This document shows, in pieces, positions 1 through 51,875 of a stretch of 51,875 nt of DNA. The notes beneath the pieces were generated by a model. It made no database searches. It was not told the origin of the DNA and saw only the letters and a program-made list of their open reading frames with translations. A program made the position numbers and the translations under genes. Within the stretch, counting starts at the first letter, position 1; every line of letters starts with the position of its first letter. The stretch lies in IMG/VR virus record IMGVR_UViG_3300045996_000640, positions 1 through 51,875 of that record. One strand, given 5' to 3'. This stretch comes from a virus (Duplodnaviria; Caudoviricetes).

Positions 1-127
1 GTGCGGGAAGTGCGGGGCGGTGCGGCAGGATCGGCAAATCGGGCTCGAGGCGACGCTGGCCGAGTACGTGCAAACGCTGGTCGCGGTGTTTCGGGATGTG
101 CGGCGCGTGCTACGGGATGACGGCGTG
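1..127. repeat. Terminal overlap (copy 1) identical to 51749-51875; circular contig
   Basis: Exact 127-bp match between the two ends; an ORF reads in frame across the junction. Confidence 0.97.
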
Positions 128-895
128 CTCTGGTTGAACTTGGGCGATAGCTACGCCAACGATACGAAATGGGGCGGTTCGAGCGGCGGCAAGCACGTTT
201 CGGCGCTGCACGGCGAATCGGGCATCGGCCGCGGCAAGAAAGATACGGGGCTAAAGGGTAAAGACCTCATGATGGTTCCGGCGCGGGTGGCGCTGGCGCT
301 GCAGGATGACGGCTGGTATCTGCGCTCGGACGTGATCTGGCACAAGCCGAATCCGATGCCGGAGAGCGTGACCGATCGGCCGACCTCGGCGCATGAGCAT
401 ATCTACCTGCTCACGAAGCGCAGCCGGTACTACTACGACGCCGACGCGATCCGGGAACCGCATACCAGCAAGGAACAATTCGAGAAGTCATGGGGCGGCG
501 CAGTTCCCCATTGGACCGAGCGACCGAACAACGGGGAAACAGGTCGGCCCGGTGGCGGCATCTACGCGATGGGCTTTGCCGAAGGCGGGCGGAATTGCCG
601 GAACGTGTGGACGATGGCGACCGCGCCGTACAAGGAAGCGCATTTTGCGACGTTTCCGCCTGAGCTACCGAGGCGCTGCATCCTGGCGGGATCGAAACCG
701 GGCGATACCGTGCTCGATCCGTTTGCGGGCGCGGGTACTGCGCTATTGGTCGCAGATCAATTGGGCCGGGATGCGATCGGCGTCGAGCTCAACCCGGAAT
801 ACGCGGCGCTGATCGAGCGGCGGGTAAAAGACAACGCGCCGATGTTCGTTGAAATCGAAACGGTACCGATGCCGGTACAAGCGGGGCTGCTATGA
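1..895 (+). CDS. DNA methyltransferase (N4-C/N6-A, beta class), 3' part; gene starts at 51483 across the circular junction
   Basis: LRDDGVLWLNLGDSY, WHKPNPMPESV, HFATFP, and motif I DPFAGAGT; motif IV TSPPY is in the 51483 part. Confidence 0.93.
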   Translation, partial: CGKCGAVRQDRQIGLEATLAEYVQTLVAVFRDVRRVLRDDGVLWLNLGDSYANDTKWGGSSGGKHVSALHGESGIGRGKKDTGLKGKDLMMVPARVALALQDDGWYLRSDVIWHKPNPMPESVTDRPTSAHEHIYLLTKRSRYYYDADAIREPHTSKEQFEKSWGGAVPHWTERPNNGETGRPGGGIYAMGFAEGGRNCRNVWTMATAPYKEAHFATFPPELPRRCILAGSKPGDTVLDPFAGAGTALLVADQLGRDAIGVELNPEYAALIERRVKDNAPMFVEIETVPMPVQAGLL

Positions 896-2520
896 GCGCA
901 CATGTGATACAGGGCGATTGCGTGCGCCTCATGGGCGTATGGATGCCGCCGAACAGCGTTGACGCGATCGTGACCGATCCGCCGTACGGGATCGAATTCA
1001 TGGGCCGCGAATGGGATCGAGCCGGAACCGGCATCGCTATGCAGCGATGGCATGAGCGTTGGGCGATCGAAGCGTATCGCGTATTGAAACCGGGCGGGCA
1101 TTTGCTCGCGTTCGGCGGTACCCGTACCTATCATCGGCTGGCGTGCGCGCTCGAGGATGCCGGATTCGAGATACGCGATTGCCTTTCATGGTTGTACGGT
1201 TCCGGGTTTCCGAAATCGCACGATATCAGTAAGGCGATCGACAAGGCGAACGGGCGATGTTTCGAAGATCGCTACGCGCTCGGGCGGCATATACGCGAAC
1301 GCCGCGAGGCGTTGGGGTTGACGTGCGCGGATGTGAATTCCTGGTTTGGGTATCGTGACGGTTGCCAGCATTGGGAGCGGCAAGACGCGAGCGGCGCGCG
1401 CGTGCCGACGCTTGCCGATTGGAACATACTCGCGGATCGTTTGGCGCTGTCTGACGAATGGGCCGAACTGGTCGAACGGGTAGAAGCGGAACGCGAGGTC
1501 ATTGGAGAAACAAGACGAGGCGCGCAAGTGGAATCAACTGGACGATATGGCGCGTGGGGTGACGGCATCACGCCGACCGCGCCCGCAACCGCCGAGGCCG
1601 CCGAGTGGGCCGGTTGGGGTACGGCGCTAAAGCCCGCATGGGAACCGATCATCCTTGCGCGCAAGCCGATCATGCGAAACACGGTCGCGCAGAACGTGCA
1701 GGCGTTCGGCACGGGCGCGCTCAACATCGACGGCTGCCGGATTGGGTTCGCATCCTCCAGCGATATCGCTCAATCTGAGGGCAAAAATCAGCATAGCGGG
1801 TACCGGAATCCGAACAGCAATCGGGATTCGTATTCGGGCGAATTCGGGCCGCGTGTGAATTACGACGGCGGCGCGGGCCGGTGGCCTGCAAACCTGGTGC
1901 TCGATACCGAGGCGGCGGCGATGCTGGACGCGCAAAGCGGCGACCGTCCGGTATCGGGATCGGCGCGCAACGGCCGCCCGGCAACCGGAAATGACTACGA
2001 CCAATCGAAAACGGTCTACGGCATCGGGTTCGGGTCGATTCAGGGCGCGCTATACGATGACGCGGGCGGCGCGTCGCGATTCTTTTACGTACCGAAGGCG
2101 AGCCGCGAGGAACGGAACGCCGGGCTCGCCGGTATGGCTGAGCGCAAACCGCACGCCGACGAACCGAACGGCCGCGCGTGGGATATACCCGGCAGCCATT
2201 CGACGCCGCGCGCAAATCATCATCCGACCGTAAAACCCGTCGAGCTCATGCGATGGCTCATACGCCTTATCACGCCGCCTGGCGGCATCGTGCTCGATCC
2301 GTTCAACGGTTCCGGCAGTACCGGATGCGCGGCGGCCGCTGAGGGCGTCGCGTATATTGGGCTCGAGCTCGACGCCGACTATTGCGAGATTTCCCGACGG
2401 CGTATCGCCTGGTGGATGCGCGAGGCCGAAATCGAGCGGCAGCAACTACGAATGTTTGCGGTCGAGGAAGTACCTACGATCGCGGCAGATACGAAAATGC
2501 AGGCGTTGAGCCTGTTTTAG
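892..2520 (+). CDS. DNA methyltransferase (N6-A/N4-C, beta class) with an inserted XRE-like HTH
   Basis: TDPPY, VLKPGG, HPTVKP, DPFNGSGST; internal LGRHIRERREALGLT...WE...P HTH-like segment. Confidence 0.93.
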   Translation: MSAHVIQGDCVRLMGVWMPPNSVDAIVTDPPYGIEFMGREWDRAGTGIAMQRWHERWAIEAYRVLKPGGHLLAFGGTRTYHRLACALEDAGFEIRDCLSWLYGSGFPKSHDISKAIDKANGRCFEDRYALGRHIRERREALGLTCADVNSWFGYRDGCQHWERQDASGARVPTLADWNILADRLALSDEWAELVERVEAEREVIGETRRGAQVESTGRYGAWGDGITPTAPATAEAAEWAGWGTALKPAWEPIILARKPIMRNTVAQNVQAFGTGALNIDGCRIGFASSSDIAQSEGKNQHSGYRNPNSNRDSYSGEFGPRVNYDGGAGRWPANLVLDTEAAAMLDAQSGDRPVSGSARNGRPATGNDYDQSKTVYGIGFGSIQGALYDDAGGASRFFYVPKASREERNAGLAGMAERKPHADEPNGRAWDIPGSHSTPRANHHPTVKPVELMRWLIRLITPPGGIVLDPFNGSGSTGCAAAAEGVAYIGLELDADYCEISRRRIAWWMREAEIERQQLRMFAVEEVPTIAADTKMQALSLF

Positions 2521-2533
2521 AAAGGGTTCAGGA

Positions 2534-2851
2534 ATGGGATTCCAAACAAACCGGATGCTACTCACGTTCGCGGTTGCGTGTATCGCCGTGCTTGCGGCGA
2601 GTTACGCGATCGGCAATGCGAACGATTACAACCCGCCTGCCGCGCCTGGCGCTGAGGGCACGGTAACGCTGCCGACGCCATGCACCGAAGCTAACCCGTG
2701 CGAGCCAATCGAAACGCCGACGGCCGAGCCAACCGCGACGGTTGATCCGGTCGGATTTATCACGCCGGTTCCGGTGGGCGATACCCTGGTAATCGAAATG
2801 CCCAGCACGGGCACGGGATCGACCGCTCGCACGTTCGTACCCTGGCAATGA
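2534..2851 (+). CDS. Exported Pro/Thr-rich protein with LPxTG-like MPSTG motif
   Basis: Hydrophobic N-terminal signal, PT-rich linker, MPSTGTG near the C-terminus; GGGTTCAG start motif. Confidence 0.75.
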   Translation: MGFQTNRMLLTFAVACIAVLAASYAIGNANDYNPPAAPGAEGTVTLPTPCTEANPCEPIETPTAEPTATVDPVGFITPVPVGDTLVIEMPSTGTGSTARTFVPWQ

Positions 2852-3057
2852 GCGCCGATTATTTCGCCGAGCGCATCGCCGATAGCCTGGTCGATCTGGT
2901 GCGCGAGGCAGGCGACGCAAACGAAATCGCCCGCGAGCAAAACGCGCTACTCAAACGAATTGCGCTCGCGGCTGAGGAATCCGCGCGCAATAATCCGTTG
3001 CGGCAGATCAACGACATTCTCGCGGCAACCGCGCCCGAGGAAACGATAGGCCGATAG
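2848..3057 (+). CDS. Hypothetical protein
   Basis: ATGA overlap with the upstream stop. Confidence 0.7.
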   Translation: MSADYFAERIADSLVDLVREAGDANEIAREQNALLKRIALAAEESARNNPLRQINDILAATAPEETIGR

Positions 3058-3075
3058 GCCGAAAGGGTTCAGAGG

Positions 3076-3378
3076 ATGCGCGCAACCTGCACGATGTACG
3101 TAACAGCACGCGGCGGGATACGCTGCACGAAAACGCGCGGCAAGGTCAATCCTGGCGAGGTCGCATTCGATGTGGAAGTATTCATACCGCAATCGGTATT
3201 TATCGAGCCGCATCGAAAAATCACGGTGCAGGTTCCCGGATCGAACGCCGCGCCGGTCGAAATCGAGGCAACCGCGTTCGAAGTTTGGGCCGACGATGGC
3301 GGGCCGTGCGATCCCGAGCCCGAGGCGGAAACGTATGCCGATCGCTATATGCGAAATCAGATCGGCGCGGGTAATTAG
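3076..3378 (+). CDS. Hypothetical protein
   Basis: GAAAGGGTTCAG upstream of ATG. Confidence 0.75.
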   Translation: MRATCTMYVTARGGIRCTKTRGKVNPGEVAFDVEVFIPQSVFIEPHRKITVQVPGSNAAPVEIEATAFEVWADDGGPCDPEPEAETYADRYMRNQIGAGN

Positions 3379-3381
3379 CGA

Positions 3382-3741
3382 ATGAGTGACGACGAAACGC
3401 GCGCCGGATTCTATCGCTCGATCTACGAAGGATCGAAGGCGGTCGACGCGCGTTTCGCGCCGCTATCCGAACGCATGGGCGCGATCATCGCCGAAATCGT
3501 CGGCAACCGCACGATAACCCAGGCGGATTACGGGCCGATCATGGCGCGCCTCGATCGCGAGCTCGGCAAGCTCTACCCGGAATCGCCGGGCGCGCCGTCC
3601 GTGCTCGAGGCTGACATTGTGACCATGAGCCGACGCGGCGGCGCGCGTGCCGTGAAATCCGCAATCGCGCCGATCATGCGCACGGTGAATCGCAAGGATC
3701 CCGAGCTCGGAGAGGAAATCCGAAATGCCGATTCCGGGTGA
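3382..3741 (+). CDS. Hypothetical helical protein, possibly the N-terminal part of a split MuF/head morphogenesis protein
   Basis: Tightly packed ORF upstream of MuF; role inferred from position only. Confidence 0.65.
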   Translation: MSDDETRAGFYRSIYEGSKAVDARFAPLSERMGAIIAEIVGNRTITQADYGPIMARLDRELGKLYPESPGAPSVLEADIVTMSRRGGARAVKSAIAPIMRTVNRKDPELGEEIRNADSG

Positions 3742-3949
3742 AAAGATTTGGGCGGTCGATACGTACGAGGTCACGATGCGCAGCTACGATGTGCGCGCCG
3801 CTACCCGCGATGAGGCCGAGGATATCGCCGATCGGTTAAGGAACGGCAAGCGCAGCCGCAAGGCCGTGTACCTGGGCAAGAATAGATTCGATATGGATCA
3901 AAGCTACAACGTGCGCGAGGTTGAGGAATCCGATGCCGATTCCCGCTGA
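3725..3949 (+). CDS. Hypothetical protein
   Basis: GAGG RBS; overlapping junction nearly identical to the next gene's junction. Confidence 0.7.
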   Translation: MPIPGEKIWAVDTYEVTMRSYDVRAATRDEAEDIADRLRNGKRSRKAVYLGKNRFDMDQSYNVREVEESDADSR

Positions 3950-5426
3950 TCTGGACATTGCCGACATATTCAACATGCACCATAGCCCGATCGCCCAGGC
4001 GGCGCGACGCGAGCGCGCGACGTTTTTCGACGATACGCGCACATGGGTCGATCCGAACGGGTACAGGCTGAGCGATCGCCTATGGCGGCAGCGGGCCGAT
4101 CTGCGGCGCGAGCTCGACAACATGGTACGCGAGGCGATCGGGCGCGGCGACGATGGGCTAAAGGTCGCGAATGATATCGAGCGGTACCTCAATCCGCGCT
4201 ATGCGCCGACACGTAACGCAAAAGGCAAGATCATACGCGACGGCCGAAAAGGCGTGCTCACGGCGAAACCGCGCAGCGGTACGGGGTCATACCCGGCGCG
4301 TCGCCTCATGCGAACCGAGATTACGCGCGCGCATGGCGTCGCAACGCAAGCGGTAGCGCGCAAGCTCGGCACGGCGTTGCGCTGGCGGCTGAGCGGATCG
4401 CATCCGAAAACGGATCGATGCGACGCGAAAGCGAGCGGCGGATCGCGTGGGCTGCCGCCTGGCACGCCCGACGGTGTATACAAGCTCGCCGATTTCCCGG
4501 CATACCCGGATCATCCTCAATGCTTATGCCATATTCAGCACTACACGATACAGGGCGATAACGAGCTAGTCGCGCGGTTGCGGGTCGATTACGGGCTCGC
4601 CTCGGCTGAGGAAACGGCGAATTTCTCGCGGGTATTCAATCAGGCGAGCCGGATGCGATCGCGCGGGCAAGCCGTTCCCGATAGCATGTTCGCGCCCGAT
4701 ATCTTGCGTGCGCCCAGGATCGCCGAGGTTCCGCGCGCGCCCGCATGGAAACCGGCAATGTCACGCGCTGAGGCCGATCGATGGGCGGCCGGTTCGATCG
4801 ACGATCGGGTATTCGCCCACGCGACGCGCGCCGAGAATTACGAATCGCTCGCGGCTGAGGGCTGGAACCTCGAGCGGCAATCATTCGGCCGCCTGTTCGG
4901 CGACGGCGTGTATATGACCAATTCCGAAACCCTGGTCACGGGATACGCCGATATGATCGCCGGGGCGGGCAATCCCGCGCGAGTCTTGCGCACACGGGTA
5001 AACATTCGAACGAAATTGCAATTCGACGATGCCGAAACGATCAACGGCGCTCATATGTGGGGAACGTTTCAAATGCGCGAGCGCGCGATCGGCGCGGCCG
5101 ATTGGGAGGCATTCGACGCGATATCGCTCGAAATCCGTACGGCGCATGAGGCAGGCGAACAGGCATACGCCCAATTTTGGGAGGCGAGAAACGCGCGCCT
5201 GAAAGCCGAGAACTTCGGATTCGCGCCGAAAGGTCCGGTACCGCTTACCGAGGCCGAGCGCGCGACTATGGCGGAAATTCAAGCCGGGCGGATATCCGAT
5301 CCCGATGCGCAGATAATGACGCGCTGGGCAAACGAGCAAGGCATCGACGCATTCGAGCTAGTCGGCGGGCCGCAGCCGCAGATCGTGGTATTCGATCCGC
5401 AGCGTGTAACGATTTTGGAGGACTAA
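3933..5426 (+). CDS. MuF/SPP1-gp7-like minor head protein with C-terminal ADP-ribosyltransferase-like (ART-PolyVal-type) domain
   Basis: MuF motifs ARRLMRTE, RWRLS..H...D.CD, P.HPQCLC; C-terminal HAT...FGDGVYMT...GYA...GIDAF...QIVVFDP. Confidence 0.85.
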   Translation: MPIPADLDIADIFNMHHSPIAQAARRERATFFDDTRTWVDPNGYRLSDRLWRQRADLRRELDNMVREAIGRGDDGLKVANDIERYLNPRYAPTRNAKGKIIRDGRKGVLTAKPRSGTGSYPARRLMRTEITRAHGVATQAVARKLGTALRWRLSGSHPKTDRCDAKASGGSRGLPPGTPDGVYKLADFPAYPDHPQCLCHIQHYTIQGDNELVARLRVDYGLASAEETANFSRVFNQASRMRSRGQAVPDSMFAPDILRAPRIAEVPRAPAWKPAMSRAEADRWAAGSIDDRVFAHATRAENYESLAAEGWNLERQSFGRLFGDGVYMTNSETLVTGYADMIAGAGNPARVLRTRVNIRTKLQFDDAETINGAHMWGTFQMRERAIGAADWEAFDAISLEIRTAHEAGEQAYAQFWEARNARLKAENFGFAPKGPVPLTEAERATMAEIQAGRISDPDAQIMTRWANEQGIDAFELVGGPQPQIVVFDPQRVTILED

Positions 5427-5660
5427 ATGCCGCGCTCATTCATGCCGGGCATGATTCCCGGTTGCAACTACTGCCGCCATAGTAACGACGATGGCACATG
5501 CGCCGCATACCCGGCCGGAATCCCGTACGCGATCAACACGGGTGATGTTCCGCATACCGTGCCGTTGCCGGGCGATCATGGCATCCAATTCGAGCCGCAG
5601 CCGATACCGGGATTGACCGCCCAGGAATACGCGGCAACGCTCGCGACCGTTGACGAATAG
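5427..5660 (+). CDS. Small Cys/His protein, candidate ART partner or immunity protein
   Basis: CxxCxH...CxAYPxGIP...H..P.PGDHGIQFEP; starts immediately after the MuF-ART stop. Confidence 0.8.
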   Translation: MPRSFMPGMIPGCNYCRHSNDDGTCAAYPAGIPYAINTGDVPHTVPLPGDHGIQFEPQPIPGLTAQEYAATLATVDE

Positions 5661-5678
5661 CGCATACGGGTTTACCAT
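5650..5678 (+). promoter_or_regulatory. Sigma70-like promoter P1
   Basis: TTGACG-N17-TACCAT, followed by hairpin 5686-5703 and GGGTTCAG. Confidence 0.65.
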
Positions 5679-5714
5679 GCAATGAGCGCGCCGCCTGGCG
5701 CGTACGGGTTCAGA

Positions 5715-6305
5715 TTGGAGCAAGCCATGCGAACGGAAAACACGGTAACGATCGATTTCCTGGTACCGCCCGAGCGAGCGCGGGAATACGCCGAACGTCT
5801 TACCGCGCTGGTCGCCGAAATGCACGCCGAGGGCGGTTCGCACGAACGTATAAGCTCGATTGTTTGCGGGCTGCTCAGCGATGACGAATTGCGCGAGGTC
5901 GAATCGGCCGCAATCGAGGCCGCACATATCGCCGAGGCGATCGCGGATGCGGCAGCGCCGACGCCGCCAAATCTCGAGCTCATGGCGCGCATGGAATCGC
6001 TCGGCATCGCGATCGATACTGCCGCGTTGTCGGCGCACAAGCTCGCGAGCGCCGACGCCGACGCCGCCCGCAAGATCGCCGAGCATTTCCTCGCGTATCT
6101 CGCCGAAACCGATCAAATCATCGTATCGCGCTACGCGCTCGCGATCCTGGCGGCATGGGCCGAATTCGGCAAGGCGTGCGAACTGCGCGCGTATGGTCGC
6201 GGCAAGGTTTCCGGCAAATGGATCGAGGCGAACGCGCCCGATTGCTCATACCTGCAATCGTTCGACGGGCTGAGCCTGTACGATCATGCCAGCATCGAAC
6301 CCTAA
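5715..6305 (+). CDS. Hypothetical protein (TTG 5715 or ATG 5727 start)
   Basis: In-frame TTG 1 nt after GGGTTCAG; long ORF ending before a terminator. Confidence 0.75.
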   Translation: MEQAMRTENTVTIDFLVPPERAREYAERLTALVAEMHAEGGSHERISSIVCGLLSDDELREVESAAIEAAHIAEAIADAAAPTPPNLELMARMESLGIAIDTAALSAHKLASADADAARKIAEHFLAYLAETDQIIVSRYALAILAAWAEFGKACELRAYGRGKVSGKWIEANAPDCSYLQSFDGLSLYDHASIEP

Positions 6306-6342
6306 TCCTCGCGCCCGGTAGGCTGGGCGCTGCTTACTCCCA

Positions 6343-6380
6343 AGAAACCCGGCCGTTTCCCAATTGGCGGCCGGGTTTCT
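6343..6380 (+). terminator. Intrinsic terminator, GAAACCCGGCCG family
   Basis: AGAAACCCGGCCG...CGGCCGGGTTTCT inverted repeat; same stem at 7145 and 34639. Confidence 0.8.
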
Positions 6381-6400
6381 CATTGCCGAAATATTCATGC

Positions 6401-6430
6401 TTGACACGCGGTACCGATCGGGTGTACAAT
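6401..6430 (+). promoter_or_regulatory. Sigma70-like promoter P2
   Basis: TTGACA-CGCGGTACCGATCGGGTG-TACAAT (18-bp spacer). Confidence 0.85.
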
Positions 6431-6481
6431 GCGTATACGCGGTTGAGCAATCGGGCTCGACCAAACGAAAGGGGTTCAGAA

Positions 6482-6766
6482 ATGGCAAGCGCGATCGTTT
6501 CCGTCGAGTACAAGGCCGAGCGCAAGATCGGATCGGGCTTGCCGGTCGGCGGCGCGTACGTCGAAACCTGGATTCGCGGCGAGCGCGAGGGCGTCGAGAA
6601 CCGCGATTCGCGGCAGGCGCGCGTTGAGGTCGAAGGCTACAAGGCGTCGGCCGCCCGCAACGGCGCTGCTCATTGCGTCGTGACCGAGGATTCGTACACG
6701 GGTCGGATCGTGGTCGATCTGCCGGGCGCGCTCGATCTGCGGTACGTCTACTTTCTGCCGGTATAA
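6482..6766 (+). CDS. Hypothetical early protein
   Basis: First gene after P2; GAAAGGGGTTCAG start motif. Confidence 0.8.
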   Translation: MASAIVSVEYKAERKIGSGLPVGGAYVETWIRGEREGVENRDSRQARVEVEGYKASAARNGAAHCVVTEDSYTGRIVVDLPGALDLRYVYFLPV

Positions 6767-6781
6767 CCGGCACAGGCACAG

Positions 6782-6827
6782 GCGGGCGGCGATCGTGCCG
6801 CCCGCATCGATCAACGAAAGGGTTCAG
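6782..6827. repeat. 46-bp intergenic hairpin+start-motif element, near-identical to 39634-39679
   Basis: GCGGGCGGCGATCGTGCCG...TCGATCAACGAAAGGGTTCAG at both sites. Confidence 0.85.
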
Positions 6828-6830
6828 GCA

Positions 6831-7082
6831 ATGGCATTCGGATATTTCCCAAACGACGAAGATATGCCGAGCAATTTCGAGGCCGACGAATGCGATGCCG
6901 AATGTATCGCTGAGGGTGAGGCGGAATACCGGGCGGTCAACGCTGAGGCGGCCGATCAGCGCGCGGCCGAAGCCGCCGAGGCATACGCCGATCGGGCGCT
7001 CGACTATCTGGCGAAAACATTTCCGAGCCTCGCCGCTGAGCCGTTCGGCGCGCTGGCGATCGGTGACGATTTCCCATACTAG
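6831..7082 (+). CDS. Small highly acidic protein ending DDFPY
   Basis: Start motif; D/E-rich. Confidence 0.8.
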   Translation: MAFGYFPNDEDMPSNFEADECDAECIAEGEAEYRAVNAEAADQRAAEAAEAYADRALDYLAKTFPSLAAEPFGALAIGDDFPY

Positions 7083-7144
7083 GCTGCTCGATCCGCTAGA
7101 CTGATTCCGTACCCGTCTTTCGTCCAGCGGGTACCCCTCAACCC

Positions 7145-7180
7145 GAAACCCGGCCGCGCACACCGGCCGGGTTTCTCTTA
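7145..7180 (+). terminator. Intrinsic terminator, GAAACCCGGCCG family
   Basis: GAAACCCGGCCG-loop-CGGCCGGGTTTC followed by pyrimidine tail. Confidence 0.8.
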
Positions 7181-7189
7181 TTCCCATAC

Positions 7190-7219
7190 TTGACACGCGG
7201 TACCGATCGGGTGTATGAT
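7190..7219 (+). promoter_or_regulatory. Sigma70-like promoter P3
   Basis: TTGACA-CGCGGTACCGATCGGGTG-TATGAT. Confidence 0.85.
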
Positions 7220-7271
7220 CCTGTCAACGGGTTGGGCGATGGGCTCGACCGAAGCGAGAAGGGTTCAGACA

Positions 7272-7550
7272 ATGGCAATCTCGAACGGGCGCGTAGTGGT
7301 CAACCTCGATCGCAGCCGAACGGAAATCAAGGTCGGCGATCGTTTCATGCAGCGCGGCGTGTACGGATCGAACCTCAACGGTACCGAGGTCGAGGTTGTC
7401 TCGATCGAGAACAACGGCGGCGACGCCTGGAACGTTCCGGTTTCGTACCGCAGCAACGGCCGCGTATGGACTGAGCGGGCCGCCGATATCGCGGTATGGA
7501 TCAACCGCAAAACCGACACCTACGCCGGGCCCGCATGGGATCGGATCTAA
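7272..7550 (+). CDS. Hypothetical early protein
   Basis: First gene after P3; start motif at 7261. Confidence 0.8.
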   Translation: MAISNGRVVVNLDRSRTEIKVGDRFMQRGVYGSNLNGTEVEVVSIENNGGDAWNVPVSYRSNGRVWTERAADIAVWINRKTDTYAGPAWDRI

Positions 7551-7558
7551 CAAGCTCA

Positions 7559-7584
7559 GCCGCCCGGCGCGTGTGCCGGGCGGC
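7559..7584. repeat. Intergenic GCCGCCCGGC/GCCGGGCGGC hairpin
   Basis: Same stem at 29094, 29963 and 33947. Confidence 0.85.
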
Positions 7585-7608
7585 GTTCGAATTCGAAAGG
7601 GGTTCAGG

Positions 7609-8052
7609 ATGACAACCGAGAACAGAATCGCCGATACGATCAGCGATATTCGCAGGCTCGACGCGCGAAAGGAATCATGGGGCGCGGCCGAGCTCGAATT
7701 GCTGGCGATGCTCGCACAGCAATTGGTAAACCTGGCGGAACGGGCAACCGACGAATTGGCGGCCGTTCCCGTCGATCACGCCCAGGAAGCGCAGCGGTTG
7801 CGCTCATTCGATGCGCCGCTCGCCGATCATGTCGCATACGGCGGCGATGCGTGCCGCGTGACAATCGATCCGGCCGCAACCTACATCGAAACATTCGCGG
7901 CGATCGAGGCGATCGAGAATGAGATACGCGAGCTCGATCCCGCGCGCGGCGACGAACTAATCGCTCAGGCGCGCGATCTGGTACGCATGGGAATGCGCAC
8001 GACGATCGAGGCGCTCGAAATGGCACGCGAGCGCGCAAGGATGGGATACTGA
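7609..8052 (+). CDS. Hypothetical helical protein
   Basis: Start motif at 7600. Confidence 0.8.
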   Translation: MTTENRIADTISDIRRLDARKESWGAAELELLAMLAQQLVNLAERATDELAAVPVDHAQEAQRLRSFDAPLADHVAYGGDACRVTIDPAATYIETFAAIEAIENEIRELDPARGDELIAQARDLVRMGMRTTIEALEMARERARMGY

Positions 8053-8096
8053 TAGGCGCGCAATCGTGCGCGATCGTTTACGGAAAGGCGAAACCG

Positions 8097-8327
8097 ATGC
8101 CGAAGAACGAAAAGGCCGAGGCCGCGAGCTCGAAACCGAATCGCGGGCAAGATGAAATCTTGCACACCGTCACTACGCCGACGGGCGAAACGATTCAGGT
8201 AACACAGCGGGATTGGAAGGAAAACTATCGAGGCGTCGAGGGGTATACCCGCAACGATGCCGAAAACGAGCCCGAGGCCGTGCCAGCGGTCGAGGATGAC
8301 GGCGAAGGATCCGCGCCGCCCGCGTAG
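8097..8327 (+). CDS. Small acidic hypothetical protein
   Basis: GGAAAGG RBS; ends before a strong terminator. Confidence 0.75.
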   Translation: MPKNEKAEAASSKPNRGQDEILHTVTTPTGETIQVTQRDWKENYRGVEGYTRNDAENEPEAVPAVEDDGEGSAPPA

Positions 8328-8349
8328 GATCGCCCAGGACGAACGAAAT

Positions 8350-8386
8350 AAACCGCGTAGGGGTAAAACCCTACGCGGTTTTGTTG
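8350..8386 (+). terminator. Intrinsic terminator
   Basis: AAACCGCGTAGGG-loop-CCCTACGCGGTTT plus T-rich tail. Confidence 0.85.
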
Positions 8387-8461
8387 TGCGCCGCTCGCGG
8401 CCAAACGGGCGGCGCACGGGTCGAGGCTGAGCGCCGCCGCAAGTGTAACCGGCCGGTTTTG

Positions 8462-8490
8462 TTGCGAGCGTACGGTTTTTCCGTTACATT
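8462..8490 (+). promoter_or_regulatory. Putative promoter of the capsid/tail operon
   Basis: TTGCGA-N17-TACATT between the terminator and the scaffold gene. Confidence 0.5.
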
Positions 8491-8595
8491 GCAAGCAATG
8501 GGCCGCGTTCGCGTGCGCCTCATGCGGTACGGCGGCCGCTCAACGCCGGGCGAACGGGTCGCACATACCCGGCACGCGCCGCGCTCGCGGCGAGG

Positions 8596-9297
8596 ATGAA
8601 TAGGGGTTCTCACGTGTCAATTTTGTTTCCCGGTCGATTCGAAACGTTGTACGGCTCGCGGTTTCTCGAAACGGATCCCGCTAAGGCCGCAGCAAACCCG
8701 GCAGCCGATCCCGCTAAGACGGCTGATCCCGCGAAAACCGCCGATCCGCCCGCGTATAAGCCGCCTGCAACCCAGGATGAGCTCGACGCGCTAGTCGGCA
8801 AAGAAAAAGCCAAGGCCGAACGGGCGGCAAAAAAGGAAGTCGATGCAGCGGTCGCGGCTGCGAAAGCCGCAGCGATCGAGGAATACAAAACGGCACAGCA
8901 AAACGAACAGGCAGCCGCGCAAGGCGAATTCAAAACCTTGCACGAAAACGCGGTAAAGGAAATCGAAACGCTAAAGGGCAAGATCGCGACGCTGGAAAGC
9001 GAAAAAGAGTCGATCACGCTCGGCGCGCTGAAATCCTCGATCGCGGCAAAACACGGTCTACCGGCCGCGCTCGCCGATCGTTTGCAGGGGGATTCCGAGG
9101 CCGCGCTCGAGGAAGATGCGAAGGCGCTCGCCGCCGTAGCGAAAACCGAAAGCGCGCCAAACACTGAGGCGGGCAAGGGCAAGAGTACCGGCAACGGGCC
9201 GAGTTTCACGCCGCCCGTCAAATCGCCTACGCACAGGTTTGGAAACCGGGAAATTATCCCGTTCAACAAACCCGAGGCGCACGCAAAGGAGGCATAG
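8596..9297 (+). CDS. Capsid scaffolding protein (alternative GTG start 8614)
   Basis: TQDELDALV, coiled coil, GLP..LADRLQGDSE..LEEDA.AL motif; directly upstream of capsid genes. Confidence 0.85.
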   Translation: MNRGSHVSILFPGRFETLYGSRFLETDPAKAAANPAADPAKTADPAKTADPPAYKPPATQDELDALVGKEKAKAERAAKKEVDAAVAAAKAAAIEEYKTAQQNEQAAAQGEFKTLHENAVKEIETLKGKIATLESEKESITLGALKSSIAAKHGLPAALADRLQGDSEAALEEDAKALAAVAKTESAPNTEAGKGKSTGNGPSFTPPVKSPTHRFGNREIIPFNKPEAHAKEA

Positions 9298-9303
9298 CCT
9301 GCA

Positions 9304-9675
9304 ATGGCTGCCGTAACAAAAGGCACGCTCAATATCGAGCGGCGCAACATGGCTCGCAAGGGCAAGGCATCGGGCGCGTTACTGCGCGGCGATCCGGTTG
9401 TACTCGATAGCGGCGCGACGTTTGACAACCGCTTCGATTGCAATTTCAAAAAGGCCGTTTCCGAAACTACGATTCACGGGATCGTGCTCAAGGATGCGCC
9501 TGCCGGTGATCTGGTCGAGGTTCTTACCGAGGGCGAGATTGGCGGGTATTCCGGGCTCACCGTTGGCGCGCCGCTTAGCGTTGTTTCTGGCAACGTTGAC
9601 AATACCGCGCCCGCTGCCGGGATCTATATTCAACTGATCGCGCTCACGTCGACCAAAATTTGGGTCAAGGTCTAG
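9304..9675 (+). CDS. Capsid decoration/cement protein
   Basis: 123 aa, G/A-rich beta pattern (GIVLKDAPAGDLVEV), between scaffold and MCP; AAGGAGG RBS. Confidence 0.7.
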   Translation: MAAVTKGTLNIERRNMARKGKASGALLRGDPVVLDSGATFDNRFDCNFKKAVSETTIHGIVLKDAPAGDLVEVLTEGEIGGYSGLTVGAPLSVVSGNVDNTAPAAGIYIQLIALTSTKIWVKV

Positions 9676-9688
9676 GAGGGACACTGAC

Positions 9689-10783
9689 ATGCCTTTTGGA
9701 CTGATTGACACGACGTACATTGACTTGCCCGCTGGTATCGACGAAGGATATTTGCGCGGATTGCAAACCCGTTCCGGGTTGAGCGTCGCGGAAATGATTC
9801 AGCGAACCGATGCCGCGATGACCGCCGTAAATGCCGGGGCCGATCCGTTGGTCGCCGCGCTGAGCTATCGAACCGCGAGCCCGACCGCTGCCGGGCGCGT
9901 GACCGCAACGAAGCGCGTGCAGCGTGCCGGTGAGTACGTGTATTCCAATCCGCAGTATGTCGCGCGCAAGGCGCACATGCTGCCGGTAGTCGATTGGGAT
10001 ATCACGCTCGGATTCACCGAGGATGGATTGCAGCGCATTTCCATGACCGCGTTCGACGACGAGCTACAGGCGATGGTTGACGCATTCGGCCGCCTGTATA
10101 TGGCCGAGGCGCTAAACCGCCTGTTCAGTACCGCCGAGGTCGCGGTCGATCAGAACACGACCGCCGTTTCGCCTGGTTTCGCCGGTTCCGGCACGGGTAC
10201 AAACGTGTTCGATGGCGTGTTCCCGAACGGCGAAACGATCGGCGGCGGGTACACGCATTACGCATTCGGCACAACCGACGCGAGTATCGTTACGTGGCTG
10301 AATACCGCGATCGCTCAAATGGAGCGATGGGTAGCGCCGCCGTACGATCTGGTCGCGAGCTCGACGTTTATTGCGGCGCTGCAAGCGGCCGCGATTACGG
10401 CCGGTACGCCTATTATCCTGAGCGGTTCCGCGCTTATTCGATTGCCTGATACGCAATCTGAGGCGTTGGTCGATCAGGGTCAATACATGGGCGTCTACGG
10501 CGGCAAGGTTCGCATACGGCACGGTGTAACCGGATTCGGGGATCTGCACGCCGCGCTATTCAAGACGTACGGCGCATACGACGAACGGAATCCGCTCGCC
10601 TGGCGCTACGATCCGTTGTACGGGCCTGATGCGTTCGTGCGCAGCAATAGCTATTTCCCGTTGGCCGAGGCCGTTGCTAAGCAATGGTTGGGGTTCGGCG
10701 TCGGAAACCGAACGGGCGCGAGTCTGTTCTATCGCAACGCTGGCGCGGTGGCCTACGTGAATCCGACGATCGCCATTATCTAG
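9689..10783 (+). CDS. Major capsid protein
   Basis: 364 aa, strong AGGAGG RBS, position between scaffold/decoration and head-tail adaptor. Confidence 0.8.
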   Translation: MPFGLIDTTYIDLPAGIDEGYLRGLQTRSGLSVAEMIQRTDAAMTAVNAGADPLVAALSYRTASPTAAGRVTATKRVQRAGEYVYSNPQYVARKAHMLPVVDWDITLGFTEDGLQRISMTAFDDELQAMVDAFGRLYMAEALNRLFSTAEVAVDQNTTAVSPGFAGSGTGTNVFDGVFPNGETIGGGYTHYAFGTTDASIVTWLNTAIAQMERWVAPPYDLVASSTFIAALQAAAITAGTPIILSGSALIRLPDTQSEALVDQGQYMGVYGGKVRIRHGVTGFGDLHAALFKTYGAYDERNPLAWRYDPLYGPDAFVRSNSYFPLAEAVAKQWLGFGVGNRTGASLFYRNAGAVAYVNPTIAII

Positions 10784-10805
10784 CCGATGGCTCGAGGGGT
10801 GAGGA

Positions 10806-11210
10806 ATGACGGCAACGTATAGCGAACTACTGCCAACCGATAAGGATCGCCTACGCCTACTGCTGGGCGATACCGATATGGTCGCGCCGCTCTATTCCGA
10901 CGAAGCGTACGAGGCCGAGCTAGTCGCGGCCGGATCGCTCGAGGGTGCGGGGTGGACGCTTGCGCGCGGGCTTGTCTCGAAATTCGGGCTTATGCCGAAG
11001 TCGCTCAACGTACCCGGTGATATCTCGATTACCTGGGGCGATCGAGTGGCGATCTGGAATGAGCTTTTAGCGGGATGGGCTGGCGCGGCAAGCGGCGTCG
11101 GCGCTACTGGTGGATTCGCGAGCGTTGCCGCCTCACGCGAAAACGTTTACCGGCCTGAATACGTCGAGGAACCGCCTCGCGTGTACTGGTTTGACGATTT
11201 GGAGTATTGA
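10806..11210 (+). CDS. Head-tail adaptor protein
   Basis: DKDRLRLLLGDTD...LYSDE pattern; follows MCP. Confidence 0.75.
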   Translation: MTATYSELLPTDKDRLRLLLGDTDMVAPLYSDEAYEAELVAAGSLEGAGWTLARGLVSKFGLMPKSLNVPGDISITWGDRVAIWNELLAGWAGAASGVGATGGFASVAASRENVYRPEYVEEPPRVYWFDDLEY

Positions 11211-11212
11211 CA

Positions 11213-11488
11213 ATGGCACAGAACGAACAGGAAAAGGCCGCCCGCGATGCAGCCGCAAAGGCAAAGGCCGAGGCCGACGCCCAGGCGGCGGCGGCCGGGA
11301 ATGCCGACGCCGAAGTAACCGCCGCGCAGCATGAGGCGGCGCAACTGATCGCCGACGCGCGCGCCGAGGCCGAGCGGATCATCGCCGAGGCACAGGCAGC
11401 GGGCGCAAAGGGCGTTATCGCCGCCGTCGGGAATCAGGATTTGCACGTCGATCCTGATACCGGCGCGGTTTCGCAGCGGTTCGAATGA
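11213..11488 (+). CDS. Ala-rich hypothetical protein
   Basis: GGAG RBS; packed in the structural operon. Confidence 0.7.
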   Translation: MAQNEQEKAARDAAAKAKAEADAQAAAAGNADAEVTAAQHEAAQLIADARAEAERIIAEAQAAGAKGVIAAVGNQDLHVDPDTGAVSQRFE

Positions 11489-11910
11489 GCGAGCCGCGCC
11501 CGCTCATTGACGGCGCGACCGCTCGGCAGATTAAGGAGCTCGCGCGGCAGGGTTTCGCAACCGCAATGACGGTTTCGGATCCGATGCGCGAGCTTTCGAT
11601 TTTCCGCCTGGATCAATCGAGCGGCCGCAGCGTGGTCGTGATCGTCGATGAATTCGCCGTACGTGCGAGCAACGTACAGGCGCAAGGCGGCGGCGACGAA
11701 GGCGCGCAACGCACGGCGATCGCCGGAACGATTCGCCGGTTTATCCCGACGCTCGAGGATGGCCGCACGATCGACGTGAACGCAACGCGCCTGAAACCGC
11801 AAGATCGTTTCGTGTTGCCGGAATCCGGGCCGTGTATCGTGCAATCGGTGCGGCCGGATAAATTCGGCGTCGAATCGGCCGAGTACCTACTCGAAACGGG
11901 GTCGGCATGA
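11485..11910 (+). CDS. Putative head-closure/stopper protein
   Basis: Size and position (LKPQDRF...V..V..D pattern); synteny. Confidence 0.6.
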   Translation: MSEPRPLIDGATARQIKELARQGFATAMTVSDPMRELSIFRLDQSSGRSVVVIVDEFAVRASNVQAQGGGDEGAQRTAIAGTIRRFIPTLEDGRTIDVNATRLKPQDRFVLPESGPCIVQSVRPDKFGVESAEYLLETGSA

Positions 11911-12266
11911 GTTTTACCGCGCGCCTGGAATGGAATGGCGAGCTCGACGATATGGCCGATCGAATCGCCCGTATGCGGCGGCAACTGATCGACGCCATTC
12001 GCGAGCTATCCGAGGTCTACGGCGCGCGCATCCAATCGGCCGCGATGGAAGGCGCGCCCTGGACAGATCGAACCTCGCAAGCGCGGCAAGGACTGACAAC
12101 AAAGGTTGAATCGTCGGATGCGTTCGTAAAGATCATCCTGTTTCATACGGCGACGTACGGTATTTGGCTCGAGGTCAAATGGGGCGGACGGTACGCAACG
12201 ATCGAGCCGACGCTCACGGCACAATTCCCGGCGCTCATGGCGGCGCTGCAATCGTTGATCGGGTAA
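11907..12266 (+). CDS. HK97 gp10-like neck protein
   Basis: APWTDRT..AR.GL...YGIWLE...GRYA.I.P motif. Confidence 0.8.
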   Translation: MSFTARLEWNGELDDMADRIARMRRQLIDAIRELSEVYGARIQSAAMEGAPWTDRTSQARQGLTTKVESSDAFVKIILFHTATYGIWLEVKWGGRYATIEPTLTAQFPALMAALQSLIG

Positions 12267-12269
12267 GCA

Positions 12270-12740
12270 ATGGCACGGATCGAGCACTATATCGCAACCG
12301 CGATCGCCGCGATACCTGAATGGGTGGAATACGACGTGCCGAGCATGCTCGATCTTGCCGACGGCGGCGTATACACGCAACGGATCGACCGCGAGAAAAC
12401 GCCGGGCGCATTCCATGAGCAACCGCCGAACCTGCCCAGGCGATCGGTAGCGGTCGTGGGCGGAACTGAGCAAGGCGATAAGGTCAAGGGGCTCAGCCTG
12501 GCGAACCTCACCGTATGGGTTCGTTGGGCCGATAACGTCGAGGATGGGCTCGCGGCCGCGCAGATCATGGCGCAAATTCTGCGCACGTTGCCCAACAACG
12601 TATATGGTGAGGTCGGTAACTGCGGCATGGTCGAATTCGTCGACCGATTCGAGCAACCCGATCCGGTAATATCTGGCGGGCGCATGTGTTATTTGCGGTT
12701 CCGGGTGGCGGGACTGCTAACAGGTTCAGGAGGAATCTAA
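12270..12740 (+). CDS. Putative tail terminator
   Basis: Position after the gp10-like gene; size. Confidence 0.6.
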   Translation: MARIEHYIATAIAAIPEWVEYDVPSMLDLADGGVYTQRIDREKTPGAFHEQPPNLPRRSVAVVGGTEQGDKVKGLSLANLTVWVRWADNVEDGLAAAQIMAQILRTLPNNVYGEVGNCGMVEFVDRFEQPDPVISGGRMCYLRFRVAGLLTGSGGI

Positions 12741-12741
12741 A

Positions 12742-13017
12742 ATGGCAAGTTCGAAGGCAACCGACAAGGAAGTACAAACCGTGCTCGACGCGGTAGCGGC
12801 CGGGCAACCGATCCCAGGCGGGTTTTGTTTCAACCCGCAGTATGAGGAATCGGTTTGGCGCTGCACAGGCACGACAAGCACCGAGGATCTAGTACCGCCG
12901 TCGGCACGCAAGGCGGGCGCGGCGATCACTGGCGACGGCGCGCCGGGCGGAAATCAAGTCGGCGAGGAAACGCTCGAGGCCGCGCCTGGTAGCGCGCCGC
13001 GATCATCCAATCCGTAA
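12742..13017 (+). CDS. Hypothetical protein
   Basis: AGGAGG RBS. Confidence 0.7.
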   Translation: MASSKATDKEVQTVLDAVAAGQPIPGGFCFNPQYEESVWRCTGTTSTEDLVPPSARKAGAAITGDGAPGGNQVGEETLEAAPGSAPRSSNP

Positions 13018-13047
13018 ACAGCAAGCGCGGAACGCGCGGGGTTGACC

Positions 13048-13500
13048 ATGAGCGGGTACCGTCAAATCGAATGGATCGGCGCAAAGTCAATTTTCGCCGA
13101 TCCTGTTTTTATGTTTCGAAAGGCGCAAGGCAGTATCAGCGACGAAGAAATGCAGATATTGCGCAACACGGCGACGAAACAAATCTACCGGGTCGATGGG
13201 AAAACCTCGCGCGTGCTCGGCGAATTCAATAGCAAGCTCGGCGTACGCGATCCCGATCTAAGCAAGGTCTACAAATGGGGCCCGCATATCGGCGATTACG
13301 TGCAGCGGGTAAGTGCTGAGGATTGGGACATTATTCGCGTTTGCCGATCCTGGCGGGAATTTCGCGACGTAACCGACGGCGTGCCGGATGAGCCGCCGAT
13401 CCTCATACCGGGCGAACTGGTCACGGTGAAAGAAGAAGAATTCCATTCGGCGCGCGACTACCTGGCGGCCGCGCGGCGCGATGCGATGGCGCGGCGATGA
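13048..13500 (+). CDS. Hypothetical protein
   Basis: Long ORF filling the operon; ATGA overlap with the next gene. Confidence 0.7.
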   Translation: MSGYRQIEWIGAKSIFADPVFMFRKAQGSISDEEMQILRNTATKQIYRVDGKTSRVLGEFNSKLGVRDPDLSKVYKWGPHIGDYVQRVSAEDWDIIRVCRSWREFRDVTDGVPDEPPILIPGELVTVKEEEFHSARDYLAAARRDAMARR

Positions 13501-13715
13501 ACGGGCATCCGGTCGAAATTGGCGACGATCCCGAGCGGGTAGCGTTACAATGCGAGGGAGAAGTTCACGGGTACTTGCTGCGGCGGCGGTTTCTACGGAT
13601 ACGTTGCCGAGCGCGGCGTTGTGGTGGCCGTGGCGGATCGCCGGTTTATCACGATTTCGATCTGTTCGAACTCTTGCGTAGGCTCGGGTATCGGATCGAA
13701 AAAGACGAAAGGTAA
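13497..13715 (+). CDS. Small basic Zn-ribbon protein (Com-like)
   Basis: LQC..EVHG...LRIRCRARRCG...H; directly upstream of the major tail gene. Confidence 0.65.
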   Translation: MNGHPVEIGDDPERVALQCEGEVHGYLLRRRFLRIRCRARRCGGRGGSPVYHDFDLFELLRRLGYRIEKDER

Positions 13716-13720
13716 CGAAA

Positions 13721-14251
13721 ATGGCATACGGCGAAACCGGGCGCGGGCTAAACGATGTGGCGATCTATCCGCTAATCGCCGCTGATGCGCTCGGCACGAA
13801 GGTCGATTTTCCGGGCGCGCAAACGCTCGAATTCAGCACCGAAGCCGATAGCGACACGATCGGCGGCGATGACGCGATCATTGCGGTTGCGTACGGCGCT
13901 AAGACGGGGTCGGGATCGCTCACGACCGCGAAGGCAAACCTGACGGCGCTTGCTGCCATGCTGGGCGGAACCGTCGCGAGCGTGGGCACGACACCGAACA
14001 TCGTGCAAACCCTCGACGAAACGAGCTCGCCGACGCAAGGCTATTTCGCGATCAAAGGTCAAACCCTCGGCGCGGATACGCCGGGCTCAGCCTACGAGGT
14101 CACGATCTGGAAAGCGAAGGCAGGCGGCGTTTCGGAAACGATGGAGTACGAAGCGTGGCACACGCCCCAGATCAATTTCGAATTCATTGACAATTCGACG
14201 CCGAAGATGATTTCCCGCAAGTTGCAGGAAACACGGGTCGCGTTGGCATAA
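13721..14251 (+). CDS. Major tail (tube) protein
   Basis: GLND..I, GDD motif, 176 aa, upstream of chaperone and TMP. Confidence 0.85.
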   Translation: MAYGETGRGLNDVAIYPLIAADALGTKVDFPGAQTLEFSTEADSDTIGGDDAIIAVAYGAKTGSGSLTTAKANLTALAAMLGGTVASVGTTPNIVQTLDETSSPTQGYFAIKGQTLGADTPGSAYEVTIWKAKAGGVSETMEYEAWHTPQINFEFIDNSTPKMISRKLQETRVALA

Positions 14252-14301
14252 TCCGGGCCGTTTGGCAGCGGATCGAATCACGAATAGGAGTAGCGCGGGA
14301 A

Positions 14302-14850
14302 ATGTCCGATATCGTTTTTCTGAATCGAGAAACGGCACGGAAAGCGCGGCAGGCACGCAACGCGGGTCGCGTCTTTACCCTCACCGTAACGGGCGGCAAC
14401 GCCCGCGTTCGCGTGCCGAATATCAACGATCGCGTTTTCACCGATAGCCTGCCGGATAACGCGCAAAAAATCCTGGCAAGCATCCTGCTCGACGAATCCG
14501 AGCGGGAGGCGGCGAAACGCGGCGAGGTCGCCGGGATGGGCCCGCGCTCGATCAATGAGGCATGGCGCAAGCTAATCGACACGATCGCCGATCAAGAGAA
14601 ATTGGCGAATGCGTTCGTAGTCGAGTGTTTCATGGAACCGCGCGTAGTCTATACCGAGGCTGAGCTCGATCCGTCGGATCCGAACGTCATAACGGTTGAC
14701 GATATCGTGCTCGCCGATCGGCTCGAATTCCTGGCGTTGAGCCTGGAAGGCGAGGCAGCCGCAATGCGGCGCATGCGCCCGTTTCTTGCAAGACAGGATG
14801 AAACTGTTTCTGCTCAACCGGGCAAGCAAAAGACCGCAGCGGCCGTGTGA
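14302..14850 (+). CDS. Tail assembly chaperone (gpG-like)
   Basis: Between major tail and TMP; AGGAG RBS. Confidence 0.8.
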   Translation: MSDIVFLNRETARKARQARNAGRVFTLTVTGGNARVRVPNINDRVFTDSLPDNAQKILASILLDESEREAAKRGEVAGMGPRSINEAWRKLIDTIADQEKLANAFVVECFMEPRVVYTEAELDPSDPNVITVDDIVLADRLEFLALSLEGEAAAMRRMRPFLARQDETVSAQPGKQKTAAAV

Positions 14851-15196
14851 TCTGATCGGGCTCGGCGCGCCGCACTATACCGAGGCCGAACGGCTCGATT
14901 TCGATTTTAGTATCGAGCTATTCGATATCTGGTTCGAAGCGCGGCAAGCCGAAACCGTCGAGGTTCCCGCGAAAAAGGCTCGCAAGGGCATGACGCAAGA
15001 ACCGAAATACAAAACGCTCAACGCGCAGTTAGGTATCGACGATCGCGAAAAAGAATCCGGGTTCGCCGAAGTGGGATCGCATGCCGATCAGATTTCCGAT
15101 CTGATCGCCTCGGGCGATTTGTCGGTCGAGGATTTGCCGGGCCTATTGGCCGAACATGGATCGGCTGAGGCCGTTCTGAGGGCAATCCGGGAATGA
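14783..15196 (+). CDS. Tail assembly chaperone frameshift extension (gpT-like), +1 frame
   Basis: Overlapping +1 ORF without clear RBS; CCG-TTT-C at 14779-14785. Confidence 0.7.
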   Translation, partial: FLQDRMKLFLLNRASKRPQRPCDLIGLGAPHYTEAERLDFDFSIELFDIWFEARQAETVEVPAKKARKGMTQEPKYKTLNAQLGIDDREKESGFAEVGSHADQISDLIASGDLSVEDLPGLLAEHGSAEAVLRAIRE

Positions 15197-18100
15197 GCGT
15201 ATCGGGCCTCGGCAGCGCATCGGGCGAACTGTTAATCGACATTGCGCAAGCGATGGCGAATCTAACGACGCTCGAGAACCGCGTTAAGGGGCTCGCGGGC
15301 ACGGGTGGCGATACGTTCAAAGGCGCTGAGGCGGGCGGTACCCGCCTCGACGCGCTCGGGACGAAGCTCGACGGGGTAAACCGCAAGTATGGCGAGCTCG
15401 GCAAGGCTGGGCTAGGGGTTGGCGTCGCGACGGCCGCCGCGTTTGGGTTGGCGATCAATTCCGCTGCGAATTTCGAGCAAAGTATGAGCAACGTCGGCGC
15501 GGCGCTGGGCGGCGTGGGCGGCGATGCCGGGCTTACCCAGGAACAATTCAAGGCGCTAAATGATGAGGCGTTGCTCATTGGTGCAACGACGAGCGTTTCG
15601 GCGGGCGAGGCGACGCAAGCAATGGAATTGCTCGCGAAATCCGGGCTCGACGCAACGCAAATCCTCGAGGGCGGCGCGGCTGCCGTTGTCTCGATCAGCG
15701 AGGCGACGGGCGAAAGTATTCAGCAAAGTTCGGAATCGTTCGGCGCGCTAACCAACCTGTTTGCCGATACGGGTATCTCGGCGTCGCAAATGGCCGATGC
15801 GATCGTAGTCGGCATGAACAATTCGAATTCAACGCTGAGCGAATTCCAGACGGGTATAGCGCGCCTTGCGCCCGTGATCGCGCAAACGGGCATGTCGTTC
15901 TATGACAGCGCCGCCTCGATCGCGTATTTCAATTCGCGGGGTTTTAGTGCTGCCGAGGTCGGAACGTCGCTTACGCGGGCATTCACCGATCTTGCCGATC
16001 CGATCGACGGCACAGGCGACGCCATGCGGGCGATGGGCATTGACGCATTCGACGCGCAAGGTAATTTCGTCGGGTTCCCGGCAATCATGGATCAAGTAGC
16101 GGCCGCGACGGCAGGCATGAGCGACGAACAGCGCACGGCCGCGCTGAGCACGATCTTTAGCGCCGACGCGATCGATCTTATGGCCGATGCCAGCAAAACG
16201 GGCGGCGATGATCTGGTCGAGCTTACCGAGAAAACGAAGGAAGAAGGCGTAGCGGCCGAACAGGCAGCCGCGCGCATGGACAATTTCAAAGGGTCGATCG
16301 AGAAATTCAAAGGCGCAATAGCATCGCTCGCAATCGTGATCGGCACGCCATTGCTCGGGCCGCTGCGCGCCGTAACCGATTTCCTGGCGAAACTGGTCGA
16401 GGGGTTTCTCACGCTGCCGAAGCCGATACAAACCGCTATCGCGGCGCTGATCGGGATTACGGGCGCGCTCGCGGGCGTTGCGGGCGCTATCGTGGTATTC
16501 GGGCCGCAAGTGGTCAAGATCGCCGCGCAAATGCAGAAGATGGTTGGCGCGATTACCCGCATCATACCCGCGCTGCTCGGGTTGAGCCTGCCGATCCTGC
16601 TCATTATTGCCGCCCTGGCGCTGCTGGCGATCGCCTACAAAACTAATTTCCTGGGGTTCGCTGACGCGGTGAATTCGGTTGCGTCATCGGTGAAATCGGG
16701 ATTCGAGGGGATCATTGCATTTCTTGGCAAGGTTAAAGCCGCGTTCGATGCGTTTAGTTCGGTCGGGCAAAACCCGGTTGCGGCACTACTGAATGCGATC
16801 GGGCTCGAGCTCGAGGCGATCGCCGGGAAGTTTGGGCCGTTCGAAGGCGCGGTACGAGCGGTGGCCGAGGCGTTGCGCCTGTTCGGCACGATGGCGCAAG
16901 ACGTTGGGCTACGGTTCGCGCAACTGAGCGGCAGCATGAATCCGGTTGCGGCGGCGCTGCAAGCGATCGGCGACGTGCTCAGCAAATACGCCGCGTCGTT
17001 TGGGCCGCTTGCGGGCGTCGTTGGCTTTATCGGCGAGGCATTCCAACTAGCCGGGATCATGGTCAATGATTTCGTGCTGCGGTTCCGGCAACTGAGCGGC
17101 AACCTGAATCCGGTTGCGGCGGCGCTGCAGGCGCTCGGCGACGTGTTGAAAAAGTATTCGAAATCGTTTGGGCCGCTCGCGCGGGTTGTCGGTTCGCTCG
17201 GCAAGGCATTCAAGCTACTGGGGCAAGCGGCGGGCGACGTTGGCGACATTCTACAGGCAGCATTCAAGGGCGATTGGAACGAAGTATTAGAGGAAACCGA
17301 ATCACTTTTACGCCGCCTTACGGGCGGATACCTCGCGCTCATTGCCGCGTTCCTTTCATTTCCGCTGAGCCTGCTTAGCGGCGCGTTCGGGCTGCTATCC
17401 GATGCGTTCGCAAGCCTGGCCGATCGGATTAGCGGGCCGTTTAGCGACGCATTGCAAGGTATTTCGGATGCGTTCGGGAACCTGGGCGAAGCGGCCGGGA
17501 ATTTCGGCGACGCGATTATCGATATATTCAGCGGCGATTTCGGCGACGCGCTCGATAACATTCAGGAAGGTCTAACGAACGTCGGCGAGGCGTTTCTCGA
17601 CCTGGGCGGCGCGGCCGTCAACGCGCTACAGGGCGCATGGGAGGCGCTAAGCGGCGTCGATTGGGGCGGCGCGCTCGACACGATCGGCACGGCGCTATCT
17701 GGCATTGGGTCAACGATTGCCGATGCCGTCGGGAATGCCGCCGAATGGCTCGCGCCGAAAGCGGTCGATGCCGTTACCGGCCTGGTCGATGCGCTGGTCG
17801 AGAATTTCCCGCGCGTGTTGTCATGGGTTGGATCGATCGGGCAATTCATAGGGGTTGCGGTCGCCAATGCCGCCGAATGGCTTGCACCGCGCGCCGTGGA
17901 GGCGATTACGGGGCTTGTCGATGCGTTCGTCGAGAATTTCCCGCGCGTTTTGTCGTGGGTTAGTTCTATCGGTCAATTCATTGGAACGGCGGTTGCGAAT
18001 GCCGCCGAATGGCTCGCGCCGCGAGCGGTCGAGGCCGTTACCGGATTTCTCGACGCCCTGGTAGAGAATTTCCCGCGCGTGCTCGCGTGGATTGGCAGCA

Positions 18101-19671
18101 TAGGGCAATTCATCGGCGCGGCAATCGTCGACGCCGCGCAATGGCTCGCGCCGAAGGCGATCGAAATGGTAACGGGATTCCTCGATGCCCTGGTCGAAAA
18201 TTTCCCGACGGTGCTTGCCTGGATTGGCTCGATTGATCAATTCGTTTCGACGGCGGCCGGGAACCTGATCGACGCGCTGAAACCCAAGGGCGTAGAACTG
18301 ATTCAGGGGATTTTGGACGGGATCAATGAGAAATGGAAAGCGGTTCAGGCATGGCTCGGGTTGATCGGGACTACTGCCGGAAACGCGGTCGGCGAGCTCG
18401 GCGAAACGCTGAAAGCGAAGGGGTTGCAACTACTCGCCGGGTTGTGGGCCGGGGCGATCGAAAAGCTCGATCAAATCCTCGCATGGGCGGCAACGATCCC
18501 GGATAGCATCGCGGCCGCGATTGCGAATATAGGGCAGGCGCTCTACGATGCTGGGCTCGCGGCATTCGAGAATCTATGGGAAGGCTTGAAATCGAAATGG
18601 GAGGAAATCAAGTCATGGGCGAGCGGCCTATCGATCCCGTGGCCTGACATCGATCCAAGATCAAGTGAGGCAAATCCGCGCGGCGGCGATCCCGCTGCTA
18701 CTGAGCGCAATACCCGCGCGACGGTTGTGCCCGCGCTCGATCTAAGTCTCTACCTGGCGTCGCTTTCGGCAATGGAAATAGCGACAACGACGGCGTTTAC
18801 GAATGCCGGTATCGCGGTTGGCGTCGCGGTTTCGTCGATCGTTGCGAACCTCGGGTTAATCGCCGCGCCTGCCGCTGCGGTTGGCGTCGCGCTAAGCACG
18901 CTTGCAACCTCGGCGAATACGTCAATGGTGAACATCGGGATTGCGGTCGGAACGGCGGTTTCTTCCGTTACCGGCAACCTATCCCGCCTGGGCACAGCAT
19001 TCAACACGGCGCAAACGACAATCACGACCGCAATAAATACGGCGCGTAGCAACGTTACGAGCGCCGCTAATACGATGACGCAAACGCTAAATTCATTCGC
19101 GACGGCGGCCGGGCGAGCCGGAACGAACGCCGGAAACGATTTCGAGCGCGGGCTCACGTCGGGCGTACGCGGTGCGGTGCGCGAGGCGCAAACCGGTCGA
19201 GGCCAAATGATCGCCGCGCTCACATTGCCGAGCATGTATGCGAGCGGCGCGAGCGTCGGCAATAGCCTGGGCGAAGGATTGGCGGCCGGTATTCGAAATC
19301 AAATCGACGCCGTTGCGGCTGAGGCGGCGAACCTGGTAACGGCGGCGCTCAATGCGGCACGCAATGCGGCGGCGAGTAATTCACCGTCGCGTAAAACGAT
19401 GGCGCAAGGCCGGGACCTGGCGCGCGGCATGGAAATCGGAATCGAGCGCGGCACGCCTGCCGTTGTACAGGCGTTCGGACAAATTATCCCGTTCGCCGAT
19501 TCCGGGGCGGCGCGGCAATTCGGCAACATGCCGAGCTCAGGATCCGCGCCGGTATCACATGTTACGGTGATCGCGTTGAAATCCGAGGAATGGCTCGAAA
19601 TGGTCAAGGCCGCCGAAACCGGCCGCGATTTCGCGAATGAATTTCCGTACACGTTGGGAGGTCGCCGTTAA
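15193..19671 (+). CDS. Tape measure protein (TP901-like N-terminal core)
   Basis: 1492 aa, A/G-rich, FEQSMSNV...ATT..SA.EA..AM..LAKSG core, internal repeats, SPSR near the C-terminus. Confidence 0.95.
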   Translation: MSVSGLGSASGELLIDIAQAMANLTTLENRVKGLAGTGGDTFKGAEAGGTRLDALGTKLDGVNRKYGELGKAGLGVGVATAAAFGLAINSAANFEQSMSNVGAALGGVGGDAGLTQEQFKALNDEALLIGATTSVSAGEATQAMELLAKSGLDATQILEGGAAAVVSISEATGESIQQSSESFGALTNLFADTGISASQMADAIVVGMNNSNSTLSEFQTGIARLAPVIAQTGMSFYDSAASIAYFNSRGFSAAEVGTSLTRAFTDLADPIDGTGDAMRAMGIDAFDAQGNFVGFPAIMDQVAAATAGMSDEQRTAALSTIFSADAIDLMADASKTGGDDLVELTEKTKEEGVAAEQAAARMDNFKGSIEKFKGAIASLAIVIGTPLLGPLRAVTDFLAKLVEGFLTLPKPIQTAIAALIGITGALAGVAGAIVVFGPQVVKIAAQMQKMVGAITRIIPALLGLSLPILLIIAALALLAIAYKTNFLGFADAVNSVASSVKSGFEGIIAFLGKVKAAFDAFSSVGQNPVAALLNAIGLELEAIAGKFGPFEGAVRAVAEALRLFGTMAQDVGLRFAQLSGSMNPVAAALQAIGDVLSKYAASFGPLAGVVGFIGEAFQLAGIMVNDFVLRFRQLSGNLNPVAAALQALGDVLKKYSKSFGPLARVVGSLGKAFKLLGQAAGDVGDILQAAFKGDWNEVLEETESLLRRLTGGYLALIAAFLSFPLSLLSGAFGLLSDAFASLADRISGPFSDALQGISDAFGNLGEAAGNFGDAIIDIFSGDFGDALDNIQEGLTNVGEAFLDLGGAAVNALQGAWEALSGVDWGGALDTIGTALSGIGSTIADAVGNAAEWLAPKAVDAVTGLVDALVENFPRVLSWVGSIGQFIGVAVANAAEWLAPRAVEAITGLVDAFVENFPRVLSWVSSIGQFIGTAVANAAEWLAPRAVEAVTGFLDALVENFPRVLAWIGSIGQFIGAAIVDAAQWLAPKAIEMVTGFLDALVENFPTVLAWIGSIDQFVSTAAGNLIDALKPKGVELIQGILDGINEKWKAVQAWLGLIGTTAGNAVGELGETLKAKGLQLLAGLWAGAIEKLDQILAWAATIPDSIAAAIANIGQALYDAGLAAFENLWEGLKSKWEEIKSWASGLSIPWPDIDPRSSEANPRGGDPAATERNTRATVVPALDLSLYLASLSAMEIATTTAFTNAGIAVGVAVSSIVANLGLIAAPAAAVGVALSTLATSANTSMVNIGIAVGTAVSSVTGNLSRLGTAFNTAQTTITTAINTARSNVTSAANTMTQTLNSFATAAGRAGTNAGNDFERGLTSGVRGAVREAQTGRGQMIAALTLPSMYASGASVGNSLGEGLAAGIRNQIDAVAAEAANLVTAALNAARNAAASNSPSRKTMAQGRDLARGMEIGIERGTPAVVQAFGQIIPFADSGAARQFGNMPSSGSAPVSHVTVIALKSEEWLEMVKAAETGRDFANEFPYTLGGRR
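16741..17200. repeat. Three 168-bp (56-aa) repeats in TMP
   Basis: NPVAA codons at 16771, 16939 and 17107. Confidence 0.8.
17734..18260. repeat. Four 132-bp (44-aa) repeats in TMP
   Basis: NAAEWLAP...VENFPRVL.W at 17734, 17866, 17998 and 18130. Confidence 0.9.
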
Positions 19672-22235
19672 TGGCTGCGCCGACAACCGTTATCGTAGGC
19701 CGTCGATCGACAACGCCCGACGATCATTTCGGGGATATGAGCGCGAGCGAGATTCGCGCCTATGTTGCCAACAACGCGCCCGCAGACGCCTGGATCCGAC
19801 GCGCCCGCTATCGCGGCGGCCGCACAGGATCGGGAACGCCGCGCGTGCGGGTGGCGGTGTATGACACAACGGGCGTCGGGCCCGCGCCCGACGATCTGAT
19901 GTACACGTTTCCGAGTACGTACCCGTCGGATCGCATGGATGACGCGAACGGCGGCGAACTGGTAACGGTTAACGTCGATTCCGCAACGAAAGCGTTCCTG
20001 GTGGCGGCGGGCGCAAACTACGCGCTCGCGCTGCAAGTCAACGACGCGGCATTCCGGCATAACATGATCGAGGCCGCCGATATCGGCGGTGAGAACGAAC
20101 AGTTTTACTACAAGTCGGCGAGCAATCCGCCGAACCCGTACGGATCGAGCACGGTTAGCACCGAGGGGTGGATAACCCTGTGGTTAGAGGGCGATCAAAA
20201 CCTCGCGCCGCTTACGCCGATCAACATTAGCCCGAGCGGGCAAACGCTCAGCACAACGCCGACGATCGAGGCGGATTTCCGGGATCCGAACGGAACCTAC
20301 GGCGCAACCGCGTACGGCACGGCCGGGAATTTCGACGCGGGCGATTACGTCGCGAGCGCGCGGATCAAGGTTCGGCGCAAATCCGATGCCGTTTCATTTT
20401 GGGATCACACATACACGACGACGACGGGCGAGCGCACGGCGAACCGTACGAGCAAGGTATACGCGGGCACAACGTTAGTGCGCGGCACGGTCTATCAAGT
20501 GCAAGTGCAGCATTTCGACCGTAACGGCGATTCCTCGCCGTTTAGCGCATGGGTCGATTTCACGCCGGGATCGTTGGGCGTGGTCACGACGACTGGAATC
20601 CCAACCGGCAAGGTCGACGATCTAACGCCCGATGTAGCCTGGTCGTGGTTTCACGGTACCGGGCTGAATGCCGATCGGGTGCGAGTGAAATTCTACCGAG
20701 GCAACGTATCGACGCCGATCGCGACAAGTTCGGATATGACGGTATCGGTTGCCAGCGGCGCGGGCGCTACGGCGCTGTGGTCGAGCATGGGCATTGCGAC
20801 GGCGCTGCAACCTGGCGTATTGCATTACTACACGGTCGAGGCACGGGCTACCGATCTTGTTTGGTCGCAGCCGTCGGCGAAACGATCGTTCACGCCCGAC
20901 GCCGCGCCGGGCGTGCCGACGAATCTCAACCCGGCAACGGGTGACATTCGCAGCACGTCGACCTATCCGGTGCTCAGCGCGAAAGTAACCGACGATGACG
21001 ATACCGATGCAACCGGGCTTACGGCAACGGTCGAAATCCTCAACAGCGGCGGCACGCTCATTCAGACGCGCACGGCGACGCTGCGCGCGGGCACGACCGA
21101 TATCTACGACTATCAGACGGTCGCGGCCGATCTTGCCTCGGCAGGAACCTACCGGCATCGGTGGTACTCATTCGATGGGTTCCTGTATTCGGGCGGCGTA
21201 ACGAGCTCGGCGAGCGCAACCCGATCGGCTGAGGCGGTGTTTTCCTGGGCGGCGGTTCCGTCGCCGGTCATAACCGCGCCGCTCACGGGCGCGACGCTCA
21301 CGACGGTTCAGCCGGTGATGACGTGGACGGTTACGAATCAAGACAAATTCCGGGCGCGCATCCTCGAGGATGGCGTAGAAGTTTTCAGTAGCGGCGAGAT
21401 TGCCAACACGACCGTTCGTGAATACACGTTCCCGGTCGGGTACACGAAAAACGAACATACCTATTCGTTCGAAATCGGCGTGCAATTCTCTACGTTGTGG
21501 GGCTATGACACCGAGACAAGCATACTGGTTTCGTACGTGCCGCCCGCGAGCGCCGGGAATCTGCAAGTGCTGCCGAGCGTGGTCAACCTCGAGCCGATCG
21601 CAACGGCGGCCGTTGGAACATGGGATGCGTATATCGGCGATTACTTCGATTCGTACACGGTCTATCGCGACGACCTGGGCGATCGGCCGTTCCTGGAAAT
21701 CCGCAACCCGGCAACAACGACATTCACCGATTATCACGGGCCGAACAACGCGGTTTATACCGTCGTGGTAAACGAATTGCGCGGGCTCGACGAATTGGTA
21801 GCGAGCGAGCCCGTCGCGGTAAATGTCACGCTCGGCATACGCGGCGTCGTTTTGGTAAGCCTGGATAACCCGCAAGTCGATCGGTACGTAAATCCGGCAT
21901 GGGAATCGATCGATTGGATCGCCCAGGGCGACGAATCAACCTATTTCACATGGGGCGCGGAAAAACCGATCAGCAAACGCGGCATTGCGGATTGGATGGA
22001 AGGGTCGCAAGAATTCAAGCTCAATAGCGAGATTGTCGATCCGCAAGTAGCGCGCGCCGCATTGCAAGCGTTGGCGCGTTCGAACGGGTTTAGTTACCGC
22101 GATAAATACGATCGGCGGTTCGCGCAGATCCCGGCCGGATCGCTGCAATTCGCGCGCGTGCGCGGGCCTGCCGGTGATTGGACGGGCGCATTCAATTTGC
22201 GCGAGGTCGCGGTTACTGAGGGCGTGATCGAGTGA
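19671..22235 (+). CDS. Minor tail protein with FN3/Ig-like repeats (distal tail region)
   Basis: Follows TMP; T/S-rich beta modules (GTVYQVQVQHFD..G..SPFSAW). Confidence 0.8.
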   Translation: MAAPTTVIVGRRSTTPDDHFGDMSASEIRAYVANNAPADAWIRRARYRGGRTGSGTPRVRVAVYDTTGVGPAPDDLMYTFPSTYPSDRMDDANGGELVTVNVDSATKAFLVAAGANYALALQVNDAAFRHNMIEAADIGGENEQFYYKSASNPPNPYGSSTVSTEGWITLWLEGDQNLAPLTPINISPSGQTLSTTPTIEADFRDPNGTYGATAYGTAGNFDAGDYVASARIKVRRKSDAVSFWDHTYTTTTGERTANRTSKVYAGTTLVRGTVYQVQVQHFDRNGDSSPFSAWVDFTPGSLGVVTTTGIPTGKVDDLTPDVAWSWFHGTGLNADRVRVKFYRGNVSTPIATSSDMTVSVASGAGATALWSSMGIATALQPGVLHYYTVEARATDLVWSQPSAKRSFTPDAAPGVPTNLNPATGDIRSTSTYPVLSAKVTDDDDTDATGLTATVEILNSGGTLIQTRTATLRAGTTDIYDYQTVAADLASAGTYRHRWYSFDGFLYSGGVTSSASATRSAEAVFSWAAVPSPVITAPLTGATLTTVQPVMTWTVTNQDKFRARILEDGVEVFSSGEIANTTVREYTFPVGYTKNEHTYSFEIGVQFSTLWGYDTETSILVSYVPPASAGNLQVLPSVVNLEPIATAAVGTWDAYIGDYFDSYTVYRDDLGDRPFLEIRNPATTTFTDYHGPNNAVYTVVVNELRGLDELVASEPVAVNVTLGIRGVVLVSLDNPQVDRYVNPAWESIDWIAQGDESTYFTWGAEKPISKRGIADWMEGSQEFKLNSEIVDPQVARAALQALARSNGFSYRDKYDRRFAQIPAGSLQFARVRGPAGDWTGAFNLREVAVTEGVIE

Positions 22236-23920
22236 GTCAGATCAACCGCGCATGGAACCCGAGTTTCGGAACGAATACGAACGGCTGGACGGTCACATTC
22301 GGCACGGGCCCGACGCGCACGGCGGGTACCTGGGGGTCGGGCGGATTTTACGGCCGCGTTCAGGTATCGACGGGCGGTACCGCGCCGATTACGACATTTG
22401 GCGCGCCGCCTGCCGCGCCGGTCGAGGCAGCGCCGGGCGATCGCGCGTTCGTATCCTGCAAGGTTCGCGCCGATAACGTCGGCGCTGAGGGCAATCGCGT
22501 TTGGTTGCGCCTGGAATGGTACGACGCGAGCGACGTATCGCTCGGATTCGAAACCTCGCCGATCGCGTTCCTGGGCGCAAACGCGCAAACCCTGTATCTA
22601 CTGCTTAGCGGCCTTGCGCCCGCGAATACGGTTCGGCTCGAGGTTTCGGTGCGGATGACGCCGACCGAGCAAGTGATCGGCGATCAGATCGGAATCGACG
22701 CGCTCGATATCCGATTGAATGAGCAACCCGACGCCTATTTCGACGGGGATAGCATTAATGCCGGTTGGCTCGGCGTGCCGTACGCCTCGGCGAGCGCGCG
22801 CTATCAACCGGCCGTTTTCAGCAATCCGAAGAATTGGAAATCTGGCGCGGTTCGCGTCCAAGGCAAGATGTACCGATGCGACGAAAACGGCGTGCGGCAA
22901 GACGATCTGAGCGCGTATATCAAATCCGGCCGCGTGCAATGGAATGAGGATAAGGGCGCGGGGCAAAAGCTCGCGGGTGATTTCCGATTCAATCGGCGCG
23001 GGCTATTGCGTACCTACGTCGATTTCCTTGCGCCCGTGCTACGCCTGGAATGGCGCGACGGCACGATCGAGGAAAAGCAATTCGGATTACACCTATGCGA
23101 TTTCCCCGACGACAACGTTTATCAGCGGCACGCCGAGCAAGGCGTTAAGGGGCTCGATCCGACGTGGTTTCCGTGGAATTCAGCGGTACGGGATACGATC
23201 AATTACCTATCGTCGGCGAACGTAGCGACCAATATGGAAACGTTGCTCGAGGAAGCATGGCCGCGCGTGATCGTGCCGGTTAGCTCGCGCACGTTCGGCG
23301 CAGCGAAATCGGTCTATCCCGGCCGCCGCCGCTATACCGAGGCGGCCGAACAATTCGAGGCGATGGGTTGGTACCATCCGTTTCCCGATCTGGCAGGCAA
23401 TATCCGCACGATGCCATATGTCGATATGTCGAAAGTAACGCCCGCCATTCAGATAGATTACGAAGATTTCGTAGGAGAATGGCAAGTGCGCGCGACGACA
23501 ACGACGCTCGCGAATGTGGTATCGGTCTATCGTGAGAACACGGCAGGCGCGGGTGTTCCGATCGGATCGGTTGCCGTGAATTCCGATCCCGCCTCGCGAA
23601 TCTCGACGGTGTACCGGCCGGAAATCCTACGCGAGCTCACGAACAGTAGTATTCAGACGCAAGCCGACGCCGACGCGCTGACATTGCAAATGCTGCAAGA
23701 ATCGGCGAGCTACTACCGGGTCATTTCCGGCAAGCTATCGCCGGGCGTATGGATGGAACCGTACGCGGCCGCCGATGCGTACCTCGAACATGCGGATTGG
23801 GGCAACCTGAGCGGGCGCTATAGCGTTCGCGTTTGGGAAGTGAATTTCACACAATCCGACGCCGAGGTACACGTCGAAATGAATCGCCGGGTCGAATTCG
23901 GATCGAGTGAGGATGTATGA
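22232..23920 (+). CDS. Minor tail/baseplate hub protein with N-terminal carbohydrate-binding-like domain
   Basis: N...NPSF.....GW start, YFDGD..NAGW.G..AS.S motif, hub-like C-terminal half. Confidence 0.75.
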   Translation: MSQINRAWNPSFGTNTNGWTVTFGTGPTRTAGTWGSGGFYGRVQVSTGGTAPITTFGAPPAAPVEAAPGDRAFVSCKVRADNVGAEGNRVWLRLEWYDASDVSLGFETSPIAFLGANAQTLYLLLSGLAPANTVRLEVSVRMTPTEQVIGDQIGIDALDIRLNEQPDAYFDGDSINAGWLGVPYASASARYQPAVFSNPKNWKSGAVRVQGKMYRCDENGVRQDDLSAYIKSGRVQWNEDKGAGQKLAGDFRFNRRGLLRTYVDFLAPVLRLEWRDGTIEEKQFGLHLCDFPDDNVYQRHAEQGVKGLDPTWFPWNSAVRDTINYLSSANVATNMETLLEEAWPRVIVPVSSRTFGAAKSVYPGRRRYTEAAEQFEAMGWYHPFPDLAGNIRTMPYVDMSKVTPAIQIDYEDFVGEWQVRATTTTLANVVSVYRENTAGAGVPIGSVAVNSDPASRISTVYRPEILRELTNSSIQTQADADALTLQMLQESASYYRVISGKLSPGVWMEPYAAADAYLEHADWGNLSGRYSVRVWEVNFTQSDAEVHVEMNRRVEFGSSEDV

Positions 23921-24618
23921 GCGACGGGTACAGGCTCGCAAACGAGGCGGCGCTCGCGTTATTCGATGATCCGTTGCCGGAATCGAGCGCGCAGCTATTT
24001 ACGGCCGTCGTTACGGCGGTATCGTGGCCTACGGTCAAGATCCGCCCGACACGCGCGAGCACGGCGGGCGATCAACTGGTCGGTATTTGTCTCGGCGTGT
24101 TCCCGGTTGTAAATGCGCGCGTCGTGTGCGCCTGGATCGGCGGCGAACCCGTCGTGCTCGGCACGATCGCGCCCGTTGTCGCTGGCATGGAAACGCGCGA
24201 ATTCGATTTTCCGATCCAGCTATTCCCGGATCATTTCTTTGTCGAGGGGTTCGGCGCGAATACTGCCGATACGTCGAGCACAACGGATACCCTCAACTAC
24301 GTTACGAATTTCGATGACGGAACGACGCTGCCGGATAATGGAACCTGGCGCGTTTGGGTGTTCACATGGCAATTGCTAAGCCATAGCGCCGAGGCGGGCA
24401 ACGTTCGGTGGTCGACGAAAATTAATGCGAGCTCAGGCGGCGCGCGCAATGGGCCGCTAAACATTACGACAACGCGAACGGATGTAATGTCATGGCACAC
24501 GCTCGGCGGCCTGGCGGGCGGCGCGGCCGTTACGTATGAGGCGCAGTACCGGCCGAACACAACCGGGACGGCGACAGCGGGCGGCGGCGACGGCATCGCA
24601 ATCGCAATGAGGGAATAG
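23917..24618 (+). CDS. Minor tail protein
   Basis: OB-fold-like N-terminus plus beta-rich C-terminus; synteny. Confidence 0.7.
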   Translation: MSDGYRLANEAALALFDDPLPESSAQLFTAVVTAVSWPTVKIRPTRASTAGDQLVGICLGVFPVVNARVVCAWIGGEPVVLGTIAPVVAGMETREFDFPIQLFPDHFFVEGFGANTADTSSTTDTLNYVTNFDDGTTLPDNGTWRVWVFTWQLLSHSAEAGNVRWSTKINASSGGARNGPLNITTTRTDVMSWHTLGGLAGGAAVTYEAQYRPNTTGTATAGGGDGIAIAMRE

Positions 24619-24619
24619 C

Positions 24620-25006
24620 ATGGCCGAATACACATTCAACCGCCCGGCATCGGTCGAGGATGAGGACGCCGGGCGCGTGCATGATTGGCTCGCGGCGCAA
24701 GGCATCGACGTGCAAGGCGTGCAGGTTCGCAGCAATGGCGAGGTTATCGTACGGGCTGAGGGCACGACGCGCGACGCGCTCGCCGGGATGATGGCGGGAT
24801 ACGTGCGCACGGAAACCGACGCCGAACGCGATCGGCGCGAGGCGATCGACGATGCGGTCGCGGAAATCGAGGCGATCGCGAGAAAACCCAGGGCGGCACG
24901 AACGGCCGCCGAAAAAATCATGCTCGGCACGGCGCTCGCGTCGACCGAGCTCAGAAAGGCGGCGGGAAATGCCGGTTCTTTTATCCGACCGAATAGCGGG
25001 CGTTAA
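24620..25006 (+). CDS. Hypothetical tail-associated protein
   Basis: GAGGG RBS; packed after tail genes. Confidence 0.7.
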   Translation: MAEYTFNRPASVEDEDAGRVHDWLAAQGIDVQGVQVRSNGEVIVRAEGTTRDALAGMMAGYVRTETDAERDRREAIDDAVAEIEAIARKPRAARTAAEKIMLGTALASTELRKAAGNAGSFIRPNSGR

Positions 25007-26657
25007 GCCGCGCGGGTCGATCGCGGCCGCGATCGCGTACGCTCGCCGGATGGGCGCGGCGTTCGCGGCAGGCACGATGCCGGGCGGCGGCCGAAACCCT
25101 ACGTTCCTGGTGGATTACTTTACCGAGCTCTATCGCCTATGCGATCTGCTCGGGTTCGATTTCGCGATCCTCACCGGCCAATGGAAAAACGAAACGGCGG
25201 CCGGTGCTCCCTGGAATGACAATTGGGAAATACTCGGCAACCCGGCCGGGCTCGCGATCACGAACAGCGAAAACAAATCCCAGGTTTACGCAAACGGAAC
25301 CGACGCGGCGCGGGCGCATATGGTGCATATGTGGTTGTATACAAAAGGCGTGCTCAAACCGGGCGATTACCTGTACCAATACCGTCATTTGGACGGGCAC
25401 TATACCGAGGCGGCAACCGGCAGAAACCCGTACAGCGGGCAGAATGAGCCGTACGCCGGATCGGTCGAAACCCTCGGGGATCTGAATGCGCCCGGCCGAT
25501 GGGCGTTGCTATTCGATGACAACGGCAACAAACTGCCGATCTATGGCAACCGGGTTCGAAACGACGCAAATTCGATGTGGCCTAACTTACCCGATCAGGG
25601 CGCGGTAACAGTACCGCCGAAACCGGAGGAACCTATGCCAGAAACGCCGGTCGATACGAGCAAACTTATTACCGGGCGCGTTCCAATGCCGCCCGTGATC
25701 GATCGAATCGTAAGCAAGCCCGTTGTACGCAGCGGGTACGGATACGACGCGGTTTCGCCGCGCGATATCATCGCAACCTGTACGCACGAATGGCAGGGCT
25801 CAGGGCGCGAAACAATCGAATTCGTCGCAACGTTTTTCGGGCCGCGCGGCGAACGCTATTCGAATGCGCTGGTCGACCTTGCAACGATGCCTGATGGAAC
25901 GCTGGTATTGCTCAATGATCCGTTCGGAACGCGCGCGCCCTGGGCAAACGGCGGCGGCGTCGAGTCGGGCGGCCTCGAGGGCGACGGCGTCTTTTTCTAT
26001 AACAAATTCGGGCTCGGCGCGATCAATTCGCGCATTGCCAGCAATGAGATTGTGAAAAGCGATTCCGCGCAGTACACGGCCGAACAGATCCAATCTTGCG
26101 GCGCGTGGAATGCGTGGCTGCACGACCGCGACGGACATTTCTATACGGAATTCCCGTATGTCACGAAGTACGGCGGCGTCATGGATTACCTGCATTTCGA
26201 ATTCGGCACGACCAATTGCGGCGTTGGCGAGCAGGACGATATAACCAAAGTGCAAGCGGTCGCAAAGGGCATCATGCAGAAATACCAGACGGCCGCCGAT
26301 GGGCCGCCGAAGCCGGTACCGCCCGACGTGCCGCCGCTGCCTGAGCCTGAGCTCCCAGGAGGGATACCTCTCGCGGTCGCGAAATCCCGGTTCGGTGAGG
26401 TTCGCAAGATCGACGCGAAAACCGGAAAGGTTCTCAGCGTTGGCGGGTTCGATCCGCGCGGCGTTATCAGCCTCGGATGGGCGCGCCGGGCGGCCGATGT
26501 GTTCGGGCAGGACTACGATAAATGGCCTGCCGCTGGCGATTGGATCACGGCAACCGAAGCGGTCGACCGCGATCGCATCGACCTGATAACGTTCGATCGT
26601 AGCCCGTGGACCATGTTTCGCGCGAATGAGCGCGCCGGGTTCGATTGGGTCAAGTAG
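24969..26657 (+). CDS. Endolysin: glucosaminidase(GH73)-like + amidase-2-like + C-terminal domain
   Basis: QWKNET...NPAGL...AHMVH; Pro linker; THEWQG...SNE...HFEFGTTNC; followed by membrane proteins. Confidence 0.8.
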   Translation: MPVLLSDRIAGVKPRGSIAAAIAYARRMGAAFAAGTMPGGGRNPTFLVDYFTELYRLCDLLGFDFAILTGQWKNETAAGAPWNDNWEILGNPAGLAITNSENKSQVYANGTDAARAHMVHMWLYTKGVLKPGDYLYQYRHLDGHYTEAATGRNPYSGQNEPYAGSVETLGDLNAPGRWALLFDDNGNKLPIYGNRVRNDANSMWPNLPDQGAVTVPPKPEEPMPETPVDTSKLITGRVPMPPVIDRIVSKPVVRSGYGYDAVSPRDIIATCTHEWQGSGRETIEFVATFFGPRGERYSNALVDLATMPDGTLVLLNDPFGTRAPWANGGGVESGGLEGDGVFFYNKFGLGAINSRIASNEIVKSDSAQYTAEQIQSCGAWNAWLHDRDGHFYTEFPYVTKYGGVMDYLHFEFGTTNCGVGEQDDITKVQAVAKGIMQKYQTAADGPPKPVPPDVPPLPEPELPGGIPLAVAKSRFGEVRKIDAKTGKVLSVGGFDPRGVISLGWARRAADVFGQDYDKWPAAGDWITATEAVDRDRIDLITFDRSPWTMFRANERAGFDWVK

Positions 26658-26669
26658 AAAGGGGCGAGC

Positions 26670-26756
26670 GTGGTCGTTTCCACAAATGGAATCCTCGGGA
26701 TCCTGATTATCGTTTTGGTGATCCTGGCGATTGTTTATTTCGCGCGTCGCGTTTGA
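26670..26756 (+). CDS. 28-aa single-TM peptide
   Basis: AGAAAGGGG RBS; MVVSTNGILGILIIVLVILAIVYFARRV (not in ORF track). Confidence 0.65.
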   Translation: MVVSTNGILGILIIVLVILAIVYFARRV

Positions 26757-26806
26757 CGCGCTAGAATCGCGCGTACGGGCCGGAAGGCAAGGAAAGGCAT
26801 AGAACA

Positions 26807-27061
26807 GTGAATACGAGCTCAACATTCACAACCGCGATCATACGCGGGCTCTACGTGGCGATCGTTACCGGGCTCATTGCCGGGTTGACGGTCTATCAGC
26901 AAACCGACGACGAAAAAGAGGCCGCGATCGTTGGCATCCTGGCGGCGCTCGGCGCGCTCGGCGTGCGCGGCGGCATCGAGGGGTTTTACGATGCCTCGCG
27001 GCAGGCGGCAGGCGACGTGAAATCTTCCGACGTGCAGCCGGTCGACGCGGGCGGCGTCTGA
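26807..27061 (+). CDS. Putative holin (2 TM)
   Basis: Two hydrophobic segments and charged tail; next to endolysin. Confidence 0.7.
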   Translation: MNTSSTFTTAIIRGLYVAIVTGLIAGLTVYQQTDDEKEAAIVGILAALGALGVRGGIEGFYDASRQAAGDVKSSDVQPVDAGGV

Positions 27062-27145
27062 AATACTAGGCGAAACCGTACGATCACCGCGTACGGTTGA
27101 GCGAATAGCACAACGTCGCGGCATCATTCCGGGTATTCTGCTGGA

Positions 27146-27457
27146 ATGGAGGCCGCGACGTTTTTATCGATCCTGGTGCTAGTGGCGGGCGGTTTCGGAA
27201 CCGCCCTGAAAATGATGCACAGTGATATGACGAAACGGGCCGAACGTGCCGAGGCCGGTTGGGAAAAAGAACGGGCCGAGCGCAATGCTGAGCGCGCGGC
27301 GATGCAGGCGGCGCTCGACGGGTACCGCGATCGAACGCCCGAAATGTTTGCATTGATTCAGGATTTCATAGCGCATACTGAATCGCAGCGCGCCGATCTA
27401 CTACCGCAACGCAAACCTACGGCGCGCATTCGCCCGAGGAATGAGGTTCGCGCATGA
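27146..27457 (+). CDS. Membrane-anchored coiled-coil protein (lysis cassette)
   Basis: N-terminal TM followed by heptad-rich helix. Confidence 0.7.
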   Translation: MEAATFLSILVLVAGGFGTALKMMHSDMTKRAERAEAGWEKERAERNAERAAMQAALDGYRDRTPEMFALIQDFIAHTESQRADLLPQRKPTARIRPRNEVRA

Positions 27458-27696
27458 TCGATGCTATACGGCGGCGATTATCAGGAACGGAACCCGCGCC
27501 CGTGGCGGTTGAATCGGCCGAGCCGATTATCGTCGAGCTCGAACAGGATACCGACATTCAAGCGCAAATGGATCGCGCTATGATCGAATTGCAGCGACGC
27601 ATTACAAGCGATCCTGTAACCGGGTTAGTCCGGGGAACGAATAAGCACGTTCGCCGGGGTGCTGCTCGGCGGAGGGAGGCGAATTTATCGTTATGA
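27454..27696 (+). CDS. Hypothetical protein
   Basis: ATGA overlaps at both ends; GAGG RBS. Confidence 0.7.
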   Translation: MIDAIRRRLSGTEPAPVAVESAEPIIVELEQDTDIQAQMDRAMIELQRRITSDPVTGLVRGTNKHVRRGAARRREANLSL

Positions 27697-28358
27697 AACG
27701 CCGCGCTATTCTGGCGTGGGGATCGTTTTGGCCGACGCTCATTGTATGGCTGCCGCTGCTATCGATCCTTGTCATTACCGAGGCGACGCTACCGAAACCG
27801 GCACAGGTTTCCGAAGGAACGCCGAACCTGGGCATATTGGAATTCCTCGATCGCCCGGCCGTTACGCTAACAATTTTGGTTGTCGTTGCGGAATTCCTGA
27901 TGATTAAGGCGCTGCTCATGGCGCGCAATTATGAGCGATTACCGAGCCGCGCCGACGTGATAACGCGCAATGAACACGGGCATTTGATCGCGGTCTATAC
28001 GAAGCGACTTGACGGGCCGCGCGATTACCTGGCGCTTAGCCTCATTGCCGCGAACGTTGCGTTCGCGTGTTTGTATATCCTGAGCATCGTTTTGTTTCTG
28101 AATCAAGATTGGGTGCTGAGCTACCCGCGCGAGATTCAGACGATACAAAACGCGGCGCGCATCGGTTTGGTGGTCGTGCTGGTATGGGGCGGATACCAAT
28201 TGCTGAGCGTGCCGGACGCCGAGGGCGAGCCCGAAGTATCCCGCGTCGGCGTTGTCGTGACGATCGCGCTTGCCGCCCAGGCGATCGCGGTCTACGTGGT
28301 CACGCACGACGACGGCCGCGCCGAATCGGCCGCGCGGAAATGGCTCGGCATAAACTAA
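27693..28358 (+). CDS. Multi-pass membrane protein (about 5 TM)
   Basis: Five hydrophobic stretches; GGAGG RBS. Confidence 0.8.
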   Translation: MKRRAILAWGSFWPTLIVWLPLLSILVITEATLPKPAQVSEGTPNLGILEFLDRPAVTLTILVVVAEFLMIKALLMARNYERLPSRADVITRNEHGHLIAVYTKRLDGPRDYLALSLIAANVAFACLYILSIVLFLNQDWVLSYPREIQTIQNAARIGLVVVLVWGGYQLLSVPDAEGEPEVSRVGVVVTIALAAQAIAVYVVTHDDGRAESAARKWLGIN

Positions 28359-28498
28359 AGGCGGCGGCGGATTTGCCGCCCGCTGCCGAGCGGATCACGG
28401 CGCAGCCTCGCCGCCGCTCAGGGCGCGCCCGGTCGAGGAATGTCTAACCCGGCCGGGCGCTGCCAATGTTTCCCGTGAAACCAATTCAATACCAATGC

Positions 28499-28528
28499 TT
28501 GACACGCGGTACCGATCGGGTGTACTAT
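28499..28528 (+). promoter_or_regulatory. Sigma70-like promoter P4
   Basis: TTGACA-CGCGGTACCGATCGGGTG-TACTAT with AT-rich upstream. Confidence 0.85.
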
Positions 28529-28580
28529 GCGTACATGAGGTCGGGCGATGGGCTCGGCGGTAGTGAAAAGGGTTCAGGCA

Positions 28581-29084
28581 ATGGCACGGCAAAAGTATTA
28601 CGGCGTTACCCTCGAACTGGCAAAGGAATCCGCAGCGAAACGGGCCGCGCGTGAACTGGCGCAAGGCGAATTCGATGCCGAAATGGAAGCGATCGTCGCC
28701 GAGGCGCACGCGGAAAACCTGATCGAATGCCTCGAGGAATTGGAGGCCGACGATACCTTTTGCGAAATCTGCGGCAAACGTAATGTTGCGGTCGAGGCCG
28801 GTTCGATCGGAACCGATTCCGAGCACGATTTCGAAAGCGTGTGCGCCGATTGCTCGGCATCGTGGGATGACTACTGCGCGACGGAATACGCAATAGCGGC
28901 CGCAAAAGATGGCAGGTTTGCCGATTTCATGCGCGACGACCGAGCGTTCGAAGTCGCGAAGTTGATCTACGCAAGCGATTGGAACGTTCCGGTTCCGGGC
29001 GATAGCGCCGAAGGCAAGGCACGCGAGGCCGCATGGTTTGCCGCCTGCAATATCGTTGACGCCATAGATAGCGGTCGAATCTAA
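28581..29084 (+). CDS. Acidic early protein with CxxC..CxxC
   Basis: Start motif at 28570; CEIC and CADC. Confidence 0.8.
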   Translation: MARQKYYGVTLELAKESAAKRAARELAQGEFDAEMEAIVAEAHAENLIECLEELEADDTFCEICGKRNVAVEAGSIGTDSEHDFESVCADCSASWDDYCATEYAIAAAKDGRFADFMRDDRAFEVAKLIYASDWNVPVPGDSAEGKAREAAWFAACNIVDAIDSGRI

Positions 29085-29093
29085 CAACCGCAA

Positions 29094-29119
29094 GCCGCCC
29101 GGCACACGCGCCGGGCGGC
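29094..29119. repeat. Intergenic GC hairpin (reverse complement of 7559-7584)
   Basis: GCCGCCCGGCACACGCGCCGGGCGGC. Confidence 0.85.
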
Positions 29120-29141
29120 ATCGTTACGAAAGGGGTTCAGT

Positions 29142-29417
29142 ATGGATATTCTCGGCATTCCGCTAACGGCGGTCGATCAGATCACGGTAAGCCTCGGCGG
29201 CGAAACCCGTCATACCTTGCGGGTCGGCGATAAGTTCGCCCGGCAGTATGAGCACATGCGAACGATCGAAATAACCCGGATAGGTAAGATGGGCGTAACG
29301 ACGTTCGTTTCGTACGTTACGTATGGTCCGAAAGGGCATGAGGCGGCAGGCGGAACGGTTGGCGTGCATGAGGCAGCCGAGCGGATCGAGCGCGGCGAAT
29401 GGGTGCGGGTCGCATGA
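29142..29417 (+). CDS. Hypothetical early protein
   Basis: Start motif at 29133; L.VGD.F...IEI..I pattern loosely like 7272-7550. Confidence 0.8.
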   Translation: MDILGIPLTAVDQITVSLGGETRHTLRVGDKFARQYEHMRTIEITRIGKMGVTTFVSYVTYGPKGHEAAGGTVGVHEAAERIERGEWVRVA

Positions 29418-29659
29418 GCATCGAATATCAAATCGAATGGCTCGACGAAAACGGCGACGCGATCGCCATGCAGACGATTTGGGGCGACGATCCGGCCGCC
29501 GCCGAATCGCGGGCGCGACGCGAGGCGAGCGCGGCACGAAGCAAGCTAGAAAGCAACTGCTACGCAACCGAGGTCAAACGGGTTCGCCTGGTCGATCCCG
29601 ACGGGCGCGAGCTCGATCTACGGCAGCGCAAGCGGCGACGCCGAAATACTCATGCTTGA
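29414..29659 (+). CDS. Hypothetical protein
   Basis: ATGA overlap; stop codon lies in the -35 box of P5. Confidence 0.7.
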   Translation: MSIEYQIEWLDENGDAIAMQTIWGDDPAAAESRARREASAARSKLESNCYATEVKRVRLVDPDGRELDLRQRKRRRRNTHA

Positions 29660-29685
29660 CAGGCGGTACCGATCGGGTGTATGAT
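29656..29685 (+). promoter_or_regulatory. Sigma70-like promoter P5
   Basis: TTGACA-GGCGGTACCGATCGGGTG-TATGAT. Confidence 0.85.
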
Positions 29686-29732
29686 CCTATCAACGGATCG
29701 GGCTACCGATCGAAGCACGAAGGGTTCAGGAA

Positions 29733-29954
29733 ATGCGCGACTACATCATTCGATCGAACGACACCAAGCAATACATTTTTCGATCACACGATATGCGCAT
29801 CGCGGCCGCCGAATTGGTTCGGCTGCAATCGAACGGGATTGCTTGCACAGCGGTCGCCAAAACAAAGGGCGTACGATCAAATCAACTGCAAGGGTGCGGC
29901 GCTGAATTCCACGAAATCGTCAACGAAATCCGGGCCGCGCAAGCGGCCCGATAA
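29733..29954 (+). CDS. Hypothetical early protein
   Basis: Start motif at 29722. Confidence 0.75.
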   Translation: MRDYIIRSNDTKQYIFRSHDMRIAAAELVRLQSNGIACTAVAKTKGVRSNQLQGCGAEFHEIVNEIRAAQAAR

Positions 29955-29962
29955 CAACCGCA

Positions 29963-29991
29963 CGGCCGCCCGGCAGATCGCCGGGCGGCCG
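29963..29991. repeat. Intergenic GC hairpin
   Basis: CGGCCGCCCGGC-AGATC-GCCGGGCGGCCG. Confidence 0.85.
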
Positions 29992-30010
29992 CTTTCGAAA
30001 GGGGTTCAGT

Positions 30011-30466
30011 ATGGCAACGCAAACATTCGTCGGCGTCTTGCGCGAGGCAAGCGCCGCCGCGTTTCCCAGGATCTATAGCCGCGCCGCGACGCCGATCCGC
30101 CTGCCGATGGGTTCGGTGGTCGCGGTTGAGGTCGGGCGGCTGCAACGGTATCCCGCCAATCTGCGGCAGGCAGTCGGCATCGGGTATTTCGAATTGGCGG
30201 TCGACGGCGACATGGGCGGCCGGATCGAGCTATCGGCGCGCGTCGTGCGCGGCGCTGAGCTCGCGGGCGTTCGCGCGTACGAGCCCGCGAAATGGCTCGA
30301 CGATTCGCTCGCGGAATTCGACACGGCGGCCGGGCAGCGGTTCTACCTGGCGCTGCATCGGCAGATCGAGCAAATGGAAACGCCGATGCACATGCGCGAC
30401 GCATGGCTCACAACGGCCGATCACGATGCAACGCATCGACTAATGGACGTGCTCAATGGCAAGTAA
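30011..30466 (+). CDS. Hypothetical protein
   Basis: Start motif at 30002. Confidence 0.8.
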   Translation: MATQTFVGVLREASAAAFPRIYSRAATPIRLPMGSVVAVEVGRLQRYPANLRQAVGIGYFELAVDGDMGGRIELSARVVRGAELAGVRAYEPAKWLDDSLAEFDTAAGQRFYLALHRQIEQMETPMHMRDAWLTTADHDATHRLMDVLNGK

Positions 30467-31184
30467 AGCAACGGCAACCGCTCGCGGCTGCGGGCATCGT
30501 GTGCGCGGCGGGTTGTATCTGGAAATCGGCATCGGGCCGAACGGTACGCCGATCGAGCAATTGCTGGTGGATCATCCGGTACCGATCGACGTAAAACGCC
30601 TCGGCATTACGCCGCGCGGCGTGCGCCTGGTGGAATGGCTCACCGGGCCGCTACTGGTCGATTGGATCGGCAGCGAGCATTATCCGAACGTGCTCGATTT
30701 CGTCGAGGAAGCGCGCCGGTTCGGTATCAGCCGACGCCTGCCGCGCCGGTTCGATTGGGCGGCGCTCAAGGGTGCGCAATTGGCGTTTCTGCACGCGCGG
30801 GCGGCGGTCGAGAATCCCGATACGTATTGGGCGCATATTCGCAAAACGTATTGCCCAACCGATAACGCGGTACACGTCGGCGAGGGGTACCGCAAGGCAG
30901 GCGGGCCGTGCGCCGGTTTCTGGTGGGATGACGTGACGGGCGGCGAGCGGGTCGAGCCCGAGAACGGGCAGCGGATCGTGCGGCGCACAATGCCGTCATT
31001 CGCCTATCTGGCGCGCTCGCGCCCGGCCGACGCGGATCCGATCTATCAACCCGCGATATTCATGCTTGCGCCGGGCGTGCCGCGCATCGTTTACGTACGG
31101 GAATATCCGGGCGAGGGTATCCCGTCCGAGCTTGCCCGCGACATTGCGGCGAGCGGCCTAACCGTCGAGGCGGTGGACGAATGA
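30456..31184 (+). CDS. Hypothetical phage protein
   Basis: 242-aa ORF with RGCG.R..GGLY and DWIG...YP...DF.EE..RFG.SRR blocks; function unknown. Confidence 0.8.
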   Translation: MASKATATARGCGHRVRGGLYLEIGIGPNGTPIEQLLVDHPVPIDVKRLGITPRGVRLVEWLTGPLLVDWIGSEHYPNVLDFVEEARRFGISRRLPRRFDWAALKGAQLAFLHARAAVENPDTYWAHIRKTYCPTDNAVHVGEGYRKAGGPCAGFWWDDVTGGERVEPENGQRIVRRTMPSFAYLARSRPADADPIYQPAIFMLAPGVPRIVYVREYPGEGIPSELARDIAASGLTVEAVDE

Positions 31185-31321
31185 GCGATCACACGATCGA
31201 GCTTGTCGCCTCGGCGCTACTGATCGGTACGGCGGCAAATGCGATCGGATACGGCGTCGCGCTGGCGCATGGCATAGCAACCGATATCCTTGCCTGGTGG
31301 AAACGAAAGGGTTCAGAATGA
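31181..31321 (+). CDS. 46-aa membrane peptide
   Basis: ATGA overlaps at both ends; hydrophobic core (not in ORF track). Confidence 0.6.
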   Translation: MSDHTIELVASALLIGTAANAIGYGVALAHGIATDILAWWKRKGSE

Positions 31322-32151
31322 GCGAAACCGTAGTGCAACAAAAGACGTTCGCCGATCTGATCGGCAAGCTCGATCTAATCGACGCCGAGATACGGATAGA
31401 TGAAATCCGCACGCCGCCGCTCGGGCCGGAACCGGATAAAACATTCGTACAGGGCGTTTGCGAAATCGGGATTCTTTCGCCGATTCTGGTCGAGGCCGTG
31501 CCGACGAAACAGGGCGGCGGGTATACGATGATCGACGGGTACCGCCGCTTGCGCGCCGCCCAGGAATGCGAGCTAACGACGATCCCGGCACGGATCGCGC
31601 AGCCGGGCGCGTACACGGTATCGCTGCTCACGCTGATTGCGAATGAGCAACGATCGGCGAATCCGGTTGTCGAGTATTACGCGCTGCTCGGGCTCATGGA
31701 AAACAAAGGGCTCAGCGAAACCGATATCGCGCGCCTATCGGGCATGAGCGTGCCGACGATCCGCAAGCGGTTACGCCTGGGCGATCTAATCCCGGAATTT
31801 ATGGCGGTATTCGAGCTCGGCGAGATTGGCGCGCCGATGGCTGAGCGGTTGGCGAAACTCGACGCCGACGATCAGCGGAAATGCCTGGCGATCTGGAATG
31901 AGCATGCCGGGCGATTGACGGGCGAGGATATCCGCCGCGTACGTGAGGCCGATCGCCGCGAGGCTACGCCTGAGCTCCCAGGCATGCCGGAACCCGAAGC
32001 GAGCACGTACGAATGTTCCGCCGACAACCTGATACGGGCGGTGCAATTGCTGCGGGCGAACCTGGCAACGGGCGAGCTCGATATGGTCGAGGTCGATCAA
32101 CGGCTCGAGAAAATCGAAGCGTTGGCGTTCGCGCTGGCAGGCGGTGAGTAA
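31318..32151 (+). CDS. parB: ParB/Spo0J-like protein (ParB/Srx domain + HTH)
   Basis: GILSPILV...IDGYRRLRAA...ANEQR..., HTH ETDIARLSGMSVPTIRKRLRL. Confidence 0.9.
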   Translation: MSETVVQQKTFADLIGKLDLIDAEIRIDEIRTPPLGPEPDKTFVQGVCEIGILSPILVEAVPTKQGGGYTMIDGYRRLRAAQECELTTIPARIAQPGAYTVSLLTLIANEQRSANPVVEYYALLGLMENKGLSETDIARLSGMSVPTIRKRLRLGDLIPEFMAVFELGEIGAPMAERLAKLDADDQRKCLAIWNEHAGRLTGEDIRRVREADRREATPELPGMPEPEASTYECSADNLIRAVQLLRANLATGELDMVEVDQRLEKIEALAFALAGGE

Positions 32152-32378
32152 TGAGCATTCACATTCAATACGCATCGCCGTCCTATGAGATTTCACGGGA
32201 AATAATCGGCGAGCGGTGGTGTTTTCGATGCCGCAAGCGTTGTGATTTCGCGCATATCGTACGTGCGCAGCGCAACGGGGCCGACTACTACGGGCCGTCG
32301 CATACGATCCGCTGCGCGAACTGCACGGCGATCGACGGCGATCTATTTCCTGGGCGTGAACGGATTTGGAATGACTGA
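32151..32378 (+). CDS. Small Zn-finger protein
   Basis: CFRC...CANC. Confidence 0.75.
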   Translation: MSIHIQYASPSYEISREIIGERWCFRCRKRCDFAHIVRAQRNGADYYGPSHTIRCANCTAIDGDLFPGRERIWND

Positions 32379-32658
32379 GCGCAACGCGATCATTTTCCGG
32401 GCGCACAGCGGCCGGGTCTATCACCAAGCCGCATCGATCGATCTCCGGTTCGGTTCGTATGCGTTCCCGGCCGTATCGATTTGCGGCAAGTCATTCGAGA
32501 AGGCGTACCGATGGGGCGGCCGTGGGAATCCAACATGCACGCGCTGCCGAAAAATCCTCGCCGAACGTGCCGCCGTTGCGCGACGCGATGAATCGGCGGG
32601 CGTCGATATGCGCCTCGATTGGAAAGAAGATCGCGCAGCACGCGAGCAACACGAATGA
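32371..32658 (+). CDS. Small Cys/His protein (MTERNAI...)
   Basis: H...CG...CTRC; overlaps upstream stop. Confidence 0.7.
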   Translation: MTERNAIIFRAHSGRVYHQAASIDLRFGSYAFPAVSICGKSFEKAYRWGGRGNPTCTRCRKILAERAAVARRDESAGVDMRLDWKEDRAAREQHE

Positions 32659-32846
32659 CTGAGCGCAACGCGATCGGTATGCGCGACAGGTTCGGCCGCT
32701 GGCACGCCTGGCGGGATATCCGCGCAATGTCGCGATCCGAACAGATCCGCTTATTCCGCATGATTCCGCCCGCGCCCTACCGGGAAACGCGCTCAGATCG
32801 CCCAGGACGCGGCGAACGGCGCAATGGGGGTGATGCCATGCCGTAG
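32655..32846 (+). CDS. Hypothetical protein (MTERNAI...)
   Basis: ATGA overlap; first 7 codons identical to those of 32371. Confidence 0.6.
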   Translation: MTERNAIGMRDRFGRWHAWRDIRAMSRSEQIRLFRMIPPAPYRETRSDRPGRGERRNGGDAMP

Positions 32847-32927
32847 ACTCGCCGCGCCGCACAGGCGCACGCACACGGCGCGGATACCCGCATATCCGCA
32901 TTCGAACCTATCCCGAAAGGGTTTCCC

Positions 32928-33269
32928 GTGATCGTTGGTACCAGAAACACGAAACGAAACCGCGAGGGTTTCGATACCTTCCTCACCGTCAAATGCAATT
33001 ATTGCGGCGACGAATTCGAAGTCGCCGACGGCCGAGGGCTGAGGGGCGCAACGCAAGGATTCGAAACGATGGGGCGCGCGGCAATGTGCCGGGATTGCCG
33101 AAATGATGAGGGGCGACGTGAACGATTCCGAACGAACCGCTACGCCGGGCCGAGCCCGTTTAGTGGGGCATGTCGCCGAGAATCGAGCGGGCGCGCTCTA
33201 TGTCGGCAGATCGAACACGCGCGAGGGCCGAGTCGGTTCGATTTTCGCGAACCCCTTTACGCTGATTGA
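32928..33269 (+). CDS. Zn-finger hypothetical protein
   Basis: GAAAGGGTTT RBS + GTG; CNYC...CRDC; long overlap with the next gene lowers confidence. Confidence 0.55.
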   Translation: MIVGTRNTKRNREGFDTFLTVKCNYCGDEFEVADGRGLRGATQGFETMGRAAMCRDCRNDEGRRERFRTNRYAGPSPFSGACRRESSGRALCRQIEHARGPSRFDFREPLYAD

Positions 33270-33585
33270 ATACGGCCGGGCGCAAGCGTTGCGCCTGTAC
33301 CTCGAGCATGCGCTCGGATCGGGCGCGATTCTGCACGGGCTGCCGGATCTGCGCGGTAAGATGCTCGATTGCTGGTGCAGGCGATCGGATGCCGTTCGCA
33401 CGCCGGGCAATATGTGCCATGCCGATGTATTGGTCGCGATCCTGGATCGGCTGAGCGATACCGAAATCGCGAGCTTGCGGCACGAAACGGCAATGGGTAT
33501 TTACGCATCGGTTGGCGGGTCGAGCCTTTCGATCACATTCGCGCCCGAGCTCGCCGCCGACATTCGGCGCGACCTGGGCATATGA
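33103..33585 (+). CDS. DUF4326-family protein
   Basis: YVGR...S.FANPF...LRGK.L.CWC...CHADVL. Confidence 0.85.
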   Translation: MMRGDVNDSERTATPGRARLVGHVAENRAGALYVGRSNTREGRVGSIFANPFTLIEYGRAQALRLYLEHALGSGAILHGLPDLRGKMLDCWCRRSDAVRTPGNMCHADVLVAILDRLSDTEIASLRHETAMGIYASVGGSSLSITFAPELAADIRRDLGI

Positions 33586-33671
33586 ACGCAAATCAGATCG
33601 CGGCGGCAATCGTCGCCGCGATCTTTCTCATTTGGGAAATGATCGACATTTGGCGCAATCGCAAGGGTTGA
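33582..33671 (+). CDS. 29-aa single-TM peptide
   Basis: ATGA overlap; MNANQIAAAIVAAIFLIWEMIDIWRNRKG. Confidence 0.6.
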   Translation: MNANQIAAAIVAAIFLIWEMIDIWRNRKG

Positions 33672-33697
33672 CAGGGTGTACCGGCCGGGTGTACTAT
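33668..33697 (+). promoter_or_regulatory. Sigma70-like promoter P6
   Basis: TTGACA-GGGTGTACCGGCCGGGTG-TACTAT. Confidence 0.8.
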
Positions 33698-33736
33698 TGA
33701 CGCAACGTCAAACGATCTAACGAAAGGGTTCAGGAA

Positions 33737-33937
33737 ATGCACACGGTCAAGATTATTGAAACCGACGGCCGCGCGGTAACAGTGGTCGATAAGGTTTCCG
33801 AGGCGGTCGCCGCCGATGTGTTCCAAGCACTCGCAACCTGGGGCAATCCCGCTGCATTCATTTCGGTTGTGCAGTACGAATCCGATATGATTCGGTATTC
33901 CGCTCGACCTGGCGTTCCGGGCGTCGATATCTGGTAG
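33737..33937 (+). CDS. Hypothetical early protein
   Basis: Start motif at 33726. Confidence 0.75.
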   Translation: MHTVKIIETDGRAVTVVDKVSEAVAADVFQALATWGNPAAFISVVQYESDMIRYSARPGVPGVDIW

Positions 33938-33946
33938 TCAACCGCA

Positions 33947-33972
33947 GCCGCCCGGCAACCTCGCCGGGCGGC
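33947..33972. repeat. Intergenic GC hairpin
   Basis: GCCGCCCGGC-AACCTC-GCCGGGCGGC. Confidence 0.85.
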
Positions 33973-33997
33973 CGTTCGTATCTCGAAAGGGTTCAGC

Positions 33998-34633
33998 ATG
34001 GAAAGCGAAACGGCGTTCGATCCTCGGCGGCACCTAATCAAGCTCAGCGGCAAGGATTACTTAGAAGTCAAATGGCGCGTGTACTGGTTGCGTACGGCGC
34101 ATCCTGGCGCGATTATTTCGACCGAGCTACACAAACACGTATTCGCCTCGCCGGATGGCACGATACCCGCTGAGGCGATATTCCGGGCGCACGTCATCAT
34201 TCCCGACGGCGGCGAGGCGACGGGTTGGGGTTCGGAATCCGAGGCCGATTTTCACGACTACATTGAAAAGGCCGAAACGAAGGCGTTAGGTCGCGCGCTT
34301 GCCGCGCTTGGGTTCGGCGTGCAATTCGCGGGCGATGATTTCGAAGGCGTCGAGCGATACAACGATGCGCCGGTACAGGCGGCGCGCGCCCGGCAGATCA
34401 AAGAACTGGACGGCGGAAAGAAATCAGGCGGCAAGGCAACCGCAAAACAATTCGCCGATATGAAAGCCTGGCGCGAGGCGCAAAACCTCACGCCCGAGCA
34501 AATGGCAACGATCGTGCTCAATATCACGGGCAAGCATGAGCATTCGGAAATGACCGAGCAAGACGCCGGGCGCGTGTTGTACAAGCTCAACCGGGTAAAC
34601 CTGGACGATCTGCTCGCCGGGAACATCGACTAA
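33998..34633 (+). CDS. Sak/Rad52-like single-strand annealing protein
   Basis: YLEVKWRV.W.R..HP...ATGWG...EKAETKALGRALAALGFG. Confidence 0.85.
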   Translation: MESETAFDPRRHLIKLSGKDYLEVKWRVYWLRTAHPGAIISTELHKHVFASPDGTIPAEAIFRAHVIIPDGGEATGWGSESEADFHDYIEKAETKALGRALAALGFGVQFAGDDFEGVERYNDAPVQAARARQIKELDGGKKSGGKATAKQFADMKAWREAQNLTPEQMATIVLNITGKHEHSEMTEQDAGRVLYKLNRVNLDDLLAGNID

Positions 34634-34638
34634 CAACA

Positions 34639-34672
34639 CGAAACCCGGCCGATTTGGTTCGGCCGGGTTTCG
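34639..34672 (+). terminator. Intrinsic terminator, GAAACCCGGCCG family
   Basis: CGAAACCCGGCCGA-loop-TCGGCCGGGTTTCG. Confidence 0.75.
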
Positions 34673-34723
34673 CTACGATCCGGGTTCAGTGGACGCGATA
34701 CGATCATACCATAGGGACAACGA

Positions 34724-35611
34724 ATGAGCCTGCATTTGTTTTCGCGGATCTATCGCGAAACGAGCTACACGGGCGCAACGCAAACCGTGCTCGCGATCCT
34801 CGGCGGGTATGCCGACGAATACAACTACTGCTCAATGAGCGAGGCGCGGGTTATGTGGGAATCCGGGCTATCTGAGCGCAGCGTACGCAACGCGATACGC
34901 GAGCTCGAGCGCGACGGCGTGATCGAAACGACGCGGAATTACGGGCGCGGCCGGTCGAGCGTTTACCGGGTTCGCATCGAAAACGCGCCGCCTAAAGAGG
35001 ATTGGAAATCATTCCTCACTCGGCAAATTGGCGAGGATGGCGCGGCTCGATATTTCGCCGCCGTCGATCGGAATAAGGCCGGGAAATACCGGCAGAATTT
35101 GCCGGTCGAGGAAGAAGAAATACCGGCAGATTTTTCCGAATACCGGCAATCTACGACAAAAAATACCGGCAAAATTCGACCGGAAACAGAAAGGACACCT
35201 ATTAAAGAGATTAAGAAAGTAGATCAATCTATTGCGGCTGACGCCGCGAAAAAGAAAGGTTCGAAAGCTCATGCGAAAACGGTCGAGGAATTGCCACAAA
35301 ACGGCGCGGCGCAAACGCTGGTATATACCTGGTGCCAGCGAACGGGAACGGTGCCGGTTTCGTACCCGGTCGCGGTTGGACATGCAAAGAACCTCGCGGC
35401 GGCGGGCGTGAATCCGGGCGAGCTCGGCGAGCTTTACGACTACCTGGCGGCCGATCCGTTTTGGACGGGAAAGGGTTTCGACCTCGGCACGGCGGTTTCG
35501 CAGTTAGAAAAATTCCGGCAGACAAAACGAAAGGCGGCGCGATCGAGCACGAACAGGGTTGAATCGGCGCATGAATTTTTCGCCCGAAAAGAATCAGGCG
35601 GGCTACGTTAG
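34724..35611 (+). CDS. Replication initiator (N-terminal winged HTH)
   Basis: VL..L..YAD.....S......SGLSERSVRNAIRELERDGVI...Y; internal iteron-like repeats. Confidence 0.85.
   Translation: MSLHLFSRIYRETSYTGATQTVLAILGGYADEYNYCSMSEARVMWESGLSERSVRNAIRELERDGVIETTRNYGRGRSSVYRVRIENAPPKEDWKSFLTRQIGEDGAARYFAAVDRNKAGKYRQNLPVEEEEIPADFSEYRQSTTKNTGKIRPETERTPIKEIKKVDQSIAADAAKKKGSKAHAKTVEELPQNGAAQTLVYTWCQRTGTVPVSYPVAVGHAKNLAAAGVNPGELGELYDYLAADPFWTGKGFDLGTAVSQLEKFRQTKRKAARSSTNRVESAHEFFARKESGGLR
35084..35260. repeat. Putative origin: four AATACCGGCA iterons + A-rich tract
   Basis: Copies at about 35085, 35119, 35139 and 35162, inverted TGCCGGT at 35100, then A/T-rich 35200-35260. Confidence 0.75.
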
Positions 35612-35620
35612 GGGTTCAGG

Positions 35621-36340
35621 ATGGCAAGGCAACCAAAGGCAAAAAAGCAAACCTACGGAATCGACGCGGCCGCGATCGGCATTGCGAAATTCGCGCGCGA
35701 TCCTGGACTCAGCCTCACGGGCGAGCTCGAGCGGGTACATATCAGCGGCGGCCGGGCGTACGCGGCTGATGGGTTTCGGATCGTATCGGCGGAATTGCCC
35801 GCGACCGATCCGAGCGACTTAACCGAGGATTCAGCGGTGAGTTATCCGGCCGCCGATATCGCCGCGCTCGATTGGGAGGATTTCACGCAACGGCCGTATT
35901 CACTGGTGAATACGAAAGACGTTCGGCTCGGCGATGTCTTTCGATCGGGCGATCTGGTGCGCCTGGCGCATGGCAAGCCGCCCGATTCCAAAAAACCCGC
36001 GCCGTGTACTGAGGCGGGTATGCGGGCGGTTGCCGAGTCGCAAGGTATCGCCGGGATCGAACCCGCAACGACCGTGCTTAGCATCGAACTGCTCGGCGGC
36101 ATCCTCGACGCCTTGCGCGAGGTTGGCAATAGGTTGGGCGGTGCGAGTATCGACGGCGGGATCGTGCTGCGGATCTACCCGGATCGCGAAACCGTCGATC
36201 CGTACGCCGCGCCGCGCGTGGTCGAATGGCTGCACAAACTACCCGACGGCCGCACGATCGAGGGCATGCTGATGCCGATGGTATTGCCGTTTGATCGGGC
36301 AATCGTGCCGCATTGGCGCAAGGATTCCGAGAATGAGTAA
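35621..36340 (+). CDS. Beta-sliding-clamp-like (DnaN-fold) protein, tentative
   Basis: L..VHI.....YAADGFRI and terminal GMLMPM resemble ATDG.RL / LIMP of clamp domains. Confidence 0.55.
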   Translation: MARQPKAKKQTYGIDAAAIGIAKFARDPGLSLTGELERVHISGGRAYAADGFRIVSAELPATDPSDLTEDSAVSYPAADIAALDWEDFTQRPYSLVNTKDVRLGDVFRSGDLVRLAHGKPPDSKKPAPCTEAGMRAVAESQGIAGIEPATTVLSIELLGGILDALREVGNRLGGASIDGGIVLRIYPDRETVDPYAAPRVVEWLHKLPDGRTIEGMLMPMVLPFDRAIVPHWRKDSENE

Positions 36341-36743
36341 TTCGCGCGACAACATCGGCGGCGCGTTCGGCGTGCTGCTCGCGCGGCGGTTGCGCGCGGC
36401 CGGAATGAGCCAACAAAAGGCGAGCACACGCGCCGGGTTCGACCATAGTTATTTCAGCCGCCTTATCAGCGGGTCGAGGATGCCAACCGCAAAATCGGTG
36501 AATCAAATCGCCGACGCGCTCAACTGGACAGTGAATCAGCGGCGTACGGCAATGATGGCGGCGGGATTCCTGCCGGATGACGCGCTACGGGCGGTCGACG
36601 CCGATCTTATCGAGCTTGTCGATGCGCTGGCGCGCGTCGAGGCGCACGATCCGGTATGGGCCGAATCGGTACGGGACAACACGCGGGCGCTTACTAACAC
36701 GGCGAACAGGCTTGCCGATATGTACGAAAGGGTTCAGCAATGA
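36333..36743 (+). CDS. XRE-family HTH regulator
   Basis: FG.LL...LRAAGMSQQK...AGFDHSYFSRL.SG.R.P...IADAL. Confidence 0.85.
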   Translation: MSNSRDNIGGAFGVLLARRLRAAGMSQQKASTRAGFDHSYFSRLISGSRMPTAKSVNQIADALNWTVNQRRTAMMAAGFLPDDALRAVDADLIELVDALARVEAHDPVWAESVRDNTRALTNTANRLADMYERVQQ

Positions 36744-37162
36744 ACGGGAAACGATTGTTCACGCCCGCAGATCGGGCGCTATGGATGGCCGAGGTCGAGC
36801 GCAATATCGACAAATTCGAGGCGGCGGTCGCGCGCGAGATACCCGAATTCGATCGCGCGGAATTCGAGGATTCCCAGGATATCGGCGAGCTCGACGCATT
36901 CGACCTCGACGCCATGCTAACGGCGGGCGGCATCCTAAAGGCGCAACTACGCCGGTATGCGTTGACCATTATCCCGTCGAATATGTGCGGGTGCAATACC
37001 TGCATTCAGCGCCGAAATATCCTGATGCGCGAGTACAACGAAACCGCCCAGGCGCTACGGGCGATCCAATTGGTGATCAGCAATAACGGGATCGTCGGCA
37101 TGGCTGCCGATCGGGATAAGCATTTCGAAGCCGAGCCGCCGCCGATCTGGGCGCTCAACTGA
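36740..37162 (+). CDS. Hypothetical protein
   Basis: Start motif at 36730. Confidence 0.8.
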   Translation: MNGKRLFTPADRALWMAEVERNIDKFEAAVAREIPEFDRAEFEDSQDIGELDAFDLDAMLTAGGILKAQLRRYALTIIPSNMCGCNTCIQRRNILMREYNETAQALRAIQLVISNNGIVGMAADRDKHFEAEPPPIWALN

Positions 37163-37668
37163 TGGGCGCGCCCAGGCTAAGCCCGATGGTACGCGAGGCG
37201 TTGCGCGAGCTCGCCGACGAATTGACGCCGCAGCACACGGCAACCGACGGCACGATCGACCGCAAACGCCTGGCGGTCGACGTGCTGCGGGCCGCGCGCT
37301 CGAATGTCGCGGTCTATAGCATGCTCACGGCCGAGGGCCGCGCGATCGCGGTTGACTCATTCATTGCGGATCTGTACCGGGATCGGCGGCAGAAAGTGAC
37401 GATCGCCGGGCGCGAAACGTCGGTACGCGAAACCTATGCCGTGCCGCATCCTGGCGGCAAGTGGGTAACGAAATCGATCGACGCGCTTACGGCCGATGAT
37501 ATGGTGCTAATCGAGCGGCACATACACGCCGAGGCGATGACGCGCCTACGGGCGGCGAAAGATATCCGCACGCTGCGCGGGTTCGAAACGAGCGACGCGG
37601 CGCAAATGCAATTGGACGACGGGCCGGTATCGGCCGAGGAAGGGGTTCAGGATGACGAAACCGGATGA
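37162..37668 (+). CDS. Hypothetical protein
   Basis: TGATG overlap. Confidence 0.75.
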   Translation: MGAPRLSPMVREALRELADELTPQHTATDGTIDRKRLAVDVLRAARSNVAVYSMLTAEGRAIAVDSFIADLYRDRRQKVTIAGRETSVRETYAVPHPGGKWVTKSIDALTADDMVLIERHIHAEAMTRLRAAKDIRTLRGFETSDAAQMQLDDGPVSAEEGVQDDETG

Positions 37669-37915
37669 CACGATTTTTGCCCGTACGCATTGGCAGCACG
37701 TGCAGCTATGGGAATCGCTCGGCGGCGCATGGAACGCATCGGCCGTAAAGAAAAGCCAATACGGCGACGTTGACGCGCTGCGGGTCAAGCGCAAGACGAA
37801 AGACGATGCCCAGGCGGCGCTACTGGTGCTCATGAAACACGTTGATGCCGAGGCGCGGCTCGCCGGTAAGATCGCGGCGGCACGGGCGGCAATCCACGCC
37901 GACGATGCGAAATGA
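37652..37915 (+). CDS. Hypothetical protein
   Basis: Start motif at 37643. Confidence 0.75.
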   Translation: MTKPDDTIFARTHWQHVQLWESLGGAWNASAVKKSQYGDVDALRVKRKTKDDAQAALLVLMKHVDAEARLAGKIAAARAAIHADDAK

Positions 37916-38259
37916 GGGGCGATCCCAGGAACCCGAGTGAAACCGCGTTTCGCGGCACGGTGATCGAGGCCGCCGAACGCCTAGGCTGGAAAGTGTGGTC
38001 GATCAACGATTCGGTATACCGGGCGCTGATCGTCGCGGCGCGCGAGCTCGGAATTCATTTCATGCCGCCGAAAGCCGGGCTGCCTGATCTGCTCATGGTG
38101 CGCGGCGATCGGCTGCTATTCGCCGAGCTCAAAAGCAACACGGGCACGGTTCGGCCGGATCAGTCGGATTGGCTCGACGCGCTCGACGGCGTGCCATGCG
38201 TGGAAGTGTTCACGGTTCGGCCGCGCGATTGGGATTGGTTCGCGCCCGTGCTGCAATGA
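37912..38259 (+). CDS. VRR-NUC (PD-(D/E)xK) nuclease / resolvase
   Basis: SE..F...V...A...GW...GLPDL...FAELKS..G....Q..WL..L. Confidence 0.9.
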   Translation: MRGDPRNPSETAFRGTVIEAAERLGWKVWSINDSVYRALIVAARELGIHFMPPKAGLPDLLMVRGDRLLFAELKSNTGTVRPDQSDWLDALDGVPCVEVFTVRPRDWDWFAPVLQ

Positions 38260-38288
38260 TTGACGCGGCGTGCCGCGCGGTGTAACAT
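38260..38288 (+). promoter_or_regulatory. Sigma70-like promoter P7
   Basis: TTGACG-N17-TAACAT; spacer ends GGTG as in P2-P6. Confidence 0.6.
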
Positions 38289-38324
38289 GTACGAAACGGT
38301 ACTACTGAGCGAAAGGGGTTCAAA

Positions 38325-38663
38325 TTGGCTGCACCGTCGAAACTAACCGATGCGCAATGGGCGCAAGTACGCGCGTGGGAGAACGAAGGGCGGCCGCGCC
38401 CGGAAACCGCGCGGTTGATCCTCGATCACTACGGCGTGTCGATCACGCGCGAGGCATTATCGAATCGGCTCGGGCCGCGCAAACCCGCATTCGGCCGGGC
38501 CGAGGGCACGCGCATTTTCAAAACGTACCTCACCGACGAACAGATCGAGGAATTGCGCAGCCTGGCGCGCGGGTTCGGATTGCGCGACGGATCGCCCGAC
38601 GGCAACATATCGAGCCTGCTACGCGGGATCGCCGACGGCAAGTACGCCGTGAGTGTTGCGTAA
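38325..38663 (+). CDS. DNA-binding protein (HTH + ribbon-helix-helix-like)
   Basis: KLTD.QW..V...G......A......YGVSITR.AL; YLTDEQ.EELR.LA....NISSLLR.IA; TTG after GGGTTCAA. Confidence 0.7.
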   Translation: MAAPSKLTDAQWAQVRAWENEGRPRPETARLILDHYGVSITREALSNRLGPRKPAFGRAEGTRIFKTYLTDEQIEELRSLARGFGLRDGSPDGNISSLLRGIADGKYAVSVA

Positions 38664-38956
38664 TGGCTGCCGTCGATCAGGAACACGCCGACGATTGGAA
38701 AGATCCCGTACCGCGCAAGCCGCGCGGCGTAGAAGGCGGAACGCGGCGAGATTTGCGAATGCGCCGGGCGTACCTAATTTCCCGGCTCGCCGATATCGAT
38801 CGCGAGCTCGCCAAACCGGAACGCGACCGCGACGCGATCGCCTCGAGCGATCCCGCGAGATTTTGCCTGGCGAGCACGGTATCGCCGCCCGATGTGTACG
38901 CCTCGGCGTATTGCAACGGATATCGGCGCTGCATGTCGGATATACTTGACAGGTAG
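38663..38956 (+). CDS. Hypothetical protein
   Basis: TAATG overlap. Confidence 0.65.
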   Translation: MAAVDQEHADDWKDPVPRKPRGVEGGTRRDLRMRRAYLISRLADIDRELAKPERDRDAIASSDPARFCLASTVSPPDVYASAYCNGYRRCMSDILDR

Positions 38957-38975
38957 TGACTACAGGGTGTAAACT
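38946..38975 (+). promoter_or_regulatory. Sigma70-like promoter P8
   Basis: TTGACA-GGTAGTGACTACAGGGTG-TAAACT. Confidence 0.8.
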
Positions 38976-39028
38976 ACACGTATGAGGTTGATCGATCGGC
39001 GATCACCTAAAGCGAAACGGGTTCAGAC

Positions 39029-39325
39029 ATGAGCGCACAGGAATCGCGGATTTTCTCCCAGGTCGAGGCGATCGGCCGCAAGATCGGCGAGGCTGAGGTT
39101 TACGGCGACGCAACCGCAATCAAGCGCGAGCGCGCCGCCGCCAAAATGGCCGTTTCCGACTACGCGAAAAACGAAGCGTTCCTCGATCGGGCGCGCTGGT
39201 TTTATGCCGAGGGCGTGCGAACCGGCCGGGTCGAGGCTCAGCGGCAGCGCGAGGAACGCCGCCGCGAGCTCAGCGAGTCGCTCATGTCGGGCTACGGGCT
39301 CGCGGGCGGCGGGCGCAACTGGTAA
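39029..39325 (+). CDS. Hypothetical early protein
   Basis: Start motif at 39019. Confidence 0.8.
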   Translation: MSAQESRIFSQVEAIGRKIGEAEVYGDATAIKRERAAAKMAVSDYAKNEAFLDRARWFYAEGVRTGRVEAQRQREERRRELSESLMSGYGLAGGGRNW

Positions 39326-39385
39326 GGATTCAACGGGCGGCCGCGATCGGGCGGCCGCCCAGGATCGCAAGCGGAAGGGTTCACG

Positions 39386-39622
39386 ATGGCAGCAATTGCG
39401 GATTTGACAACTGAGGAAGTACAGGCGCTAAAGCAATCATGGGATACCGCGACGGCGGCGCATCGCGCGTACGTCGAGGCGCGGCCGCGTACCGGCAAGA
39501 TTTGCCCAACATGCGGCGGCGCGGGCGAGATACCGCCGCCGAGGGGTGCAAAGGTTGGGCCCGATTACGTCGGGCCGGTATGCGTTCGATGCGATGGGAT
39601 CGGCAAGGATCCGCGCTGGTAA
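39386..39622 (+). CDS. Small protein with DnaJ-type CxxCxGxG repeats
   Basis: CPTCGGAG, CVRCDGIG; GGGTTCAC start motif. Confidence 0.8.
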   Translation: MAAIADLTTEEVQALKQSWDTATAAHRAYVEARPRTGKICPTCGGAGEIPPPRGAKVGPDYVGPVCVRCDGIGKDPRW

Positions 39623-39681
39623 ACATTCGAACAGCGGGCGGCGATCGTGCCGACTGCCTCGATCAACGAAAGGGTTCAGCA

Positions 39682-40149
39682 ATGCCGAGTCAAGTAAACC
39701 GCGAGCTCGATTGTCCGATGTGCGGCGCGATCGTTTCACAAAAGCAATTCAAGGCAATCAAGCCGTACGATTGCTGGATTTGTCAGGATTGCCGCGATGT
39801 AAACATATTCCGGGCGCGGCACGGGCGGCCGCCGCTCGAAATGGGCGCGCGCAAGCCGAAACCGGCCGAGGCCGATCCGCAGCAAGTACCGCTGCACGAA
39901 CTGCCGGGCATGGGCCCGAAACTGTATGTGGACATGATCGCGGCCGCTGAGGTATTGGGCGATGCGCGCGACGATTACGCTAACGCTGAGCTTACCGTTG
40001 ATGCGTACCGCGATGCGCTCGCGGCTGTGGTCGATCTGCGCGATCAGGCGGCGCACGATTGGCGGGCAGCCCGCGAACGATACGAGGCCGCCGAGGCGGC
40101 ATATAAGTCGGCGGCGGCGGCGGCAGGAAATGAGGCGCAGCATGAATAA
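39682..40149 (+). CDS. Zn-finger + coiled-coil protein
   Basis: CPMC...CQDC; start motif at 39672. Confidence 0.8.
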   Translation: MPSQVNRELDCPMCGAIVSQKQFKAIKPYDCWICQDCRDVNIFRARHGRPPLEMGARKPKPAEADPQQVPLHELPGMGPKLYVDMIAAAEVLGDARDDYANAELTVDAYRDALAAVVDLRDQAAHDWRAARERYEAAEAAYKSAAAAAGNEAQHE

Positions 40150-40363
40150 CGATTGGGGCGCGGGATCGAACGGGTTACGCATCGCGTGCAAGCCCAGGCG
40201 CGCCGAAATCGGCGACAACGGCCGCACGGTCTACCGCAAGAATCCCGCGCCCTACTCGATCACGGTCAACGATGAAACGATCGAACTTACGGCAGCCGAG
40301 GCGCGCGATCTGGCGATATGGCTGCAAGCGTTCCTGATTCGAACAGGGCCGCAGATTCAGTAG
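40142..40363 (+). CDS. Hypothetical protein
   Basis: GAGG RBS; LT.AEARDLA..L C-terminus. Confidence 0.7.
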   Translation: MNNDWGAGSNGLRIACKPRRAEIGDNGRTVYRKNPAPYSITVNDETIELTAAEARDLAIWLQAFLIRTGPQIQ

Positions 40364-40375
40364 AAAGGGTTCAGG

Positions 40376-40924
40376 ATGGCGATTAAGTATCACGATATCA
40401 GCGCGAGCCGATCCGAGAACGGCGAGGTTGTCGAGCGGGTCGAATTCATCGATGGAGATTCCGCCTGGTGGTATGGAACCTATCAGGGCGGCCGGATCAA
40501 AACGACCGCGCAAGTCCGCGTACGCCTGGGCGTGACCGAGGATGAGGGCGTGTTTTTCTCGCATCCAAAAAGTCAATGGGCGAGCGTGCCGCTATCGGCG
40601 GTCGAATTCAAGCACGGCGATCGCTGGATCGATCGGCACGCATTGCGAAATTCGCTGTACCGCAAGGGCAAGCAAGCCGAGGGCGGCGCTGAGCATCGCG
40701 CGATCATCGATCTGGCAACCGCGTTTACCGATGCCGTGCTGGAGGCCGATCCCCATATCTTGCACCGGGCGCAAATTTCCTGGCATCGCGAGCGGAAAGC
40801 CGATTACGACCGCAAGGCCGAATCGGCCGATGGGGCGATGCGCGCCGCAATCGAAAGTAGCGAAAAACATGCCGCTGCGATCGCCGAGCTCGAGGCCGGA
40901 TACACGAAAGGAACGATCGAATGA
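40376..40924 (+). CDS. Hypothetical protein
   Basis: Start motif at 40367. Confidence 0.8.
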   Translation: MAIKYHDISASRSENGEVVERVEFIDGDSAWWYGTYQGGRIKTTAQVRVRLGVTEDEGVFFSHPKSQWASVPLSAVEFKHGDRWIDRHALRNSLYRKGKQAEGGAEHRAIIDLATAFTDAVLEADPHILHRAQISWHRERKADYDRKAESADGAMRAAIESSEKHAAAIAELEAGYTKGTIE

Positions 40925-41376
40925 GGGTCTATCTTGCGGCGCGCTATTCGAGGCGCGAGGAATTGGCGGGCTACCGCGAGCGACTACAGGCGGCCGGGCA
41001 TGAGGTCACGTCGCGATGGCTCAACGGCGATCACCAAGTATCCGACGCCGGGCTCAACCTCGGCGACGATCCCGAAGCCGATCAATTCACGAAAGCCGAA
41101 CGCGAGCGGTTCGCGCTCGAGGATATGGCCGATGTGATTGCGGCCGATATGTTGATCGCGTTCACGGAACCGCCGCGCAGCACGGCGAGCCGAGGCGGGC
41201 GGCATGTCGAATTCGGGTTCGCGCTCGCGCAAGGAATGCTGATAGCCGTAGTCGGGCCGCGCGAAAACGTGTTCCATTGTTTGCCGGGCGTGATGCAATT
41301 CGATACGTTCGATGCGTTCCTGCAATTCGGAACGCGGCCGTTGCCAATCGTTGACACGGCCGCCGAGCCGGGCTAA
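40921..41376 (+). CDS. Nucleoside 2-deoxyribosyltransferase-like / nucleotide N-hydrolase
   Basis: VYLAA...ED..DV..AD.LIAF......GG.HVEFG.A.A. Confidence 0.8.
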   Translation: MRVYLAARYSRREELAGYRERLQAAGHEVTSRWLNGDHQVSDAGLNLGDDPEADQFTKAERERFALEDMADVIAADMLIAFTEPPRSTASRGGRHVEFGFALAQGMLIAVVGPRENVFHCLPGVMQFDTFDAFLQFGTRPLPIVDTAAEPG

Positions 41377-41415
41377 TCTAACCGAGCACCTATTCCCCAA
41401 AATTGGCGCAACATG

Positions 41416-41445
41416 AAACCGGCAGGCCGATCCTGCCGGTTTTGT
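41416..41445 (+). terminator. Intrinsic terminator ending the early region
   Basis: AAACCGGCAGG-loop-CCTGCCGGTTTT. Confidence 0.8.
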
Positions 41446-41548
41446 GTGCGCGCCGATCGCATTTGCGCTACGCTACGGAGAATGGCGGCGGGCGTGTGCT
41501 TTTTTGAGTCGGGAGGATACGCCCGTTGCCTTTACCAAAGGGGTTCGC

Positions 41549-41749
41549 ATGGACATGGACACATTCGGGCGGCCGTATCGTATCGCTGGATTCGTCGAGA
41601 AACGCGACGCCGCAACGGGCGAGCTAATCGCGGTCGATCACGACGAATCAACCTGGTATGAGGCAGACGGCACGCCCGTTACCGATTCCGCCCGAATCGC
41701 TGAGCTCGAAGCCGGAACGGCCGGGCGTGAAAGGAAGCAAACCGAATGA
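41549..41749 (+). CDS. Hypothetical protein
   Basis: AAAGGGGTTCGC-ATG; preceded by hairpin 41484-41530. Confidence 0.75.
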   Translation: MDMDTFGRPYRIAGFVEKRDAATGELIAVDHDESTWYEADGTPVTDSARIAELEAGTAGRERKQTE

Positions 41750-42162
41750 ATCTCATGTTTGCGCTTGCGCTCGCGCTGGCGACGATGCGCTATGCGCTCA
41801 CGACGGCCGGTAAATCGCTGATCGCCGCCCGCCTGGTGGGCACATCACTTGCGGCCGTCGACGCGGCAAACGGGCATATCGGCGTCGGCGATAGCTCAAC
41901 CGCGTTCGCCGTCGGGCAAACCGATCTGGTCGCCGCAACGAATAAGTTTCGAAAGATCCTCAACGCCGCGCCGGGATTGTCGGGCGCAGATATGACATTT
42001 GTTGCCGTGTTCGCATCGGGCGAGGCGAATTACGCATGGAATGAAATGGGCATTTTCAATCATGCGAGCGCCGGTACCATGCTCAGCCGCAAGGTTATTT
42101 CCCAGGGCACGAAGGCAAGCGGGCAGGTTTGGACGTATACGGTAGTGGTCACGGTCGGGTAA
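41746..42162 (+). CDS. Virion structural protein (tail-collar/fibre-base-like fold)
   Basis: LT.AG..LIA....HIGVGD......QTDL...F..GEAN..WNE.GIF....G.ML.RKV. Confidence 0.75.
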   Translation: MNLMFALALALATMRYALTTAGKSLIAARLVGTSLAAVDAANGHIGVGDSSTAFAVGQTDLVAATNKFRKILNAAPGLSGADMTFVAVFASGEANYAWNEMGIFNHASAGTMLSRKVISQGTKASGQVWTYTVVVTVG

Positions 42163-42189
42163 ACCGAACCGAGATTCGATACTGATGCA

Positions 42190-42223
42190 GGGCGGCGGGG
42201 GATTCCCTGCCGCCCGTTTCGTT
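42190..42223 (+). terminator. Putative terminator/attenuator after 41746
   Basis: GGGCGGCGGG...CCCTGCCGCCC followed by GTTTCGTT. Confidence 0.55.
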
Positions 42224-42233
42224 GAGGTGAGGT

Positions 42234-43055
42234 ATGCCGCAGTACGCACGCCCGAGCGCCGATATCACGTTAGGCGGCTGGTCGAATCAGGCGGGCGCAA
42301 CCGCGAGCCTGTTCGCCTCGATCGACGAAGTTACCGCCGACGATGCCGATTTCGTGCAATCGAGCCTAACCGCAAACGACGCCTATGAATGCCGGTTGTC
42401 GACCGTTGCGGCGGCGCTCATTCGGCGCGGGCATATCGTGCGCTATCGCGGTCGGAAAAACGCGGCAGCGGGCAACACGCGCGGCGTAACGGTCGAGCTC
42501 AGGCAGGGCGCGACGGTGATCGCGAGCAACACGCATGCCGATCTAACCGCGCTCATGCTCGACGGCGCGATTGTGCTCACGCCGGGACAAGCGGCGGCGA
42601 TCACCGATTACACGAACCTACGCATTCGATTCGCGGCAACCGGCACGGTATCGGGCTCGGGATCGGTTCGCCGCCGCGTGGTCATTACCTGGGCGCAAGT
42701 GCGGGTACCCGATGCGACGTTCGGCGCGATCGAGGATACGAGCACGCCGGGCGTTTGGCGCTACACGCTCAACGGGTTTACCGGCACGGGCGCAACCCGC
42801 GAGGATGCACTAGTCGATCTGTTCACACAGATACGCGACTCGAATCCGGCCGATCCGGTCAACGATCGCCGCTGGACATACGTGTACTACGCGCGCAAGA
42901 TCCGCGACTATACGGCGATTCGCGCGGCGATCGTCGCCGGAACCTACACGGATTCGCAGCACCTAACGCAAGCCGAAAAGCTCGCGATCGTCGACGCAAA
43001 GCTCGCCGGATTCGATTCGATCACGGCGGCGGCGGATAGTGAGGATGGCGGGTAA
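42234..43055 (+). CDS. Putative virion protein
   Basis: GAGGTGAGG RBS; jelly-roll-like RP..D....W...L...IDE...DD.D...DY.NLRIRF pattern. Confidence 0.7.
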   Translation: MPQYARPSADITLGGWSNQAGATASLFASIDEVTADDADFVQSSLTANDAYECRLSTVAAALIRRGHIVRYRGRKNAAAGNTRGVTVELRQGATVIASNTHADLTALMLDGAIVLTPGQAAAITDYTNLRIRFAATGTVSGSGSVRRRVVITWAQVRVPDATFGAIEDTSTPGVWRYTLNGFTGTGATREDALVDLFTQIRDSNPADPVNDRRWTYVYYARKIRDYTAIRAAIVAGTYTDSQHLTQAEKLAIVDAKLAGFDSITAAADSEDGG

Positions 43056-46000
43056 TGGCACCTGTAACGGTTCTTGCCAATTCCCGAAATAGCTACTACT
43101 CAGCCGGGAATATCGGCTGGTCGGCTACCTCGGCGTTCGCCTATCGGACGCATCTACAGCAATTGATCGGAACGGCGGCAACGTCTTTCGGGAACACCGT
43201 CGCTACCGAACGGTTCGCGCAGTCATTTACACCAACAGCGAATGTTTCCCTTACCGAATTTATGGTCGCGATCTTCAAAGCAGGAACGCCGACCGACAAC
43301 CTATCACTCGCCGTTTACGCAGAGACAACGGATGCGCCCGGCACATTGATCGCAACGGCGGCCAATGTGTATACCGGGGCGAATATCTCTACGTCTGCAT
43401 CATGGTTAGAGTTTGGATTCTCAACTCCCGTCGCGCTTACCTCCGGCACAAAATATTGGTTTGCGCTCTACCGAAGCGGCGCGGTTGACGGCACGAATTA
43501 CTACCGAATAATGCGCACGACGACTAGCGCGTATGCCGGTCATGGGTCGACGTATTACGACACCGGGGCATGGTCGGGGTTCGTCGATCCCGACGTAGAC
43601 GTTGCTTTTCAGCTCAAGGTCGTTACCCCTTCCGCGCTCTATCAGCTTGCGCAGGATACCGGGGTATCACCGAAGCTGCGCATGTTCAAGTCAACAAACG
43701 ATGGGGTTAGCTGGTCGGAAGTCGATAGCGCAAATGCGCCGAGCGTCAACGCCGGAACTGCGCCGTTCGATGGATGCGATACCCGTTCTGGTCCGTATAT
43801 CGGGGCCGCCTATTTCATCGACGCCGACTCTATTCGCATGCGCGCATTCAACATGTCATCCGACACATGGGGCGGCGATCTACAGTCGGCAGACGCTACA
43901 GGCGCGGTAACGGCAAGTCAAGAACGGTCGATTCGGGTTGCGATTGACAATAGATTTGTAACCGCCTCGCACGGATCGCAGTACATCCAATTTACGAGCC
44001 TTGCCGACGACGCGGACCTCGGATTCACAACGCGGTCGACTATAGCCTGGACCGCAAACGCAACAGCGGTATTCTCCGGGAACACGACTGAGGCATCGCT
44101 AAACTCAGCGGTTGTCGTTGACAAAGCACCGCACGGGTATGTGCATCGCTTCTACTACGATCCCGTGGGCGACGACTACACGATGATTTCGGTTAATTTC
44201 GGCACGACCGGAATAGCCACTGACATAGAGGCAGCCGCAACCTCGACCGAAACAGGTCACATTTCCGCTTGCTATCAGATTTACCAAAACGGCTCCGGGG
44301 TCGATACCATCGTCGCCGCGTACATGGATAACCTTTCGGTAAAGGAGCGCATCCTCACGCTCGAAGCGACGAGCGCAAGCGTGGCGATGGCGGCGGAGGC
44401 GGAAACAAATATCAATACTGGCGCGGCTGGAAGGCAGGTATCGACTTGCTCCTTCAACGGGACGCGCTACGTCGCCGCGAATGTCTCCGGCGCGGTTTTC
44501 CAGTATTCCACAAGCACCGTCGCCGGGACATGGAGTAGCGCGAGTAACTTCAAAACCGGACTTACGAGCGCAACGCTAAGCAATGTCCTGAGCATCGAAG
44601 GCTACGGGCTGCTTGTTTCCTATACCGACAACGGCGATACAAAAGTCGATTGGATCGTCGCGCCGAGCGGCGGATCGACGCCGGTAAACGATACCGACAC
44701 GATCGCGCCCACGCTCAGCGAGGCCGATACCCTTGCCGCCGCGATCCCGGATACCGAAACAATCGCGCCGACGCTTACCGAGGTCGAGGCGGTTTCGAAG
44801 GTCACGAGCGATACGGAAACGATCGCGCCGACACTGAGCGAGGCCGATACCGTCGCGGTCGCGCTCAGCGACACGGATACGATCGCGCCCACGCTTACCG
44901 AAGCCGAAGCAATCTCGATCACAAAAGACGATACCGACACAATCGCGCCCACGTTGAGCGAGGCGGAAACCCTCACGGCCGCGATCCCGGAAACGGAAAC
45001 AATCGCGCCGACGCTCAGCGAGGTCGAGGCGGTTTCGAAGCTCACGAACGATGCCGACACGATCGCGCCAACAATCGCCGAGGCCGAAAGCCTGGCGGCA
45101 ACCGCGAGCGATGCCGAGTCGATCACGCCGACGCTGAGCGAGGCCGATACCGTCGCGCGAACCGGCAGCGATACCGATACCCTTGCGCCGACGCTTACCG
45201 AAGTCGATACGGTCGCAATAACGGCCGTAGACGTTGACACGATCGCGCCCACGCTCGCCGAGGTCGATAGCGCGACTATTACCCTATCGGATACCGAAAC
45301 CGTCGCGCCTGGGCTATCTGAGGCCGATAGCGTCGCCGCCGTGCTCAGCGATACGGAAACGATCGCGCCCACGCTGAGCGAATCGGAATCCTATTCCGAG
45401 GGCGTAACGCCGAAAGACGACACGGAAACAATCTCGCCCACGCTCGCCGAGGTCGATACCGTAACGGTTGCCGTAACGGATAGCGACACAATTTCGCCGA
45501 CGCTAACCGAAGTCGAGAACACCGCCCAGGCGCACAACGACGCCGATACGATCAGCCCGACGCTCACCGAGGCCGAAACCCTAACCGCTGCAATCAGTGA
45601 GGCGGAAACGATCGCGCCGATCCTGGGCGAAGGCGACGCGCTCACGGCGGCGCTCAGCGAAACCGACACGATCGCGCCGGTTCTATCCGAGCTCGAAATC
45701 GTCGGGCAATCGAAATCCGATACCGACACGATCGCGCCGACGCTGAGCGAGGTCGAATCGTACGACGATGGCGTAACGCTGGTAAACGATTCCGACACGA
45801 TCGCGCCGACACTGAGCGAGGCGGAAACCCTCACGGCAACGGCGGCCGAAACGGAAACGATCGCGCCGACGCTCACCGAATCAGAATCGGTACTGAAAGA
45901 AATCCCGAAAAACGATACCGACACGATCGCGCCGACACTGAGCGAAACCGAATTGCTCGCCGCCGCGATTGCCGATGCCGACACAATCGCCGCGATCATT

Positions 46001-46348
46001 ACTGAGCTCGAGGCGGCGGCTGCCATACTGAGCGATGGCGACGCGCTCTTAGTCGTGCTCAGCGAAACCGATAGCGCGGCCGTATTCCTTTCGGATATCG
46101 AAACGCTAACCGCGATCCTGGCGATCGACGAAAGCAAAACGAGCTATACGTATGGATTCGATCCGGCGCGCGTCATTCGCGCCGGGCGCGGGTATGCGAT
46201 CGTATACGCGGGCCGCCCAGGAACGCCGCGACTTGCAGGCGGGCCGGATTCGATCCTGGCAATCGAGGCGGGCCGCGAGCTCGACAATATCGACGGCGGC
46301 CGATCAGGCGGGCCGCAAACAGCCGAAGGGGGCCGCAATGTCTTTTAG
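43055..46348 (+). CDS. Large virion fibre-like protein: N-terminal beta-rich head + 20-aa acidic repeat stalk
   Basis: AQSFT...PGT.IAT...L.SGTKYW module, Asp-box STNDGVSW, about 24 DT(D/E)TIAPTLSE repeats. Confidence 0.85.
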   Translation: MAPVTVLANSRNSYYSAGNIGWSATSAFAYRTHLQQLIGTAATSFGNTVATERFAQSFTPTANVSLTEFMVAIFKAGTPTDNLSLAVYAETTDAPGTLIATAANVYTGANISTSASWLEFGFSTPVALTSGTKYWFALYRSGAVDGTNYYRIMRTTTSAYAGHGSTYYDTGAWSGFVDPDVDVAFQLKVVTPSALYQLAQDTGVSPKLRMFKSTNDGVSWSEVDSANAPSVNAGTAPFDGCDTRSGPYIGAAYFIDADSIRMRAFNMSSDTWGGDLQSADATGAVTASQERSIRVAIDNRFVTASHGSQYIQFTSLADDADLGFTTRSTIAWTANATAVFSGNTTEASLNSAVVVDKAPHGYVHRFYYDPVGDDYTMISVNFGTTGIATDIEAAATSTETGHISACYQIYQNGSGVDTIVAAYMDNLSVKERILTLEATSASVAMAAEAETNINTGAAGRQVSTCSFNGTRYVAANVSGAVFQYSTSTVAGTWSSASNFKTGLTSATLSNVLSIEGYGLLVSYTDNGDTKVDWIVAPSGGSTPVNDTDTIAPTLSEADTLAAAIPDTETIAPTLTEVEAVSKVTSDTETIAPTLSEADTVAVALSDTDTIAPTLTEAEAISITKDDTDTIAPTLSEAETLTAAIPETETIAPTLSEVEAVSKLTNDADTIAPTIAEAESLAATASDAESITPTLSEADTVARTGSDTDTLAPTLTEVDTVAITAVDVDTIAPTLAEVDSATITLSDTETVAPGLSEADSVAAVLSDTETIAPTLSESESYSEGVTPKDDTETISPTLAEVDTVTVAVTDSDTISPTLTEVENTAQAHNDADTISPTLTEAETLTAAISEAETIAPILGEGDALTAALSETDTIAPVLSELEIVGQSKSDTDTIAPTLSEVESYDDGVTLVNDSDTIAPTLSEAETLTATAAETETIAPTLTESESVLKEIPKNDTDTIAPTLSETELLAAAIADADTIAAIITELEAAAAILSDGDALLVVLSETDSAAVFLSDIETLTAILAIDESKTSYTYGFDPARVIRAGRGYAIVYAGRPGTPRLAGGPDSILAIEAGRELDNIDGGRSGGPQTAEGGRNVF
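44690..46130. repeat. About 24 tandem 60-bp (20-aa) coding repeats
   Basis: ACGATCGCGCC(C/G)ACGCT recurring every 60 bp. Confidence 0.95.
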
Positions 46349-46676
46349 TAAAACGCCGCTACACGTTTTCCCGTATTCCGTGCCGCTCGCGCCGGGCGAT
46401 ATCGAGCCGATCCCGATCGATCCGCAATTCCCGATTACCGGCACGCCAACCGCAACGTTGATCGACAGCGGAACCGGCATTGCCGTTACGCCCGCGCCTG
46501 CCGTTTCGCTCGGCGATACCATTACCGGCAGCGGCGCGTATCCCGAAGATCGCCCGGAGGTTATCTGCACCGTAACCGGGCCGCCCGTGGGGCTCTACGC
46601 GCTGCGGGTAACGTTCGTCGGGCAAACAGGGCGAATCTGGTCGATCCTGCTCGCGATCCCGTCGAGCGATCGCTGA
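46338..46676 (+). CDS. Small beta-rich protein (possible fibre adaptor)
   Basis: GAAGGGGG RBS; G.Y.L.VT....G motif. Confidence 0.7.
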   Translation: MSFSKTPLHVFPYSVPLAPGDIEPIPIDPQFPITGTPTATLIDSGTGIAVTPAPAVSLGDTITGSGAYPEDRPEVICTVTGPPVGLYALRVTFVGQTGRIWSILLAIPSSDR

Positions 46677-46721
46677 TCGAAGTAAATACGGGAATTCCTT
46701 TATGCGCGGAGGGCGCGGGTT

Positions 46722-47204
46722 ATGACAGCACGAAAGCCGGGCCGTAAATCGGCGCTCGACACGCACGCCGAGCAAATCGCCGAAGTGATCCGGCACATAC
46801 GCAACGGGCACAAGCACAAACGCGCATGCGCCGCCGCTGGTATGAACTTTCAGACATTCGAGAACCTATGCAGCAAAGGCCGGAAACCCGACGCCGACGA
46901 TCGGCATAGGGCGCTCGCCGAGGCAGCCGATACCGCCGCCGAGGCCGGGCTAGTGAACCGGGTTGCAATGATCGAAATGCACGGGTTCGACGATTGGCGC
47001 GCGCTCGCCTGGTTGGTCGCGCGGCAGGATCCCGAGCGGTACGGCGCGGTTCGCACGGTTCGCCTCGGCGGCGATCCCGACGGCGTGCCGGTCAAGACGG
47101 AAACGGCGAGCTCGATCGATTTCACCGGATGGGAACCGTCGCGCATCGCCGCCTATATCGAACTGGTCGAGGGTAGCGGCGAGGTCGAGCTCGAGGACGA
47201 ATGA
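46722..47204 (+). CDS. terS: Terminase small subunit
   Basis: GRKS.L....I...IRNG.....AC..AG..., DWRA.AWL..R..PERYG; upstream of TerL. Confidence 0.85.
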   Translation: MTARKPGRKSALDTHAEQIAEVIRHIRNGHKHKRACAAAGMNFQTFENLCSKGRKPDADDRHRALAEAADTAAEAGLVNRVAMIEMHGFDDWRALAWLVARQDPERYGAVRTVRLGGDPDGVPVKTETASSIDFTGWEPSRIAAYIELVEGSGEVELEDE

Positions 47205-47275
47205 ACGTTTGCGATCACTGTATCGACGAAACGCTATTTTGCCCAATCTGCACGTCTGATTATGACGAGGATTAG
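47201..47275 (+). CDS. 24-aa CxxC-CxxC micro-protein
   Basis: MNVCDHCIDETLFCPICTSDYDED; GAGG RBS, ATGA overlap, fills the TerS-TerL gap. Confidence 0.55.
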   Translation: MNVCDHCIDETLFCPICTSDYDED

Positions 47276-47278
47276 GGC

Positions 47279-48703
47279 ATGAACGCGCAGCTAAACGCGA
47301 ACGTTCGCGCCGCCCGGCAAGCGTTGCGGCGTACCGATCTGATCGCCTTTACCAAGCGCATGTATCCGGGCTATCAGGCGGGCAAGATTCACCGCGACAT
47401 TGCCGATTTCCTGCACCGTGCCGAAACCGTGCCGAACTTTCGCGGCGTGTTGGTCGTGCCGCCCAGGTTCGGCAAATCCGAGCTCGCATCGGTGCAATTT
47501 CCGAGCTACTACCTGGGGCGGCATCCTGATCGGGAAATCATCGCCGCGAGCCATACACAGGATCTAACGAATCATTTCAGCCGCCGCGCCCGGCGCAACG
47601 TGCAATCGCGCGCGTATTACCCGTTTCCCGAGGTCGCGATCGCTGGCGACGCAAGCGCGGTCGAGCAATGGGAAGTAGAAGCCGACGGGTACCGGCGGCG
47701 CGGCCGGTATCAGGGCGTCGGCGTCGGCGGATCACCGGCCGGGCGCGGCGCGAATGTGCTGCTGGTCGATGATCCGGTAAAAAATGCGAAATCGGCGGAA
47801 AGCCTGGTCGACCGCGAAACCGCGTGGGAATGGTTTCGGCGCGACATGCTTACCCGCCTGCAACCCGAGGCGAGCGCGGTCGTGATCGGTACCCGCTGGC
47901 ATTGGGATGATCTGATCGGCCGCATTATCAAATCCAATCAGGAGGAAGATCGTTGGGAAATCCTGCATTTCCCGGCATTGCTCGCCGACGGAACCTCACT
48001 CGATCCCGAGCGATGGCCGATCGGCGATCTGATGGAACGGCGGAAAGACGTGGGCGAACGGGTTTGGGACGCGCTCTATCAGGGCGTACCAACCGCCGAC
48101 GAAGGCGCGATCCTCAAACGGGCATGGTTTCCGCTTTACACGGAATTACCCGAAGGCATCCTCTATACGATCCAATCATGGGATACGGCATTCAAGGGCG
48201 GCGAGCTCAACGATTACAGCGTGTGCCATACCTACGCGGTCACGGTGTACGGGCTATTCCTGGTAAGCCGCTTCAAAGGGCAGCCGGATTACCCCGACCT
48301 CGAGCGGCAAGCCGAAAGCCTGTACGCGCAATTCAAGCCGTCGAAGGTCTATATCGAGGATAAGGGTAGCGGGCAATCGCTCATACAATCGCTGCGGAAA
48401 AACCCGCGCCATAAAATCCCGGTGATCCCGGTTCCGGTTCCGCCTGGCGAGGGAAAAATCAAACGAGCGCACGACGCAACGCCTATCCTCGAGGGGCAAC
48501 GGGTGTACCTGCCAGCATGGGCACCGTGGACGGATGACACGCTCGCCGAGTTTACGGCGTTCCCGCTGGGCGTTCACGATGACGAAGTAGACGCTATGAT
48601 ACAGGCAGTATTGCGGGAATTCGGCGATCCGGCCGTACCGCGATTGGTTTCCTCGACGTACACGCAAACCGACGATCCAAACGCATACCCGGTGAGGGAA
48701 TGA
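47279..48703 (+). CDS. terL: Terminase large subunit
   Basis: Walker A PPRFGKS, Walker B LLVDDP, GTRWH, nuclease SWDTA...D.S...IEDKGSG...HDDEVDA. Confidence 0.97.
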   Translation: MNAQLNANVRAARQALRRTDLIAFTKRMYPGYQAGKIHRDIADFLHRAETVPNFRGVLVVPPRFGKSELASVQFPSYYLGRHPDREIIAASHTQDLTNHFSRRARRNVQSRAYYPFPEVAIAGDASAVEQWEVEADGYRRRGRYQGVGVGGSPAGRGANVLLVDDPVKNAKSAESLVDRETAWEWFRRDMLTRLQPEASAVVIGTRWHWDDLIGRIIKSNQEEDRWEILHFPALLADGTSLDPERWPIGDLMERRKDVGERVWDALYQGVPTADEGAILKRAWFPLYTELPEGILYTIQSWDTAFKGGELNDYSVCHTYAVTVYGLFLVSRFKGQPDYPDLERQAESLYAQFKPSKVYIEDKGSGQSLIQSLRKNPRHKIPVIPVPVPPGEGKIKRAHDATPILEGQRVYLPAWAPWTDDTLAEFTAFPLGVHDDEVDAMIQAVLREFGDPAVPRLVSSTYTQTDDPNAYPVRE

Positions 48704-48704
48704 C

Positions 48705-50132
48705 ATGCCGCAACCGCTACGATTAACGCATGAGGCGATCGACGCCGAGCGCAAGGCGTATTTCCCGTCGGGTACTGACATTCGGAAATTCCGGCAGTAT
48801 GCGGCAGGCGATCAGGTTAAAAACCTCAACGCCGATATGCGCGCTATTCTCGGCAGTCAACGCAATAACAACACGGCCGATAACGTGCTCGATCTTGTCT
48901 TGCGCACGACGGCGGGCCGCCTGAATTTCGAAGGGTGGACAGTTACCGATCCTCGGGTACTCGCCCAGGGCGAGCCGCAGCCGGAAAACCGATCGGCCGA
49001 GGCCGATGCCGTTCAGCAATTCCTCGAAACGTTCTATCTGAAATCGCGCATATCCGGGCTGCAATTCGATACGCATTACGCGACGCTGCGCGACGGCGTT
49101 ACCGCGCTTTCGCTGCGATGGAAACCGGGCGCGACGGCAACCGATCCCGGCCGCCCGACCGCGCACCGCGAAAACTGGTGGGATGGGCGCACGGGCGTAT
49201 TCGTCGGGTTCGATGAATTCGACGAGCCCGCCTATGCGGTCAAGGATTGGCGCGAAACGATCGACGGCCGCGAGCGCGATCGCCGCACGGTCTACTATCC
49301 CGATGCGATCTATCGATTTATCAAGGACGGCGGTTGGCAGCCGTACCGCTTGCCTGGCGATCCCGAAGGGCCGTTTATTCCGTGGGTTCGTGCCGACGGT
49401 ACGCCGCTCGGGTTGCCGATCATTCCGTTTGCGAACGCGGTTGCCGATTCCGGTATGTACGGCCGATCGGATATCAAAGGGTTGCTTGGCATTCAGGACG
49501 ATATCAATCAGATCGGCGTCGATATCACGGCGGCCGCTATGTTCGCCGGGTTCCAAATGTATTTCGCGTCGGGGCTCGAGATTCCCGAAGGTTCCGGGCA
49601 AGTCGGGCCGGGCCGTATCCTGAGCTCGCCCGATCCCGCCTCACGTATGACGGCGATCCCGCCTGGGCCTATGGATTCGCTGATCGAATCCTACGAAAGC
49701 AAGCGGCAAACGATCGCGATCGACACGGCGACGCCGATGCACATTATCGGCGGCGATTGGCCGAGCGGCGAGGCGTTGCTACGTTCGGAAATGCCGCTGG
49801 TCGATAAGGTAACGCGCCTCGGCGCGGTGCTCGCGCCGTCGTGGACATTGCTCGCGCATCGGGCAACCGAGCTCGCAAACCGATTCGGCGGGCTGAGCCT
49901 CAACGAAAACGCGCCGATCACGGTCAATTACGCCGCGCCTGAGCATTTGGATGAGCTCACCGAAATTCAGGTTAAGTCGGCAACGGTCGATCTGTACGCG
50001 AAACTCGCAAATATCAGCGATCCCGAATTGCTGGTCAAAACCGGGCTAGTGACGCAAGCCGAGGCCGCCGCGATGATCGCGGCGCGAGCCCAGCGCGCCC
50101 AGGCGTTTATGACTGAGGAGGCCGCATTCTAA
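48705..50132 (+). CDS. Portal protein (SPP1 gp6-like)
   Basis: Follows TerL; LG.PII.F.N....GRSDI...IQD.IN; PSGEAL...E.PL..K. Confidence 0.92.
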   Translation: MPQPLRLTHEAIDAERKAYFPSGTDIRKFRQYAAGDQVKNLNADMRAILGSQRNNNTADNVLDLVLRTTAGRLNFEGWTVTDPRVLAQGEPQPENRSAEADAVQQFLETFYLKSRISGLQFDTHYATLRDGVTALSLRWKPGATATDPGRPTAHRENWWDGRTGVFVGFDEFDEPAYAVKDWRETIDGRERDRRTVYYPDAIYRFIKDGGWQPYRLPGDPEGPFIPWVRADGTPLGLPIIPFANAVADSGMYGRSDIKGLLGIQDDINQIGVDITAAAMFAGFQMYFASGLEIPEGSGQVGPGRILSSPDPASRMTAIPPGPMDSLIESYESKRQTIAIDTATPMHIIGGDWPSGEALLRSEMPLVDKVTRLGAVLAPSWTLLAHRATELANRFGGLSLNENAPITVNYAAPEHLDELTEIQVKSATVDLYAKLANISDPELLVKTGLVTQAEAAAMIAARAQRAQAFMTEEAAF

Positions 50133-50839
50133 TGCGTGGATTAGGGCGATTAGCACCGAGCGATTACGAACACGTCGAGAAATACCCGCTGCGCGCGATC
50201 ATGCCGCGCACGGTCGATACCGTCGAGCGGGTGCTATCGCTGCCGAGCCCGCAACGCTATCGGATCCTGCACGATCAACCCGACGGTTCTTGCGTCGGGT
50301 ATTCGCTTTCGTGGTGTATGTCGATCCTTAACCGCCGACTGTATGCGGCGCATTGGTTGTATGAGGAAGCGCAGCGCCGCGACGAATGGCCTGGCGAATA
50401 TCCGGCATACGAAGGTACGAGCGTTCGCGCCGGGCTCGACGTGCTACGCGAAACCGGGCACAGGCGGATCTATCGCGGGCAAACGCGGGATTCCAATTAC
50501 GCCGACGGGATCGAGGCGTTTCGCTGGGCGCAATCGGTCGACGAAATACGAACCTCGATCGCCGAGGGCGTGCCGGTCGATTTGGGCATCGATTGGTTTG
50601 ATTCGTTCGATCGCCCGGAACGGCGCGGCCGGGAATGGTGGATGCCCGCGCCGTCGGGCCGGATCATCGGCGGGCATGCCATTTGCTGCTACGGCGCATC
50701 CGATCGGCGGCAAGCGGTTCGCCTGGTGAATACCTGGGGGCTCGAATACCCGCTGGTATGGGTTCCGTACAATCTGATCGAGCGATTGCTCGCCGGGTTC
50801 GATTTCCCAGGCGAGGCCGCCGTTATCACCGATCGCTGA
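50132..50839 (+). CDS. Papain-like (C1A) cysteine peptidase
   Basis: DQ..GSCVG (Gln/Cys), GGHAI (His), NTWG (Asn). Confidence 0.9.
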   Translation: MRGLGRLAPSDYEHVEKYPLRAIMPRTVDTVERVLSLPSPQRYRILHDQPDGSCVGYSLSWCMSILNRRLYAAHWLYEEAQRRDEWPGEYPAYEGTSVRAGLDVLRETGHRRIYRGQTRDSNYADGIEAFRWAQSVDEIRTSIAEGVPVDLGIDWFDSFDRPERRGREWWMPAPSGRIIGGHAICCYGASDRRQAVRLVNTWGLEYPLVWVPYNLIERLLAGFDFPGEAAVITDR

Positions 50840-50851
50840 AAGGATCGACCA

Positions 50852-50926
50852 ATGTTTCGTGCAATCGGAATCGCCGCCGTTGTCGGGTTCCTGCTATTCG
50901 TCGCGTTCCTTTTCTGGATTTTCTAA
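50852..50926 (+). CDS. 24-aa TM peptide
   Basis: GAAAGGA RBS; MFRAIGIAAVVGFLLFVAFLFWIF. Confidence 0.55.
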   Translation: MFRAIGIAAVVGFLLFVAFLFWIF

Positions 50927-50932
50927 GCCGCG

Positions 50933-51022
50933 ATGATCTATTGCGCCTGGGCGATCATGGCGGCGCTGCCGTGCGCGCTCGCGATCCTGGGCGCGTACGC
51001 CGCGTTTCGTTACGGCACTTGA
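50933..51022 (+). CDS. 29-aa hydrophobic peptide
   Basis: MIYCAWAIMAALPCALAILGAYAAFRYGT; weak RBS. Confidence 0.4.
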   Translation: MIYCAWAIMAALPCALAILGAYAAFRYGT

Positions 51023-51048
51023 CAGATAGTACCGGCAGGGCATACTAT
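51019..51048 (+). promoter_or_regulatory. Sigma70-like promoter P9
   Basis: TTGACA-GATAGTACCGGCAGGGCA-TACTAT. Confidence 0.8.
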
Positions 51049-51100
51049 CCGTGTATGAGGTTGATCGATCGGCGATCACCAAACGCACGAAGGGTTCAGC

Positions 51101-51301
51101 ATGGAGCGAATGACACGCGAGCGCATACGCCGGTTGTATGGGCTAAAGCCGCTCGGCAACTGCGCCGCCGAGGTTAAATCGTTTGAGGATTGGTCGACGC
51201 CGCGCACATGCTGGCGTCGCGCAACGACGATCGTTGACGGGCGCGAGCTCTGCACGCAACACGCCGACATAGCGCGGCGCGAACAGGCGGCGAGCAAATG
51301 A
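51101..51301 (+). CDS. Small Cys/His protein
   Basis: Start motif at 51092; C...C...C..H. Confidence 0.75.
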   Translation: MERMTRERIRRLYGLKPLGNCAAEVKSFEDWSTPRTCWRRATTIVDGRELCTQHADIARREQAASK

Positions 51302-51486
51302 CACGGGCGAAATCCAATCATGTGCAATGCGTCGAGGCGTGCGGCGATCGATACCCGGATCAAGCCGATTCGCTCGGGTTCGATAAGTGTTGCGATACGT
51401 GCGACGAAAAATACGCGGCGGGCAAGGAACCGGGCGGCGACCTGCTCGCCGATCTTGCGGCCGAACGATCCGAGGCGGGCGAATGA
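51298..51486 (+). CDS. Small Cys-rich protein
   Basis: ATGA overlaps at both ends; CxxxC...CCxxC. Confidence 0.7.
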   Translation: MTRAKSNHVQCVEACGDRYPDQADSLGFDKCCDTCDEKYAAGKEPGGDLLADLAAERSEAGE

Positions 51487-51875
51487 GCGTACGTGTATTG
51501 GTTGGCGACGTGCGCGAACGCCTCGCCGAGATTCCCGACGCCTCGATTCAGTGTTGCGTGACCTCGCCGCCGTACTTCGGGCTGCGCGACTACGGCACGG
51601 CGGCATGGGCTGGCGGCGATCCCGATTGCGACCACAAGCCGACATTTACGCCGCGATCCGAACGACCAAACCCGACAGGATCGAGGGTCGGCGCAGGCGG
51701 AACGTACAACGACAAGCAAGACGAAGGCGCGAAAGCCTACCGGGACGTGTGCGGGAAGTGCGGGGCGGTGCGGCAGGATCGGCAAATCGGGCTCGAGGCG
51801 ACGCTGGCCGAGTACGTGCAAACGCTGGTCGCGGTGTTTCGGGATGTGCGGCGCGTGCTACGGGATGACGGCGTG
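51483..51875 (+). CDS. DNA methyltransferase, 5' part (continues at 128-895 on the circle)
   Basis: MSVRVLVGDV..RL..IPD.SIQCCVTSPPYFGLRDYG; CDH...CGKC insert; in frame with ORF 20-895. Confidence 0.93.
   Translation, partial: MSVRVLVGDVRERLAEIPDASIQCCVTSPPYFGLRDYGTAAWAGGDPDCDHKPTFTPRSERPNPTGSRVGAGGTYNDKQDEGAKAYRDVCGKCGAVRQDRQIGLEATLAEYVQTLVAVFRDVRRVLRDDGV
51749..51875. repeat. Terminal overlap (copy 2)
   Basis: Identical to 1-127. Confidence 0.97.

What the first reader, a model, noticed from the sequence alone, without database searches (positions are those of the whole stretch)
2521..51101. Start-associated GGGTTCAG motif marks at least 21 non-structural genes (candidate translational regulon)
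Seen: exact GGGTTCAG lies 1-3 nt before a start codon at 2524, 3065, 5706, 6472, 6820, 7261, 7600, 28570, 29133, 29722, 30002, 31309, 33726, 33989, 35612, 36730, 37643, 39019, 39672, 40367 and 51092. Variants occur at 38316, 39377 and 41541, and one non-start copy at 34682. Consensus is (C)GAAAG(G)GGTTCAG-N1-3-ATG. It persists even where it lies inside the upstream coding sequence (31309, 36730, 37643). Capsid, tail, lysis, terminase and portal genes do not carry it. GAAAGG explains SD pairing, but the invariant TTCAG lies in the SD-start spacer, which normally has no sequence constraint. Known precedents are mycobacteriophage Cluster K start-associated sequences and T4 RegA/RegB control of initiation regions; I do not recognise this motif. 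Inference: a site for an RNA-binding protein, endoribonuclease or sRNA that co-ordinately switches early-gene translation. This is the best candidate for an undescribed system here.
Basis: partly seen in the sequence, partly recalled or inferred. Interest (0 to 1): 0.85.

Follow-up and report, generated by a model that had tools for sequence, protein, structure and literature searches.

The report
Start-associated RBS motif in soil phage
An uncultivated soil phage places the same 8-letter word, GGGTTCAG, one to three bases before the start codon of about two dozen early or accessory genes, a pattern that resembles the unexplained start-associated sequences of Cluster K mycobacteriophages and points to shared control of their translation.

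Summary
GGGTTCAG occurs 22 times, all on the + strand, against 0.71 expected. In 21 of 22 copies an ATG (20) or TTG (1) follows 1-3 nt later and opens an ORF of 63 aa or more. Three near-variants sit at starts in the same way.

The window is a complete 51,875-bp phage record with direct terminal repeats, and it has siphovirus-type genes. The motif marks 18 of 24 independently initiated early or accessory genes and 0 of 10 such late or structural genes. The carrier genes are not paralogues.

The purine 5' part, RAAR-GGG(G), is a Shine-Dalgarno sequence at normal spacing. The invariant TTCAG is not explained by 16S pairing.

The motif follows either one of nine sigma70-like promoters, a conserved GC hairpin, or upstream coding sequence.

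It is not enriched in the phage relatives I could reach, nor in 401 Chloroflexota and 201 Acidobacteriota genomes.

Best reading: a start-associated sequence analogous to the Cluster K mycobacteriophage SAS, that is, an extended ribosome-binding element probably read by a trans-acting factor on the mRNA. No such factor was found. The host is unknown, and the DNA of close relatives could not be reached.

The parts
2524..2531 (+). motif copy, 2 nt before ATG 2534 (105 aa ORF)
3065..3072 (+). motif copy, 3 nt before ATG 3076 (100 aa)
5706..5713 (+). motif copy, 1 nt before TTG 5715 (196 aa); weak purine tract upstream
6472..6479 (+). motif copy, 2 nt before ATG 6482 (94 aa); promoter-linked
6820..6827 (+). 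motif copy, 3 nt before ATG 6831 (83 aa); hairpin-linked
7261..7268 (+). motif copy, 3 nt before ATG 7272 (92 aa); promoter-linked
7600..7607 (+). motif copy, 1 nt before ATG 7609 (147 aa); hairpin-linked
28570..28577 (+). motif copy, 3 nt before ATG 28581 (167 aa); promoter-linked
29133..29140 (+). motif copy, 1 nt before ATG 29142 (91 aa); hairpin-linked
29722..29729 (+). motif copy, 3 nt before ATG 29733 (73 aa); promoter-linked
30002..30009 (+). motif copy, 1 nt before ATG 30011 (151 aa); hairpin-linked
31309..31316 (+). motif copy inside the 3' end of ORF 31181-31321, 1 nt before ATG 31318 (ParB-like, 277 aa)
33726..33733 (+). motif copy, 3 nt before ATG 33737 (66 aa); promoter-linked
33989..33996 (+). 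motif copy, 1 nt before ATG 33998 (211 aa, similar to a Thermus phage P23-45 ORF annotated as ssDNA-binding protein); hairpin-linked
34682..34689 (+). the only copy without a start codon after it. It follows hairpin 34640-34671 and lies 34 nt before ATG 34724 (replication-initiator-like gene)
35612..35619 (+). motif copy, 1 nt before ATG 35621 (239 aa)
36730..36737 (+). motif copy inside the 3' end of the HTH ORF 36291-36743, 2 nt before ATG 36740 (140 aa)
37643..37650 (+). motif copy inside the 3' end of ORF 37162-37668, 1 nt before ATG 37652 (87 aa)
39019..39026 (+). motif copy, 2 nt before ATG 39029 (98 aa); promoter-linked
39672..39679 (+). motif copy, 2 nt before ATG 39682 (155 aa); hairpin-linked
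40367..40374 (+). motif copy, 1 nt before ATG 40376 (182 aa)
51092..51099 (+). motif copy, 1 nt before ATG 51101 (66 aa); promoter-linked
38316..38323 (+). variant GGGTTCAA, 1 nt before TTG 38325 (112 aa)
39377..39384 (+). variant GGGTTCAC, 1 nt before ATG 39386 (78 aa)
41541..41548 (+). variant GGGTTCGC, directly before ATG 41549 (66 aa)
5650..5678 (+). sigma70-like promoter (TTGACG-17-TACCAT) 28 nt upstream of motif 5706
6401..6430 (+). conserved sigma70-like promoter TTGACA-18-TACAAT, 42 nt upstream of motif 6472
7190..7219 (+). conserved promoter TTGACA-18-TATGAT, 42 nt upstream of motif 7261
28499..28528 (+). conserved promoter TTGACA-18-TACTAT, 42 nt upstream of motif 28570
29656..29685 (+). 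conserved promoter TTGACA-18-TATGAT, 37 nt upstream of motif 29722
33668..33697 (+). conserved promoter TTGACA-18-TACTAT, 29 nt upstream of motif 33726
38260..38288 (+). promoter-like TTGACG-17-TAACAT, 28 nt upstream of variant 38316
38946..38975 (+). conserved promoter TTGACA-18-TAAACT, 44 nt upstream of motif 39019
51019..51048 (+). conserved promoter TTGACA-18-TACTAT, 44 nt upstream of motif 51092. Found by alignment; the scan tool was not run on this stretch
6781..6805 (+). GC hairpin 15 nt upstream of motif 6820
7559..7584 (+). GC hairpin (GCCGCCCGGC-loop-GCCGGGCGGC) 16 nt upstream of motif 7600
29094..29119 (+). same hairpin family, 14 nt upstream of motif 29133
29965..29989 (+). same hairpin family, 13 nt upstream of motif 30002
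33947..33972 (+). same hairpin family, 17 nt upstream of motif 33989
34640..34671 (+). hairpin 11 nt upstream of the non-start copy 34682
39634..39657 (+). imperfect GC hairpin 15 nt upstream of motif 39672

Best explanation
The motif is a start-associated sequence: an 11-13 nt extended ribosome-binding element, RAAR-GGGTTCAG, placed 1-3 nt before the start codon. This phage uses it at nearly every independently initiated early or accessory gene.

Shown: the element exists, keeps a strict position, follows gene class, and does not depend on flanking context or on gene family.

Inferred from established Shine-Dalgarno rules: the 5' part, (G)AAAGGG(G), pairs with the CCUCCUUUC end of 16S rRNA over 7-8 bp, including one G-U pair, at normal aligned spacing, and so recruits the 30S subunit.

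Inferred only: the invariant 3' part, UUCAG, lies in the spacer and cannot pair with the 16S tail. I take it to be a second determinant, read on the mRNA by a sequence-specific trans-acting factor such as a translational repressor or activator, or an endoribonuclease. The factor could be encoded by the phage or the host. Under this reading about 24 mRNA start regions are switched together while late genes, which use ordinary GGAGG-type sites, are left alone.
For: - Count and strand: 22 exact copies against 0.71 expected, all on the coding strand.
- Position: 21 of 22 lie 1-3 nt before a start codon, P about 2e-27.
- Gene class: 18 of 24 gap-preceded early or accessory genes carry the exact motif and 3 more carry near-variants. 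None of 10 gap-preceded late or structural genes does. Fisher P = 6e-5.
- Context independence: the motif is found after nine sigma70-like promoters 28-44 nt upstream, after GC hairpins, and inside upstream ORFs in two different reading frames.
- Not from duplication: the carrier genes share no detectable similarity.
- SD role of the 5' part: the mean predicted duplex with a generic anti-SD is -9.1 kcal/mol for the 21 motif sites. No other SD-like tract lies between these sites and their start codons. Five non-motif genes use GAAAGG alone.
- Spacer not explained by the SD: sites with weak purine tracts (5715 at -3.9, 39029 at -5.7) still keep exact GGGTTCAG.
- 16S: 5 of 5 Chloroflexota 16S genes end ...GGATCACCTCCTTT followed by c/t. 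None has a conserved internal complement of GGGUUCAG.
- Precedent: the Cluster K SAS shows the same syndrome, and its authors argued in the same way that the conserved non-pairing positions imply more than an RBS (PMC3203893, passages read).
Against: - No trans-acting factor was identified. The nine family scans of ten proteins each, with overlap between libraries, gave no RNA-binding or RNase family. The Atlas search of ORF 30456 gave nothing usable.
- Only one genome carries the motif among those I could read, so I have no evidence on how the motif is conserved or turned over during evolution.
- All genes lie on one strand, so the strand bias cannot separate RNA-level from DNA-level recognition.
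- One copy (34682) has no adjacent start codon.
- A cis-only benefit of this particular spacer for the unknown host's ribosome cannot be excluded.
- Predicted local folding does not show the GUUC core as especially exposed: unpaired probability is 0.2-0.4, against 0.44 for the background.
Confidence: 0.55

Rival explanations
1. Cis-only standard RBS cassette. The whole 11-13 nt word is simply this phage lineage's preferred initiation region for the host ribosome, with no dedicated trans-acting factor. It would be kept by selection for efficient initiation and perhaps spread by recombination at gene boundaries.
For: - The 5' part is a good SD at the right spacing.
- GAAAGG-type SDs are also used without TTCAG at five other genes.
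- The motif often travels with a reusable promoter or hairpin module.
- No factor was found.
Against: - An SD-to-start spacer normally carries no sequence constraint, yet here 21 sites are identical over 8 nt while the SD-like purines upstream vary.
- Sites with poor SD pairing keep the exact core.
- Late genes, which are presumably highly expressed, never use it.
- The flanks are unrelated and the genes are not paralogues, so recent copying of a longer cassette does not explain the 14 or so sites without a shared promoter.
Confidence: 0.22
2. DNA-level protein-binding site of the stoperator kind, as in mycobacteriophage L5. A phage DNA-binding protein would bind the asymmetric site in double-stranded DNA at the head of each early gene and block or pause RNA polymerase. 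The closeness to start codons would then be secondary.
For: - It is an asymmetric 8-13 bp site in about 24 copies, in one orientation relative to transcription and in short intergenic spaces. This matches what I recall of L5 stoperators, which PMC3203893 contrasts with SAS.
- The phage encodes HTH proteins (36291-36743, 34724-35611, and a weak match at 38325).
Against: - Spacing to the start codon is strict at 1-3 nt, which a roadblock would not need.
- The motif supplies the only SD-like tract of these genes.
- It never overlaps the nine promoters and lies 28-44 nt downstream of the -10 element.
- No integrase or other sign of lysogeny was found among the large ORFs, and all genes are on one strand.
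Confidence: 0.13
3. Promoter or processing signal that yields leaderless or near-leaderless mRNAs. The motif would direct initiation by a phage-modified or phage-encoded RNA polymerase, or cleavage by an RNase, just upstream of the AUG. These genes would then be translated as leaderless messages.
For: - The motif ends 1-3 nt from the start codon, and the start is ATG in 20 of 21 sites.
- A 1097-aa ORF of unknown function (43055-46348) has no family or PDB sequence match, so an unrecognised enzyme cannot be excluded.
- From my own recollection, not from any call: GG/UU with G at -2 and U at +2 resembles the RNase E preference reported for enterobacteria.
Against: - Nine copies or variants already lie in the leaders of canonical sigma70-like promoters.
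- The purine tract at SD distance would be removed, and therefore useless, in a leaderless message.
- No conservation extends upstream of about -4, which would make a very short promoter.
Confidence: 0.1

Closest known systems
Start-associated sequences (SAS) of Cluster K mycobacteriophages (Pope et al. 2011, PMC3203893; passages read. The 2025 survey PMC12699233, passages read, still gives the function as unknown)
   Same: - A short asymmetric repeat in 11-19 copies per genome there, and 22 plus 3 variants here.
- One orientation.
- Restricted to non-structural genes.
- Lies a few nt before the start codon, with a strong ATG preference.
- Contains an SD core plus highly conserved positions that cannot pair with 16S rRNA.
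- Associated with genes of unrelated families.
- About half of the sites have an additional upstream element. There it is the ESAS inverted repeats; here it is GC hairpins at 7 sites and conserved promoters at 7-9.
   Different: - The sequence is unrelated: GGGATAGGAGCCC there, RAARGGGTTCAG here.
- The spacing is tighter: 1-3 nt against 3-7.
- The invariant non-pairing part lies 3' of the SD only.
- The phage is unrelated. Its MCP has no match in the phage collection, and its host is probably not an actinobacterium, since MCP relatives sit in Chloroflexota and Acidobacteriota MAGs.
- No conservation across relatives could be shown here.
26-bp SAS-like repeat of Citrobacter myophage Mordin (PMC4611695, passage read)
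   Same: [quoted passage not shown] Its role is unknown.
   Different: It is much longer (26 bp), has fewer copies, and has a different sequence and phage type.
T4 RegB and RegA control of early mRNAs
   Same: Early-gene initiation regions share a short signal that a phage factor uses to shut off early translation. RegB cuts GGAG in early SDs. RegA binds around the AUG.
   Different: No RegA or RegB homologue was detected in any scanned protein. The signal here is a defined 8-mer in the spacer, not the SD itself.
Stoperators of Cluster A mycobacteriophages such as L5 (mentioned in PMC3203893; details recalled)
   Same: A 13-bp asymmetric site in many copies, in one orientation relative to transcription and in short intergenic gaps.
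   Different: Stoperators are repressor sites in DNA, also occur in structural operons, share their sequence with the promoter operator, and have no fixed distance to start codons. None of these holds here.

Membership tests
Start-associated sequence (SAS) phenomenon, as defined for Cluster K phages | Short asymmetric repeat, many copies per genome, essentially one orientation | tested here: met
   22 exact copies on + and 0 on -, against 0.71 expected
Start-associated sequence (SAS) phenomenon, as defined for Cluster K phages | Located within a few nucleotides upstream of predicted start codons, mostly ATG | tested here: met
   21 of 22 copies lie 1-3 nt upstream; 20 starts are ATG and 1 is TTG
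Start-associated sequence (SAS) phenomenon, as defined for Cluster K phages | Restricted to non-structural genes | tested here: met
   0 of 10 gap-preceded late or structural genes, against 18 of 24 early or accessory genes
Start-associated sequence (SAS) phenomenon, as defined for Cluster K phages | Contains an SD core plus conserved positions with no pairing potential to the 16S 3' end | tested here: met
   The GAAAGGG(G) part pairs, and the invariant TTCAG does not. The host 16S itself is unknown, so 5 Chloroflexota 16S genes were used as stand-ins
Start-associated sequence (SAS) phenomenon, as defined for Cluster K phages | Consensus 5'-GGGATAGGAGCCC with at most 2 mismatches (the criterion used in PMC3203893 and PMC12699233) | tested here: not met
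   The motif here is RAARGGGTTCAG. It is an analogue of the Cluster K element, not a homologous member
Start-associated sequence (SAS) phenomenon, as defined for Cluster K phages | Conserved across related phages at genes of different families | not testable with these tools
   Relatives with MCP 75-97% identical exist, but their DNA could not be fetched. Reachable relatives, with MCP at most 51% identical, lack the motif
Start-associated sequence (SAS) phenomenon, as defined for Cluster K phages | Rare or absent in the host genome | tested here: inconclusive
   The host is unknown. ARGGGTTCAG-N1-3-ATG occurs at most 3 times per genome in 401 Chloroflexota and at most 4 times in 201 Acidobacteriota, and 3-10 times for the looser pattern in the 3 MAGs that hold MCP relatives
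Stoperator (L5-type repressor site) | The same sequence also forms the operator at the early promoter | tested here: not met
   The motif lies 28-44 nt downstream of the -10 element of all nine promoters and never inside them
Stoperator (L5-type repressor site) | Sites distributed through both early and structural operons | tested here: not met
   There is no copy in 8.1-28.5 kb or 41.6-51.0 kb
Stoperator (L5-type repressor site) | Temperate phage with a cognate repressor that binds the site | not testable with these tools
   No integrase was found. HTH proteins are present, but binding cannot be tested here
T4 RegB/RegA-type control | Presence of a RegB or RegA homologue | tested here: not met
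   No such family appeared in the nine Pfam, PHROGs and NCBIfam scans of ten proteins each. A non-homologous analogue is not excluded
Plain Shine-Dalgarno site | Conservation explained by complementarity to the 16S 3' tail | tested here: not met
   Only the 5' 7-8 nt pair. UUCAG stays invariant even where the SD part is weak

The most novel reading that the evidence does not exclude
One of the phage's many ORFans may encode a sequence-specific RNA-binding translational switch or an endoribonuclease. Its operator would be the 8-nt word GGGUUCAG, sitting between the SD and the AUG of about 24 early mRNAs. That would be a RegA/RegB-like early shut-off or activation system with an unusually sharp recognition site, in a phage of an uncultivated soil bacterium that may belong to the Chloroflexota. 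It would also offer a mechanism for the long-unexplained SAS class of elements.
Probability: 0.35. Interest if true: 0.75.

Novelty: new variant of a known kind. Interest (0 to 1): 0.55.

Why it matters
Start-associated sequences have been known since 2011 and were still functionally unexplained in 2025. In the full-text searches made here, SAS-type repeats came up only for Cluster K mycobacteriophages and for one Citrobacter myophage.

This is an independent and sharper case. It has an exact 8-mer, 1-3 nt spacing and 21 identical sites, in an unrelated soil phage. Its SD part and non-SD part are cleanly separable. That suggests the phenomenon is a general phage strategy for marking a set of genes at the level of translation initiation.

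It also gives a simple test object: mutate TTCAG and keep the SD. If a factor exists, it would be a compact and portable translational control module.

Tried and rejected
**Relatives**
- TerL relatives in IMG/VR are at most 38% identical and show no enrichment of the motif.
- The MCP has no match in the cultured-phage collection. A single-protein search of genome contigs and viral contigs also found nothing.
- Profile searches with the MCP alignment A1 gave 3 loci in genomes, 35 in metagenomes and 24 in viral contigs, all at most 51% identical. None is enriched for the motif.
- I read five whole related virus records (G001-G005) and none has any start-associated k-mer of its own.
- Motif-pattern scans of IMG/VR gave only single, chance-level hits.
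- The 1097-aa ORF has no close relative.

**Sequencing runs**
- Two soil-metagenome DNA runs hold the phage as identical low-depth contigs, which gives no information on variants. No RNA holder was listed.

**Other explanations tested**
- rRNA pairing for TTCAG: rejected.
- tRNA or Rfam elements: none found.
- Paralogy of the carrier genes: rejected.
- A phage trans sRNA from the + strand with perfect complementarity: rejected, because CTGAAC occurs 0 times against 6-10 expected. Partial complements are at chance level and lie inside ORFs.
- A Chi-like or restriction-avoidance reading: rejected, because the word is tied to start codons and its double-stranded site is not avoided.
- Integron attC core GTTRRRY: the motif does not fit it.

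- ORFs 13497, 38325 and 30456 gave no informative family.
- Structure prediction and complex prediction were not used, because there was no defined candidate.

**Limits**
- Supplementary tables of the SAS papers were not seen.
- The counts include the unpublished genomes G235, G432 and G560, with one match each.

Full report
**What the window is.** The window is a whole IMG/VR virus record of 51,875 bp. It has direct terminal repeats, and I measured them at 127 bp. GC content is 61%, and every convincing gene lies on the + strand.

PHROGs identify two DNA methyltransferases (20-2520), a head-morphogenesis protein (3921-5426), a scaffold protein (8596-9297), a 1492-aa tape measure (15193-19671), tail proteins and a small terminase (46722-47204). 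The large terminase (47279-48703) has relatives that are at most 38% identical. PHROGs gave no family for 9689-10783, and 48705-50132 was not scanned.

The capsid protein has no match among cultured phages. It does have many metagenomic relatives. The named ones sit in two Chloroflexota MAGs and one Pyrinomonadaceae MAG at about 41% identity. Two soil metagenome runs hold the phage itself. The host is therefore unknown; it is a soil bacterium and may belong to the Chloroflexota.

**The observation.** Exact GGGTTCAG occurs 22 times on the + strand and never on the - strand. Dinucleotide-preserving shuffles gave a mean of 0.71 and a maximum of 5. In 21 of 22 copies a start codon lies 1-3 nt downstream and opens an ORF of 63-277 aa. 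Twenty of these starts are ATG; the one at 5715 is TTG. A random + strand position meets that criterion with probability 0.047, so this result has P about 2e-27.

Of all GGTTCAG 7-mers on the + strand, 22 of 25 lie 1-4 nt before such a start. No other 7-mer in this genome behaves like this, and none does in five related virus records or two related loci.

Without any selection on my part, position -2 is A in 21 of 21 sites, -3 is A in 16 of 21 and -1 is A or G in 19 of 21. Further upstream, and downstream of the start codon, the flanks are essentially unconstrained. The ORFs behind the motif have coding-like composition in 19 of 21 cases.

**Which genes carry it.** I took the genes that are preceded by an intergenic gap of at least 9 nt, meaning they are not translationally coupled. 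In the accessory and early regions (51.1 kb through the terminal repeat to 8.1 kb, and 28.5-41.7 kb), 18 of 24 have the exact motif and 3 more have a variant. In the late regions, 0 of 10 have it. Fisher's exact test gives P = 6e-5.

Three further exact copies lie inside the 3' end of the preceding ORF, where they encode ...KGSE...RVQQ and ...GVQD. They are therefore kept in two different reading frames.

The carrier genes are small, mostly acidic ORFans. Pfam and PHROGs were each run on all 21. Exactly two carriers match a PHROGs family. One is the ParB-like gene at 31318, which also matches Pfam ParB_N. The other is 33998, which matches only unnamed PHROGs families and is about 42% identical to a Thermus phage P23-45 ORF annotated as an ssDNA-binding protein. 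An all-against-all BLASTP of my 80 ORFs found no similarity between any two carriers; the only hit was between the two methyltransferases.

**Context.** The motif appears in three unrelated settings.

- Promoter-linked. Nine sigma70-like promoters each lie 28-44 nt upstream of a copy or variant, so the motif closes a leader of about 20-40 nt. Seven of them share the nearly identical sequence CTTGACA-GGCGGTACCGATCGGGTG-TAnnAT.
- Hairpin-linked. Seven GC hairpins directly follow a stop codon and lie 11-17 nt before the motif. Two of their seven stem pairs show compensatory changes. One of these hairpins precedes the only copy without a start codon, at 34682.
- Intragenic. Three copies lie inside upstream coding sequence.

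The common unit is therefore the 11-13 nt word itself.

**What the word can do.** Five of five complete Chloroflexota 16S genes end ...GGATCACCTCCTTT, followed by c/t. That matches the usual bacterial anti-SD tail. The part GAAAGGG(G) can pair with CCUCCUUUC over 7-8 bp, including one G-U pair.

The predicted duplex energy against a generic tail averages -9.1 kcal/mol for the 21 sites, which falls within the range of the phage's other genes. The distance from the SD part to the start codon is normal. Five non-motif genes use GAAAGG alone, so this purine tract is a working SD type for the host.

TTCAG cannot pair with the tail, and no conserved complement of GGGUUCAG exists elsewhere in those 16S genes. 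Sites with a poor purine tract (5715 at -3.9 kcal/mol, 39029 at -5.7) still keep exact GGGTTCAG. The invariant core is therefore not explained by ribosome pairing. Local folding predictions show no special exposure or common structure.

**Is it a wider signal?** It is not, in anything I could reach.

- TerL relatives and MCP relatives (at most 51% identical) show no enrichment.
- IMG/VR pattern scans gave chance-level single hits.
- In the three MAGs that hold MCP relatives, the motif followed by ATG occurs 3-10 times per genome.
- In 401 Chloroflexota genomes the stricter pattern occurs at most 3 times per genome, with 87 of 401 having any match.
- In 201 Acidobacteriota genomes it occurs at most 4 times per genome, with 62 of 201 having any match.

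Closer relatives exist, with capsid proteins 97, 90, 85, 75 and 68% identical.

**Interpretation.** The strict spacing, the SD-like 5' half, the absence of any other SD-like tract at these genes, and the persistence inside coding sequence all place the function at translation initiation.

The invariance of a spacer that normally has no sequence constraint, across unrelated genes and contexts, calls for a sequence-specific reader. The alternative is an unusual cis effect. I favour a trans-acting factor on the mRNA that co-regulates the promoter-driven early and accessory genes apart from the late genes, which use GGAGG, GAGG or GAAAGG sites. This step is inference. No factor was found in nine family scans of ten proteins each or in one Atlas search.

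A perfectly complementary + strand sRNA is excluded, because CTGAAC occurs 0 times against 6-10 expected. That depletion may itself reflect avoidance of sequences able to pair with the motif.

The rivals are a cis-only cassette, a stoperator-like DNA site, and a promoter or processing signal for leaderless mRNAs. They are weighed in their own sections.

**Comparison with what is known.** The closest known thing is the start-associated sequence of Cluster K mycobacteriophages. It is a 13-bp asymmetric repeat in 11-19 copies, 3-7 bp before mostly ATG starts of non-structural genes. It contains an SD core plus conserved non-pairing positions, is nearly absent from the host, and has no known function (PMC3203893, passages read). 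A 2025 survey of 188 genomes still calls its function unverified (PMC12699233, passages read). A 26-bp SAS-like repeat was noted in Citrobacter phage Mordin (PMC4611695, passage read).

The present element meets the positional and architectural criteria but not the sequence criterion, so it is an analogue in an unrelated phage. Full-text searches for the word together with 'phage' and 'start codon' gave nothing relevant, and a search for intergenic repeat and RBS terms gave nothing relevant. I therefore found no prior description of this motif.

**Verdict.** The feature is real and statistically overwhelming. It is a new variant of the SAS kind. My confidence that it is a translation-start-linked cis element is about 0.85. 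My confidence that a dedicated trans-acting RNA-level factor reads it is about 0.35-0.45.

Noticed in passing
window 6401-6430, 7190-7219, 28499-28528, 29656-29685, 33668-33697, 38946-38975, 51019-51048: Seven sigma70-like promoters share not only TTGACA and TAnnAT but also a nearly identical 18-nt spacer, GGCGGTACCGATCGGGTG, which contains the short palindromes GGTACC and CGATCG. This could be an operator for a common regulator of the early promoters.
   Followed up: partly
window 7559-7584, 29094-29119, 29965-29989, 33947-33972, 6781-6805, 39634-39657, 34640-34671, 7145-7175: A family of GC-rich hairpins lies directly after stop codons, and most lack a U-tract. Two of the seven stem pairs show compensatory changes. 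They may be mRNA-stabilising or processing hairpins rather than terminators.
   Followed up: partly
window 43055-46348: This 1097-aa ORF has no Pfam, PHROGs or PDB sequence match and no close relative in IMG/VR. It is the largest unexplained gene of the phage.
   Followed up: partly
window 33998-34633: This motif-bearing gene is about 42% identical over residues 1-134 to an ORF of Thermus phages P23-45 and P74-26 that some records annotate as an ssDNA-binding protein.
   Followed up: no
window 32369-32391 and 32653-32675: An exact 23-nt direct repeat marks the starts of two small, translationally coupled ORFs that both begin MTERNAI. They lie in what at first looked like a 724-nt gap.
   Followed up: partly
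window, whole + strand: CTGAAC, the complement of the motif core, is absent from the + strand (0 observed, 6-10 expected from Markov models), and TGAAC is depleted (15 against about 40 expected from the order-1 and order-2 models, 21 from order 3). The mRNAs may avoid sequences that could pair with the motif.
   Followed up: partly
window 20-2520: Two adjacent DNA methyltransferase genes lie between the packaging genes and the head genes. Motif-bearing accessory genes flank them at 51101, 2534 and 3076.
   Followed up: no
G004 (locus L259 region, record positions about 30351-30375 and 31286-31310): A distant MCP relative carries duplicated promoter-like repeats of the form GGTGTATGATCCCTTAT. 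Their -10 region resembles that of the window's early promoters, but no start-associated motif follows them.
   Followed up: no
window 12722-12741: AGGTTCAG directly precedes the GGAGG SD of the late gene 12742. This is the only place where the TTCAG word sits upstream of an ordinary SD rather than downstream of one.
   Followed up: no
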